A stretch of DNA of 64,000 nucleotides from assembly GCA_047495785.1 (NCBI GenBank), contig JBLDXI010000046.1:1116001-1180000 (forward strand), read 5' to 3'. Within the stretch, counting starts at the first letter, position 1. Each line of letters opens with the position of its first letter. The position numbers and the translations under genes are program-made. The notes under the pieces were generated by a model. That model was not told the origin of the DNA. It did not search any database and saw only the letters and a list, made by a program, of their open reading frames with translations. Source of the DNA: Lepidodermella squamata. Its lineage: Eukaryota; Animalia; Gastrotricha. Below are positions 1-64,000 of this stretch, one piece after another.

Positions 1-793
1 ATGCCCATGGGCATTACGCAGCATGTGCTTTTTGAGTGATGACAAAAATTCACGCCCATAAGCGCGAGTTTGATGACTCATCAGAATTTCCGCCCTGTGG
101 TGTCATGAGCAAATTTGAGATGATAAGTAAGGTCTGTTTATAAGTAGGAAACTATTTTGAGTATATTCTGAATTCGCGGAACTAACACGACGAATCATCT
201 ATCATCCGTGGCCAATCAGCCATCAATCAGCTATCAGTATTTGAATTTTACGAGCTCAGAAAACCTGCGGCTAACCCTTGAGATTTGACAAAATTAATAT
301 TAAAATAAATGTATAATTATTTTTAATTGCTAAATTTGTAAAAAAAAAAATTTTTTATTGCAACCTTGAATTTTCACCGTTGGCGGTAAAAGTACGGAGC
401 ACGTTCTCGCCGGATTTCTTGAGTTGCACGCTAATTTTTCTGATTTCTGGGCTGCGAAGTCGCTTTTTTCATCGTGTGAACTGAAATTTCCTACCGTTCC
501 TTGTAGAACTGATAATGTAGAATAATACTGTCGATTCAGATTTTATCTAGACATTTATTTAAGCATTTTTACCTATCAAATTCACCTGTCACCCCTGCTA
601 TTTTCATCCTCCACGCAATCTTTTTCATATATAAAGTTCAGAAGGAAAATTAGCCATACTCCGCATTCATTGTTTTTTTAATGCTTTGTTATTTTTCTGT
701 TTTAGCGTTACATATTTTTGAACAACCGCGTGCACGGTCGGTTATCGGATACCGGTGCATACTCTATTATTAGAATTAGAACTAGACATAAAA

Positions 794-1735
794 ATGTCGC
801 ATCCGCTTCTGCTGGTCAATTTCTTGAAGCCGGGAAAAGGCGAAATCGAAAATGTGAATAACTCGATAGATTGGTACAACGATGATATAAGAAAATGGGA
901 AGATAAGCTTAAGGCTACACTTCATGCGTGTCAACTGGTTGGTCGAGCGATTCAAGCTAATCCCGATTTCGGCCTTGCTCTTAATGATCCGCCGCTCGTC
1001 AATTTCCTGGTTGAAAGCATAGGCTTTGACATCAAGGATTTGCCGGACCTCAAGCTGCGAAAGTTTCCTAATCCTGTTGACGAGGCAGATGGCAGCGAAA
1101 ATCAGTCAGATGAGGAGTCTTCGCCAAAAAAACCAAAATTACTAGAAACGGTAGTTACTTTTACATATTGGTGTTTTGGTGTAAGCTATTCTATTTCAAT
1201 GTTAGGTATTCTGCGGAAAAACACACCGTGTCGATACTGACAAAGGCTTGATGCGTTTTCTCAAAGAAAGTTTGCGTGATGATGAAATGAGTCCCAGCTG
1301 CTCGCAAGAACTTCATGCTCAATCTACGATTCAATATGCTGTCATTTGTATTAAACATGGCATCAAACTGTTCAAGAATGGAAAGAGCGATAAACTCATG
1401 AACGGTAATATTATATTTCGATTTCACTCTAGATTTAACGCATGTATTCTTTTACAGCTTTTTTGCTGGGAAAATACCTAAGTGTTACTAAAGATATCTT
1501 CTACGCTAATCGAATGACTGGCGGGACTAAGATGAAGTATGTTGATTGGGTCTTTGACAATTTCAAACTTCGAAAAGCTATGACTTATAGGCATATTCAG
1601 TTGTACCAAATTTACAAATCTTTCCCTAAGCTCATGCGCTGCTGTGTGTCTATTCAGAAAATGATTGATCTAGGGGATAGGATTATTCATCTGTGTGAGA
1701 ATAATGATGAGTGGAAGCAAATTTGGAAAGATTAG
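794..1735 (+). CDS. Orphan 3-exon gene (~277 aa); C-terminal helical domain loosely resembling DUF3102-like HTH proteins
   Basis: Exons 794-1150, 1206-1404 and 1458-1735 join in frame across GT-AG introns of 55 and 53 nt. Contains an acidic stretch plus PKKPK (NLS-like). AATAAA at ~1824. C-terminal motif FLLGKYL...YVDWVFDNFKLRKAMTYRHIQLYQIYKSFPKL. Confidence 0.7.
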
Positions 1736-1839
1736 AGCGGGATTTTGGACGACTGGTTTTTGGGCAATTTTTTAAAGATATTCTGAAATTCGAATCACAC
1801 AGATGAAGAGCTGAACAACCTTTAATAAATCATTAGAAA

Positions 1840-2223
1840 AGTCTATTCGAGTAGACTATTTGGTGACTCATCTTGATGATTCATCATTAGTCTACTCGAA
1901 TAGACTCTTGGTTTTGCTGATCTTATTTGTTATTAGTCCTTTTCTACTTGTTGATGTTAATTGTCTTCTTCGGTAGACTATGATTACGCTTCTTTAAAAA
2001 TTTACCATTTAGAAAAAACATCATAGGTCATTCTTCATGTTATTAATATTCTGATTCATGTGACAGTCTATCACAGTAGACCTTCTTTCGCTATGAATAT
2101 TTGAGATTCACTCATCACTAATATTCGGATTAAGTCTATTGCGATAGACCTTTTGTGATTGAAACGATGACAGACTTCTGTATCTGATTTTTGAATCTTA
2201 TGAATAGTCTATTCTAGTAGACT
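1840..2223. repeat. Array of six 18-bp palindromic sites, consensus AGTCTA-N6-TAGAC(T/C)
   Basis: Copies start at 1840, 1889, 1962 (degenerate), 2065, 2133 and 2206. Copies 1 and 2 are exact reverse complements of each other. Confidence 0.8.
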
Positions 2224-2722
2224 TTTTGTGTGAGATATCTACTGTTTAGCTTTTGTGAATCTTGCCTAAATTTTTAATGTTTATCCAGATTTTACTAGGA
2301 CGATGTTTCAGATGTTCATTTCAAATGAAGTGTGTTTTCGAATTAATTTCTTCAGAATTTTTGAAGTTGAATAAAAATTGCTCACGAATGGTTTTCAGTT
2401 TTTGAATAACACGCATGAGATGATGAACAGCCGGAGAGCAGGAGTTCCTATTCGGAGTAAATTTCATTTCTTGGGGCTGTTCTGAAAGGCACCCCTTTTC
2501 AGGCTGTTTTCAAATTTTCAAGATCGGAAAATTCGGATGGCCGGTGAAACTCAATTTAATTTTAGCTGGATATGCCTGGGCGGCGATTTTGACTCATTGG
2601 TGATGATTTTTGCATTTCGCAGAGCCCATGCGAAATGCCGAAGATTTGCCGCGGAGAATATGATAAAAGATGAAAATTTTATTTTGAGGCGGCTGGCTTA
2701 GGATCGGCAGATTCCTACTGCT

Positions 2723-3502
2723 ATCATCAACTTTGGTGGCTTCGGAATATTAATTAGCACCTTATGAATATTCATATTTTTCAAACTATTAAAACTTCTT
2801 GGTCTGTCCGAGTTACAATTTTTATTTTTAGTTGAGTTGAACCCAAGCTTGGAGCTAAAAATAGTTCGGGCGAGTGTGAGATATTTTTAGTTTCAACTCA
2901 ACAAATTCCTGACCGTGCGTAACTTTTGATTTTCACTGTAGATCACGCTTATGCACTTGAGGCAAAAAGAATGACCGCATTTCGGCAAATTTCGTGGCTC
3001 CAAATAAAACTCGTGGCAAATCGAGCACGACAATGGCTGAAGTGAAACAATCGAAAAAGTTCGAAAGGGACAAATAAACCATTTGGTATTTTACGTCACC
3101 AACGTTCTCAACATCGCTTATTATTCGCTGTTTCGGGGGTGGCGAGCTCATAATCTTGACAAATTTTCGTGCCAAAATTCTAAAAATGAAACGAAACAGC
3201 AATTATCAACAAATGGCAGTTCCGCCGAAATCTCAAGTTCGCCTACAAGTTATTCGGAAATCCCTGAAAGCTCGACACTTTTGACCATTTCGTCGCGCTT
3301 CAGCGATTTTGCAGGCGCTAAGGGGTGGATTTTTCGCGCCAGCAAGGTATTCCCAGAGAATTTTGAAATCAAATAGATTTTAGAGGCGAATCCTGCCGCC
3401 AGCATAATCACAGATTCCTCCGAATAATTTTCATTTCATTCTTTTCTTGTTTTGCTCCTCTTTTCGCATACAACCAACAGTCTTAAAACACTACGACCCC
3501 GG
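2723..3502. repeat. 780-bp direct duplication, copy 1 (copy 2 at 10891-11670), made of decayed TRIM-ANK fragments
   Basis: Sequence matches 10891-11670 from atcatcaactttggtggc to ctacgaccccgg. The ORFs 2933..3202/11101..11370 and 3083..3376/11251..11544 are identical. Confidence 0.95.
2950..3480 (-). pseudogene. Collapsed TRIM-ANK junction fragment (ankyrin 3' end, short spacer, NLS exon MSSPPPKQR, partial RING exon)
   Basis: Homologous to the 26968/26853 and 53027/52937 gene junctions. Internal deletions are present. Confidence 0.75.
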
Positions 3503-3620
3503 CAGACAGATCTCGAATGTCGAGAAAAACCGAACGTGTACGCAGTATCATTCAATGAAATTGAGAGGGTGACCTTAGCGGATGTGAAACTATGCGTAGA
3601 TCTCTGCAAGCAAAAACCGC
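3503..3620 (+). pseudogene. Fragment of PAN/apple-like gene exon 2
   Basis: TDLECREKPNVYAVSFNEIERVTLADVKLCVDLCKQ is closely similar to TDLECREKPNVYAVSLNQIDLTTLPDVKVCVERCKR in ORF 10028..10297. Confidence 0.8.
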
Positions 3621-3745
3621 AAGCAAAAAGAATGACCGCATTTCGGCAAATTTCGTGGCTCCAAATAAAACTCGTGGCAAATCGAGCACGATAATGATTG
3701 AAGTGAAATAATCCAAAATTTTCGAAAGGGAGAAATAAACCATTT

Positions 3746-5786
3746 GCACTTTTTTTCGTGCACAGTGCCTAATATTAGTGTGCACGACTGTTACCAGGCC
3801 ATCGTGCACACGCACTAGGTCATTCACACATGCCAGTACTTTAAAATTTCAAAACGCTATAATTCTCCCAATTTTAATTTTAAAAAATTGAAAATTTGCA
3901 GCCACATAATATTCGCCAAGCGAAGACTAACAAATTTTACCCGATGAAAATCGAGTGAAAAATCAGCGAGATAAAAATTATATAAAATTCAGCCCATAAT
4001 TAACAGCAATAATATAGTCGGCCACGCTAATTACCTGAGTGCGCGCGTATTCCGAAATATAGGTCAAGGCGCCAGAGAAATTTTTTCACCTATTTTTCAT
4101 CATTTCATTTCAAATTTATAGAGATTGACCGAAGGAACAAGGCCATTATAAATAGCCGTAAAATATGCAAATTCCAAATTACGAAAAAAAATAGATAACT
4201 AGGATGCCTTTCTGACCCATCCTTCTCTTTCTACACTTTTGATCTATAGTCATCAAGGCCGAGAAGCGTCCATTTGATTCTGGTTAAATTTATTTAAATA
4301 TATATGAAAATTACAATTATTGAAAATAACACCCATTTTTCATTTGATAAGACATCAATAGACCTGTCGCTTATTCGCTGTGGAGGTGTGCTTACGTCTT
4401 GCTAATTTTTTCCATATTCAGTCGCAAATTGTCTCTTGGAATCTGATTTCCAAATCGCCCTGTCATAAACCGTTGATTTTCTACGATTTTTTGAAAATTT
4501 CAACTTTTTCCGAAAATAGAGGAAAACACCCCATTTTGTTGATCACGACAGCCGCAGCGGCAGCCCACTAGGATTCCATAGGGCTGCCGCGTAAAATTAA
4601 TGAGACCCCTGCCGCGTCCGCCCGGCCCTGCCAAAAAAACGTGACCCAGGTCACATTCCATTACCTGTAATAAAATCTCAAGCCCCGTATAAAGGCATAT
4701 GCGCGCCGACCAAAGGGAGGCGCGCTCCGATAATTGACCTGACACAATTAAATGACCCAGGTCACTATTATTGCGCACGCGCTTCTTTGCGGCCAAAGAG
4801 ACAATAAATGACCCTATAAAACAGGGATGCGCGCCGACCGCAGGTGGACGCGTCCAGTAAAAAAAATTATTCCTGATTTTACCTATTATCTCAATTATAA
4901 TTATCAAGCAATGGCCCTGAAGACAATAAATAAACCAGATTAAAAAATGAGGTAGCCACGAGAGAAAATAAATGACCCAATTTAAAACGAACACGCGACC
5001 GCAGGGAGCGTGTCCCAGATTGAATTAAAGAGTTAAAATGAAACCGCAAATACGCAAGAACAATGCGCCGAGCGCTCCCAATAATTATTTAAAAATATTA
5101 CTCGCGCCGACGAAGGAGGCGCGTCCAAAAAAAATTTAACAAAAATTACACGAAATAAGGTAATAATATTTTGTCTGATTTTCCCGATTTTAGTAGCAAC
5201 AAACCAGACCCAATTGGACGCTTCTCGGCCTTGATGGCTAGATCAAAAATGTAGAAATGAGAAGGATGGGTCAGTTGGTAGAAATTAAAATAGCGCGCTC
5301 GCGCCGACGAAGGAGGCGCGTCCAATAAAAATTAAAATTAAAATCTCAAAACAAGAAATATTATTTCTGATTTTACCGATTTTTAAGGTAATAAATACGG
5401 TTTCATGTTTGAGTACAGCGTCCCGCGCGCGCTAATAACCGCAATCAAGGTGCACGCACTATTCCCTATATTATATATGTTTGAGTACGGGCGCGGTAAT
5501 TATCGGCGATTTAATTACTGGTCCTCACTAGGTCGTGCAAGATCCGTCGTGCACAGCTAAATTTTAAACGCGACAAATTGTAAATAAATGATCTGATCCA
5601 TTACATAGACCTCCTTAGCCCGATAATGCTGATATAAAATTTAACCGTTTTATTCTGCCCGGTTATTTTTAAAATCGACCGAAATGATTTTTAAAGCCTG
5701 ACAAAAGTGAGACTGACATTTTCATCGTGCACGGCCGTCGTGCACACTATATAATAATGCCCAATGTGCACGATAGAAAAGTGTAT
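3746..5786. mobile_element. Non-autonomous TIR element, copy 1 (~2.04 kb)
   Basis: Near-identical inverted copy at 14053-16189. Imperfect GTGCAC-rich TIRs (GCACTTTTTTTCGTGCACA / TGTGCACGATAGAAAAGTGTAT). Inner ~65-bp inverted repeat at ~4212-4276 and ~5211-5274. Internal GC hairpin repeats. Sits between TT and AA, no clear TSD. Confidence 0.9.
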
Positions 5787-6250
5787 AATTTTACATCACT
5801 AACCTTCAACATACATCAACATCGGTTTTTCGGTGTTTCGGGGGTGGCGAGCTCATAATCTTGATAACATTTCTAGCTAAATTTCTAAAAATGAAAGGAA
5901 GCAGCAATTTTCGACAAATGGCAGTTCCGTCGAAATCTCACGTTCGCATAAAAGCTATTCGGAAATTCGTGAAAGCTCGACACTTTTGACCATTTCGTCA
6001 CGCTTCAGCGATTCTGCAGGCGCTAAAGGAATTTTCGCGCCAGCAAGGTTTGCCAAGAGAAGAGTGAATTCAAATATTTGCTGACTGCCACGCCGAGCGG
6101 CTAAAACCGGCGTAGTTCTTCGATTATATCAACAGCATAGATTTTAGAGGCGAATTCTGCCGCCAGATTATTCCGAATAATTGTGATTTCATTCTTTTCT
6201 TGTTTTGCTCCTCTTTTCGCATACAACCGACAGTTATCGCAGTCTTCGCA
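5787..6250 (-). pseudogene. Second decayed TRIM-ANK junction fragment (continues 3620-3745 across the TIR element)
   Basis: Variant of the 3085-3480 sequence (NLS exon at ~5820-5856, ankyrin 3' end at ~5955-6050). Confidence 0.7.
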
Positions 6251-6545
6251 TACAACTGACTTCGCCGCGCACAGCCGCCTGCTTTCGCCCGCTGAGCGGA
6301 AGTACCCAGCCCTGGAGAAGGAGTGTCTCGTGGTTGTGTTTTCGTGCGACTGGTTCAGAGAATACATGCTTGGCATCAGACTCGTCCTCGAAACCGACCA
6401 CAAGGCGCTCCTGTAGCTTCAGACGCTGCGTGACCCGAGCAAGCGAGTTTGGCGTTGGCTTGAGTAGTTGGACGACTACCAGTTCGATCTGGTACACCGC
6501 CCTGGTCGCCTAAACTTCGCCGACGGCCTCTCGCGGCCCTCAGTC
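6250..6545 (+). mobile_element. Ty3/gypsy LTR-retrotransposon RNase H fragment (degenerate)
   Basis: SRLLSPAERKYPALEKECLVVVF...LETDHKAL, continuing through stops to DLVHRPGRLNFADGLSR. These are typical Ty3/gypsy RNase H motifs. Confidence 0.85.
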
Positions 6546-7318
6546 GATTCCTACGAAAAACTTCGGAAAGAAAAATTGGTACCTGATGTAGTTTTCTCGT
6601 CCGCTTCAGAAGAGGCTCGTTCATTTTATAAAAACATCAAATTCTAACTATAAAAAGGAAACAACTGTCACGGTGAGCAGCAGCCGAAAATAATTTTATT
6701 ATTAGGCTCGTTCTTTTTAAAAAAAAATTCAAATTTACCAAAGGCACAATAATCACTTTAAGTTTATATAGTCAAGCATGGCGATTTCGTCAGATTTCCA
6801 TTTCAACGCTCTGGTTCCAAACAAACTTTGTTTTGAATAACGAAAAATCTGTCAGACATCAATTCGCCCGAATAGTTGAGTAATTCGAAAATGGCATTGC
6901 CCTGTTTGAAAAATATTATACCGCGTGCCACGCATTTTCTTTTATTCATCGTTGTTCTGTTGCTCTTGCACCGTTCCACTCTCATATAATGTTATAAGCC
7001 TAGATTATAACATAGGTTATAATACTCGCACTTCATTCATTCGCAATTTTTGCTTAAGCTTTAATTAAAGTTAGAGAAGTAATAGCGTAGCCTGTAAAAG
7101 CGGCTAGTAGCTTTTCGATAGATCGCTGTTGATCTCAAACTAAGAAAATTTCCGCCCGTTGTATCAGCTGCAAAATGCAAACTAAAGATGAGCTCGAGTT
7201 CACGGAGAGTAGATTATTTGAGAAATTATTCATCAAGTAATGTTCACACTGCGACAAACTCTTATTGTTTTTTTGGGCGTCATTTTTCGGCTTCGTATGG
7301 GGTGAGAGAGAAGCTATA

Positions 7319-7865
7319 TGTCACGATGTAACTATGTCACTAGGTTTTAGGGTGTGGATGATTATTTGGAGCAGTGTGATTGGCAAGCCCCTCTACTGTT
7401 CGGAAAAAGGCTCCTGGCTGACGGTGAATGTAGTTAAAGTGGGTTGTCCTCGGGGTTGCTTGGGTATGCAACAACGGTTAGAGGGGTTGGAGCCGATAAG
7501 GACACGCCTTCCACCCCCTCGGCGGAGGAAGATATATTAGTCGCAAGAGACGAGTAAAGGAATCAGAGGAAAGAAGATCTATCGCAAGAGTGTAAGAAGT
7601 GGAAAGCTAAGCTAAATGCTCCCTACACTACAGAGCACTACAGAAGTCTCTGAAAATTCCAGGCTTCTGTTTTCTGTATTTTCTATTTTCGAAAGACGCT
7701 GGTCGTAAAATAAACAAAAGACGAGTGAATGAATGAGTGAAACGGGTGAAATGAGATGATGGAGCGAGCCAGCAAATTGAATTTACGAGATCTATATGAG
7801 CGCGTGAGCCTCGCTCTTGTTCTCTGCCGTGCTCGGGCCAACATACTGTAACACATACTGTAACA
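7319..7865. mobile_element. Possible solo LTR
   Basis: TGTCAC...TGTAACA termini and a composition shift relative to the flanks. No TSD found. Confidence 0.35.
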
Positions 7866-8211
7866 TCGCTGAGTTGAGAATTCGCGATCAGTAATTAATT
7901 CCTTTCCAATTAATAATGGTGATCGTATTATACCACACCCGAAGCTGCTCGGGCCAACACCTCGGCCGTGAAGCGAGATTTTTCCGAATTCGTAAACGGG
8001 TCGTTTCAGAGCGGAAAGAGCGCGGAGGTCCTTACCATCGAAATCGGACCCTAAAATTTGTTTAATATCAATCTAACAAGCAAAAACATGACAATGACGA
8101 GTTTATTTGGCAAAACAGTACATCAACAAAAACGCTTTTTGATAATAATCGAAAACAAGAAAATTAAAGCCGAGTCGTGTTTTTACGATAGAAAGCAGGG
8201 GTTCTAACAGT

Positions 8212-8963
8212 TCATTGCTGAAATCCGTTGAGTTCGAATATCTTGACAACATCGTCACGCTTGAAATGTTTAGCGAGCATCAGTGGGGTAAAACCGCGAC
8301 ATCTCACAGCGGCAAGTTGCGGAAATTTCTTCATAAAATTCTCTACGCCTTCTTTCCAATCCTCAGCGGTGGCAATGTGCAAAATTGACGAGCCGCTAAT
8401 TGATGGGTCAAAGGACTGAAGGGGCGAGAGGCCTTTCGAGACGAAAAATCAACCATTCTCAAACTGTGATTTCTAGCCGCTAGAATAAGAGGCGATCGTC
8501 CGAACAAATCAGTTACATTCAGCGGAGCAGCAAATTCTTCGACCAGCATTTTTGCAGTCACAATGGAAGAATTTTGTTTGGCAGCGAGCAGAATCGCCGT
8601 ATACTTTTTCCGTTCGACAACAATTTTACGGGCGAAATCAGGGTAAAAGGCGAGGATAGCCCTTACAACGTCGGTTTTACCTTGTCGAACTGCATCGACA
8701 AATCCTTGCTCGATGAAACCACGATTGTCGATATATCCCTCTTTCGCGGCAATTTCCAGAAAGAACTCCACAATTTCACCATTGCCTTTTTGAACAGCCT
8801 CGTAAAACATGTTCATTGCACATCCTTCAACATCGTTTCGTTCAAAAATCAACGAGTTTGTAAGTTCCTTTTCCGGGTCTTGAAATTGTGAAATCAAATT
8901 ATTGACAGCTTGTAAATCTTTCGATGAAATTGCTCCATAGATCTGGCGAATCAGAGCTAGTTT
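8212..8963 (-). pseudogene. Orphan ankyrin exon of the TRIM-ANK family (C/H/I subfamily), frameshifted
   Basis: Highly similar to 47302..48024 and 20771..21331. Frameshift after ...LRMVDF at ~8445. Upstream RBCC exons are missing. Confidence 0.85.
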
Positions 8964-9906
8964 CTACCAATGACCAAAATACAAGTCTTATCAGCTTATG
9001 TTTGAAATGAAAATCAAGGTAAAGAAAAGAAAATCTTCAGGAAAAGGGCGATGCGAGGGCGTTGCGTACGCAACAAATAAGTGTCCAAAACTACCCGCTA
9101 ATTGCCTACTATTTCGGGACTACTCCGAAACAGCCAAAGAAAAACGAAAGAGACTAAAACAGCCAGAAAAAACAGGCAAAGTCGCTTTTGATCGCCTACT
9201 GTGAAATTTCCGAACACCAGATTCGCGAATACCAGAGTCGATTTTATCAACAGCATTGATTGTAGAGGCGAATTCCTCCGCAAACAAACTTCCCCCCAAG
9301 AATTGATGGCATTTTGTTCGTCTTTTCTTGTTTTGCTCTTTTCGCATACAACGGATAGTTTTCGGAAGAGCTACTACCCCGGCAAAACATTTTACAACGT
9401 ACATTCCTTTACATCACTTTGCACCTAAGCAGTAATTCAAGTTAGATGAGTAATACAGCGCTGTACACCGGTTAGAAGCTTTTCGAAAGCCGTTTTTGAT
9501 CATATGATCAGAAATTTAACGTCGGCTACAACGCTCGTTGTTTCAGCTGCAATTATATCGACTGAGAAGAGCTCGAATTCACAGAAAGTTGAGAAAAAGT
9601 ATTCGTCAAGTATTATTGACACCAATTTACAAAGCCTTTCGAATTGCTGTCAACTAGCGAGAAATTTTCTATCATGAAGCGTTTAACCGAGCTTCTCGCA
9701 TTGCTTCAGCTGCCTTGTTTCGCGCATGTTTGCCGTTCAGGCCATGTGACGTAGAGGCTGGTGTTTGTTAGCTTCGGTGCTCCTCACGTGCAAAAACGCC
9801 TATAAATTCTGGCAATAATCGCTTAATTTTTATGTGTTATTTTTCGAGCCATATTACAGATAAAAGCATCTTCACTTTTGTTATTCGTTTTCATCAAACC
9901 CAAGCC

Positions 9907-10297
9907 ATGTCTATGAAGCTTGCTGCCGTCTTCGCCCTGATGTTTGTCGCTAGCTTATACGCAGCCGGTAGGCTTTTTCACCAATTAATATGCTTATACG
10001 ATGTTACGATGTTGACTCTGAGCAGAAATGAAAGCGACAGATCTCGAATGTCGAGAAAAACCGAACGTGTACGCAGTATCATTAAATCAAATTGATCTGA
10101 CGACACTACCGGATGTGAAAGTATGCGTAGAAAGATGCAAGCGTAATCCGGCATGCAAGGCTGTCACACATATACCGAAGTCTAGAAGGTCCAACAACCA
10201 GTGCCACGAGCTGAGCAATTGCCATAAATGGAAAATCAATGGACCACTAACGCTAGAAATTTATGGCGAGGGTGTTACGAACTGGATCAAAGTTTGA
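9907..10297 (+). CDS. Small secreted PAN/apple-like cysteine-rich protein (~110 aa)
   Basis: Exon 1 9907-9967 encodes a signal peptide (MSMKLAAVFALMFVASLYA). Phase-1 intron, then exon 2 10026-10297 with C-x3-C-x5-C-KAVT...C pattern. TATA-like CCTATAAA at ~9800 and AATAAA at ~10380. Confidence 0.75.
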
Positions 10298-10890
10298 GCA
10301 GTCAAATGCGACAAAACTGAGAGCTTCAGCGATGAGATGAGATGATATGAGATGAGAGCTCTAACAGAGCTTGTGATCAAATAAAAGATGAAGTGGCGTC
10401 AATTTCCTTTTGAAAAATTAACCGCGTGAAATGTATGCCGTTATCGATCCAATAACACCCCCGTAAAGGCGGCACTCGCCTGCGCCTTATCCATTCTTGC
10501 TTCGACATGTTCGACAGAAATTCTGGCCGGTTCGGCAGAAAAACCGACAAGAGCAGACACGTTTTGGCAGTAAACAATATTTTCGAAGCTTCGTACAGTG
10601 ACAATCAAAAGATCCGCACGGTGGAATTGACGGGATGCACGTTGACATTTTCGCACGTGCGGAATGAGGCTGTTTATCCCCAGCAAAACGGACCAGAATG
10701 ACGTCTTTTTCACGATCTCCCAAAAATAGCTCCAAGGAAAGGGGGGTAGTTTCAATATTTGAATATATTCATGAGATGTCATAAAAATAGGACATTCTTA
10801 GTTAAGTGCCAAAAATTGCAGAAAAATTTGAGCACTTGTAATACGGTTACAACAAATCAAAAATAATTTTTCCATCATTTTTCTGACATA

Positions 10891-11670
10891 ATCATCAACT
10901 TTGGTGGCTTCGGAATATTAATTAGCACCTTATGAATATTCATATTTTTCAAACTATTAAAACTTCTTGGTCTGTCCGAGTTACAATTTTTATTTTTAGT
11001 TGAGTTGAACCCAAGCTTGGAGCTAAAAATAGTTCGGGCGAGTGTGAGATATTTTTAGTTTCAACTCAACAAATTCCTGACCGTGCGTAACTTTTGATTT
11101 TCACTGTAGATCACGCTTATGCACTTGAGGCAAAAAGAATGACCGCATTTCGGCAAATTTCGTGGCTCCAAATAAAACTCGTGGCAAATCGAGCACGACA
11201 ATGGCTGAAGTGAAACAATCGAAAAAGTTCGAAAGGGACAAATAAACCATTTGGTATTTTACGTCACCAACGTTCTCAACATCGCTTATTATTCGCTGTT
11301 TCGGGGGTGGCGAGCTCATAATCTTGACAAATTTTCGTGCCAAAATTCTAAAAATGAAACGAAACAGCAATTATCAACAAATGGCAGTTCCGCCGAAATC
11401 TCAAGTTCGCCTACAAGTTATTCGGAAATCCCTGAAAGCTCGACACTTTTGACCATTTCGTCGCGCTTCAGCGATTTTGCAGGCGCTAAGGGGTGGATTT
11501 TTCGCGCCAGCAAGGTATTCCCAGAGAATTTTGAAATCAAATAGATTTTAGAGGCGAATCCTGCCGCCAGCATAATCACAGATTCCTCCGAATAATTTTC
11601 ATTTCATTCTTTTCTTGTTTTGCTCCTCTTTTCGCATACAACCAACAGTCTTAAAACACTACGACCCCGG
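10891..11670. repeat. 780-bp direct duplication, copy 2 (copy 1 at 2723-3502)
   Basis: Matches 2723-3502 at a constant 8168-bp offset. Confidence 0.95.
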
Positions 11671-11734
11671 TAAAAACGTTTTACAACTAACACTGCTATA
11701 CATTACTTTGCACATAAACGAAAACGAAACGAAA

Positions 11735-12180
11735 AGCTTTTTATTTTGTCCTTTTTTCCAGATGAATGATGCCTAACGAAAATGTACAATTTGGAGGGAA
11801 AGGAAAAAGGCGCAGGCACAGCACGAAAAGGCGCTTGTCCGGGACAGTGCGCCACTCATAACACCGGACGGGCACATACTGAAATTATCACAAGGAGCGG
11901 AATTATCAGACACAGCAGGCTACAGAAGGCTAGTGATTAGTGCTAGGATAGCGGAGACGGAAGGTAGCGGACGTGAGAGGAAGAAACAAGGAAATAAGCA
12001 GAAAGTGGAAGAAGAAAGAGGAGAGAGACTAGCATTGTGGGACAGGGAGGGGGCCGGGCGGCAGGCGAGCGTTGAGAAGGAAGACAAGTGACTTCACAGG
12101 CGGCGACGCGGAGAGCCGAACATTCTCGATGTCTTCGCGAAGCGGCAGCCCAAAGCGGACGGACAAAGCGGCGAAACAAT
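11735..12180 (-). mobile_element. Non-LTR retrotransposon (CR1/L2-like) 3' remnant
   Basis: RRHRECSALRVA...LPS resembles the CR1-type ORF2 C-terminus (RRxFFSxRVxxxWNxLP). Followed by a pyrimidine-rich 3' UTR and an A-rich tail on the minus strand. Confidence 0.45.
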
Positions 12181-12612
12181 AATTCAAAACGGTTGGAAGC
12201 TTTCCGCTAGATCGATATGTTGATCACATGCTACGAACTTCTCCGCCGGCTACAACGCTCGGTGTTTAATGAAATATTAGGTTCCGCATTTTGTGAGTTA
12301 CTTTTAGTTCCGTAACAGGCAAATTTGGTTCCGCATGAAGATATTTTGAATAATTTCAGCTCAAGTATTGAGAAAACATTACTCAATAGAAATCATTCTA
12401 AGAAAAAGAAAATAATGAAAATAATGCAGTGGGAATATATTTTTGTAATACAATTCGAGTAAGCATAGGAATACGAAATTCTTATCAAGGCGTTCTACTT
12501 ATACCGATTAACAGCCAACATCGTTATATTTGGAGTGAAGAGTGAAGTCATATTCAATGAAAAAGTCTTTAGTTGGGATGAAACTGCAACAAATTAAGCT
12601 TGAATCAGTCAA

Positions 12613-15600
12613 TTATTCTAGAACTCCGTGAGATTCCAAAATTTTCACGATTTCTGTGCGTTTCAAGGTCTTCGCCATTGCAAGTGGGGTGGTCTTTTCG
12701 CGATTACCAGCCGTTGCAAGACCAGGATAGCGCAGGAAAAACTTGACTCCTTGAGGCCAGTCCCTCTCAATAGCGATGTGCATTGTCGTGTTATCGCAGT
12801 TCAACACGTCACGTTGGACAGGATGTGTGCCTTTTGAAACGAAATAAGCCACTAGATTCAAATTGCGGGCATGAACAGCGGCAATAAATGCAGATCGGCC
12901 TGATTTATCCGTAACATCCACAGGACAGCCGAATTCCTCGACCAACATTTTAGCAATTTCGAATGAATTGTTGTTCACAATTGCGTCGCGACGGGACACA
13001 TAATGCAAGGCGTACGAGCCAGTATCACGATGAATAGGATTTTTGGCCAGGTTAGGATAAGCAACCAAAATGCTTCGAACAACATTTAAATCTGAATATT
13101 TGACAGATTTTCTGAGGGCCCGTTCGATAACTCCCGTTTTTTCGACGTCTTCCTTTGACGTGTTTTTGGCGAAATCAAGGAAAAACTCGACAATTGGTGC
13201 TGTACCAGTCGCAACAGCTTTGTCAAAAAGAGTATCGCTTCTTTGGTACATGCAAATTGGCGTGAATACGCCACGGTAAACGCCATCATTCGGGGCAGGT
13301 AGTTGAGGGAAAACTGCCTTAATCTTTGCAAGATCGCGGTTAGAGATAGCATTCTCAAGTTCGAAAATCCAGGCGAGCTTCTGAAACCAAAGAAAAATAT
13401 GAAAATCGCCTACGATTGAAGCAAAACTTAGGTGTATCACCTCATCATGACTGTAGAAAATGTCTGATCCACGGTGGCACTGGCGGCGGCGAACGTTCAA
13501 GTTTGACATTTCGTGTAAGAAATGCACAAATTTTGACGTCACCAGTTTTGAATAGAAATTGATCTGTCCAATGGACGTCGAGTAATCTCCGACCTTACAA
13601 AATCAGATTAAAAAAATACTTAATGCCACTCTGATGCCACTCACTCTAGAGAGCTCGTCGCCAATACGTAATCGAAAAGTTGCAATGTCATCCAGGCTTG
13701 TATCTAGAACTGACTGAGAAATCAACTGCTGGGCATCCCGTGCGAGCTCATCATTAGCCTCAAGAGTCAAATTATCTTCGGCTTGCTTAATCATGGCGGC
13801 TGCATGATCTTGAACTTGCTGCATCCATCGAGCTTTATCATGATCAATCGCCTTCAAAAACCCATCTTTGAGAGATTCAACGAAGCTATCGATTTTTTCG
13901 TTTGTTTTTAAAACTTCCGAGTTGATGTCACGAATCCAGCCTTTCATTTTAGTCTCGTCACTTACTTCCTTTACTTTATCGGCGATCTTAACGAAAATAA
14001 GAATGCAAACGTGCCACAAAAGATGAATTTGGTTCTTACTAAAACATTCGTTATACACTTTTCTATCGTGCACATTGGGCATTATTATATAGTGTGCACG
14101 ACGGCCGTGCACGATGAAAATGTCAGTCTCACTTTTGTCAGGCTTTAAAAATCATTTCGGTCGATTTTAAAAATAACCGGGCATAATAAAACGGTTAAAT
14201 TTTATATCAGCATTATCGGGCTAAGGAGGTCTATGTAATGGATCAGATCATTTATTTACAATTTGTCGCGTTTAAAATTTAGCTGTGCACGACGGATCTT
14301 GCACGACCTAGTAAGGACCAGTAATTAAATCGCCGATAATTACCGCGCCCGTACTCAAACATATATAATATAGGGAATAGTGCGCGCACCTTGATTGAGG
14401 TTATTAGCGCGCGCGGGACGCTGTACTCAAACATGAAGCCGTATTTATTACCTTAAAAATCGGTAAAATCAGAAATAATATTTCTTGTTTTGAGATTTTA
14501 ATTTTAATTTTTATTGGACGCGCCTCCTTCGTCGGCGCGAACGCGCTATTTTAATTTCTACCAACTGACCCATCCTTCTCATTTCTACATTTTTGATCTA
14601 TAGCCATCAAGGCCGAGAAGCGTCCAATTGGGTCTGGTTTGTTGCTACTAAAATCGGGAAAATCAGACAAAATATTATTACCTTATTTCGTGTAATTTTT
14701 GTTTAATTTTTTGTGGACGCGCCTCCTTCGTCGGCGCAAGTAATATTTTTAAATAATTATTGGGAGCGCTCGGCGCATTGTTCTTGCGTGTTTGCGGTTT
14801 CATTTTAACTCCTTAATTCAATCTGGGACACGCTCCCTGCGGTCGCGTGTTCGTTTTAAATTGGGTCATTTATTTTCTCTCGTGGCTACCTCATTTTTTA
14901 ATCTGGTTTATTTATTGTCTTCAGGGCCATTGCTTGATAATTATAATTGAGATAATAGGTAAAATCAGGAATAATTTTTTTTTCTGGACGCGCCCCCCTG
15001 CGGTCGGCGCGCATCCCTGTTTTTTCGGGTCATTTATTGTCTCTTTGGCCGCAAAGAAGCGCGTGCGCAATAATAGTGACCTGGGTCATTTAATTGTGTC
15101 AGGTCAATTATCGGAGCGCGCCTCCCTTCGGTCGGCGCGCACGTGCCATCTTCTGGGTTTCGGTTTTTTACCGGGTTGGGAATGTGACCCAGGTCATGAA
15201 ATTATTACGGGAGCGCGCCTCCCTTTGGTCGGCGCGCATATGCCTTTATACAGGGCTTGAGATTTTATTACAGGTAATGGAATGTGACCTGGGTCACGTT
15301 TTTTGGCAGGGCCGGGCGGACGCGGCAGGGGTCTCATTAATTTTACGCGGCAGCCCTATGGAATCCTAGTGGGCTGCCGCTGCGGCTGTCGTGATCAACA
15401 AAAAGGGGTGTTTTCCTCTATTTTCGGAAAAAGTTGAAATTTTCAAAAAATCGCAGAAAATCAACGCTTTATGACAGGGCAATTTGTAAATCAGATTCCA
15501 AGAGACAATTTGCGACTGAATATGGAAAAAATTAGCAAGACGTAAGCACACCTCCACAGCGAATAAGCGGCAGGTCTATTGATGTCTTATCAAATGAAAA

Positions 15601-16757
15601 ATGGGTGTTATTTTTAATAATTGTAATTTTCATATAAATTTAAATAAATTTAACCAGAATCAAATGGACGCTTCTCGACCTTGATGACTATAGATCAAAA
15701 GTGTAGAAAGAGAAGGATGGGTCAGAAAGGCATCCTAGTTATCTATTTTTTTCGTAATTTGGAATTTGCATATTTTACGGCTATTTATAATGGCCTTGTT
15801 CCTTCGGTCAATCTCTACAAATTTGAAATGAAATGATGAAAATAGGTGAAACAATTTCTCTGGCGCCTTGACCTATATTTCGGAATACGCGCGCACTCAG
15901 GTAATTAGCGTGGCCGACTATATTATTGCTGTTAATTATGGGCTGAATTTTATATAATTTTTATCTCGCTGATTTTTCACTCGATTTTCATCGGGTAAAA
16001 TTTGTTAGTCTCCGCTTGGCGAATATTATGTGGCTGCAAATTTTCAATTTTTTTAAATTAAAATTGGGAGAATTATAGCGTTTTGAAATTTTAAAGTACT
16101 GGCATGTGTGAATGACCTAGTGCGTGTGCACGATGGCCTGGTAACAGTCGTGCACACTAATATTAGGCACTGTGCACGAAAAAAAGTGCAAGGTAGCAAT
16201 TTCTTTCTTCATTTTTTCAGCGTGCATAATGCGGCAACCCTCACAGAATCGTTTGCCACAGTGCTTGCAGTCAACGGGGTTTAGTGAAATAGCTAAATGA
16301 AGACACTCGTCTTGAAACGCAGTTTCATCAGGATGTATTCGACCGGCAGGCAACGGCTTCGACTTCTCTACCAAAGCAATGGCACGAACCAAAGAACCGT
16401 TCGGCATCAGAGCTAGAAAATCGAAAAATTCTGGTAGAATCTGCGCACATTTGTTTTCGAAAATTAACCAGCAACGCCATTTTTAGGTAGTTTAGAAACT
16501 ACGCGACATTCCGGACATTCAAAACTCAACTTGTCGGATCGGGTTTTCAAACTTTGGTGGATGCACTTGGAACAAAACGAATGACCGCATGAAGGTAACA
16601 TTCGAGGATTGACGTACAATTCTTTACAAATGGTACATGACATCGACTGCAAAATAAAACGGTTGAAAATGATTGAATGGAGCCTATGAAAGAATAGCAC
16701 TTTTTCGACGTCACTCATTCTAAGCTTCTTTGGTTGCGGCAGCTGTCCTTCATCCAT
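12613..16757 (-). pseudogene. TRIM-ANK gene A, interrupted by the 2.1-kb TIR element
   Basis: Exons 16757-16701 (MDEGQLPQPKKLRMSDVEK), 16646-16469 (RING), 16412-16190 (B-box-like, cut by the insertion), 13986-13645, 13593-13441, 13380-12613 (ankyrin). Frames are otherwise open. Confidence 0.85.
14053..16189. mobile_element. Non-autonomous TIR element, copy 2 (~2.14 kb, inverted relative to copy 1)
   Basis: Reverse complement of 3746-5786 with one extra ~95-bp internal unit (~15115-15210). Flanked by TT and AA. Confidence 0.9.
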
Positions 16758-17700
16758 AATTACTTCCTCTGACTTGATTGATATAACAAGTCTAAATATG
16801 TATTCCGAAATTAAGGGAGTCGCTTTCCGGAAATTTTTTGACTGATCTGCCTTTCTGAATCCCAACCATTTTATTTATTTATTATTTATTGATTTAGACG
16901 CTATGACACCCAAGAGAGGGCAGCTTGACAATGTTTGAAGGAAAAAGCAACAGATAATTTCAGGACAGGTTCAGATTTAGGACAGGAAAAGTGAACACAG
17001 TGAGACGAAACAAAGGTTTGGACCATTCATCGTTTTAATATGTAGCAGTGATCAGTCAACAATTTTTCACAATATCTCATCGATATCATCGAGAATTGTG
17101 GTAGAAGCAACTCCCAGAAGCTTTGCAATATTTCTGAAAGTTCTCTTGTTTTGTGACTTGCGATTGACTCTTTTCTTGTCTGTAGACCGGATAAAACTCA
17201 GCTGTGATATCTATCAATGATTAAAGTGTTATCCAATTAATAGGCACAGAACTTTCGAAGGGCATTTCCAGATATTCCGAGGGGATCAACACAATGCATT
17301 TATTGCAATCAACATGTTAAAACATGAATGAGCCGGCAAATATTGATCCATATGATCCTCTTCTACGAGTCAGCAAATTAGGAGGTACTTAAAATGTAAA
17401 GGCGAAATCTCCGATAATTGCGAATAAATAAGCCAGCTTCCATGCCTAACGCAATCGAACATAGGAAAAATACAGTTCCAGAACTTGAATAATTTCAACT
17501 TGGTTTTAAAACCCTACAAAAAAGGAAGAAGTAAGATAAAAGTTCATTCGTATTGCAAGAGAAAAATCAAATGGGGAAAACATCTTTCCCCCAAGGCCTT
17601 ATGATTCCCTTCATTTTTACACAATCAGTAGCTACATTTTAGCATTGTACCGTGAAAAATTAATCAAAGCGTGAAAAAACAAAGAAATGTCCCTTTCAAT

Positions 17701-19726
17701 TCAATCAAGAACTCCGTTAGATTCCAGGATTTTCACGATATCGACACGTTTCAAGTTCTTCGCCATGGCAAGTGGGGTGATCTTTTCGCGATTAACAGCC
17801 GTTCTCAGCCCAGGATATCGCATCAAATACTGCACGCCTCGAACCCAGTCTTTCTCAACAGCGATGTGCATTGCCGTATTGTCATGGTTTGCTATGTCAC
17901 GCTGCAGTGGCTGAATGCCTTTTGATACGAAGTAAGCAACCAAATTCAAGTCGCAGCGATAAACCGCCGGCAGTTGCACGGATCTTCCTGATCGGTCCAA
18001 GACTACCACTGGTGAGCCGAATTCCTCAACAAGAAGTTTCGCCATATCCACGGAATCATTGGACAACACAACACAACGGCTTGAAACGTAATGCAGGGCA
18101 TACGAGCCAGTTTCGCGATGAATAGGGGTTTTAGCCAGGTTAGGATAAGCCTTCAGAATGCAGCGAACAACATCCAATCGGGAAGATTTGATAGATTTCC
18201 TCAGGGCGCGTTCAATAACGCCCGTTGGTTCGAGATTCTCTTTCGAAATGTTTTTGGCGATATCAAGAAAAAACTCGACAATTTTGGCTTCGCCTCGATC
18301 AACAGCTTTTTCAATTAGCGTTCCATCACTTCCATACAGCCAGGACGCCGTAAATAATCCTTTGAAAACGCCATCTTGCGGAACAGGCAGCTGATGGAAA
18401 ACCGCTTTGACTTTCTCAGGATCGCGCTGTGAGATGGCAGTCTCGATTTCGAAATATCCGGCGCGTATCTACGAGAAATAAACATTTCGGAAATAATCAA
18501 ATAAGTCAAATAAAACGTCAAATAAAAAAAGAAACCCTTTTATACCTTGTCAATGTCTCCAAAACTAACGCCGGGCCGGTTCTGAAGACGAACTTCGGTA
18601 TTCGCGATTTCGTGCAGTGATTTTGTGAATTTCGATTTTAAAAAGCACGAATTCAAGTGGATTTTGCCAATAAAAGACGAGTAGCAATCGACCTGTAAGA
18701 ATTCCAGCCTAATCATATTACTTTCCAAACTTTCCTAGAATACCTTACCCTAAAGCGCTCATCTTGAAGGCAAGATCGAAACTCTACAATAGCATCCAGA
18801 CTATCATCCAAGACTGATTTCGAGATGATCTGATCGGCTTCTCGTAAAATTTTATCATCAGCCTTCAGTGCCAAATTGTCCTCGGCTCTTTTTGTCATTG
18901 ATTTGGCCGATTCTTGAACTTGCTTTTTCCACTTAGCAGTAACATCCTCAATCACTTTGCAAAAATCTTCCTTAAGCGATGCAACAAAGCTATCGATTTG
19001 GTCGTTGGCATTGGCGATCTCCGAGTTGACTTCGCCAATCCAGCCCTTCATTCTCGCCTCGTCACTTACCTCCTTTACTTTCTCCACGATCTTGACGAGA
19101 ATACACATGAACGCGATATAGGCAAGCGACAAAAATCTTACGTAAGACTTCATGGTAATAATTTCTTTTTTCAACTTTTCAGCGTGCACAACGCGGCAGC
19201 CTTCACAGAATTGTTTAGAGCAATGTTCGCACTCTACCAAATCTGTCGAAATCACCAAGTGTGGGCAGTGATCTTCATTAGCAATTTCATAATCGTGTGC
19301 CCGGATAACTGCCAGTGGAGGTAAAGGCTTCTCGAGCAACTGAATCGTCCGAATCAGAGACACGTTTCGCATAAGATCTGCGAAATAAAATATCTCAAAA
19401 AACTGGTTTGGAAATTATACCAAAAAACTAACCACTGACGCCGTTTTTGGGTAGTTTAGAAACAGTTCGACATTCGTTGCATTCGTAATTGGTTTTATCA
19501 GGTCTTGTTTTCATAGCTTGGTGGATGCATTTGGCACAAAAAGAATGACCGCAAGCAGGCAAAATTCGAGGATCTGCATAAATTTCGTGGCATATGGCAC
19601 AGGACATTGACTTGAAAGGAAAATGTTATGATTGATGTGAAACATAATGAAAATTACCACCTTTTCAACGTCACTCATCTTCCGCTTTTTTGGCTGAGGC
19701 GAATCTCCGTCATCCACAATTTTCAT
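17701..19726 (-). CDS. TRIM-ANK gene B (RING, B-box-like, coiled coil, ankyrin repeats)
   Basis: Exon 1 MKIVDDGDSPQPKKRKMSDVEK; RING CAIC...CGHSFCAKC...CNEC; B-box-like CPH...CEHC...FCEGC...H; ankyrin exon 18468-17701 open in frame. Closest to gene A. Confidence 0.85.
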
Positions 19727-19864
19727 ATTAAAATAACAAGTCTAAAAATGAAATTTAATTATAAATACAGTTTAGGACTCATTCGAATCGTTTATGACGA
19801 TTCGAAGCTAAGGAAAAATTTTCTCAATCTGCTATAAACGAGAAGCTTTGCACCACTGCTTCCA

Positions 19865-20165
19865 CTTTGAGTAGTTTTACCTGGAAAGGCCGGTCTGACT
19901 TGAAACAATACATGGACGCGAAGCCCAACAAGTGGAACCTCAAGGTCTGGGTGCTCACTACTTCAATTTCAGACTACGTCTACAACCATTCGCTCTACAC
20001 CAGTAAAGACGATGATATAGTGTCATTGTATCCTCACGCCTGAATTTGAAGTTTTGGAAATCGCGGTCACTGCAGGCTGCAAGTGTTGGCTATCACGTGG
20101 CATTGGAGCTGATTCGACCGAGACTTTTCAACAAAGTAATTTTGGACAATTTCTTTTCCGCCAAT
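19865..20165 (+). mobile_element. piggyBac transposase fragment
   Basis: WKGRSDLKQYMDAKPNKWNLKVWVL...DYVYN and VILDNFFS motifs. Confidence 0.75.
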
Positions 20166-20249
20166 TCTTTTTTCCTGAAGCTCATAGGAACAAATCCTCT
20201 TGCTTCAAGAACTTGCTTTGTGTTATTCAAATCAATTACATTGTCATGT

Positions 20250-20560
20250 ATTCATTTACTACCCGTACTGGAATTTGGTATGGTAGCCTACACGTTTGCG
20301 ATGATACAACGAGTTGACGCTGTACAACAACGCTTCGATAACGCAGCTGGCGTGACTCTGCAACCCCTCAGCAAACGCAGAATTGTCGGCGTGATGACCT
20401 ACCTCTACAAAATAATAGTTGCAGAAAGAGGCATATGCGACAAATTCGATCGGAATTCGTCAAGATTCCGGGATGGCGTATACGAGGAGCCGAGGGACAG
20501 CAAGGAAACACTGGCATCAAATGGTAAACTTTAACGCGGCCAAGGTCGCAGAATTCCACG
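20250..20560 (+). mobile_element. LINE (CR1-like) ORF2 C-terminal fragment
   Basis: LLPVLEF...IQRVDAVQQRF...LQPLSKRR...YLYKII is the typical post-RT region of CR1/L2-group LINEs. Confidence 0.6.
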
Positions 20561-22529
20561 CCAAGAAGTCAAATTTAGCCCAAACGATTGACCATACTCT
20601 GGAGTTCAAGCTAGTATACAAGTATAATTCGCTTAAAATCTAATAAGGGAAAAACGATAGCAACGATGAGTTTATATAATAAAACATAGTACAGCATCTA
20701 CATAAGATTGATAATTGATAACAATCAGATACAACAATGATAGAAAGACCAGCTCCATTGGATATTCAGGTTACTGCAAAATTCCATAAAGCTGGAAAAT
20801 CTTTATAATATTGTTACGATTGAGACGTTTTGCGAGCATTAGTGGGGTGTAACCAAGACACATTACAGTGGCAAGTTGCGGATATTTCTTCAAAAATTCC
20901 TCCACGCCCTCTTTCCAATCCTCAGCGGCAGCAATGTGCAAAATCGAGGAGCCGTTGTAAGTTGGATCAAACGCAATAAGGGGCATGAAGCCTTTCGATA
21001 AAAAAAAATCAACCATCCTCAAATTGTGATTTCTAGCCGCCAGAATTAGAGGCGATCGACCATACAAATCAACAACGTTCAACGGAGCAGCATATTCTTC
21101 GACCAGCATTTTCGCAGTGTCAATCGAATAGTTTCGCTTCGCGGCGATGAGTATAGCGGAATAGTATTTTTGTTTGACAAGAACTTTTTGAGCGAAATTG
21201 GGATAGAAGGCGAGGATTGCCCTAGCAACGTCGGTTTTACCACCACGAACCGCATCGACAAAACCGTGCTCGATAAAACCGCAATTGTCGGTATATCCCT
21301 CCTTAGCAGCGATTTCGAGGAGGAATTTCATGATTTCGCCGCTGCCGTTTTGAACGGCCTCGTAAAGTTCATATTAGCCGACCCTTCAATGTTATTTTCT
21401 TCGAAAATCAGCGAGGTTGTAATTTCATTTTCCGGAGCTGGAAATTGCGAAACCAAATTTTTTACCGCTTGCAAATCATGTTTAGAAATTGCTCGGTAGA
21501 TCTGGCGAAGTAGAGCATTTTCCTAGAAATGACTAAAAATTTGAAATTATGCGTAAATTTCCCCAAAAAACTAACATTGTCAAACTTTTCATCCATGTAG
21601 TCTTGGTTTTCGGCTAGTTCGACATTCAACCTCTCGATTCGCTTCAAAGCATCCGTTAATTCGAGCTGGACATTAGTACAACAGAAAGCGATATGCCCAA
21701 TATAGGGCGACGCTTGCAGTGCCTATCAAGGAAAATTTCTAAATATTTCAAATTCCAAGGGATATGATTTCTCACGTTTTCCCGCTCAGCTTCAAGGCGG
21801 GACAACAAGTCGGCAATTTCGTCGAATTCCAAGTCTAAAATTGACTTTGACGCCATTTCTCTGGCCTCTTCGAGAACAGTTTGGTCGATTTTGACTGGCA
21901 TGTTCTCAGCGACTACCAGCCGCATTTGCTCTGAGGCTGCGGATAGCTGTCGCTTCCACCTCGCTTTACCGTTTCTCAGTGATTTCGTAACCTCAGAGAA
22001 TAAGGCGGAAAATTCGTCTATTTTCTTATTGGCGTTTTCAATATCAGCTTCAGCTTCGTGATTGCGAGAATCCGTTTTATCATGCGACGTGTCAGCGATG
22101 CAGTCGGCTATCTAAATTTTATGAGAATTAAAATGAATCAATTCGATTTGAAAGATTCTGGTAACTCAATTGAGAATAATTTAAACCAGCGACTATCAAG
22201 CCCCAATTTTCCTTCCAGATAGCCATGTTTTGCGCCCGACAGAGGCCTGCCTATAATTTCTATTGCATGTGGCCAGATAGCACTTTCGAGACTAATTTTA
22301 CTGCTTAGAAAATGTACGATGACCTTCAAAAATTTCGGAGCGACTTCAAGAAAAGATTTACCACGATTTACAATCGTTATGGTACCATCGTATTTACAAT
22401 CGGCTCAGTTGACAACTCGTTTCGACGCATTAACATTTCGACTCGATGGCTTTGAAACTGGATTACAGGCCGCTACCAATCGCACCTTTTAGGAGCCGAA
22501 ACGCGGCAAATTACCGACCGCTTACAGTG

Positions 22530-22685
22530 GTGTTCGTTCTGATACCGGAACTTCTCGATCGGATAGGCAAAGCGAAAGTGTTTACTCGGCTTGATGTGAA
22601 AAATGCTTACAATATACTTCGGATCCGGGACGGTGATGAGTGGAAAACAGCGTTCCGTTCAAGATATGGCCTCTTTAATATCTGT
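22530..22685 (+). mobile_element. Ty3/gypsy (Tf2-like) reverse transcriptase fragment
   Basis: [46 protein letters not shown]. Confidence 0.9.
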
Positions 22686-22739
22686 CATACGATTCGGGTT
22701 GAACAACGCAATAAGCAGCCAAATAATCAATGGCCTACT

Positions 22740-23275
22740 CGTTGGCAACGCGGAAAAACAACACTTGTGGAGTACCGTAGGTAGTTTTATTAGAAGCCAG
22801 TACTGGGTATAGAAAACGGCATTTTTTTCTCATACCGTAATTTCGTGCGCCGCTGTACTTGTATTAGTCGAAACGGTTACCCCATCGCGGACTTGAAGCC
22901 TTGATGAAATGCAAAGTTATATTCGTAGTAAACAGCTAGAAAAGCCCGCTTTCTTATTGCTGACAGTGTTGAGAGTTGCGATGAGTGCGTGAAACATTTT
23001 CCGAACATGTTTGACTATAAAATATTGACGGCCTATCACAACAGTCGTTTTTTACTCATCAAACGTTACCATCGATGGCGTTTCCAATGGGAGTACGCAG
23101 CCGTGCTGTGAACACCATCGCTAATGACATACACAGTAACCGTTTCGACTAATACAAGTACAGCGGCGCACGAAATTACGGTATGAGAAAAAATGCCGTT
23201 TTCTATACCCAGTACTGGCTTCTAATAAAACTACCTACGGTACTCCACAAGTGTTGTTTTTCCGCGTTGCCAACG
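22740..23275. mobile_element. MITE/foldback element with ~140-bp TIRs and 4-bp TACT TSD
   Basis: 22740-22880 is the reverse complement of 23136-23275 (one indel in a T/A run). TACT at 22736-22739 and 23276-23279. Confidence 0.75.
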
Positions 23276-24196
23276 TACTGCAACAACGGCATGATTTTAT
23301 CTGGAATAAGCAAGAACAATAACATCACAAGTTATAACGAGAACTGACTGTTCAAAGAATAGCTATGCGCTTAAGGAATACCCAAAAATCCGACGTAAGG
23401 TAGTTTTGTGCTTCTCATTCCAACTTTTCTTCTGTTCAGACTTTTCTTGAGCGACTTTATGATGATTACCAACGTTCTCCCATCTTCGAACAAGAAAAAA
23501 ACGCCCTTGATACAAATGGATGATACGTGCCGAAATCGACCAATTCTTTAGTACCGGTCATGACAGTGATCGGGAGGCTTCACAAACTATCGATCATTTC
23601 AATATGGTATCAAGGCGTAACCGCAACTTCCGCTATGTGACAGACGCCCCCGGAATCGTCAAATACGGCTGGGCTTTCATCTTGATGAGTGATGAATGAT
23701 GATCGGAATGCGAATAACGCTGCTCTTGGTATGATTTGACTTTTTTATCACTGATATATGATTTTATTCTGATTTACAAATAAAATAAAATCCACAGCTC
23801 TGCATCTAACTTAACTCTGTATCAACTTTGTGATTTGGTGGTACTTCCGCGCCGCAAGATCCGCACGTGTATATTTCCGCACAGGGGTCATTAGTGCAAG
23901 TATATTCCATCTTAATAATTACATGGCTAAGGAATGTTTGGTCTGCGCGGATAAACCATGCGCGGAAGTACCAATGCACCAACTCTCAGTCTAAATCTAA
24001 CGAATACGGATAAAATTTCAGATGTGTATTAAATCTCGTTTCAAGTATGTTCCCTCACAATAGCATAAATATTGTGCAAAAAATAAGAGCGTCGGTTAAA
24101 ACGAAAATTCGCGCAAGTAAGGATTGTTTCAATTAATTCCAAAGATTATCACTACATCTTACATCTAGTCAAGCATTCAGGCCTATCGCAGCCAAC

Positions 24197-26102
24197 ATGC
24201 AGCAATGTAGTGAGCGATGGTTAGTAACATGCGGTCTAGCTACGACATTTGCGCTATGGCTGGTAACCTGCAGATTAGCTGAATTTTATGAACTAAGAAA
24301 CGTCATTTTTGCGGTCGAAAAAAGCGATGACACCGTCTTCCAGGAACCGTTGCCACCAATAAATTCACAAATAGCCGTAACTGACAATGCAACGTGCTTT
24401 CCTATCGTTTCTTTGAAGACGTGTAACGTTGGGACACTCCATCAACTATCATCGCCGGCTGAAAATCTGCGAAATTTCAGCGCCATAGCAGCGGCAAATG
24501 CAGAAGACGAGTTGGCCATAGCCGAAAACATTAAATCGATTTACATCGCGAGAATGATGGAGAAATTTGCCTCAAATTGCCGGCCTAAAGTGATGGCATA
24601 CTCGTGCGATTCCCCGGGTTGTCGAGGATGGGGCGGTCGTCTTCGAGGCATTGTCACTGCGTTCTACTCAGCCCTACTAACCGACTCGCTGTTCCTCATC
24701 GACGCAACGCACCCTGTGGATTTAGGCAGCTTTTTCGCGATTAATTCGGAATTTTACGGTTTCAGCGGCAAGTCGGACTATCACTGCCTGCTGCGTTATA
24801 GCCGGCTGCCTATTTATCGATCAATGGATTTCGATGAGCCGGTTCGATTCGCTCTAACTGAATGGTTCGAAACGTATATAAAAATGGTAGCGATTACGAT
24901 GGCGTTAGGCTGCAGACGAATACGATGGTAGCGGTGGAACAGGGCTTGGAGACGGATTTGTTTGCACGCCTCGCTGATGTCTATGGATTGCGATTTTATA
25001 ACTATCTGCAGCTAGTTTCTGCAGCGCTTCGCGTCATTTTTGATAGGCCGCAGCCGCGCCTTGAAACTATGGTGCAAAATTCATTGCGCCGAGTGGCCGC
25101 AGCATCTCACACGACTTCAAATGCAACGATAGGTGATTTTTCAGAATAATTTCATATTTATTTTAGTTTAGGACACCATTAAATCTCAAATTGATCACAA
25201 AATGAGGAATTTGAATAATAGCAATCCTTACACTATCGAAATTACCAATCTTCGAAAATTGTATCAATTTTTAGTGATTTGATCAACAATTTCCTAACTA
25301 AATCAAAAGATAGAAGCAGATTCGAGTTCCTCGATTTTCTTCACTTTTCCTGAGAACGAACTCACTTACAATTTATTTAATTGAGGAGCGTCAAAGAGAG
25401 CGGCTAATCAGAACTTCCCGATTTTATCAGATTTCAATGGTATGATCGAACTTTTTGTATCAAGTCTAAATTCGAAGAAATTCATCGCAATAGCAAGCGG
25501 CTGAAAATTGCCGTTCCTATACTCTTAAATCCCAAGTCCTATGTTTAAGCTGAAAATTAGCAGTAAAATTGATTGTTGGAAACTCAAGTCCGGTTTTTTC
25601 GATCCAGAAGTCAATGTTTTTTTGTATAGGCATACATTTGCGCATCGACACGAACCGAGTCATCGCCAAAATGATTCCCTGCTTCGCCGATGAAGTAGGC
25701 AGAATCATAAAAAAGCACAATTTGGAGCGGCCTGGCGTTTACATTTCAAGCGACAATGCGAAAGCTACAGAACGCCTTAAACGGCTGCTATGGCGTGATT
25801 ATAAAATCACAGCGCTCGAGCCTGACGACGGCGAGGTTTGGCACATAGACGTCATGGATAACGAGGTGGCAGCGAAGTGGAGCGCCGAAACTCGCTGGGA
25901 AAAGGCTGCGGCGACATACCGCGACTGGCTGGTTCTGACGCGCATGGACTATTTGATCATTAGCCGGAGTGGCTTTTCGGAATTCGCGTCGTACTACTCG
26001 CGCCGGCCAACGCGGCGCTTTATACACAAGCAACGCCACAAATGTACCTTTGAAGATTACAACTTTCTGCCTGATCTTCTTTTTGACATAAAAAATTCTT
26101 AA
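24197..26102 (+). pseudogene. Fucosyltransferase-like (GT-B; alpha-2/alpha-6/O-FucT superfamily) type II membrane glycosyltransferase with one frameshift
   Basis: N-terminal TM; GWGGRLRG; after splicing intron 25133-25629: TIGIHLR (motif I), VYISSDN (motif II), DWLVLTRMDYLIISRSGFSEFA (motif III). An extra TA at ~24875-24880 shifts the frame between ORFs 24197..24931 and 24862..25149. Confidence 0.75.
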
Positions 26103-26967
26103 AATGAAAATTGGAACGCAAAACACATTTCTGGAGAGAAACTGAGGAGAATAAAAAATGCGCTTATTGAAATTTCCGTTTCTAAAAGTGAGTAAAAAAG
26201 CAGGAAATTATTAATTTTTCAATTTAATCAATTTCAATTTCAATTTAATTTTCAAATAATTAAAAATGGATTGAAATTAAGAGAAAAGGAATTTAAGGAA
26301 AAAATTTACCTGCTTTTGCATTGCCAAAATTTCTTTCTTCATTTTCTCAGCGTGTAAGAATTTGCATCCTTCGCAAAATTCTTGGTCGCAATGCTTGCAT
26401 AGCTGTGGATTTTGTGACACGGCCAGGTGAATACACCGATCTTCCGAGTCCGGTCCCGCACAAGCTTTCTTAGATGCCTTGAACGAATCAATCGCCCGGG
26501 CCAGCGGGAAATTTCGAATTAATACTACGAAAACACGAAAATTAAGATTAATCGAAAAAATAGACGACTACAACTTTTCGGGTCGCCGTTTGGAATCGCT
26601 GACATAGCTCGACATTCCGGGCATTCAACGGCGCCTATTGTTTTCGAAGCTTGGCCAATCATGTTAATGCACTTGAGGCAAAATGAATGGCCGCATGTTG
26701 GCAAATTTCTTGGGTCCAAGTAAAATTCATGGCAAATCGAGCATGATAAAGACTAGAAGAAAAAATTAGTGAAAAATATTGAAAAATTTAGAAGGTACCA
26801 ACCTTTTCCACATCGCTAATTTTCCGCTGTTTTGATGGCGGTGAGCTCATCATTCACTCTAAAAACTCTAAAAAATAAAACAAAAATGTCAAGTTTTGAA
26901 AGACAAAACTTTTAAACGAAAGGCAGTGCCATCGACAAAAACGAAATCGAAAATTCACACAAAAATG

Positions 26968-29034
26968 TTATTCGAAAATTCCTGAAAGCTCAAAAAGTTT
27001 GACAATTTCGTCACGCTTCAACGATTTTGCCAAAGCTAAAGGAGTGCAACCTTCCCGATTTTTCATGCCAGCAAGTTGCGGGTATTTTTCCAAAAGATAT
27101 TCAACACCGTGCTTCCAGTCCTCGCCAACGGCGATATGCAACAAATTTCCATCGAGATAGGACATATCAATGACGAAAGGACTGAGGCCCTTTGAAATCA
27201 GATATTTGACCGTCGGCAGACTGCCGCATCGAGCAGCTAAAACCAGCGCAGTTCTGTGATATTTATCGACAGCATTGATCGGAGAGGCGAATTCCTCCGC
27301 CAGCATTTTTACGCATTGCTCAGAGTAATTTTCTTTCGCGGCAAACAGAAGAGCTGTGTAGCCCTTGTTCACTGCAACAACGGCCTTAGCTAGAACCGGG
27401 TAATAGGACAAAACCACTCGAACAACTTCTAGCTTGTTCGCTTCGATGGCTTTGGCCAAGCCGCGTCGAACCATGTAGAATTTCCCCTTGGTTTTGTCGT
27501 AGGCTGAGATTTTGAAAAAATAATCTACAACATCAGAACGGCCTTTGGCAATGGCTTCGTAAAACATGGTTTCTGCGCCTTCGACTTGGGCTAAATGCTC
27601 GTCGAAAATCGGCGACATAAAATTCTCATCCCGCTCGGGCAATTTCGAATGCAATTCCTTGACTTCATCTAAAGTCCCGGATGAAATGGCTTTGTATAAC
27701 TGGATAATCAAAGCACATTCCTAAAAAAAAATTAAAAATTAATTTACGCCAAAATATATGAAGAAATAAACCAACTTCATCGGTTTCCTCTTCGTTTTCC
27801 CACTCATCGCTTTGTAGGCAGACATCAATTTCTTGCATTTCTTTCAAAATATTCGAAATTTTGACTTCGGCCGTAGCGCAACTAAACATATTATGCCCGA
27901 TATAGGACGAGCGTGTAGATACCTTATAGTAGAAAAAATTAATAAATGTCGCGTATTTTTTTAATGAGCAAAATTACCTTTGTCCACATTTCATCAATGA
28001 CAATTCGCGAATTCGCAATATCGTCCAGTTTCACGTCCAAAACTGATTTTGAAGCCAAATTTCGAGCTTCCGACAAAACAGTTTGATCAAGTTTGAAATC
28101 CATATTTTTCTGAATTTTTCGGCGCATTTTCTCAGCATTTTTCGATATCTCCTGCTTCCATTTCGCTTGGGCTTGGTCAATTGACTTTAAGAATTTAGCC
28201 TTCATACATTCGACGAATCGATCGACTTTTTGGTTAACGTTCTGAACGTCAGTTTCAACTTCTTCGAGGCGCGACTCGAGTTTCGTCTGATCGGTCAAAT
28301 CATTGACATGTTCCGTTATCTAAAATTTTAAAATTAATTTAAATTTTTTTTTAATTTTAAATTTGAAAAATTTGAAGAGCATTAAAATTTCAGGAAATAA
28401 AAAAAAAATTTAAGGAGGAATCTTTCAATTAATTTAAAAATTGTGAAATTAATTTTGTAAAGCCTCACTTTTTCGGTGTATTCGGCGATTTCCTTCTTCA
28501 TTTTTTCAGCATGCAAAAATCGGCAACCTTCGCAAAACTGTCGATCGCAATGCTTGCAAAATTCTGGAGCGGCTGAGACCGCCAGGTGGATACATCGATC
28601 TTTCTCCGAATTTTCCCGCGCAAAACGGGGCCGAAATTCTGTCGCATTTTCGGCTTCTTTAATCGATTCGATAGTTCGAACCAGGGGGAAATTTCGCAAT
28701 AACTCTGAAAAATCTATTAATCCTACAAAAAATGTTGAAATTTCTGTATTTTTTACTTTTCACATCGCCTTTGGGAATCGCAGAGACAACACGACATTCC
28801 GGGCATTCGACAATAGCCTTATTTGCTCGAACTTTCACGGCAAGGTGAAGACACTTCAGGCAGAAGGCGTGACCGCAAGACGGCAAATTCCGGGGATCCA
28901 AGTAGAGTTCGCAGCAGATCGAGCAAGACAGTGACTAAAATATGTTCACAATTTTTTCTGGGGATCAAAGCCGTGTTTATTCAAACCTCTTTGACATTGT
29001 TCACTTTGCGTAGCTTTGAAGGCGGAGAACTCAT
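26968..29034 (-). CDS. TRIM-ANK gene D (~567 aa)
   Basis: Exons 29034-28987, 28934-28757, 28704-28469, 28319-27978, 27922-27776 and 27720-26968. All introns are GT-AG with consistent phases (0,1,0,0,0). Confidence 0.9.
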
Positions 29035-29784
29035 TTTTCGAGGTTGACTAGTTTTTCTAGGGGCAATAAAAAGGAAAAATAATTGGGAAGACTTAAAGTG
29101 AAGTTACCAGTATTTTTTTATTTATTCACTAAATAACAGCTCATATATGAGAATGTTCAAATCAGATTTATTTGCGTTTTTCGTTTTTCGAAGCTTCGCA
29201 GTGAAATTGAATTTTTTTAATTCAGTTGATAAAATGTTGAAATAATTAATCGTCAAGACAGCCAAATTTTTACATCATAATATAATAACACTATGTTTGA
29301 TCAATTCAAGTATAAAATAAAAACGAAGTAACACACACACACACACATTTTTTACACAAAAATGTTCGGAAAATTCGTGGCCAAAATAATTAGCATTCGA
29401 ATGCTAAAAAAGTAGTGGTAAATTTCAGCTTCAATATTTAGAATGGTCATAGCATTGCTATTTACTCAAAGTTTTCATACATGAATATCCTCATTCAATC
29501 AATACAGTCGATATATCACAAACAGAAAAATTTGGCCGATTTTACAACTTTCATGTAGACATCCCTCGAAAACGCGAGAATTTCAATTCAGCATAGAGAG
29601 CAAAAAAACAAGCTAGACGCCAATGAGGTAGAAGGGCTTTCAGCCCTGTGAATCACAAAATGTAAGAACAATTGAGACAGCGCGAATTCCCCTACTAGAA
29701 TTGAAGCTAGCTCTCTACCTTTACCCAAATTGTCGCCATCTGAGGTGACGTTGTCCAATCAACCACAACCAGAGCAATTACGAT

Positions 29785-31322
29785 TCACACATGAACCAAA
29801 TAATCATGAAAATTGTTCGCTTTCAGCTGTTCAAGCTTCCTTCTGCGGGTCTCGTGAGGCGAATATCGAACTTCCAAGTCTTTCAGCTGTTGAATGGCAT
29901 CACATATATTGCGCTTGACGCGTTCGCTGCCGAGCGAAATTCGGCCCATGCGCATTGACAGCTCGTCCACCTTAAAAAAATTCAGAAATTTTCATTAAAT
30001 TAGCGTAAATAAGGTAAAAAAAGCGAAAATAATTTTCAGAATAACTAAAAACAGTGGACAATTTCCAGTGGTTGTGAAATATTTAGGAATTTTTTACTGA
30101 AAATGGTAAGGATAATTTTTTACATCAGGGTGTAAATTTTAGAGATCTCATTAGTTTTATTGAAATTTTGTTGAAATTATTTAATCGTAAAATTATTTAA
30201 AAAATAAATAGTTAGCCAAACATATTTTAATAATTCTCTGAAATTCCCTGAAAAATCCGATTTAAATTTATAATTTGTTATCTGATTTTCAGGCTTCGAA
30301 AAAATTGTTTAGTCCGAACTTATCGATAAGTAAAAAAGTAGGCTGACATTTCGAAAAAAATACCTCTTGAAAGGCGTCATCGATACGAGTTCGCATCGCA
30401 GCAATATCGTTGAGCTTGTAGTCGAGAACAGATTTCGAGGCAAGAGCTTGAAATTCATCCATCACAGTCGCGTCGAATTTGAACGACGCGTTTCTCTCCA
30501 CATCTCGTTTCATTCGATCACCAGCCGCTGTTACTTGCTGCTTGAATTTGACTCTCGCCTCATAGGCAGCAGTCGAAAATTCATGTTCGATAAAATCAAG
30601 CAAACTGTCGATTTTGGTGTTGGCCAATGCCATTTCGGCTTCGATTTCTTGAAGCCACTTGTCGTAATTTTTCTTATCGGTTAGCGCAGCAACTCGGTCG
30701 GTAACCTTTTCATTTAATTTTCAAAATAATTTTCAACACAAATTTGAGATTTATACCTTGATACGAATTTCGGTGATTTCTCGCTTCATTTTTTCGGCGT
30801 GTTTGACCTGGCAGCCCTCGCAAAATGCTTTGTTGCAGTGGTTACACTCCTCTGGCTTGGGCGAAATAGCTAAATGGATGCACAAGTCACTCTTTGACTC
30901 GTTAACGTCCTTCCAAACAAAGACAGGACAATTTTCAGGTAGCTTCAACGAATCGACAGTTCGAGCTAGCGAGATATTTCGCAGCAAAACTGCGTTGGAA
31001 AAAATTAGGATTTTTTTTGCAAAAATTGTTAAAACAAACGTTTCACGTCACTATTTGGGACTTTTGACGTGGCTCGGCATTCCGGGCATTCAACGATCGA
31101 CTTGCCATTATGGTTTTTCGTCACCTGATAAAGGCATTTCAGGCAGAACGAATGGCCACATGTCGGCAAACAACGAGGGTCGGTGAAATATTCGTGGCAA
31201 ACGAAACACGAATGAGACTGAAATCAATTGAATCAGAAGGTTAGAAAATGCAAGAAAATATTTTTTCTCACCTTTTTGACATGGCTCATTTTGTGGATTT
31301 TTCGAGGAGGCGAGCCACTCAT
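29785..31322 (-). CDS. TRIM gene E: RING, B-box-like and coiled coil only, ankyrin exon absent (truncated gene or pseudogene)
   Basis: Exons 1-5 are homologous to genes F and G (MSGSPPRKIHKMSHVKK...). Exon 5 runs into unrelated sequence and stops at 29785. No ankyrin exon before gene D. Confidence 0.6.
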
Positions 31323-33068
31323 TGCAGTTTCGATTTTAGTTAGAAATTCCATTTCAGCTCTAAAAACATAAGGTTCAACTAAAATCTGGCAAATGTTGGC
31401 AACTGACATTTTTTGTCAGCTTTCATTCGTCTGATACTTCAATTTCTCTGTAAATGGCTAAGCGATTGTTTAAATTACGTAAATTACGAACCCAATTTGA
31501 CACAGAGCAGAAAAAACCCCACTTAAAAACGACAAATATCTAAACAAACACACTTCTGGGGACATCGAAAACGTCTGCGGGGAAATTATTTTTGAAAAGG
31601 TCTGACGAATCACCAAAACTTTTGAACTTGGTTTTCTGGCGGAATTTACCCCTATATTTAGATTCCTTCAAGTTCCAAGTTTGGAGATCATCGATAATTC
31701 GCAAACAGGTAAATTCATGAAATGCATTTGAGATTCTCCACAAAATAGCAATAAAATATCGAACAATGGTTGCATGATGCACAATCAAAAAATTAGTTTG
31801 TTCGAACTCGTTAAGACAAATCGGAATGTCCCCAATTCGGACAATCCTCGGGACAATCAAAATCCGGAGTATTTCCTGCGTTATTTTTCACACACGAGAC
31901 AACCACAAGATTTGACTGGACTTCGACCTAGTTTCAGACAGACCAAATTTAGCCCGAGTTCTGTCATTAGATTTTTCTTAACCATCGGCCAATGAAATTC
32001 TGTGAACATCCGAGTAAATAATCGGGCAGCTAAAACTTGTTCTTTGAGCAAAATCGTAACAAACACGACTCACTGCGATTTTGTTAAGACTTAGCGAAAA
32101 ATGTAATAAAATGTTCCCTGAACGAAATGCAAAAAGGCGGAATGAAAATGACGAGGTATTCTCCGAATTTCATGGGCTATTCGATGGTACCAAAAAATTA
32201 CCTCTTCGGCATATCTTGCGATTTTTGTCTCCAGTTTTTCGCGGAAATCCCCGCAAAACTGATGATGGCAAAGCTTGCGAAATGGCGAAACTGCCAGTAG
32301 GTGTTTTTTGGAAGCAATCCAGCTGCTCTCTCGACTTTTTTGATCGATTCCAAGGTTCAAGCCCGGGCATACTTTCGCGATATTTTGCGATATTTTCCAT
32401 AAAAGACGTCAAAATTAAAGAGTGATCAAGCTATACTTTTCAAGCAGTCTTTCATACGGAACATTCGCCCTATTCGCAATGCATTTCAGGCCAAATTTGA
32501 AGATCCTTCTCGACAATTCCCTCTCACAGCTTGTCAAGAATATAATTTTTAGTTTAATTAATCCTGTCCTATAAAATTAGAAAAAAACCAAATTCACAAA
32601 TGTATATTTACGCTAAATAAAAGCAAAATTCAGCTGATTGATTTAAAATGACTTATTCCTATCTTGCATGAAACATAAAATTGAAACACTGCATGAAAAA
32701 GATTATTATGGCACAATTTTACGAATTTTCAGGCGTTGAACAAATTTTTCGCACCTTGATGTCCTCAATTTCTGAACCTTTCAGGGTGATGAGTTGTATT
32801 ATACACAAAAATGCGATGGCCGAAATTTACAGATCCATTTTATTCATATATAAGTGCCTTCTCTTAAAAATTTGAAAAATAATCGCTAAATTATGTTAAT
32901 AAATTGATGTGCAGATTTCAGTTCTGGATTTACAGCTTTTTACAATCATTCTGAATATTGTGTAAGGCTATATATTTTTTCATTGGGAATTATTTTCACA
33001 TATCACAATTAATTTGTACAAAAAAATAAGAAAATTCGCGATTCAATGGCACAATATATTTTTTACAA

Positions 33069-36000
33069 TTATTCGAAAACGCCATAGCGCTCGAAAATTT
33101 TGACAATTTCCGAATATTTTGACTGCGAGGCGAGAGAGAACGGCGTCATTGATTCGCGATTTTGAAGACTAGCCAGTTGAGGCTCCATTTGCAGAAAGTA
33201 CTCGACACCCTTCGGCCAATTCGCATCGACAGCCGCGTGAAGAATCGTGTTATCAAATCGCGTATAGTCGACATGCGACTTTTTCAGGCCCTTCGATATG
33301 AAATATTCAACCATTTTCAAGTTAGACGAACGGACAGCGAAAAGCAGAACTGATCGGCGAAATTTATCCGGCAACATAACTGACGCTCCGAATTCTTCAA
33401 CGAGCATTTTCGCGACCTCCAACGAGCCAGCCTTCGCGGCTAGATGAAGCGCGCTGAATCCGTTTTTCGCAATGAGCCGCTTTTTGCCCCAGTCAGGGTA
33501 GACATTTAAAATCGCCCGAACGACCTTGGTGTCATCGCGTTGAATAGCAGCGATGAGGCCCTCGCGGATCCACAGCAGCGTATCCTCAGACCTGTCTTCT
33601 TTAAGCAGGTCTAAAAAGTACGAAACAATGTCGGCGTGGCAGTTGTTAACAGCCGCCTTAAACACCGAATTTCCGCCGATTTCAGGCCACATAGTGCAGA
33701 ACAGGGTGCCTCGATTTCCGCCGAGCGGAGTTGGCATGGCTGGGAGAAGTTCTTGAACCTTTGCCAGGTCGCCTACCGCAGTCACATTGTACAAGTCCGC
33801 AATACGAGCAAGGTTCTAGAAAACATAAAAAAATATATATAAAATTATCCCAATCCCCTAATAAACTTCATAGCGCTCTTCCGTAATTTTTGTCGACTCA
33901 AACGAGTGGTAATTAGCTTCGAGGGCTTTCAAACGATCGATAGCATTCGACAGATTGCATCTGACGCGTTCGCTGCAGAACGAAATTCGGCCAATATAAG
34001 TTGAGAGCGCATCCACCTTAATAAAATTATCAAAATAATTTATGAAAATTAGGAAATAACGTAACACAGGGTAAAACAAAGGTAGGCTTTTCAGGTTATT
34101 AAATTTGCATGGATGAAAATGGTCGATTTTCAGGAAAGGTTGGTTCCTATAAAAGTAACACCTTTTTCATTTATTCAAAGAAAAATCGCGTGAAAATCGA
34201 ATAATTATTTTTGAAAATGTTGGGTGTGCACTTGGAAAACTCAAAAAATTAATCAATCACAATTATTTTTTACAAGCGATCCGAATTTTAATAAACGAAT
34301 ATTTGAAACTCAGTTCCAATTTAGCAAAAAGGCTTGAAATTGCCTTAAAAATAAAAATAAAAATAAAAAAAGTCTTAAAATTCGCAACAAATTATGAAAC
34401 ACCCTATACCCACCTTTGGCTCAAAATTCAGAATTTTTTTCAAATCAATGTTTTGCCCTATGTTACGGTATTTGATATTTGATAGAATCTTACATCGCTA
34501 AAGATTTCATCGATACGAGTTCGCATCTCCGCAATATCGTTCAGCTTGCAATCGAGAACAGATTTCGAAGCGAGGGCTTTGAAATCTTGTAGAACGGTCG
34601 CGTCAAATTGAAACGTCGTATTTTTCTCCGCCGATTGCTTCATTTGGTCGCCAGCCTCTGCAACCTGACCCGCCAATTTCGCCCGCGTTGCAGACATGGC
34701 TGTCGTGAATTCACTCTGAATAGAGTTGAAAAACTTTTCAATCTTTTCATTAGCAAGTGCCATTTGAGAATCGATTTCTTGCAGCCAGACTTCGTAGTTT
34801 TTCTTATCAGTAAGCGCTGCCACGTGTTCGGTCACCTTACAGGATATAAAGTAGGAGTTAAAACCCTTTGAAATGGGATCACAGGTGGTTCATTCTTTCT
34901 GAAATCATCGAATTTTTCATCAGCATTTTTGGCCCCCAATTTTTCGACGACATTCCTGAGCTGTTTTTATCTGCGGCGAACTTTGTCGAAATATCAGGGA
35001 CATCATCCTTAAAGACCAATTTGAAACAAACCTTGATTTCTCACGATTTCTCACTATTTTGATAGCCGTGCACTGACTCCTCAAAATTCCAAAAAATCCC
35101 TAAAAATTAAAATGAAAATTTTTCATTAATTTTGACGTGGTGAGAAATAATTTTATATAATTAATGAATTTCAGCGCGCTTCATTTAAATTAGGCATATG
35201 CTAATGAGCTGCCCAACAAATTTACCCAAATTATTATGAAATTGAGAAATTCTTGAAATTTTTGCAACCACCGCCAAAACCCTGAAAAATTCCTATTTGT
35301 TTATACGTTTTCCGATTTTCTTAACCCCAAAAAACACGAAGCTAAGAAAACAATTAAGCTTCAATCCTGCAATTTTTAGGTTCGAGTTAAACTGAAAAAA
35401 TGACCCTGTTAAAGGGTTATGGTTAAGGTTATACTCAGTTTTCAGTTTTCGACCTGTTTTTTAGTTAAAAATTATTGATAATAATGAAAAATTCGATGAT
35501 TCATCGGTTTCCCTGAAAAGAATGATTTCAGCTTGGAAGTACTTTGTGCAATCGAAAGAAGAAAATTCGAAATCGAAGTCATAACCTTTCAACGTGGTGG
35601 CGAAGTTTTGGGATTTTTCGGAGAGTTGAGCCTTGAGCCACTACTCATCGTACAGTTAGTGTTAATAGAAATTTAACAAGACATATAAAAAAGTTTCTCC
35701 ATTTCTATATAATACCAAACGAAAACAATCAAAGTGAGCTACTGATTTTCTTTGATATTATATTTACCAGTCGATTATTCATATAGCCCCAGCGATTTTT
35801 CTCAGATTTATAAAGTCAAAGCCTATAATCGCAATGGAAGTATTGAGCTTGTTTCCGAATTAGGAACCTATTAAAAATTCAACCTTGAACTAGGAAATTC
35901 GCCAGAATTATCCGCTGAATTAAAGTAAGGAATAGTCAAATCAATAGGAAATCAGACCTGGTCACTGATCGCGGCGATTTCCTTCTTCAACTTTTCAGCA

Positions 36001-36530
36001 TGCTTGACCTGGCAGCCCTCGCAAAATGATTTATCACAGTGTTTACATTCCTCCGGGTTCGGCGAAACAGCCAGGTGGATGCAGGCATCGTTCAGCGACT
36101 CGTCCTCTGCCGTCCACGCGTAACCGGACGCCTTTTCTGGGTCTTTCAACGATTCGATCGTTCGAGCTAGAGAAATATTTCGCAGCAAGACTATGAGATA
36201 GGAAAATAATTTATCAAAAATTCAATAAATCAAAGCGAATACATTTGACGTCCCCGTTTGGAATTTTTGAAATGGCTCGACACTCCGGGCATTCGATTGT
36301 CGACCTGTCTGTGCGACTTTTGACGACGTAATGAAGGCATTTCAAGCAGAATGAATGGCCACACGTCGGCAAAAAACGCGGGTCGATGTAATACTCTTGG
36401 CATACAGGGCAAGAATGTGACTGAAAAATTGTAGATAATGCATATATGAGGGTAATATTCAGCGCTCGAGTCATACTCTTTCGACGTGGCTTAGTTTTTG
36501 AATTTTTCGAAGAGGAGAATCACCCATCAT
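33069..36530 (-). CDS. TRIM-ANK gene F
   Basis: MMGDSPLRKIQKLSHVER; RING ORF 36214..36474; B-box 35952..36188; intron 3 34836-35957; coiled coil 34458..34835; exon 5 within 33858..34079; ankyrin ORF 33069..33794. Confidence 0.85.
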
Positions 36531-38109
36531 TATTAGTAAGCATTAGCTAAAATTAATATAAGACGGCGTCCTAATAATTATATTTAGCTATCAAAACACG
36601 GGTACCTAAATTTTGGACCACCAGAAAAAAAACCGAATTTTTCAATTCAATTTTTTTTTAAATTAAACCTTCATAGGCGAGTCTAAAATCACTTCTCGGC
36701 CGTTGTATAAGCCAATGAGCGTCCCAAATTGCCTGTTAATGGTCGAAATAAGAATGATATTGCCAAAAATTAGAGAAGTCTAAAAAATCTCAAAATTTGC
36801 GATAAAATCAGGAAAAATCCAACGAGTTGGGATTATTAAGGCAGATAGCCGTGCTAAAGAACGCCGCCACTAAAAAATAACAGATAAAGCGGATTCGTGA
36901 AATATTAAATGGAAAATCCGTGACATAATTTTCTGCCCAAATTTTGTCAGTGGCGACGACGTACGAAGAAGCACCCAGGTCACGGATTCACGGATTTTGA
37001 GACCGCCCGCACGAAATGTAAACAAATGCTATTTACGATTAGTCTTAAGGAGGCTGCGAACAATGGTTTCTCGTATGTGAATCTCTTCACCATTGTTCAA
37101 GGTTTTATTGCTTTTCTTGCGGACGGTCATCATTTTCTTGACCATTTTAATAGATTGATTTTGATTTTGATTGATAAGTATTCAATTTTTCAGAGTTAGG
37201 TGCGAGACAGGAAGATAAATAATTCAATAAATAAGCTGTGAATTGGAATAGAATTTCTCCATGAAAAATTGTATTACAGAGCAATATTAATTTGATTTAA
37301 GAGTCCCGCAAAATAAACGGAGCCCGCGATATATGAAAAACAAGACAATCCTAAAAATTCCGAATTATTGTAATCTGATTCGCCGAAACCATAATGCATT
37401 AAAGGTGAATAAAAATGGTTTAATAGCTCCCCCTTAAGGCGAATTTCTCTCTCAGGTTCACATAATATAGAATACTCAATGAATTGAATACGCTGACTAT
37501 CAGAATAGCGGAAAGTTCGACCTAGTGCGCATTGCGCATCAGGACAATATGAGACAAATGCTTACGTAACCTCCTACAATCGGAATCTTACGCAATACTA
37601 CTGCTGCCACACGCAAATAAAGTAATTTGGATTAACGAAGGACATGGATTATCGAGCGCATTTGAAAAATAACTTCAATTATCAAGGCATGGCGAAAACA
37701 AAGCCTTTATTCATCGTTTTTACACGACAGAGAACCGCGGTCATGTGGATGGACACCGGACTGGGCCAAATTTTTGCCCGAGCCTCGAAATACAAACAAA
37801 TCAAGCCCGATCTCTGCATCGAAACAATGATAAATGGAACGCGATAATGAATTTTGGCTTGTTAGGCTCGTGCCCGCAATGTTTTCAGCAAAAAATCGGG
37901 GTGGTCCTGTGTCCTTCCACATAAAATATACGTCACATGGCAATGGTAACGCCGTTCCCAGTTCAAGGCAAAATGTTAAGACGAATTTCGATCATCTACG
38001 CAGCTGGGCAATTTTCAAAAAAATGAAACATCAAATATCCATTTTTCATGCTTCAATTGAACGAGTTTTTCTCATATTTTTATCGTGATTTCGATGAGAA
38101 CGATAGGAA

Positions 38110-40424
38110 ATTAAGGAATTCTTCCCGGTGTTGAGGGCAGAACCGAGAATTCTGCCCGCTGAAAATGCCCGAGGGCGTAGCGGAGCGCAGCGAAGCGAAG
38201 CCCGAGGGTATTTTCAAGGGCTGAATTCGAGGTTTTGCCCGAGACACAAGGGAAGAGTTCCTGTTCCTTCCCAGTTGGTTATTTTCGTTAATCCGACACT
38301 CGGACGAGTGAAAATGGGGAATGGTGTATAGTGCGTATGAAAGATGACCGTTGTTAATAACGAAAATAAGAAATCCAGCTTAAAATTTGTAGCAAATTTT
38401 TTTTTTGAATTTTTTTTGTTCGTTGTTCATTTCCTTGTTTTATTATCAATTGAATATTGCGAATTTCCGTCGAATTTTCAATGGAGATCACTTTTGATAT
38501 TGGCGACCTGGGCCTCGGTGCTCTCGCTGACGGCTCCGTGGAAGTGAAACAGCGCGAAGAATCCGATCCAATTCGACTTCTCGAACGAGAACTTGATGCT
38601 GATATCGAAGAAGAAGAATCCGATGAAGAGGGTGATACGTCGGAGTTCATTCAAGAAGTCGAAAATTTCGTGGCTGGTTTTGAAGCAAACGGCACAGCTC
38701 AGAAAACCAAGCAGCACTGGAGCCGATTTGTCGCATTTGTCGAGCAGCGATTCCACATTTCGGAGCAACTATTAGTTGAACTTACGGTCAAGGATATGGA
38801 TCTCTATGTCGCTCTTTTTCTCAAGCAGTTGACGAAGACTGATGGTAGCGCGATGGAGCCGACAACGATTCGAGGCATTTATTCCTCCATCATTCGCCAT
38901 CTCCGCGATGTGACGAAGAACGAAATCAACTTCACCATGGCGAGAGTCGATTTCTTCTATAGCATGAAAATGCTGAAATCCAAGTTTGTCGAATCTAAGC
39001 GTGCTGGAAAGGGAAATAAAGCCCGAGCATCTGAATGCCTAGAACGAGAAGATATTGATAAAATGCGTGAGGCGAAAACGCTGACTGATGACACGCCAAT
39101 CGGTTTGATCACGATGCTGTGGCTGGTTTTCACCGTGTATTTCGGTCTTCGTGGCCGTGATGAACATCTACAAATGAAGTAGGTTGTTGGATTGCCATTG
39201 AAAAATTGTTAAATTGGCCGTTTTCAGGTTTGGTGATGTCCAGCTAAAAACCGAATCTGGAGGTCGCAGGTATCTCGAATTCAACGAGCGACAGACTAAA
39301 ACCAGGAATGGCGAATCAACCCACTCAAAACTGGCACCACGAGCATACGAGAACGGTGGCTTTTTCTGCCCGGTTCGATTGTTCCTTATTTTTTGTGCAA
39401 AACGACCGGGAAAGTTTTCGCGCCCGAGTGACCCAATGTATGTTGTTTGCCTGACCCGATTTCGACCCGACGGCCTCTTCTACAAATGCCAAAATTTGGG
39501 CAAGAACCCCCTTGGATCGCTCCTCAAGGACGCCGCTGTCGGTGCTGGTATTACCAAACGAATCACGAACCACTCGGCTCGAAAGTTTCTCGTCTCAACC
39601 CTCTCTGAACTCGGTGTCGATTCTCGAAAGATCATCCAGATTACTGGTCATGCATCGGTCGATTCTCTGAACAGTTACCACAAACTCAACACCTCTGAAC
39701 GACGAAGTATCAGCGACAAACTGGCTGTCGGTTTCGGTGATGGACAATCAGCTGCAGTTTCGGGTGTGTCTGCACAAGAGATCAAGCCAACCGAAGGATT
39801 GGTGGTGGCCGAGTCGCATTTCTCGCAAACGCTGCTGCTTCGAAACGTCGAAAATGACCCGCGCGATGAGCCACCCGTAAAGCAAGCTAAACCCATGCCG
39901 ATCTTCAATTTCTCGAATTGCTCCGTCGTTATTAATAATTAATCCGGCCCAAACACTTGTTTTAAAGTTTAAACATTCTAATAAAGGTTATTCACTTGTT
40001 CACTCGTTTGGTCAGAGTCTGAAGGTTGTAGTAAAGGGACTGGGAACGGAAATTGAAGTTGTGCAACATTATTTCAGGTGAGAGGTTTTCCCGAATTTTC
40101 GAGAGCATCAATTGATTTTCGAAAATAAAAAATCCACCCTAATCGTTTGAGCGGGCAGAAACATCGGGCAGAATCACTTTTTCCGTCTAGGCAAAAAATA
40201 ACCAACTGGGCAGGAACACTCATCAAACTCGCGCAATAGGCAAATTCAGTCGAAATTTAAATTCGAGAAATTGTGCGGTAAAAAATAGCAGCACTTTCGC
40301 GTCTCTCAAAAAATATCAAATAATCGGTAATACAATTTGAGCTGAGCGAGTCAACGTATCTATTTTATTCCGGTTAATTTCCAGAAATTTAATTTGGAGT
40401 GACCTAAAAACGAATATCGGATTA
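38110..40424 (+). mobile_element. Crypton-type tyrosine-recombinase DNA transposon (~2.3 kb)
   Basis: YR gene inside. ~150-bp palindrome at 38114-38262. Inverted subterminal matches at 38263-38285/40195-40217 (22/23) and 38289-38302/40411-40424 (12/14). ATTA at both ends. The boundaries are inferred. Confidence 0.75.
38481..39942 (+). CDS. Crypton/DUF3504-type tyrosine recombinase (~470 aa, 2 exons)
   Basis: Exons 38481-39178 and 39228-39942 join in frame across a 49-nt intron. Catalytic motifs FGLRGRDEH (R), RQTKT (K), TNHSARK (HxxR), ITGH and LNSY (Y), plus CPV. Confidence 0.9.
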
Positions 40425-41479
40425 CAGGTCGAAGCGTTCGAAGCCTGGTCACTTTTTCCATTAATTAAGGCTTTGCATTTAAATTCAAGGTAATTTTCAC
40501 TTGAAATAAATGAAAATAAATGTAATTTTCTTGTAAAAGCTGTGAAGGGTAATCGAAATGCGTCTTAAAACCGTGCCTCTAATTTCGATGAAGCGATCAA
40601 ATAAATAAACGCACCTTTCACCGAAAACTGGAAACGTCATCAGGCTATAATTCAAATTACTCTTGGTGTTTTCGCTTGCCAATTTGTGACAAAGCTCATT
40701 TTCGAAGTTTTTGCGAGAGAGGACGCTCAATTTCGTAGCCTGTTTGCTGCGAACCAAAAAGTCACCTGATTTTCAGAGAAAAATCCTAAATACGATAGAG
40801 ATTTAAAATTGATGATCGAAGTAGCCCAATAGAGAGTTTTTATTTTCCTATCATATAACATCTGATAATGTATAAACAACAATTATACATAAATTATATA
40901 TACATATTTCAATATCAATTAAGTATATTGCACAAATCTATTACAGCAATAACCATGGTGGCAGCGGCAATCAGCAGTATCTCATTCCGGTGAAACTTCT
41001 TTCACAAAATTGTTCACTGAAAATTTTACAAGCTAAAAAATCACTCAATTCGATAATAAAAAAATATTTCGAATAATAACATGTTAAACTCCTCAACACG
41101 CACTTATACCACCAAATAATTAATATCGCAATTAAACTCGAATAATAGTAGAAAAAAATTTAAACACGCAGTCCTTATCATTTGACAGCTACGAAAAAAA
41201 TACGACAAGGGGGTTCAACTGTGGACATGGGTAAAAATAATACGGAAATATGCCAGAGAGCGCTTGAAATTCCAATTTTTTTCGAAAAAAAATGCAAATT
41301 GATGAATTAAGTATAAAAATTCATCATGATCACCGTGGATTTTCGTGGATTTTCAATTAAATTTTTTCACATTTTTTAACCCTTGAAAAACATGATTTTG
41401 TCCAAAGTTGATTAATATTTTGCACATCTCGTCAATTTTGACACTTCTTGATAAAAATAATCACAAAAACGCATGAAAA

Positions 41480-44345
41480 CTATTCGAAAACGCCGTAACG
41501 ATCGAATATTTTGACAATTTCCGTGAATTTCAGTTCGGAGGCAAGAGCAAACGGAGTGAGGCCATTTCGATTCTTGATAGCAGATAATCGCGGCTCGTTT
41601 TTCAGAAAATACTCAACACCACCAGCCCAATTAGCATCAACAGCCGCATGTAACACGGTGTTGTCGAACCGCGTTCTGTCTACGAGCGTTTTCTTAGCTC
41701 CCTTCGAGATGAAATATTTGACCTTGTCCAAATCAGTCGCTCGGACAGCGAAAATTAAGGCTGATCTTTGATACTTATCGAGTAGCGTAACCGACGCTCC
41801 GAATTCTTCGACAAGCATTTTCACGACGCTCAGCCAGCAATGTTTAGCTGCTACATGTAACGCGGTGAATCCGTTCTTTTCGACGAGCATCTCCGTTGCT
41901 AAATCAGGGAATTTTTTCAGAATAGCCCGAGCTGCGCCCATGCAGTTCATTTTTAGCGCAGCAATTAGACCATCGCGAATTTCGGCCGATTTTTCATCAT
42001 CCAACAGCTCCAGAAAATAGGCGACAATATCGCCGTGATTTCTATCAACAGCTTCCTGAAAAACAGAATTTCTGCCGACTTCAGCCCACAGCATTGGGGA
42101 GAGCAGGGTGCCGACAAGGGGAGCAGGCATGGCTGGTAGTAATTCTCGAATTTTTTTCATATCGCCCGTTGAAGTTACGTTGTATAAATTGGCAATACGA
42201 GCAAGGTTCTGAAACAGAAAAATCATGAGAATTCACCGGAGACAAACTTTCAATTCACTTGATATCGCTCTTCGGGTAGTGTAAGAGCCTCGTAGGAAAT
42301 GAGCTCGGCATTCAGGTATTTCAGATCCTTAATCGCATCGGATATTTTGTACTTGACTCGTTCGCTGTCAAACGAAATTCGGCCAACGAATGTTGACAGC
42401 TCATCCACCTTAAAAAAATTTAAATTTAGCCAAAGATTGAAATATTAATAGATTACTTCTTCGAAAATGTCATCGATGCTGGTTCGCATTTCAGCCACAT
42501 CGTTCAACTTGCAGTCAAGAACAGATTTAGAGGCAAGCGATTGAAATTCGGTCAGCACGCTCGAGTTGAATTGGAATGATTTGTTGCTTTCAGCTAGATC
42601 TCTCATTTCGCCACCAGCGACCACTGATTGCTTCATCCACTCAGCTCTCGCATCAGATAGAGCCGTCAAAAATTCATTCTCAACTGAATTGAGAAATATT
42701 TCGATTTTGGCATTGGCGGATGCCATTTGGCTGTCGATTTCTTTCAGCCAGATTTCGTAGTTCTTCTTATCGGTCAGAGCTGCGACGCGATCAGTCACCT
42801 TAAGATTCAGAGCGGAAAAGGAAATTTTAATTAAATCAAAAATATAAATGGAATATTTTGAAATTCTTGAAAAATTCAAGAAAAAGAAAGAATTAAGTTG
42901 AGGAAATCGTAATTTAAAACTTTAAATCGTCCACCTTAATATCACTAATTATTCCGATTTTTCGCGATAAAGACTTTTCTCATTTTGATCAATAATGATG
43001 CTGGAATTTTCAATTTTCAGCTACCTGGCAGAAAGAAACAGACCGTGATAAGTGCACTATAAAAAAAAGTTCGCAATTTAGCCGCTAAATAACCGAATTT
43101 TACTCGGGCATTTAGGACCCTGGGAGCCTCCTATTTAGCCTAAAAATTTCAATTAAAGCTTCTAATTACCGAAAACTGAAATTCGAGGCGATAAATACCT
43201 AATTTTAGGTAAAAAGTATAAAAAGGTGGGCTTTCTTAGTCATCTATTTTTGAACACCCTAAACTCCATTTTGCTCTATGTTACTCAGGATAAATAACCC
43301 CCGGTAATTCTAAATAGTTTTCTGGTATTTAGCGATTCGAAATTGTTTTAATTTTTATTCTAAATAACCGGCCGTGCTAAATGCCAAGTGCTAAATAGCG
43401 AACTTTTTTTTACAGTGTGTAGTTTGCCGAATTTTCTGAATTCTTAAAAAAAAATCTGAAAAGCGTGATAAATTCAAACAATTTGAGCACGTATTCAAAT
43501 TTTCATTTTTTGCTTCCGAACTTTGAAAGGTATAGTTGACCAAAACTTGCCACTAGAATTTGATATCATTTTTTTTTTCAAAAATCACATGAGTGATCTA
43601 GTTCTTAGTCTGTAAATAATATTAATACTGTGACGTGGCTGAAACTTTTAGGTGAATATAAAAAAAATCAATTTCGATTCACATCGATTTGCGTTTTCTG
43701 GTATTTTCGGTATTCAAATTTTCACAATATGAATTTCCGTAATTTTCTGGGTTAAATTTTATTTAAAAACCTGCCCGTTGAACATACCCTGCTACAAATA
43801 TCGGCAATTTCTCGCTTCAATTTTTCAGCGTGTTTGACTTGGCAACCCTCACAGAAAGACTGATAGCAATGCTGACATTCCTTCGGACGCTGCGACACCG
43901 CCAAGTGGATACAAGAATCGTCCCATGACTCGTCCTTATCCTCCCACAACGAATAAGGATAAACTTTCAACGAATCAATGGTTCGAGCCAATGTAATGTT
44001 ACGCTGAAGAACTAATAAACCAAAAATATCAACTATTATATTTGAAAATAGCGAATAAAACCCACGTTTTACGTCACTATTCGGGACTTTTGAGGTAACT
44101 TGGCATTCCGGGCATTCGATAGTGGATTTGTCGGTGCGATTTATGGAAATGTGGTAGAGGCATTTCAAGCAGAACGAATGGCCGCATGTTGGCAGGAAAC
44201 GAGGGTCCATGAAACAGTCGAGGCAAACAGGACACGAATGAGACTGTAAGAATAATGCACTTGGGAAAAATTTAGAAAAAATGTAAAGTTTTACTTTTTC
44301 GACGAGGCTCATTTTCCGCATTTTGCGCGGAGGCGAATCGCTCAT
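41480..44345 (-). CDS. TRIM-ANK gene G
   Basis: MSDSPPRKMRKMSLVEK; RING and B-box in ORF 43752..44345; intron 3 42799-43787; coiled coil 42445..42879; ankyrin 41480..42226. Confidence 0.85.
43055..43417. mobile_element. CACTA/EnSpm-like MITE in intron 3 of gene G
   Basis: TIRs CACTATAAAAAAAAGTTCGC / GCGAACTTTTTTTTACAGTG with TG on both flanks. A related right end lies at ~49809-49831. Confidence 0.6.
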
Positions 44346-44602
44346 TTTAGGTTAAAGCCCTAACAACAAACAATAGACATAAAGGAACTGGCTGCCATGA
44401 GTTCGGAATAAAAAGCGCCGAACTAATAATATCAGCATCTTCAATTTCGAAGAAAAGAGTTCCACTAAAAAACTCGATTTTACACAGTATAACGTTAAAA
44501 TTAAAAGCATTCCAATGATGATCCAAGCCGGACACTTCGAAATGAATTCGCAAAATGTGATTGCTGCATCAAAATACAAATGTCGAGTTTTAAAAGTTTT
44601 CG

Positions 44603-45534
44603 TAGAGCACCCCGCCCTAATTTCGGCCGCTTTTCAGGTTTTTCCTACTTTCCCAGTCAGGCGAATTTTTAGAAAATAATCGGAAAAAGCAGAATTAAAG
44701 AGGAGTGCTTAGGGTATCGAATGCCGCTTCCCGCAAGTCCGGACGATTTTACCTTGATTTGTGGCTAATTTTTTAGTCACCCAGACACCCGGCCGGAATT
44801 AGGGAGCGGGGTGCCCTAATTTCGGCCACCTCATCCAGGTACACTAATACCATAAGTTTGGTATCGTTAGATTTGTCTCAAAAAGCGGACTATAAAAACC
44901 GCATTTGTTGCTCCACCTTTGAAATTTTCCTTGACGACGTGATGCCTGAAACTTAAACTTGTTTTGACAGGTACAAGTTTGATAACTTGTTTTCTACCCA
45001 ATAGCCCAACTGCGTTTGACTTTCTAAAATTCTGGAAAAATATCTAAAAAATTCCTTTGCTTCTGTAGAATGAGAGTATCAATTTTGTTTTCCCGAATTC
45101 GATTCCACTATTGACTGCTAATTTTTGGAATCGAACCCTCGAAAACCCTAAAATTGGCCCTCTCGATCTCTTCACCTGGGCGGTTTTAGATAGAATATTT
45201 TATACCAAAATGAAGCTGGCGTTTAGCTGGTAATTATTGAAGTGAAATCAGTAAATTTTAAAGAGCCAGTTTCAGGTAAATTATACCTGCAAAGTAGCGG
45301 TAACAGAGCACTCGAGAAGCGACATAAGCCCGCTCGCTCGTATTTAGAATTATTTTTTTGCGATCACGTGCTTGAGAAATCATGAAACAGATGGGCCCAA
45401 CAATGCAAAGTTCTTGAATTGCGTGCAAATAAAACTGCTGCACAGCACTTCGTGTCCAAATTTCGGCCGGTGGCCGAAGTTAGGACGCAGCGGCCGAATT
45501 TAGGAAGTGGCCGAAATTAGGGCTCCCTCCTCTA
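44603..45534. mobile_element. Non-autonomous DNA element with imperfect TIRs
   Basis: TAGAG...GCCCTAATTTCGGCC at the left end and its inverse at the right end. Repeated GGCCGAA(A/G)TTAGG subterminal motifs. Confidence 0.5.
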
Positions 45535-46333
45535 TTCTTTGTATTTCGCTTATTTGTGGTTAAAACGAACATATCCAGCAGCGTCGATGAGGGCGAAGTA
45601 GTCTAAAACTAGTACGATGGCCGCGGGCAGCCAAAAATGTGACTAAAATCATCCGACTCGCTTTTTGATATTTTCAAAAAATTACAATAAAAAGTGACAA
45701 CTCGGATCGCCATAAATCTTTTACCATGAAATTAGTCCGGCTCCGGGGCCAAAATAGGGAGCATAAAAGGGGTGTGCCCCTACGGAAAAATCGAACTCGG
45801 GAAAACCGAGAATATCGATATGTCTATGTCGGATGATTTTTGTCACATTTTTGGTTGATCGATTATCGAAGGGTTCTTCCGCACTCTTCCAAGCCGAATT
45901 AGACACTCGCCCGTAGGCAGTCCGCAGAGTCGAGAATATCAAATAATTTCAAAGCCGCATTTTTCGGCGATAAAATGAAATCGAATAGGTCGAATAGGTC
46001 TTGAAGCTGTGACTAAGGTTATCTAGAGCCTTATTTTCGCTAGGTCTGTTTTTGATAAGAATATACGACATTGTATGCAAACTACATTAACCATCGCGAA
46101 AATTTTTCTATCATAGCACGTTTAGCTTATAGCTCGCAGTGTTTCAGCTGTCTTGCTTCGCGAATCTTTGCCGTCTAGCCATCGTGGGCGATGTTAGCTT
46201 AGGCAATTGTTGCTGCTATTGTGGTGCAAAAACGCCTATAAATTGTCGCGCAAATCGCCAAATTTTCGTCAGAATTATTTTGAAATAAAGCATCCTCTTC
46301 AGTTTTCACTTTCGATTCCATCAAACTCAAGCC

Positions 46334-46734
46334 ATGTCTATCAAGCTTGCAACCGTCTTCGCCCTAGTGTTTTTCGCTGGCTTTTGCGCAGCGGGTAAAG
46401 TTTTTCCACCAAGTAATGCGGCCCTAGACTAGTTTAATATTCTTTGCCCTGTGCAGGCTACCAATACGTGCCAGGCGCGTCTTCTGGCGAATGTCGAAAA
46501 CTTGTCGGAGAAACTGTGGAGAATCAGATCCAGCGAATTGATAGCTCAATGAATGAGCGTGTAAATGTTTATGACTGCAAGACACTCTGCGACGCGAAGC
46601 CCGAATGTAAGGCCATCACATTCATTTTTTCGAGGCTCGGAGAAGACTACATAAAGTGCTATCTGCTGAAATCTTGCGCAAAACAGCCTAAGAGAGACAC
46701 GAAATCATACAACTATATCAAAGTTCGAAAATAA
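46334..46734 (+). CDS. Small secreted PAN/apple-like cysteine-rich protein (paralogue of 9907-10297)
   Basis: Exon 1 46334-46394 is a signal peptide (MSIKLATVFALVFFAGFCA). Exon 2 46457-46734 has CKTLCDAKPECKAITF...CYLLKSC. CCTATAAA at ~46235. Confidence 0.75.
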
Positions 46735-47301
46735 GCAATGCCGGCCAACTGCGATGGAAGTGAGCGCCTTGGCGATGCGATAAGATGAGATAAGAAGAAA
46801 TGCGAGCCTTCCCAGAGCTTGATCAAATAAAATGAAAAATTTCAAGTATGAAAGCCGCTGCTATTTTCTCGAAGAGCAGCGAAGGCAACAAAATCGCCAG
46901 AAAAAAAATTGTTCATGATTCATCCTTTTATCAAAGTGTAATAAACCTCTAAAGCTCCGACGAGTGATCGAAATGCATCTCGAAACGGGCCGTTAAAACA
47001 GGTCCTTCGAAACCCGGCTAATTCTGACGAAACCCGATTTTCACAGGCCGCCCAATTTCAATGCCGATCAGCTCGACTTTAAGCCAACATCGAACACACT
47101 CAGAAGTTCGAATTAATGTAATTATTATCTCAATATCTAACAAGAAAAGGGATGGCAAAATATAATTATTTGGAAAAACAGTCAATTATCAATTATATAC
47201 GATGATAAGATGTATAAGATTGAATCTATCGAATACAAAAAATCAAAACCGGATCATTTTTGTTGAACAGCTCTGATAACTCATTGCATTGATTATTCTA
47301 G

Positions 47302-49377
47302 TTACTGAAAAATTCCATTAAGCTCAAAAATCTTGATAATATCGTCACGCTTGAACGATTTTGCAAGCATTAGCGGGGTGGTACCGCGCGACTTCAACGT
47401 CGCAAGTTGTGGATATTTCTTCAAAAATTCCACCACGCCTTTGACCCAGTCCTCAGCGATGGAGACGTACAAAATCGACGAGTGGCTAACAGATGACTCA
47501 ACATTGTGAGTAAGAGGCGAGAGGCCTTTTGAGATGAAAAATTCAACCATTGCCAAATTTTGATTGAGAGCAGCTAAAATCAGAGCTGATCGACCGTGCG
47601 AGTCAACCAATTTTACCGGAGCTCCGAATTCTTCGATCAGCATTTTTGCCGTATCGATCGACCAGTTTCTTCTCGCGGCGAGGAGTAAAGCAGTGTAATT
47701 TTTTCGTTTAACAACAATTTTTCGAGCGAAATCGGGATAGAAGTCGAGGATTGCCCTAACAGCGTCGGTTCTATCACCACGAACCGCGTCGACAAATCCT
47801 TGCTCGATGAAACCACTATCGTCGGTATATCCTTCCTTTGCGGCAATTTCCAGGAGGAATTTAACAATCTCGCCACTGCCGTTTTGAACGGCCTCGTAGA
47901 ACATGTTCATAGCGCAGCCTTCAATGTTATGTTCTTTAAAAATCAGCGAGGTTGCTAGTTCATTTTCCGGGGCAGGAAATTGACCAATCAAATTTTTGAC
48001 AGCTAGCAAATTATTTTTAGACATTTCTCGATAGATCTGGCGAAGTAGAGGTTTTTCCTATGAATGAAGACAGTTAAATTTTGCGTAGAATCCGAAAAAA
48101 CGTACATCGTCAAGCTTTTCATCCTTGTAAAACTTGTTTTCGGCGAGTTCGACATTCACCGCATCGATTCGCTTCAAAGCATCCGTAAATTCGAGTTTAA
48201 CATTAGCACAACAGAAAGCGACATGGCCAACAAATGATGATGATTGGTTAGTCTAAATAAAGCAAAAAATTATCAATCAAATCTGAAAATCTACCAGCTT
48301 TTTCCTTACGTTTTCCCACTCCTTTTCCATGCGTGACAACAGATAGGCTATTTCGTCGAATTTCAAGTTCAAAATTGATTTCGATGCGATTTCTTTCGCA
48401 TCGTCGAGAACGGTTTGATCGATCTTGACCGGCTCATTACTGAACGCTCCCTGTCGCATTTTCTCTGAAGCTACCACGAGTTGCCGCTTCCACTTGGCTT
48501 TTGCGTTAATCAGACATTTTTCAAATTCGAATGATAGAAAGCCGGCGAAATCGTCCACTTTTCTATTCGCCTTTTCAACATCAGTCTCAATTTCTCGATG
48601 GCGTGAATCCAGTTTTTCTCTGCCTGCCAATTCTGCCTCGTAATGAGTCATCTGAAATTACGCCGCTATTATGACATCCTTTTTCTGAATATTCGATATA
48701 ATCAAAAATAAATTCCCCGATTTTTGCAATTTTTTAAGATGGAATTCAAAATTTAGTTCCGCAAAAAAGGGATGCATAGTATAGTAAAATCGTGGGTACC
48801 TTCTTTTGCAACGTTAAAATTTCGTTCTTCATTTTTTCGGCGTGTAAAAATTTGCATCCTTCGCAGAATTCCTGCCGACAATGCTGGCAAAATTCTGGTT
48901 TTTGCGATAAAGCCAAATGAATACACCGATCTGCTGCTGTCGTTGTAGATGTCGCACATGACTCGGTGGAACAAGATTTCGTAACATCTTTGAAGGAATC
49001 GATTGCCTTGGCGAGCGGGAAATTTCGAATCAAATCTTGAAATTGAAAATTATTAAGAGTATTATTTTCTCAGATAATAAAGATGACTACAACTTTTAGG
49101 GTCGCCGTTTGGAATCGCGCAAATCGCTCGACATTCCGGGCACTCTACGGAGCCTTTAGTTTTCGATGCTTGGTAGATTAGATGTATGCATTTCAGGCAG
49201 AAAGAATGGCCGCAAATCGGCAAATTACGTGGGTCCACGAAAAATTCATAGCAGATCGAGCAGGACAACGACTGGGTTATGAAAGAAAAAAGTATATTTC
49301 GATTTTTTCACCTTCTGAAAATAACCTACATCCTCAACTTCGGCCATTTTTCGCTGTTTCCGCGGTGGTGTGGTCAT
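47302..49377 (-). CDS. TRIM-ANK gene H
   Basis: MTTPPRKQRKMAEVED; RING 49062..49268; B-box 48746..49033; coiled coil 48277..48651; ankyrin 47302..48024. Confidence 0.88.
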
Positions 49378-50116
49378 TTTATTTATCAAAATAATAATCT
49401 GAAATATAAAACAAAAGTTGAAAATGTTATGGCCAGAAGGAAACGGAATGATCTACAGAACAAATTGCGAAATAATCGTCAATCCAATATTTCAGAAAAT
49501 ATTCAAGAAGATTTCAAAAAAAGTTTCAAGAAAGACCAAGGAAGAAAATTTCAAGATAGACGAGACAAATCTTGTTCAAAATGCGCTCATCAAGCGACAA
49601 TCAACTTTCGAAACGGATGGCGATGACCGAAATCCGTTTATTTATAGACAAAAATGGAGTTTAGGGTGTTCAAAAATAGATGAACAAGAATACTTTTACC
49701 CTCAACATGGTATGTATCGCCTTGAATTTCATTTGTAGCTGATTAGAAATTTCAATTTTAATTTTTAAGCTAAATAGGGTACTAAATATCCGAGTAAAAG
49801 TCGGTTAATTAGCGAACTTTTTTTTATAGTGTACGGTTGGAAAACCCGTACTTCAATACGGCTAGTCTATATGCAGCTAGTAGGCTTTTCCACCAATTAT
49901 AATGATCATTTTATTCTTTACTTGGAGCAGAATTTATTCCGTTTGACGGTGATTGTCGAACGCAACCAAGTTACGCTCCATCAAATCGTTTTACCAAATT
50001 TCCCATGCTAAGCACTGAAGTCGGAGCACTTCATTTATTATTTTATGAAAGCGATCAAAACGTTTCTGGAGGACTCACTGCTACTCAAGAAACAAATTCG
50101 CGAACTTCGAAATATG

Positions 50117-50330
50117 CTATCTTTTAACAACAATTTTTCGAGCGAAATCGGGATAGAAGGCGAGGATAGCCCTAAAAATGTCCGTGTTACCACTGCGAAC
50201 CGCATCGACAAATCCTTGCTCGTTAAAACCGAGGCTGTCGCTACATCCTTCCTCAGCAGCCATCTCCAGGATCTCTACTGCTGTTTTGAACGACCTCGAA
50301 AATGTTCGTAGCACACCCTTCAATATTCAA
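50117..50330 (-). pseudogene. Ankyrin exon fragment of the TRIM-ANK family
   Basis: EQGFVDAVRSGNTDIFRAILAFYPDFARKIVVKR matches gene H and the 8212-8963 pseudogene. Confidence 0.8.
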
Positions 50331-50847
50331 CTATGCCATATGTATGACAATAAAATATAAAATTAAAGAGTGACTTCAATTTATTTGAAAAAATTGCAGC
50401 GGATACAACCGGCGTAACCGGCAGAAAAATTTCGTAGCATGTAAGCAAAAAGTGACCGAGAGAAACGCATTTTGAGGCAATAGCATGAAATTTTACCCAG
50501 AGGATATTCGCTTCGAAGTTGACGGACGTGTTTCAGCCTTTTATTCCGCATGCCGCTGATCCTTGCCGCCTTAATTCTCGCTTCGGAAATGGCTGTCGCA
50601 AAGTCATCATCAATCGAAAATTTCTTCAGCATTTTCAGGCCTTTTTTCGCAGGACTGACAACAAAAAAGATGTTCGTTCAAGTCTCTGGAATACAAGCAA
50701 TTTCCAATAAACATCTAATCATCGAAAAAATTAAACAATGAGATGATGGGATTGTTACCGTTTATTCAGTACGAACATGCAAAGTAAAAGAATTAGTCGT
50801 TCGAAAATGAAAGGCAACAACATGGAGAGGTTAGGGCGGGGTGACTG

Positions 50848-52937
50848 TTATTCAAAAACACCATTAATCTCAAAAAGACGGACAAAATCGCCAAGTTTCA
50901 TTCTCTTAGCTATCTCTAGAGGAGTAATACTGGCAACACCAGTCTTAATATCGGAACATTTAATGGTAGCAAGATGGGGAAATTTTTTCAAAAACTCTTC
51001 CACGCCTTCCTTCCAATTGTAAGCCACGGCAATATGCAAAATAGTCGTGTTGTTGAAAGAAGGGTCAGTTGTCAGTGGTGAAGAGCCCTTGGAAATGAAG
51101 AATTCAACCATTTTCAAATTCCGGTTTCGAGCAGCTAAAATGAGAGGTGAACGGCCATGCAAGTCAATTACATTAATCGAAGCCTTAAATTCTTCGACCA
51201 GCATTTTTGCAGTATCAATGTGATAGTTGCGCTTCGCCGAAATATGGATAGCAGAATATAGCTTTTTCTCGACGATAATTTGCCGAGCATAATTAGGGTA
51301 GAACCTTAGAATAGCCCGGGCAACGTCGGTTTTACCTCGTCGAACAGCCTCGACAAAACCTCTTCTGATTAAACCTGAATCATCAGTATATCCCTCCTTC
51401 GCAGCAATTTCGAGAAGGAATTTAACAATTTCACCATTGCCGTTAATAACTGCCTCATAAAACATGTTAATTGCTGCTCCGTCAATATAATTTTGTTCAA
51501 ATATCAGCGAGATTGCGATTTCATTTTCTGGAACAGGAAATTGAGAGATTGAACCCTGCACCGCTTGCAAATTATTTTCCGAAATTTCTCGATAGATTTG
51601 GCGAATGAGCGCGTGCTCCTAATATCAGTTAAATAAGAATTACAAATCAATGAGAAAATCGACCAAGCAAGAAACAACGAACTTTGTCAATTTTTTCGTC
51701 TATTTCGTCCTCCCTATCAGCCAGTACGACATTCAATGAATTAATTTCTTTTAAAACATCTTTGAAATCGAATCTTAGGTTATCACAGCTGAAAGCGACG
51801 TGGCCAATATATGACGATGTCTCACTCGCCTGGAAAATCCACCTTAAAAATTAGAAAATAAAGTAACTCGAGATATTTCTTACATTTTCCCACTCAGTTT
51901 CCATGCGCGACAACAAGTCGGCGATTTCGTCAAATTCTAAGGTCAAAACAGATTTCGATGCGATTTCTTTCGCCTCGCCGATAACACTTCGATCGATTGC
52001 GATCGATTCGTTATCAGTAACTCGCATTCGCATTTTTTCTTCCGCCACCGATATTTGTCGATCCCACCTAGCTTTCGCGTTTTCCAGAAATTTCGAAAAT
52101 TCGGATGATAGGAAAGCGACGAAATCGTTCACTTTCTTTTTAGCATTTTTGACGTCGCATTCGATTTCCACAAGTCGACAATCCCGAGTTTCTTTACTCG
52201 TCACATCGGCCACGTGGTTAGTTATCTGATTTCCACGAAAAAAAATCAGGAATTGAGTTGGCGTCAAGCTTCCCAAAACATATGGTCCAAAAATGTTCCC
52301 AACAATTAATTTTTGTAGAGGGAATTTTTCAATCAGTTTTGTGGCGCAGTCAATATATTTCGATACAAATAAAGTAAAATAAAAGTATACCTGCATTTCC
52401 AATGACATTATTTTGTTTTTCATTTTTTCGGCGTGTAAGAATTTGCATCCTTCGCAAAATTCCTGACCGCAATGTTTGCACTTTTCTGGATTTTGCGACA
52501 AGGCCAGGTGAATACACCGATCTTTCGGGTTTGGTCCTGGTAGAGATTTTAAAGAGGAATCTTTGACGGAATCAATCGCCCGGGCCAGTGGAAAATTTTT
52601 GATCAAAACTGATCAAAAAATAAATAAATTCAATAGTCATCGACAAATTCGAAAAGACAACTTATTGGATCGCCGTTCGGAACTTTGGATGCCGCTCGAC
52701 ATTCCGGGCATTCAACGGAGCCTTTAGTTTTCGATGCTTGGCAAATACGGTGTATGCATTTGAGGCAGAAAGAATGGCCGCAAGTCGGCAAATTACGTGG
52801 ATCTATGTAAAATTCATGGCAGATCGAACAGGATAGCGACTGGATGAAAGAAAAATTATTGCATATTTCGAACATTTCCAACCACCAACCTTCTCAACTT
52901 CACTCATTTTTCGCTGCTTCTGAGGTGGTGAACTCAT
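50848..52937 (-). CDS. TRIM-ANK gene I
   Basis: MSSPPQKQRKMSEVEK; RING 52630..52881; B-box and coiled coil in 51851..52606; ankyrin 50848..51570. Confidence 0.88.
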
Positions 52938-53026
52938 TTTTATTCAAATTATTTCTAAAATTGGAAATTTATTGCTTAAGATTCAAACAAAATGGCCGAA
53001 ACTGATAATAAAACAACAAAAAAGAG

Positions 53027-55202
53027 TTATTCGAAAATTCCTGAAAGCTCGAAGATCTTGACAATTTCGTCACGCTTCAGCGATTTCGCCAAAGCTAAAG
53101 GAGTGCAATTTTCCCGATTTTTCATGCCAGCAAGTTGCGGGAACTTTTCGAAGAAAAATTCGACACCTTCTTTCCAGTCCTCACCAACAGCGATATGCAA
53201 CAAATTTCCATCTAGATAGGACATATCAATGACGAAAGGACTGAGGCCTTTTGAGATCAAATATTTGACAGTGGGCAGACTGCCGCGTCGAGCAGCTAAA
53301 ACCAGCGCGTTTCTTCGATTTTTATCAACCGCATTGATCGGAGAAGCGAATTCTTCTGCCAGCATTTTTACACATTCCTCTGTGTAATTTCTCTTTGCAG
53401 CATAGAGTAGCGCAGTGTAGCCTTTCCTTACGTCGATGATACATTTCGCGAAAACCGGATAATAAGACAAGATAACTCGAACGACTTCCGACTGGTATTT
53501 TTTGATGGCGTCGATCAAACCTTGCCGAACCATATAAAACTTTTGTTTACTTTCGTCGTAGGCAGTAATTTTGAAAAAATAATCCACAACATCAGCCCGG
53601 CCTTTGGCAATAGCTTCGTCGAACAAAGTCCCTTCGCCCTCGACTTGAGCTAAATGCTCGTCGAAAATCGGCGACATGAAGTCCGTGTCCGGTGGTGGGA
53701 ATTTTGAATGAATAGCTTTGACCTCATCCAAGGTTCCAGATGAAATGGCTTTGTATAGCTGAATTGTCAAAGCAGATTCCTGTAAAATAAAAATAAAATA
53801 AAAAAAAATTCGGCGAAAATTATTATATTTTCTCGTATAATAATTTTCAAGCGAGAGTGCCTTACACAGAGGCAAAATGTGAAAATTTAAAATAATCGAG
53901 AAAAAAATTCAAGAAAAAAGGTGAATTTTTTTTTATTAGGCTAAAACACTCAACCAACTCAAATTTTCGTGGTAAAAAATGATAAATTGACAAACTTGAT
54001 CATTTTCTTCTTTGTTGTACCACTCATCACGTTGCAATGAAACATCCAATTTTTCCATCTCTTGCAGAAAATTTGAAAGCTTGACTTTGGTAGTAGCACA
54101 ACCAAACGAATTATGGCCAACGAATTCCGAGCGGTGACAAATATCCTTAATTTAAAAACATTTTCAGGGATAGTTTTATTTCCAAATTTGTGAAAAATCT
54201 ACATTTTTCCAAATTTGGTCGATTTCAAGTCGCAAATTTGCCACGTCGTCTAATTTTACGTCCAACACCGACTTGGCAGCGATTTCTTGAGCTTCGAGCA
54301 ACACAGCTTCGTCGACTTTGAAATCCAGATCTTGCTCAATTTTTAGCCGCATTGCTTCCGAATTCTCCGCGATCTGCTGCTTCCACTTGGCCCTGGCTTG
54401 TTCGATCGATTTCAAACCTTCAGACAGGACAAATTCCGCAAATTCATCAACTTTTACGTTAGCTTTCTGAGCATCAGCCTCAACTTCAGCGAGACGTGAC
54501 TCAAATTTCGACCGATCATTTAAATCGTTGACATGATCGATGATCTATAATGGCAACGGAAAAATGTGTAAATTTCAAAAAAAGACATTTAAAGGCAGAT
54601 TTTTAGGCTTATCATTTCTGGATTTCTATAATAGAAATGTACCTCTTTCGAAAATTTTGCAATTTCCTTTTTCAGTTTTTCAGCGTGTAAAAAGCGGCAC
54701 CCCTCACAAAACTGCCGATTGCAATGTTTGCAAAATTCAGGGTTAGCTGAAACTGCCAAGTGAATACAGCGGTCTTTTTCTGAGCTATAAAACGGGTAAC
54801 GCAATTCAGTTGCTTTCTCGGCTTCTTTCAGGGATTCCACAGTTCGGGCCAGCGGAAAATTTCGCGATAATTCTATATAAAAAAACAAATGGTAGCACAA
54901 ATTCCAGGAAAATTCGAGGCTATACTCTTTACGTCGCCCTTAGGAATCGTTGAGACAACCCGACATTCTGGACATTCAACGAAAGTCTTATTCGCCCGAA
55001 CTTGAACGACGAGGTGCAGACATTTGAGACAGAAAGCGTGGCCACAGGCAGGTAAGTTTCGGGGATCCAGGTAGAGCTCGTAGCAGACCGGGCAAGATAA
55101 GGACTGAAAAAACAATTTTGAACTTGGAATTTATTTTACCAATTTTTTTTAAACCTCTTTGACATTGTTGAGTTTCCGAAGCTTGGAAGGAGGAGCGCTC
55201 AT
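53027..55202 (-). CDS. TRIM-ANK gene J (closest to gene D)
   Basis: MSAPPSKLRKLNNVKE; RING 54873..55115; B-box 54589..54900; coiled coil ~54200-54545; ankyrin exon ~53780-53027. Confidence 0.88.
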
Positions 55203-55509
55203 TTTTTCGACTGAAGTGTTTCCCGAGCGTAAGCAAGTCAAAATTCAAGTCTAATGACAAATTCAAGAAGTTCAAATTTAGCTTACAAGCTTAGAGATCA
55301 AGGAAATCACGCGGAACGTATTAAATTCGGATCGCACCGAACACTTTCGAATATTAGACGATAAATTTAAAAAATTGCAAGTATAATCCAAAACGGTAAG
55401 AGACAGATCCAGAAAATAATAAAATGTCCTAAAAATTGCCTTTATTCAAATGAAATAAAAACTTACTAACAAACGAGGGGCAAAGATCGGCCTAATCAGC
55501 TGAATCTTA

Positions 55510-58500
55510 TTAATCGTGAATTTCAAAATCGAAATCACAATAATTCAAAAATTCTTGCAAAATCACCGGAATCTCGAGACTCTTAATAGCGTTTTGACGT
55601 TTTTTCAGACCAAACGGTAAACATCGAGTAATTGTTGATCGAGCCAAACTCTGAAGTGATTTGGGATAAAAATTAGGAAGCTTTCCCAAAAATGAGGCTA
55701 AACCATTGCGAAATCTATCGTCAAGGCCACTCAAAATGGAAGTTAAGTTACGACAATCAAAGTTTTCAAGATTCAGAAATTCCAAGGCATAGTTAACGTA
55801 TTTCGATTGAGATCCAGGGTGGTCAGAGAGAAGTGATACATGATAAGTGAATAAGTCAATATCGTCTTCAGAAATCAAACCATCGTTGCTTCGAAAACCA
55901 GCTCGAAGCATCGGTAAGAGGGCATATTTAAGGGTGCGTTCCGCAGTTCTGAAAAATAAAGTTTCATCTTCACCACCCCACGGAAGTGCGAAATAGTCGG
56001 AATAAATTGAAAACCAGCTGATCGTTCGGCTGCGTGAAGCCCGGCAGTACCGCTCGATAATATCAGGATTATAGCGGATTGCTGGCAACATGCTTAAAAT
56101 GTTGTTTTCAAAATATTCCTGGTCTTCGGTTATTGGAATTTCCGACGCATTTTCGGCCATTGTCTCCAAAAAACTGTTGCAGTTGTCCGTGGTTTGACCC
56201 ATATACAACGAGTCCAATCCTTCGTCTTCGAAAAGCCGTGACATCATGTCTAAATTCAAAGAAAATTTGTTCATATATTTATTTAAAAATTACAAATAGA
56301 TTAGACTTGATTCAAAATTAAAATGTATTATGATTTCGCATCTCGATAATGACTGAGTACTCATTTTAATTGGTTTCATTCGTCTTTTTTAACAAACCCT
56401 ATCGTATTTATGTTTCGGCCCAACTTCATCGTTTCAGTAGAGCTGAATAAGGCTCAACGTCTCGAGCATTCGCAAACTTTATGGATTTTTCGGCGGCTCT
56501 GATTGAAGCCCTTAAACCGAACACAGAGGTCAATTTAGTGCAATCTTCAGTGAGCAATTTCGTTCCAAACTTTGAAATTCTTTCCGGCGCTGAGCGTTGT
56601 ACCGTTAACATCCATCAAGTTGATCATATGGCCGAAAATGTTGACACGTTCGGTCTTCTATATAAACACAGCACTTTCGATTTCGAAAGCAAAGCCGGCC
56701 AAATGGTCCGCTACCTGACAAGTGACAACGGGGTGATTTCGCATACCTTCTTTCAGAGCTACTAATAATCGCAGCTTCCTTCGCTTCTCTTTTCTTGGAC
56801 CAGCACTTAACATTGATGATCGATGCTCGAGAGAGGCTAAGCAAATTGACGAGAGGAATTTGCCAGCTTGAAACAAACAAATCAGCGTTGCTGCTAATGA
56901 CTACCTTCATATCGGCCCCAAGACCTTCGGCAAGGTTAAATACTTCATTTGCGTCAAAATGCTACATACATTAAAGCGATAAAATTCACCGGTAAGCTCT
57001 GTCGAGGCGTTTGGGTTACGCCTCGATCCGCGAACAAGCCAAGGCCATATACAAACAGCGGCGCACACCGGGAACATTTTGCCGACTCAATGATTGAAGC
57101 GGGCTACAGCGAGGCGGAAAAAAACTTGCTCAATATTTCTCCACCTTAAAATTTATTTTCAGAAGACTCGCGGCTTTAGCGGGCGGTGGCCCCAACAAAG
57201 CAATCGACAGCGGTGCGTTGACGTTCGAAGACATTGGAAGTGAGCGCCTATCCGTTCAATTGGACCTTTACTGATTTCAGTAACCAGTCTTGAAATTTCG
57301 TCGTTGAAATTGACGGCGCTGAATTATGACTGCACTGGCCGGACTCTGTTGCGTAAATCGTATGAGCATATTTGGTGTTTACTCCGCAATCCATCGAGTA
57401 AGTTAGATTCGCCTACTATTTTTTTTGGAAATTACGACATCCTGGTCGCCCCTTCCGTCAGACGAGGTGAGTTTAAACACGGCGGCTTTGACGGTTGCGG
57501 TTGCCGTCATCAGAAACTAGGGCGTGACACATGGTTTACCCCTCCTCCCTGATTTGCTTGCTGTCGCCAAACTACAAGTCCCAAAAGTTCCCAAAACAAA
57601 CTCCGTTTATTCCTAAAACCTAAAATCAAACCAAGAATGCACATCGATGCACAGCCTTATTTCCTCACATTTTTGAACATTTGAAGTCAGTACCCGAAAG
57701 AGCTGAAATCGTGAAGAATGAGAGGAAAGATATCACTACCAGCCAGAAAGTGCGACACAACGCGTTAACTTTACCAATTCTTCAGCGGCAAAGCTCTACT
57801 GGGAAAATTCCGATTCCACGTTTTATCAGCCATTTTTCGCAAAAATCATGTCCCGTGATCGCTTCAAACAAATTGTCCGTTTCCCAGACACCACAAGAAA
57901 CCTCGCCGCCCTACCTCGAAATGACCCCGTCATTCAAAAGATACACAAGGTGCGGGCGTTTTTCGAACGCTTCATCTACCCTACTTCGTGAAAATCATTC
58001 CGTGCTATCAGCTAACGAAGATCAACATATTTCAGCTGTTGGAAGAGATGACATTTTTATTCGATGAAGAAAACCACATCCCCGGCGAATTTGAAATGGA
58101 CTCGGTGACCACAGAAGTTTGACCGACTTGAACTTTGAGTTGGACTCAGATGCGAAAGCGTATCGTCTTACGTCTCGTCCACAGTTTTGAAAGAAGACTC
58201 ACAGGGTTGGTCGCTACAGTCAGCCCGTCGTCGATTTGACTCAACAAGTACCTCGAACCTCGAGTATCTCAAGTGTCGGTTTAACTTACGGCAGACAACT
58301 CTACATGCATCAGAAAATTCGAAAATTTGCGCCAGATCAGTTGAAAGATATGCCCAACGCCTGTGATCCCAATCCTCGATTCTTGCTCCCTTTTCGACTG
58401 ATTCAAATATAATTAGATGGCAGCACGCGCTGAAGGTCTAGAATCTAATGTCGCCTCGAGCCACCGGAATGGCATGAAACTAGGCGGAGACTTGGTAAAA

Positions 58501-59587
58501 TCGGTGAGAACGCGATTTCATCCCCAGGGAAGCTGGATTATACCGAAATGGTTACGGCTAATGGTCAAGAATGCTCGCATGCCCATGCTGAGCTGATTCA
58601 TGAAGCCCACGGGCAATCATGTACCGTGGGCAGATTTCGGACTCTTACCAAGTTTGAAAAGAAATTACGAGAGAAAATTACTAAGAGCACTTCCCATTTT
58701 AACCTGCCTCGAGACCTGGCTCGCGAACTCAGACAATTTTTGCTAACCTAGTTGAAATATTCGCCTACCAACACTTTAAAATTTGCAGCGGTCAATTATT
58801 AACAAAAAATCAATTCTGATTTCGAAAGAAAATTATTTGGAGAGATAAGAGATAACTTACGCGATACAAGCTCACAGCCTTCCGCTTTGATGCCATCAGA
58901 TAACAGGTGCGATGCGATGATTAGAGCCACAGGTTGGCGACTTTCAGTATCTTCCAGAAAATCTATCGTAAATCCTCTCCCACGTTCCAGTGCTACAGCT
59001 AGCAAGTGTGACGAAAAGCACGGAGGGAGAACCGATTTTCTGGTTGTGTAGACTATATCAAAATAGTTAGCGCAGTTCAAACAGGTAGAGAGATAAATTG
59101 CGATCGCATCCAAAGGGGTGAACTGCGTCGATGAGACATTTGATTTCGACAAACATTTTTTGAACGAGTCAAATTGGAGCCATGAAAAAATGTTGTAGTC
59201 CTGAAGATCGCAACCCTTAATCGCTATGCTATAACAGCCGAACATGTATGGCAGCAGAAGTTGCGAATTTTGCTCAGCGCAGCATTCCGAAAATGATTTG
59301 TGGTTACATGCGACCAGAGATACCCCTGCCGGGTCATAACCATGAGATTTCATGGCGTCGTCAATTAGCGATTGTAGAGCTTGAGTCATTGAAGCGAGAA
59401 ACTCGGGATTTTCGATCGCACAAGAATTAGCCAAGTTGATCTTGCGACAAACCAACTCGCTATGATCCACCTTAATCAAAGGATTCTGACACAAAAAAGC
59501 TTTAGATATAGCAAGTATTCAAGTTACACAAATTACCGGGTCAAATTTCCTTAACTTGGCAACTTTTCGAGGCGGCGAGTCGGACAT
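55510..59587 (-). CDS. SOCS-box protein L (~471 aa): NLS exon, Cys-rich unknown domain, C-terminal SOCS box
   Basis: Exons 59587-59537, 59485-58861 and 56249-55510. The phase-1 donor and acceptor match across the 2.6-kb intron (ELVS-H-MMSRLFED). SOCS box PKSLQSLARSTI...IKSLEIPVILQEFL. Confidence 0.75.
57785..58135 (+). mobile_element. piggyBac remnant plus adjoining sequence, homologous to 61195-61570
   Basis: Shared strings aagctctactgggaaaattc, aaaatcatgtc.cgtgatcgcttcaaacaaat and ccctacttcgtgaaaatcattccgtgctatcagctaacg. Confidence 0.65.
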
Positions 59588-59940
59588 TTTGTAAAAATAA
59601 ATTCTAAATTCAGGCAAATTTGAAGTCGCATCGAAGTGGCTCACGCACTCATAATATTTTGTTGATTCAAATTATGATATTTGGCAGATTCGCGCGATAT
59701 TCGGCGAAAATTATGAGAGAAAGTTTTACTTGTTCGACGAGACATGAAAAGCAGCAATGATATTTTTTACGGTAGGAACGAAATCATATTGGAGTCACAA
59801 GCTCAACGAATAAAATTCGACGGCTAAAAAAAAGAAGAAAAATGTTCGGTAAAAATGTCAGATTTGCCCGAGCATGTTATAAAAAAAATGACTTCATCTA
59901 TAAATCAAACACCGAGAAAACAAGGTCAAATTCAGCTGCA

Positions 59941-62900
59941 TCACTGATCATCAAGTTCAAAATCTAAATCACAATAATTCAAAAATTCTTGCATCTTTGC
60001 TGGAATATCGAGATTCTTAATGGCGTTCTGACGCTTCTTCAGACCAAAGGGTAAACATTGAGTAACTGCCGAGCGAGCACAACTTCGAAGAGTCTTGGGA
60101 TAGAGCTTTGCGAACTTCTTCATAAACTTGCCAGAATCGGCCTTCAATTTTTCATTAAGGTTACGACGTTCAATTTTTTCGAGATTCAGAAATTCCAGAG
60201 CATAATTGACGTATTTCGATTGAGATTCAGGGTAGTCAGAAAGAAGTGAAGCGTGGCGGCTAAATGCATCGATATTAGTAGCTTTAGTCAAACAATCGTT
60301 GCTTCGAAAACCAGCTCGCAGCATTGGTAAAAGCACATATTTAAGGGTGTAATCAACACGCGTCACAAATGAATCTTCATCTTCATCAGCCCAGGCTGGA
60401 CCAGAAAATTCGAAAACCGAAAACCAGCTGATCGTTCGGTTACGAGAAGCTCGGCAGTACCGCTCAATAACACCAGGATGTTGGCAGATCGCCGGTACCA
60501 TGCTCAAAATGTTGCTTTCGAAGTATTCCTGATCTTCCGTTATTGGAATTTCCGAGGCGTTCTTGATCATCGATTCTAAGAAAATGTTGCAGTTGTCCAT
60601 GTTCTCATCGCTGTAACTCTGATCCAATGATTCTTGATCTTCGAAAAGCCGTGACATCATATCTAAAATGCAAAATCAAGTTCAAGAGAATTGCAAATGA
60701 AAAAGTTACTGTAATAGCAAATTGTTGTACATGTTCAATTTTGGACATTCTACGCTTATTCCACCGCACTGTCCCCCAAATGTTTGAACTATAGCTAAAA
60801 ATTAGTTCTGTTCGGGTAAATCCAAGTTTTGACAACTTTCGAAACCATTCCTCTTCAATTTGAACTAGCTGGCCACAAGGAATCGATCAAGTTCGAAATC
60901 ATCGCAAGTCCGCACTACTCTATTGTTCTCGGAATGCCTTGGTTGAAACAGCCAAACCCGAGCATCAATTAGAAAGCTAAACAATGCACTATTCATCTCG
61001 GTATTGTGCCGAATGCTGCCACGTTGAAGATCAGGAAAATTCTCTTACCGGCCGCGTCCTGTTGGGCGGAATTCTTCTAGTGGCCCAGATTATGGCAAAA
61101 TGAATCAAACAACACATGAGTTTTTCCGCCAGCTTGGTACCGACCAGGCCGCCGAAAGGTGCCACATAACGCTTGAACTTCATCAATTTGCCAACGGCAA
61201 AGCTCTACTGGGAAAATTCAGATCCAATGCTCTACCAACCGGTTTTCGCAAAAATCATGTCTCGTGATCGCTTCAAACAAATCGTCTGTTTCCTACACAC
61301 CGCAAACAACAAAGATGCCCTGCCTCGAAATGACCCCGTCATTCAAAAGATCTGCCCTACTTCGTGAAAATCATTCCGTGCTATCAGCTAACGGAGATCG
61401 AAGTATTTGAGCTTTGGGAAGAAATTACATTTTTATTCGATGAAGAAACCCACATCCCCGGCGAATTTGAGATGGACTCGGTGACTACAGAAGGTACGAG
61501 TTTGGCCGTCTTGAACTTGGACCCCGTCATTGAAAAGATACACAAGGCGCGGGCGTTTCTCGAACGTTAACTAGATGCCTGAATCGCTAATTTCGAAATC
61601 AGATCAGAGGTTGTCGTTGACGAGCAAATGGCGGCCTTCAAAGGCCGAACCACACTCAAGCAGTATATGCCGATAAAGCCAGTGAAGCGCGGTCTCAAGT
61701 TTCTCGCCTTGGCTTTGCCTCCAATTGGCTACATCTTTCGTTCGCTGCTCTACGGCTGGAAATGCAACCAAGTTATTCTTTCCTCGCAATTTTCTATTTT
61801 ATGTTTTCTCAAAGTAAGCAACGGAACTTGGTCGGCCAAGTGAATCGTTTGGCGATTGGCTACGGCAATTAGCGGTTGCGGCGGATTATTTGCAAGAATA
61901 ACTGTAAAATCCTGTCTCATGGCACAAGAGCGCCTAAAACTAGAATTCAGTCCAGAAGAATTTGAGACGTATAACATGAACGGTTACAAGGCAGGCTGTG
62001 GCTAAACATACTTTCCCGACCTGAAAGTATTTTCAGACTAAGAACTCGGTTTTCTCTCAACAGCGAGTATTTTTTACTCTGGAATACCATTTTTGCCTTC
62101 GAGGAAGTGAGAATTTGAAGCAACTAACCAAGAATTCGTTTGTCTTTATCACCGAACCAGACGGCCGTGAAGCAGTGACCTGCTATTAGACAAATTCTAC
62201 AAATCCGCCCCCGACGGCCGTGGCCGAAACAAGCGTTACTACATTGGTTCATTTGATGGTAAAGAGCGTTGCCCGGTCGAAGCTATTCGGTTCTATTTTC
62301 AACATTTTTCACCTGATCCTGACAATTTTTCGCAATTTTCTCTCTGATTTTCCTTTGACTGGACAAAAAGGTAAGGTATGAGTGCAAGAAATACCAAATT
62401 AAAAGACGGATTGCCCAAATTTATCACACTACAATTTAATCGCCCTCTCCAAATTAAAAAAAGAGAAAATGCTAGCTGAACTTACGAGATACAAGCTCCG
62501 AGCCTTCCGATTTGATGCCATCCGCTAAAAGGTGCTCTGCTATGGTGAAAGCAACATCTTGGCGACTGACAGAATCTTCAAGAAAATCGATGGAAAAGCC
62601 CTTCGAACGATCCAGGGCAACAGCCAGCAGGTGGGACGAAAAGCACTCAGGAAGGACTGATTTCTTGGCTGAGTAAACCATTTCGAAATGATCAGAGCAG
62701 TTCAAACAAGCGGACAGGTATAGCGCAATCGCATCCAACGGTGTGAATTGCGCCAATGTAGCTTTCGATTCCGCAGTCCATTGCCTTATCGAGCAATACT
62801 GCAGCCATGAAAAAACGTGCGAGTCCAATAGATCATAACTCTCAACCACAATTCGATGGCAGCCGAACATGTAAGGAAGCAGGAGTTGCGAATTTTTGAG

Positions 62901-63208
62901 AGCGCAGCATTCAGAAAATGATTTGTGGCTACATGTGACCAGAGAAATCTCCTTGGGGTCACAGCCATGAGATTTCACAGAATCGACGATTAGCGATTGG
63001 AGAACTCGAGGGATTGAAGCTAGAAACTCAGGATTTTCAATCGAACAAGAATCGGCCGACTTGCTGTTGCGGCAACCCAAATCACTATGATCCACCTTAA
63101 TCAAAGGATTCTGAAAAAAATCGGAATATTAGGGTGAAATTAACATATCAAAAATACCTGGTCACGTTTGCATAATTTTGAAATTTTTCGAGGCGGCGAG
63201 TCAGACAT
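59941..63208 (-). CDS. SOCS-box protein M (~465 aa), tandem paralogue of L
   Basis: Exons 63208-63158, 63110-62486 and 60662-59941. Exon 1 (51 nt), exon 2 (625 nt) and all phases are the same as in L. SOCS box PKTLRSCARSAV...IKNLDIPAKMQEFL. Confidence 0.75.
60915..60975 (+). mobile_element. Ty3/gypsy protease-region fragment
   Basis: IVLGMPWLKQPNPSIN motif. Confidence 0.55.
61173..61760 (+). mobile_element. piggyBac transposase remnant
   Basis: MSRDRFKQIVCFLH; DEQMAAFKGRTTLKQYMPIKPVKRGLKF...GYI. Confidence 0.85.
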
Positions 63209-63285
63209 TTTTTATTAGAAAAATTCTAGGAAACAAAATCATGAACAATTTAAGCTATTAACAATTTAAAGTTAAGCTAGAACAA

Positions 63286-64000
63286 TTATTCAAAAATTCC
63301 GTTTTCTTCGAAAGTTTTGATGATCAGCCGACGCTTTAGGTTCAAGGCCAGAGCCATGGGAGAAAAAGCCTGCCGATTCTTCATTGCAATGAGCTCGGGG
63401 TGATTTTTAAGAAAGAACTGCACACCTTTAACCCAATCCTCCTCAACAGCGATATGCAATACGGTGTAATCAAAACAGGCCTCGTCGCCTAAAAACGGAT
63501 TTGCGCCCTTTGAAATGAAATATTTGACTAGTTCGAGGTTTTTGCACCAAGCAGCCAAGTGGAGGGGTGATCGGCGGAATCTACTCAGCGAATTGACTGA
63601 AGCTCCGTATTTTTCAACCAACCGATTTGCAAGGAACGAGAAGCCACTTTTAGCAGCTAAATGCAATGCGTTGAAGCCATTTTCTTGATCTAAAGTATTT
63701 TTCGCTAATTCAGGGTAATAGCCCAAAATACAAATCGCTTGGTGGAAGTAGTTTTTCTTGATGGCTTTACACAGTGATTGCGTTACAACTTCAACTTTCG
63801 TATCGGATTTAACACTTTTCGTAAGTTCAAGGCACTGACCAACTATTGAGGTTTCGCCTCTATGAGCAGCTTCTTCGAACAAACTTCTCTCGTTATTTTC
63901 AATTTTTCCAAACAAGCACTGCTCTCTTGAATCCTCTGAATCGGCAATCAAATCCAAGAATCTTTGAAAGCCGTAGTAATCTCCTTCCTGTATTGCCCGT
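63286..64000 (-). CDS. TRIM-ANK gene K, ankyrin exon only (5' part lies outside the window)
   Basis: Ankyrin ORF with family-typical HIAVEEDWVKGVQFFL and C-terminal ENGIFE. Confidence 0.8.
   Translation of the reverse strand, partial: RAIQEGDYYGFQRFLDLIADSEDSREQCLFGKIENNERSLFEEAAHRGETSIVGQCLELTKSVKSDTKVEVVTQSLCKAIKKNYFHQAICILGYYPELAKNTLDQENGFNALHLAAKSGFSFLANRLVEKYGASVNSLSRFRRSPLHLAAWCKNLELVKYFISKGANPFLGDEACFDYTVLHIAVEEDWVKGVQFFLKNHPELIAMKNRQAFSPMALALNLKRRLIIKTFEENGIFE

Follow-up and report, generated by a model that had tools for sequence, protein, structure and literature searches.

A tandem gene family in the gastrotrich Lepidodermella squamata with a TRIM-like layout and C-terminal ankyrin repeats, probably encoding RING ubiquitin ligases

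On the minus strand of the window analysed here (a 64,000-nucleotide stretch of contig JBLDXI010000046.1 from Lepidodermella squamata), ten genes (A to J) built on one six-exon plan, together with an eleventh gene (K), occupy positions 12613-63999, and they raise the question of whether ankyrin repeats can take the place of the substrate-binding domain in TRIM-like ubiquitin ligases and, if so, whether such genes serve as variable sensors in defence or act on stable targets. Searching with tblastn, using the exons of gene H and then all family proteins, we found ten copies each of the RING, Cys/His-module, helical and ankyrin exons, and these results together with curated gene models bore out the original prediction of eleven co-oriented genes, ten of them having their RBCC exons within the window. 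The features of the array are as follows.

Positions 8215 to 11492, minus strand: degenerate extra copy, with a mini-exon, a partial RING exon and a frameshifted ankyrin exon
Positions 11421-11492, minus strand: ankyrin tail fragment
Positions 12613 to 16757, minus strand: gene A (subfamily A/B), six exons at 16757-16701, 16646-16469, 16412-16171, 13986-13645, 13593-13441 and 13380-12613
Positions 17701 to 19726, minus strand: gene B (A/B), intact six-exon model, 578 amino acids
Positions 20771 to 26853, minus strand: gene C (C/H/I), disrupted; exons 1-5 open, ankyrin exon frameshifted
Positions 26968 to 29034, minus strand: gene D (D/J), intact six-exon model, 567 amino acids
Positions 29800 to 31322, minus strand: gene E (E/F/G), exons 1-5 only, at 31322-31272, 31217-31040, 30989-30757, 30705 to about 30364, and from about 29982 onward
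Positions 33069 to 36530, minus strand: gene F (E/F/G), intact six-exon model, 567 amino acids
Positions 41480 to 44345, minus strand: gene G (E/F/G), intact six-exon model, 557 amino acids, with Pfam RING families in its 5' open frame
Positions 47302 to 49377, minus strand: gene H (C/H/I), intact model, 568 amino acids
Gene H exons 1-3, minus strand: basic mini-exon at 49377-49330, RING at 49271-49094, Cys/His module at 49035-48800
Gene H exons 4-6, minus strand: helical at 48651-48310, linker at 48252-48106, seven ankyrin repeats at 48057-47302
Positions 50120 to 50327, minus strand: isolated ankyrin-exon fragment, about 70 amino acids, 72% identical to gene H
Positions 50848 to 52937, minus strand: gene I (C/H/I), intact six-exon model, 567 amino acids
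Positions 53027 to 55202, minus strand: gene J (D/J), intact six-exon model, 566 amino acids
Positions 55513-56289 and 59944-60675: SOCS-box neighbour genes, separate from the family
Positions 63286 to 63999, minus strand: gene K (own lineage), ankyrin exon only, its upstream exons lying beyond the window end

In genes A to J the exons follow the order basic mini-exon, C3HC4 RING, Cys/His zinc module, 114-residue helical exon, linker and ankyrin exon of ~250 residues, and the ten six-exon models thereby agree with the predicted common plan of RING, coiled-coil/linker and ankyrin exons. Intron phases are 0/1/0/0/0, all introns are GT..AG and most measure 48-65 nt; all models have an exon 2 of 178 nt, and the eight intact ones an exon 4 of 342 nt, against 336 nt in gene C, 6 nt less than in the other copies. 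Members of all three predicted kinds, intact, disrupted and fragmentary, are present. Genes A, B, D, F, G, H, I and J form open six-exon models encoding proteins of 557-579 amino acids, though the status of gene A (579 amino acids) is uncertain because its frame is open only with an unusual GTGCCT donor, which adjoins a 2.2 kb insertion in intron 3. The ankyrin exon of gene C carries a 1-nt frameshift near 21365-21375, and its 4.2 kb intron 3 has plus-strand ORFs inside; gene E is without an ankyrin exon, the frame of its exon 5 reading into a stop. Introns 3 and 4 of gene F measure 1.1 kb and 0.5 kb. Two neighbouring pairs are closely spaced, with 114 nt from the stop of gene D to the ATG of gene C and 89 nt from the stop of gene J to that of gene I, the stop coming first in both. 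A search of the window against Rfam gave no match.

These genes are real, spliced and maintained by selection. Contigs from run X1, which is probably RNA (its nature was guessed), cover genes H and I, depth falling almost to zero in the 1.4 kb spacer between them, and show GT..AG skips exactly at the predicted intron 5 of gene H and intron 4 of gene I. The junction in gene H (48057/48108, with a side of 22 nt and one mismatching letter) joins the linker to the ankyrin exon; in gene I the junction lies at 51828/51883, and a loose end at 52841, which includes the end of exon 1, fits the exon 1/2 junction. Support of this RNA type for the predicted splice models therefore consists of three junctions, in genes H and I only. 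As the splice models of A to J were curated by hand, and as these three junctions, from short contigs of a run guessed to be RNA, are the only read-backed ones in the whole family, one could suppose that the models are artefacts, with the ankyrin exons being separate genes or the RBCC exons pseudogene debris and the plan fitted by hand. We consider this very improbable: eight independent copies stay open across five introns each despite saturated silent divergence, keeping one set of phases and one length each for exon 2 and exon 4, the tree of the RBCC part matches that of the ankyrin part, and the linker-ankyrin junction is present in the gene H data. Exonic variation is also mostly synonymous (22 synonymous and 11 non-synonymous variants among those listed, run X2 supplying nearly all of them), and intron 4 of gene I contains a cluster of differences. 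The RNA-type junctions and the congruent trees uphold the claimed splicing of the ankyrin exon to the RBCC-like exons.

The encoded proteins begin with a short, basic tag of consensus S-P-P-x-K-x-R-K, which appears NLS-like. It had been described as an NLS exon, and a basic mini-exon is indeed found in A to J, but a classical K-K/R-x-K/R nuclear signal is found only in genes A and B (the mini-exon of gene B contains PQPKKRKM). The RING that follows is, by its sequence, a TRIM-type C3HC4 finger. Pfam assigned zf-RING_UBOX and zf-C3HC4 to gene G, none of the eight C3HC4 ligands varies among the ten RING exons, nine of which also retain CPECR, where an Arg follows the last Cys pair. The best solved matches to the RING profile were TRIM2 (3.4e-9), TRIM5, RNF4, TRIM25, TRIM72, TRIM69 and TRIM56. 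After the RING comes a helix motif, N-x-x-L-A-x-x-I, that is also present in L001, a metagenomic locus whose product is an ordinary TRIM, encoded without introns, that has a true B-box but no ankyrin repeats.

The second zinc module had been called B-box-like. Its spacing is C-x-H-x9-C-x2-C-x4-C-x2-C-x3-H, with ligands invariant in all ten paralogues, and it lies between the RING helix and the helical exon, where it aligns with the B-box of L001 and has the central C-x2-C-x4-C-x2-C spacing in common with it. Seven of eight ligands stand at B-box2-like spacing, the eighth position being Lys, so that the module looks like a degenerate B-box2 without its last histidine. Pfam at E up to 10 gave no zf-B_box match for the module, and its sub-threshold matches were to IBR in 5 of 10 members (best 0.0031), AN1 in 2 and an ANCHR-like B-box in 2; a PDB profile search gave no TRIM match, only C2H2-finger noise; and Foldseek and VIA-wide searches with an AlphaFold model of the module (pLDDT 66) gave no B-box. 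The model is a beta-beta-alpha knuckle whose only small matches were UBZ fingers (Z 2.5-2.7), and hhalign against real B-boxes aligned the central 16 columns only, at 3.6% probability. The identity of the module as a B-box was thus not confirmed, and we call the family TRIM-like rather than proven TRIM because no profile or fold search recognises this module.

All of these search results would also suit a family that is not TRIM-derived, that is, an independent combination of RING, zinc knuckle, helical region and ankyrin repeats with an IBR-, AN1- or UBZ-like module. We regard such an origin as somewhat unlikely, given that the RING is nearest to TRIM RINGs and is followed by the same helix motif as in L001, and that the module sits exactly at the place of B-box2. 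Language-model neighbours of the RING and module piece were clusters of RING plus zf-B_box (0.88-0.91), which we take as a lead only. An RBR ligase (RING1-IBR-RING2) was considered and rejected, since IBR matches were sub-threshold only and no third zinc domain follows the module; exon 4 is probably helical and has Cys in only four of ten copies.

Exon 4 encodes 114 residues with 0-1 Pro and 28-39% charged residues and is colinear with the coiled coil of L001. A simple test of 3.5-residue periodicity was not significant (z < 2), and a PDB profile of the helical exon gave chance helical matches only. Some 160 proline-poor residues are probably helical, and the protein may dimerise through this region, by analogy with TRIMs.

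The ankyrin domain was recognised readily. Pfam placed Ank families on all eight ankyrin exons scanned (Ank_2 4.7e-14 to 4.8e-29), and the AlphaFold model of the exon (pLDDT 88.8) comprises seven helix-pair repeats, in keeping with the 6-7 repeats that had been estimated. In the PDB the model matched at least 500 ankyrin structures at E < 0.001, the top matches being the FEM1B/C degron receptors (TM 0.66-0.70), RNase L, AnkB and the MIB1 ankyrin domain, while an Atlas shape search returned generic ankyrin clusters and no cluster of RING plus ankyrin. We rejected an ASB identity, as Pfam found no SOCS_box in the scanned ankyrin exons; SOCS boxes are confined to the separate neighbour genes.

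Recognised TRIM C-termini are PRY-SPRY, NHL, filamin, COS-FN3, PHD-bromo, MATH, ARF, TM or none. The seven ankyrin repeats of this family fall outside these classes. In line with the claim that TRIM classes exclude ankyrin, the term 'ankyrin repeats' does not occur in the TRIM surveys of Sardiello 2008, Boudinot 2011 and Marin 2012, the last being also without 'ankyrin'. The family otherwise resembles TRIM/RBCC proteins, especially class VII TRIM-NHL (TRIM2/TRIM3), in its N-terminal C3HC4 RING, post-RING helix motif and subsequent Cys/His module, followed by a long stretch, probably helical, and by protein-binding repeats at the C-terminus, and tandem families are known for TRIMs as well. It differs from them in its ankyrin solenoid, for which literature searches gave no TRIM class, and in a second zinc module that lacks the last histidine and is missed by B-box profiles.

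Other ligases share part of this design. In FEM1 and ASB proteins, as probably in this family, an ankyrin solenoid of similar size is the substrate-binding element of a ubiquitin ligase, but these receptors lack a RING and engage Cul2 or Cul5 via BC/SOCS boxes, whereas each protein of this family contains its own RING and shows no SOCS box. Mind bomb (MIB), plant XB3/XBAT and ANKIB1 combine ankyrin repeats with a RING-type finger in one chain, but in these proteins the RING fingers come after the ankyrin repeats and the N-terminus lacks a tripartite layout; no sequence relationship between them and the family was detected. BioPROTACs (carrying a DARPin, FN3 or nanobody; TRIM21 with Tn3 is an example) likewise join an RBCC ligase core to an unrelated C-terminal binder, and engineered ligases with a synthetic binder swapped in, including a TRIM21 fusion, kept their activity and gained a new specificity (PMC10694607). 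These are laboratory constructs, in contrast to a natural, expressed and selectively maintained gene family.

Limited searches gave no relatives of the family and no papers on it. With a 329-residue open frame of gene A, a homologue search gave 988 word-sharing candidates (181-576 amino acids), none significant; a representative-protein search with the ankyrin exon of gene H returned mostly giant multi-ankyrin proteins, and the two of the right length, P0101 and P0146, were pure ankyrin. Metagenome scans gave no match to the Cys/His module and 30 loci with the RING exon, all of them RING-only matches. The proposal that the family is lineage-specific is compatible with these blank searches, which could not see most full-length relatives. 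Scans of viral contigs with the Cys/His module and with an ankyrin alignment gave no match and thus no hint of a viral origin.

The proposed subfamilies A/B, C/H/I, D/J, E/F/G and K were recovered with support of 96-100 in both the RBCC and the ankyrin trees, and the agreement of the two trees indicates that whole genes were duplicated. Lower dS in the ankyrin part of the pairs D-J and A-B led us to consider whether the ankyrin exon had been shuffled or had undergone gene conversion, neither of which these congruent trees support. Paralogue dS ranges from 0.8 to above 3 and, as even the closest pairs are at least 0.8 apart, this array contains no recent duplicates; dN/dS is 0.03-0.3 in every part. 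The family is therefore old and tandemly duplicated, with every domain under purifying selection.

Such values bear directly on the proposal of birth-and-death innate or antiviral sensors, in which the ankyrin arrays would supply a rapidly diversifying surface for recognising targets, after the manner of finTRIMs or TRIM5. The size of the tandem family and its mix of intact, broken and fragmentary members would suit this proposal, as would its surroundings, with another expanded E3 family, bearing SOCS boxes, next to the array and with transposons and a Polinton in the vicinity. Size and pseudogenes alone, however, do not make a tandem family evidence of an arms race, and here the duplicates are old, with silent sites saturated. 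In the ankyrin exon dN/dS is 0.14-0.26; divergence in the ankyrin part does not exceed that in the RING or helical parts, and the ankyrin part is at least as conserved as the helical one; its terminal tree branches are shorter (median 0.27 vs 0.36); substitutions are not enriched on one helix face of the repeats; and variants between haplotypes or strains are mostly synonymous. With paralogues this old, dN/dS this low and an ankyrin part no more variable than the rest, the sensor reading is unsupported, and we think it unlikely.

We instead favour, as the probable explanation, an old tandem family encoding RING ubiquitin ligases that consist of a single chain, have a TRIM-like layout and use an ankyrin solenoid as receptor. 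Ligase activity, nuclear location and substrate binding by the ankyrin repeats are what we infer from this layout: the RING would recruit a charged E2, and the seven-repeat solenoid, occupying the place of the TRIM substrate-binding domain, would hold the substrate much as FEM1/ASB ankyrin domains do for cullin ligases. Each subfamily retains its own ankyrin surface under purifying selection. The family thus gives the impression of several ligases with separate, stable targets, probably cellular ones and possibly in the nucleus, and not of a pathogen sensor in rapid evolution.

If the layout works in this way, it would constitute a natural counterpart of what engineers build by hand, a self-dimerising RING core with an ankyrin binder, and the TRIM-like ligases would gain a C-terminal class not yet listed for them; the 8-10 paralogues of one array, with different, conserved ankyrin surfaces, could then be used to learn target choice. 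A broader and doubtful extension is that these are TRIM-derived ligases with an ankyrin receptor swap, numbering many dozens of genes genome-wide, that the mini-exon 'MS(D)SPPRK' is portable and common to the unrelated SOCS-box adaptor family, and that the two families together provide ubiquitin surveillance, specific to the lineage and possibly nuclear, through a designable repeat-protein receptor. Beyond the range of the original prediction, the window also holds the degenerate copy at 8215-11492 and its duplicated fragment at 2740-3700.

The original prediction described a tandem row of TRIM-like genes ending in ankyrin repeats, and this row was recovered. In a mechanical list of open reading frames, ten minus-strand ORFs of ~240 aa were spread from 12.6 kb to 64 kb and an additional one lay at 8.3 kb; they have in common the tail '...TPLxLAKxLKRxEIVKIFExxGIFE'. 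Pfam placed Ank_2, Ank, Ank_3, Ank_4 and Ank_5 on all eight ankyrin ORFs scanned, and RING families on the 5' open frame of one gene. A six-exon model of gene H, with GT..AG introns of 48-148 nt, was derived by base-by-base reading, and the window (~40% G+C) was searched by tblastn with the peptides of its exons and then with all family proteins; splice sites were set by hand from the sequence between matches and checked by script. Ten places on the minus strand (genes A to J) were found to carry all exon types in unchanged order, i.e., a basic mini-exon, a RING exon, a Cys/His zinc module, a helical exon, a linker and an ankyrin exon. In addition, tblastn recovered the following:

Window edge: gene K, an eleventh ankyrin exon
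50120-50327: ankyrin fragment
8215-11492: degenerate family copy
2740-3700: duplicated fragment of the 8215-11492 copy

As anticipated, intact copies are mixed with decayed ones. Open frames of 557-579 aa were obtained for eight spliced genes (A, B, D, F, G, H, I and J); exon 2 measures 178 nt throughout, exon 4 has 342 nt in each of the eight intact copies and 336 nt in C, intron phases are 0/1/0/0/0 throughout, and the majority of introns are 48-65 nt long. Gene C is open over exons 1-5, its ankyrin exon is broken by a 1-nt frameshift, and its intron 3 holds a 4.2 kb stretch, interpretable as a nested gene or as an insertion that contributed to disabling C; this intron (22112-26309) contains plus-strand ORFs at 24197-24931 and 25569-26102, neither with a Pfam match. 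In gene E, the frame ends at a stop after exons 1-5, and the stretch up to the start of gene D contains no ankyrin exon. The status of gene A is considered uncertain, since its frame is open only if an unusual GTGCCT donor is used, beside an insertion of ~2.1-2.2 kb in intron 3. An imperfect inverted repeat of 28 nt, 75% complementary, marks the two ends of this insertion (14060-16185), whose interior contains a second inverted repeat, of 58 nt (90%), along with a GC-rich 41-nt unit in several copies. We regard the insertion as a probable non-autonomous transposon lying on the old splice donor. Outside the main row, 2740-3700 and 10908-11492 form a segmental duplication comprising an ankyrin tail fragment, a mini-exon, a partial RING exon and part of exon 3, with identical RING frames.

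Splice junctions, congruent trees and constraint support the prediction that exons 1-5 (the RBCC part) and the ankyrin exon belong to one architecture. Contigs of sequencing run X1, taken as RNA on a tool's guess, cover genes H and I at a depth of 4-33, falling to 0-2.5 across the 1.4 kb separating them. These short contigs skip 48058-48105, exactly intron 5 of H (GT..AG, minus strand), and so connect the linker and ankyrin exons; one side of this junction is 22 nt long, and the junction has one differing letter. They likewise skip 51830-51883, exactly intron 4 of I (GT..AG, minus strand), and the sequence of a loose end at 52841 corresponds, in reverse complement, to the last part of exon 1 of I and hence to the exon 1/2 junction. 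Intron skips in H and I were found in run X1 only. Maximum-likelihood analysis gave one topology for exons 1-5 and for the ankyrin exon, (A,B), (E,F,G) and ((D,J),(C,H,I)), K forming its own lineage, with support of 96-100; the two trees agree, and therefore whole genes were duplicated. The neighbor pairs C-D and I-J further suggest copying of a block of two genes. Frames, phases and exon lengths have been retained despite saturated silent sites.

In the RING, all eight C3HC4 ligands are invariant in the ten copies, the Arg of 'CPECR' is present in nine of them, and a profile of the ten exons found TRIM2 as its best solved-structure match (3.4e-9), followed by TRIM5, RNF4, TRIM25, TRIM72, TRIM69, TRIM56 and TRIM3. 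Exon 3 opens with the helix motif L-x-R-N-x-x-L-A-R-x-I-[DE] and continues with the invariant D-x-C-x-H-L-x2-S-x5-C-x-H-C-x3-F-C-E-G-C-x3-H-A-E-K. The spacing of this module is close to that of a B-box2, and it occupies the position equivalent to the B-box of TRIM proteins, whose metagenomic examples read C-x2-3-H-x7-8-C-x2-[CD]-x4-C-x2-C-x4-7-H-x1-2-[HC]. Our yardstick for this position was a TRIM gene on a metagenome contig (L001, 648-1586), which aligns with gene G at 25% identity over 256 aa; it is of the classical kind, lacks introns and encodes a coiled coil besides a RING and a true zf-B_box. The earlier assignment of a B-box was nevertheless too confident, as spacing and position are B-box-like but recognition by profile, fold or alignment failed. 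Pfam returned no zf-B_box for the module at E up to 10, giving instead sub-threshold matches to IBR (five of ten members), AN1 and an ANCHR-like B-box; its profile found no TRIM in the PDB; its mediocre AlphaFold model (pLDDT 66, ~80 across the module) yielded nothing significant by Foldseek or VIA; and hhalign against real B-boxes aligned only the central C-x2-C-x4-C-x2-C, at 3.6% probability. Because of these results we term the module B-box-like, an identity that is unproven.

In each of the ten genes, the peptide from exon 1 reads M-S-x-P-P-x-K-x-R-K-[MLV]-x-x-V-[EK]-[KE]. Its proposed role as a nuclear localization signal (NLS) is reasonable on sequence grounds, yet tentative, because the classical K-K/R-x-K/R signal is confined to A and B. 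Exon 4 (114 aa, 0-1 prolines, 28-39% charged residues) is a putative coiled coil that fails a crude periodicity test; exon 5 retains an S-S-[FY]-[IV]-G motif and a helix-like stretch. AlphaFold modeled the ankyrin domain as seven helix pairs (pLDDT 88.8, pTM 0.87), its best structural matches being the FEM1B/C degron receptors, RNase L, AnkB, gankyrin and the ankyrin domain of MIB1.

The proposal that the ankyrin arrays act as variable sensors was not supported by pairwise Nei-Gojobori estimates. Silent divergence is saturated or nearly so even in the closest pairs (dS 0.8-3.0 for D-J, 0.8-1.3 for H-I, 0.9-1.9 for A-B and 1.4-2.3 for F-G), and dN/dS is 0.03-0.27, alike for the RING plus zinc, helical and ankyrin parts. 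Protein identity in the closest pairs is 0.61-0.81 for the ankyrin part, at least as high as for the helical part (0.50-0.60), and the ankyrin tree has shorter terminal branches than that of exons 1-5. Neither the inner nor the outer repeat helices are enriched in differences between close paralogues, loops being most variable. Among the 33 exonic variants listed, nearly all of which come from a second run, X2, 22 are synonymous. Five of the non-exonic variants cluster within intron 4 of I. Run X2, whose organism code is unlike that of X1, presents 47200-53199 in two forms, near-identical contigs and contigs of 90-95% similarity, with differences that are mostly synonymous within exons; this pattern may reflect a second haplotype, paralogues or a sister strain. 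Purifying selection maintains the genes of this array, within which we saw nothing of the fast divergence that pathogen sensors would be expected to show, and a role of the family in immunity is unsupported; site-specific selection may operate in younger clades elsewhere in the genome.

Most likely, these genes encode TRIM-like RING ligases, probably dimeric and possibly nuclear, that pick substrates by stable, subfamily-specific ankyrin surfaces. Their nearest functional parallel in print is found in engineered ligases such as TRIM21, which stay active and are re-targeted when the receptor domain is swapped for a synthetic binder (PMC10694607). Full-text literature searches returned no 'TRIM-ANK' or similar term, and the TRIM surveys found make no mention of an ankyrin class. 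The 329-aa frame of gene A retrieved no relatives from a clustered protein collection; against metagenome contigs the zinc module retrieved nothing and the RING query only ordinary RING or TRIM genes; viral contigs yielded no family match, exact look-ups gave none, and an exhaustive search with the ankyrin query drew giant ankyrin proteins. These blanks are weak, because length windows and word filters left most possible full-length relatives invisible and the queries were unspliced exons or frames.

The array also includes genes of other kinds:

55513-56289, minus strand: SOCS_box gene 1 (Pfam), with a Cys-rich exon ahead at 58802-59518 (no Pfam match)
59944-60675, minus strand: SOCS_box gene 2 (Pfam), with a Cys-rich exon ahead at 62475-63128 (no Pfam match)
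38457-39942, plus strand: adjacent pair of ORFs with matches to DUF3504 and Phage_integrase (Crypton-like tyrosine recombinase)

Both SOCS-box genes are located between J and K (55513-63208) and begin with a mini-exon, MSDSPPRKVAKLRKFDP or MSDSPPRKISKLCKRDQ (MSDSPPRK), nearly identical to exon 1 of the ankyrin ligases. Gaps of 77-114 nt separate the stop of J from the ATG of I (52938-53026), the stop of D from the ATG of C (26854-26967) and the stop of K from the ATG of a SOCS-box gene (63209-63285), and every gene has a T-rich, AG-ending acceptor-like site 8-51 nt upstream of its ATG; together, these features resemble operons with leader trans-splicing. The Crypton-like ORFs sit in the 5 kb spacer between F and G, where G+C reaches 0.455, the maximum of the window.

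Follow-up and report, generated by a model that had tools for sequence, protein, structure and literature searches.

A SOCS-box gene pair within a RING-ankyrin array of Lepidodermella squamata begins with the same short exon as its neighbours

Genes for two unrelated kinds of predicted ubiquitin-ligase component, one with a SOCS box and the other with a RING domain and ankyrin repeats, lie together on a single strand in the gastrotrich Lepidodermella squamata and start with the same short exon. Does this arrangement denote a system that brings both classes to one destination, or does it follow from the way in which the locus grew? Transcription runs on the minus strand in the order K (an ankyrin exon), M and L (SOCS box), J and I. 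The intervals are 77 nt from K to M (K stop codon ending at 63286, M ATG at 63208), 353 nt from M to L (59941 and 59587), 307 nt from L to J (55510 and 55202) and 89 nt from J to I (53027 and 52937), in agreement with the strand, order and spacing (77, ~350, ~310 and 89 bp) given in the initial annotation. The entire window, by which we mean the whole 64-kb stretch of DNA analysed, is a single same-strand array made up of no fewer than 12 RING-ankyrin genes, in which L and M are the only SOCS-box genes. The co-cluster of two ligase classes described earlier holds in that both families occupy one strand, but two SOCS-box genes within so large a RING-ankyrin array do not make a balanced pairing. 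Rfam and tRNA scans of the whole 64-kb window were empty.

The two SOCS-box genes have the same three-exon anatomy and encode proteins of 465 (M) and 471 (L) amino acids. In M, a 17-codon mini-exon, MSDSPPRKISKLCKRDQ (63158..63208, minus strand), ends in a phase-0 GT donor; it is followed by a 208-codon exon encoding an orphan N-terminal domain with no Pfam match (62486..63110, minus strand) and by a third exon (59941..60662, minus strand) encoding a predicted all-alpha region, the C-terminal SOCS box (~59977-60099) and the stop codon. The corresponding exons of L, likewise on the minus strand, are the mini-exon MSDSPPRKVAKLRKFDP (59537..59587), an orphan N-terminal domain with 65% identity to the M domain (58861..59485) and an exon for the predicted all-alpha region, SOCS box (~55543-55665) and stop (55510..56249), which is matched at 62% identity by its counterpart in M. 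RNA-like contigs from run X2 are limited to exons, among them exon 2 of L, and contain GT..AG joints exactly as predicted. L and M are thus expressed, and the predicted splicing was borne out for both M introns (joints 63158|63110 and 62486|60662, the latter with GT..AG ends) and for the L exon 2-3 joint, where the loose end of a contig links 58861 to the first letters of exon 3. The second intron of M contains a piggyBac-type transposase remnant on the plus strand (61173..61843; Pfam DDE_Tnp_1_7, E 1.6e-7), to which a fragment in the second intron of L (~57747-58138) is related by blastn of M against L.

Overall, L and M are 62-65% identical, with a dS of 0.70-0.85 and a dN/dS of 0.28. They are under purifying selection and are old tandem duplicates. 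Intact frames, purifying selection and RNA spliced as predicted rule out pseudogenes or an assembly artefact.

Are these proteins components of E3 ligases? With the Pfam SOCS_box model (PF07525; gathering cut-off 23.5 bits), the C-terminal SOCS box of L scores 35.3 bits (E 1.4e-8), above the cut-off, and that of M 22.9 bits, 0.6 bits below it. The BC-box consensus is (S,T,P)LXXX(C,S,A)XXX-hydrophobic; the Cul5 box reads LP-hydrophobic-P, and the Cul2 box reads hydrophobic-PXX-hydrophobic-XXX-hydrophobic, 8-23 residues past the BC box (PMC3355856). Both proteins possess a BC box that fits the consensus (SLQSLARSTI in L, TLRSCARSAV in M) and, 19 residues past it, a Cul2-box-like pattern (IPVILQEFL and IPAKMQEFL, respectively), while at the Cul5-box position LEIP (L) and LDIP (M) retain the fourth proline alone. 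The RING-ankyrin proteins are most likely self-contained E3s, while L and M most likely recruit substrates for Elongin BC-cullin ligases. The earlier assignment of both families to the E3 machinery is plausible, given the BC box and Cul2-box-like motif in L and M and the RING in J and I.

The RING-ankyrin genes have the domain order RING, zinc module, helical region and ankyrin. Gene J (53027..55202, minus strand) comprises a mini-exon (55155-55202), a RING (54933-55103; Pfam zf-RING_UBOX E 2.3e-10, zf-C3HC4 E 3.1e-7), a Cys/His zinc module within an ORF at 54589-54900, a helical region (54179-54415) and an ankyrin exon (53027-53731). Gene I (50848..52937, minus strand) repeats this plan, with its mini-exon at 52890-52937, RING at 52663-52839, zinc module at 52392-52608, helical region at 51885-52225 and an ankyrin exon extending down to 50848. 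Of K, the window contains the last exon (63286..64000, minus strand; Pfam Ank/Ank_2, E 4e-16), which is 38% identical to the ankyrin exons of the array, places K in this family and is covered by RNA-like contigs; its frame is open up to the window end, the start and upstream exons lying beyond. Pfam ankyrin repeats are thus found in K, J and I, and RING exons in 12 array members. The ankyrin exon of I gave one weak match and nothing else in the protein collection, from which this lineage is therefore absent.

These genes had been labelled RBCC or TRIM. The RING, a second zinc module and a helical region, the last provided by a conserved, charged and probably helical exon, agree with that label, but the Cys/His module after the RING is not a Pfam-recognised B-box, scoring below threshold as an IBR (~18 bits) or an ANCHR-like B-box (16 bits). 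A survey of TRIM proteins does not include an ankyrin array as C-terminal domain (PMC3503706). 'TRIM' is accordingly used here for a likeness only.

What precedes the SOCS box in L and M is harder to place. A profile built from exon 2 of both genes had no matches among 1.84 billion representative proteins, word searches using either exon 2 or exon 3 as query found no relatives, a sequence search of the PDB with the L/M body yielded chance matches only, and no identical entry was on file for the exon 3 ORF. By sequence comparison, then, the ~400 residues upstream of the SOCS box are without detectable relative among those 1.84 billion representatives. AlphaFold2 models from two-row alignments are too poor to trust (pLDDT 36 for exon 2, 50 for exon 3). 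Foldseek with these models found nothing in the PDB at E <= 1e-3, and VIA-align returned generic helical solenoids alone, at Z up to 9.6, in the noise range for helical repeats. ZYG11B, a Cul2 receptor, was among the VIA-align matches (Z 8.4, within noise).

Could L and M nevertheless be extremely diverged ankyrin-SOCS (ASB-like) proteins, so that both families of the array would have ankyrin-type receptors and might share an ancestry deeper than the first exon? In language-model feature space, the clusters closest to L exon 3 are those of SOCS-box and ASB proteins (score 0.94-0.97), with ASB17, ANKRD9 and ASB1 the nearest, a proximity that persists when the SOCS box is removed (score 0.94), and the exon 3 model appears all-alpha with short helix pairs. 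Against this, Pfam matched no ankyrin repeat ahead of the SOCS box, although E values up to 10 were admitted, hhalign to the array's ankyrin alignment gave a probability below 1%, a repeat HMM scored ~0 bits with no internal repeats, and the structural matches are the generic solenoids of low-confidence models just described. We consider such an origin unlikely. Derivation of the L/M body from the array's own ankyrin domain was rejected at the sequence level (hhalign, repeat HMM).

The two families do share their beginning. At all four visible starts the first exons are homologous, with 16-17 codons in phase 0 and the pattern MS-x-SPP-x-K-x-RK..., and encode MSDSPPRKISKLCKRDQ in M, MSDSPPRKVAKLRKFDP in L, MSAPPSKLRKLNNVKE in J and MSSPPQKQRKMSEVEK in I; each ends in a phase-0 GT donor followed by an intron of 47-60 nt. 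The window contains 15 copies, and because all 15 are on the minus strand, each preceding a gene body, the shared exon is not due to chance. The initial annotation was correct in seeing one basic first exon at every visible start. Across copies, mean dN / mean dS is ~0.3 with dS >1, so silent sites are saturated while the protein is conserved, which marks the peptide as functional and maintained by selection. The Ser2 codon is TCY in L and M and AGY in the RING-ankyrin genes, and g44 has the 17-codon form of L and M together with their first eight residues, seven of which also occur in g31. Saturated silent sites, the Ser2 codon class and the residues common to L, M and g44 together indicate an old exon, conserved at the level of its protein. 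Recent copying is ruled out by the saturation and the differing Ser2 codon class.

The function of this peptide is less easily read. The core of a classical monopartite nuclear localisation signal (NLS) is K-(K/R)-X-(K/R), and it occurs in two of the 15 copies, g19 (KKRK) and g16 (KKLR); its absence from M, L, J and I leaves the description of the exon as NLS-type unsupported. Our leading guess is a motif, weak or regulated, for nuclear import or for the binding of a partner. A stricter version would have the peptide act purely as a regulatory or partner-binding motif and not as an import signal, the candidates being a basophilic-kinase site (R-K-x-S) with acidic residues after it, or a docking peptide for a shared cofactor, for instance an E2 or an adaptor. 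That most copies fail the classical NLS rule suits this reading, as does RK(M/I)S(D/E)VE in I, g26, g19 and g16 (looser in g44 and g11). However, L, H, J and g29 have A or N in place of the serine, which leaves no one phosphosite common to all copies, and we regard this version as unlikely.

The shortest intergenic intervals raise the question of joint transcription. Within the K-to-M junction (63209..63285, minus strand), the M ATG is directly preceded by an AATAAA, and a pyrimidine-rich AG acceptor lies 17 nt ahead of that ATG. In the J-to-I junction (52938..53026, minus strand), AATAAA lies ~12 nt before an acceptor-like TTTTAG, itself 17 nt before the I ATG. Including a third same-strand gap, of 114 nt between g29 and g26, these short intervals (77, 89 and 114 nt) have acceptor-like sites 12-17 nt before the ATG. 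A strict rule (acceptor-like site at most 45 nt upstream) is satisfied at 11 of the 15 mini-exons, as against 29% of control ATGs; by eye, a site can be seen at 15 of 15. The RNA-like contigs, from one run, stop short of 5' ends and junctions, leaving 63209-63342 uncovered, and showed neither a spliced leader nor a transcript across two genes. An interval of 77 or 89 nt leaves no room for a separate promoter. It is thus plausible that K and M are transcribed together, and likewise J and I, and these junctions are probably operon-type, to be resolved by spliced-leader trans-splicing.

It was suggested in the initial annotation that the locus is a co-regulated system, in which a common NLS exon sends two classes of E3 receptor to the nucleus against viral, transposon or parasite proteins. 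A basic mini-exon common to both families, conserved as protein and with proline before its basic cluster, favours such a system, as do the canonical clusters PKKRKM (g19) and PKKLR (g16), and the 77-nt K–M junction couples the two families in an operon-like manner. Yet the classical core is missing precisely from M, L, J and I, the numbers (two SOCS-box genes, but 12 or more of the RING-ankyrin type) speak against a paired design, and pairwise dN/dS values of 0.15-0.28 give no overall diversifying selection. A nuclear surveillance system is, in our estimation, very improbable. A related proposal, that the mini-exon is a selected, portable address tag moved between two E3-receptor families, with mixed operons arising from joint action in one compartment such as the nucleus, seems decidedly unlikely.

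What we favour, as a probable account, is that the stretch represents an end portion of a tandem array, lineage-specific and confined to one strand, of E3-ligase genes of the RING, Cys-His zinc module, helical and ankyrin type, with the orphan SOCS-box pair M and L embedded in it, a captured 5' exon and operon-type junctions. Every gene would carry a common 5' module composed of a splice-acceptor-like site, start codon, 16-17 proline-plus-basic codons and, after these, an intron of very small size. Most likely, the array evolved by birth-and-death duplication, with a single capture of the 5' exon, by or from a SOCS-box gene that was later duplicated into L and M. Co-transcription of a RING-ankyrin gene with a SOCS-box gene in the K–M operon would then be a by-product of tight packing. 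The common mini-exon and same-strand array point to shared ancestry and, possibly, to shared transcription; local duplication with 5' exon capture explains both the co-clustering and the common exon, and no 'system' is needed.

Lineage-specific tandem expansion of E3 substrate receptors is well known, as in the nematode F-box and BTB families and the fish TRIMs. Unusual here are a SOCS-box family for whose 400-residue body no relatives could be detected, a RING ligase design ending in ankyrin repeats, and one conserved N-terminal mini-exon common to the two families of an operon-like array. Should the peptide turn out to be a tag for targeting or docking, the locus would offer a clean natural case of an address label exon-shuffled between ligase families, and a handle on the role of expanded ligases in a poorly studied invertebrate lineage.

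Each element of the locus resembles a known system in part. SOCS-box receptors of Elongin BC-Cul2/Cul5 ligases include ASB, SPSB and WSB, as well as ZIF-1 of C. elegans, which is otherwise domain-less. L and M resemble these in ending with a SOCS box, whose BC box fits the consensus and is accompanied by a motif like a cullin box, and in their long N-terminal part, which is presumably substrate-binding; they differ in that ~400 upstream residues are without recognisable domain, or relatives in very large protein sets, and in a basic N-terminal mini-exon common to a second family. With TRIM/RBCC arrays such as the fish finTRIM and primate TRIM5 clusters, the array genes share an N-terminal RING, a second small zinc module, a helical region, tandem multiplication and a variable C-terminal recognition domain, but they end in an ankyrin array and their second zinc module is not a Pfam B-box. 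Spliced-leader-resolved operons occur in nematodes and tunicates and, as here, have same-strand genes separated by ~80-115 nt, where a 3' splice acceptor without a partner donor sits beside a poly(A) signal and shortly ahead of the next gene's ATG; typical operon genes are unrelated housekeeping genes, whereas those of the array are paralogues. Finally, a mini-exon and short intron before unrelated gene bodies recall the shuffling of phase-0 N-terminal exons between families, with the difference that both recipient families here belong to one array and both encode E3 components.

The whole 64 kb forms one minus-strand array, as mapped by tblastn with the window's own exons, and the full or nearly full members are the RING-ankyrin genes K, J, I, H (ATG at 49377), g44, g36, g29, g19 and g16. 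The window has just two SOCS-box genes, L and M. From this map, the initial annotation was right that two ubiquitin-ligase receptor types occur together, but the arrangement is actually one of two SOCS-box genes embedded among at least 12 RING-ankyrin genes. The order that it proposed on the minus strand (K, M, L, J, I) was borne out by ORF listing and Pfam scans: the ankyrin exon of K (63286-64000, minus strand) has a frame open to the window end; a SOCS box terminates both L (35.3 bits) and M (22.9 bits; Pfam cut-off 23.5 bits); and J and I each comprise a RING exon, a Cys/His zinc module, a charged helical exon and an ankyrin exon of about 240 residues. The gaps from stop to next ATG are 77 (K-M), 353 (M-L), 307 (L-J) and 89 nt (J-I).

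Other members are incomplete. The gene g31 (30289-31322, minus strand) has a first exon, RING, zinc module and helical exon and lacks an ankyrin exon before the next gene; it is either truncated or a naturally RING-only member. In g26 (20771-26853, minus strand), the RING and zinc exons (26319-26749) are split from the helical and ankyrin exons (20774-22057) by an insert of about 4 kb, in which a reverse-transcriptase fragment (22446-22784) accompanies plus-strand ORFs that match no Pfam family (24197-26102). Degenerate copies are represented by g11, g5 and g3, and an orphan ankyrin-exon fragment between I and H (50120-50272, minus strand; 55% identical to I) is the relic of a lost member. A direct duplication, 100% identical and spaced by 8168 nt (2723-3324 and 10891-11492), spans exon 1 of both g3 and g11, and an inverted repeat of about 2 kb relates 3744-5788 to 14051-16191 at 96-99% identity; both could be recent segmental duplications, transposon copies or assembly artefacts. 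Between two array members, two adjoining plus-strand ORFs (38457-39942) with DUF3504 and tyrosine-recombinase (Phage_integrase) domains resemble a Crypton-like element, or a domesticated version of one.

Both SOCS-box genes have three exons on the minus strand, with intron phases 0 and 1: M (63208-63158, 63110-62486 and 60662-59941) encodes 465 residues and L (59587-59537, 59485-58861 and 56249-55510) encodes 471. A public read run behaved as RNA, covering only exons with zero coverage in the 1.8-kb intron. Its contigs, which stop short of the 5' ends and intergenic junctions, are joined exactly at 63158|63110 and 62486|60662 of M, with GT..AG borders on the minus strand, and one loose end connects position 58861 of L with the opening nucleotides of its exon 3. 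Both genes are thus transcribed, and splicing of the short first exon is demonstrated for M. In a DNA read run, M exon 2 also occurs in a variant form at about half depth, which over 62510-62648 differs at 15 of 139 positions (about 10%; eight silent, seven replacement); its source is either a very divergent allele or a near-identical paralogue located elsewhere in the genome. Remnants of a piggyBac-type transposase, 77-94% alike, lie in intron 2 of M (61173-61843, plus strand) and of L (about 57747-58138); either the insertion is older than the duplication that gave L and M, or a single transposon family struck both introns.

At 62-65% identity, with a dN/dS of 0.28 and a dS of 0.70-0.85, sequence comparison marks L and M as old duplicates, each under constraint. 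Judged against published consensus patterns (PMC3355856), both contain a BC box (SLQSLARSTI in L, TLRSCARSAV in M) and, 19 residues past it, a fit to the Cul2 box (IPVILQEFL and IPAKMQEFL, respectively), while the Cul5 motif is half kept (LEIP or LDIP). The approximately 400 residues upstream of the SOCS box belong to no Pfam family and returned no matches in a word search; an L plus M profile had 0 matches among 1.84 billion representatives, and a PDB sequence search found no relative of this body. Structure models from two-row alignments were poor (pLDDT 36 and 50), that of exon 3 being all-alpha and matching only generic solenoids. In a language-model comparison, the clusters closest to exon 3 were those of SOCS-box proteins, ASB17 and ANKRD9, even when the SOCS box was left out, a placement hinting that the body of L and M may consist of highly degenerate ankyrin or helical repeats. 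The array's ankyrin domain gave a negative result in profile comparisons with L and M, and so did a repeat HMM.

What unites the two families is the short, proline-plus-basic first exon, or mini-exon, found in 15 copies, each preceding a gene body. It spans 16-18 codons (22 in g19 and 19 in g16), ends in a phase-0 GT donor followed by an intron of about 45-60 nt, and follows the consensus M-S-(x)-S-P-P-x-K-x-R-K-(M/I/L)-x-x-V-(E/K)-(K/E). L, M and g44 are alike in having 17 codons and in starting with MSDSPPRK, from which g31, also of this form, departs by G for D at position 3. Among copies dS averages more than 1, mean dN divided by mean dS is about 0.3, the flanks do not align between copies, and Ser2 is encoded by TCY in L and M and by AGY in every RING-ankyrin copy having Ser there. 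The saturating dS, low ratio, Ser2 codon split and shared residues argue for an old mini-exon that is homologous between the two families and whose peptide has been conserved. A recent pasting of the exon was considered and rejected on the dS and the serine codons.

The classical nuclear localization signal has the core K-(K/R)-X-(K/R). Only two of 15 mini-exons contain it, those of g19 (PKKRKM; 19661-19726, minus strand), with the textbook basic cluster DSPQPKKRKMSDVEK, and g16 (PKKLR, within PKKLRMSDVEK; 16701-16757); these clusters may be the ancestral, stronger form of the common motif. The mini-exons of M, L, J and I, which had been described as of NLS type, all depart from the classical rule, having K-x-R-K-type spacing in its place. 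A weak or atypical import signal is a tentative reading of the mini-exon, and a basophilic-kinase or docking motif is equally open.

Tight packing is accompanied by candidate splice acceptors. Under a strict rule, a pyrimidine-rich AG acceptor lies within 45 nt upstream of 11 of 15 mini-exon ATGs, with weaker TTTAG or TTCAG sites at the remaining four; the corresponding share among control ATGs is 29%. The acceptor is 17 nt upstream of the ATG at the K-M junction, and at J-I an AATAAA occurs about 12 nt ahead of the acceptor there; g29-g26 (114 nt) is a third tight junction. We infer that K and M, and likewise J and I, are likely to be co-transcribed.

Of the proposed nuclear ubiquitin surveillance locus, the two E3-related families, their common conserved first exon and the tight junctions stand; the NLS step fails the classical rule in M, L, J and I, and a nuclear site of action, a co-regulated system and a surveillance role are all unsupported. 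The most economical account would combine birth-and-death evolution within a packed, trans-spliced array with a single exchange of a 5' exon between the SOCS-box and RING-ankyrin families.

In the RING-ankyrin proteins, the RING and ankyrin assignments are solid by Pfam, and pairwise dN/dS is 0.03-0.24 across domains. The term 'ankyrin' is absent from a survey of TRIM proteins (PMC3503706). We do not call these genes members of the TRIM family: their second zinc module gave only weak Pfam matches to IBR or an ANCHR-like B-box and was not recognised as a B-box, and 'TRIM-like' is therefore solely a description of layout, the likeness to TRIM proteins residing in the arrangement of domains.
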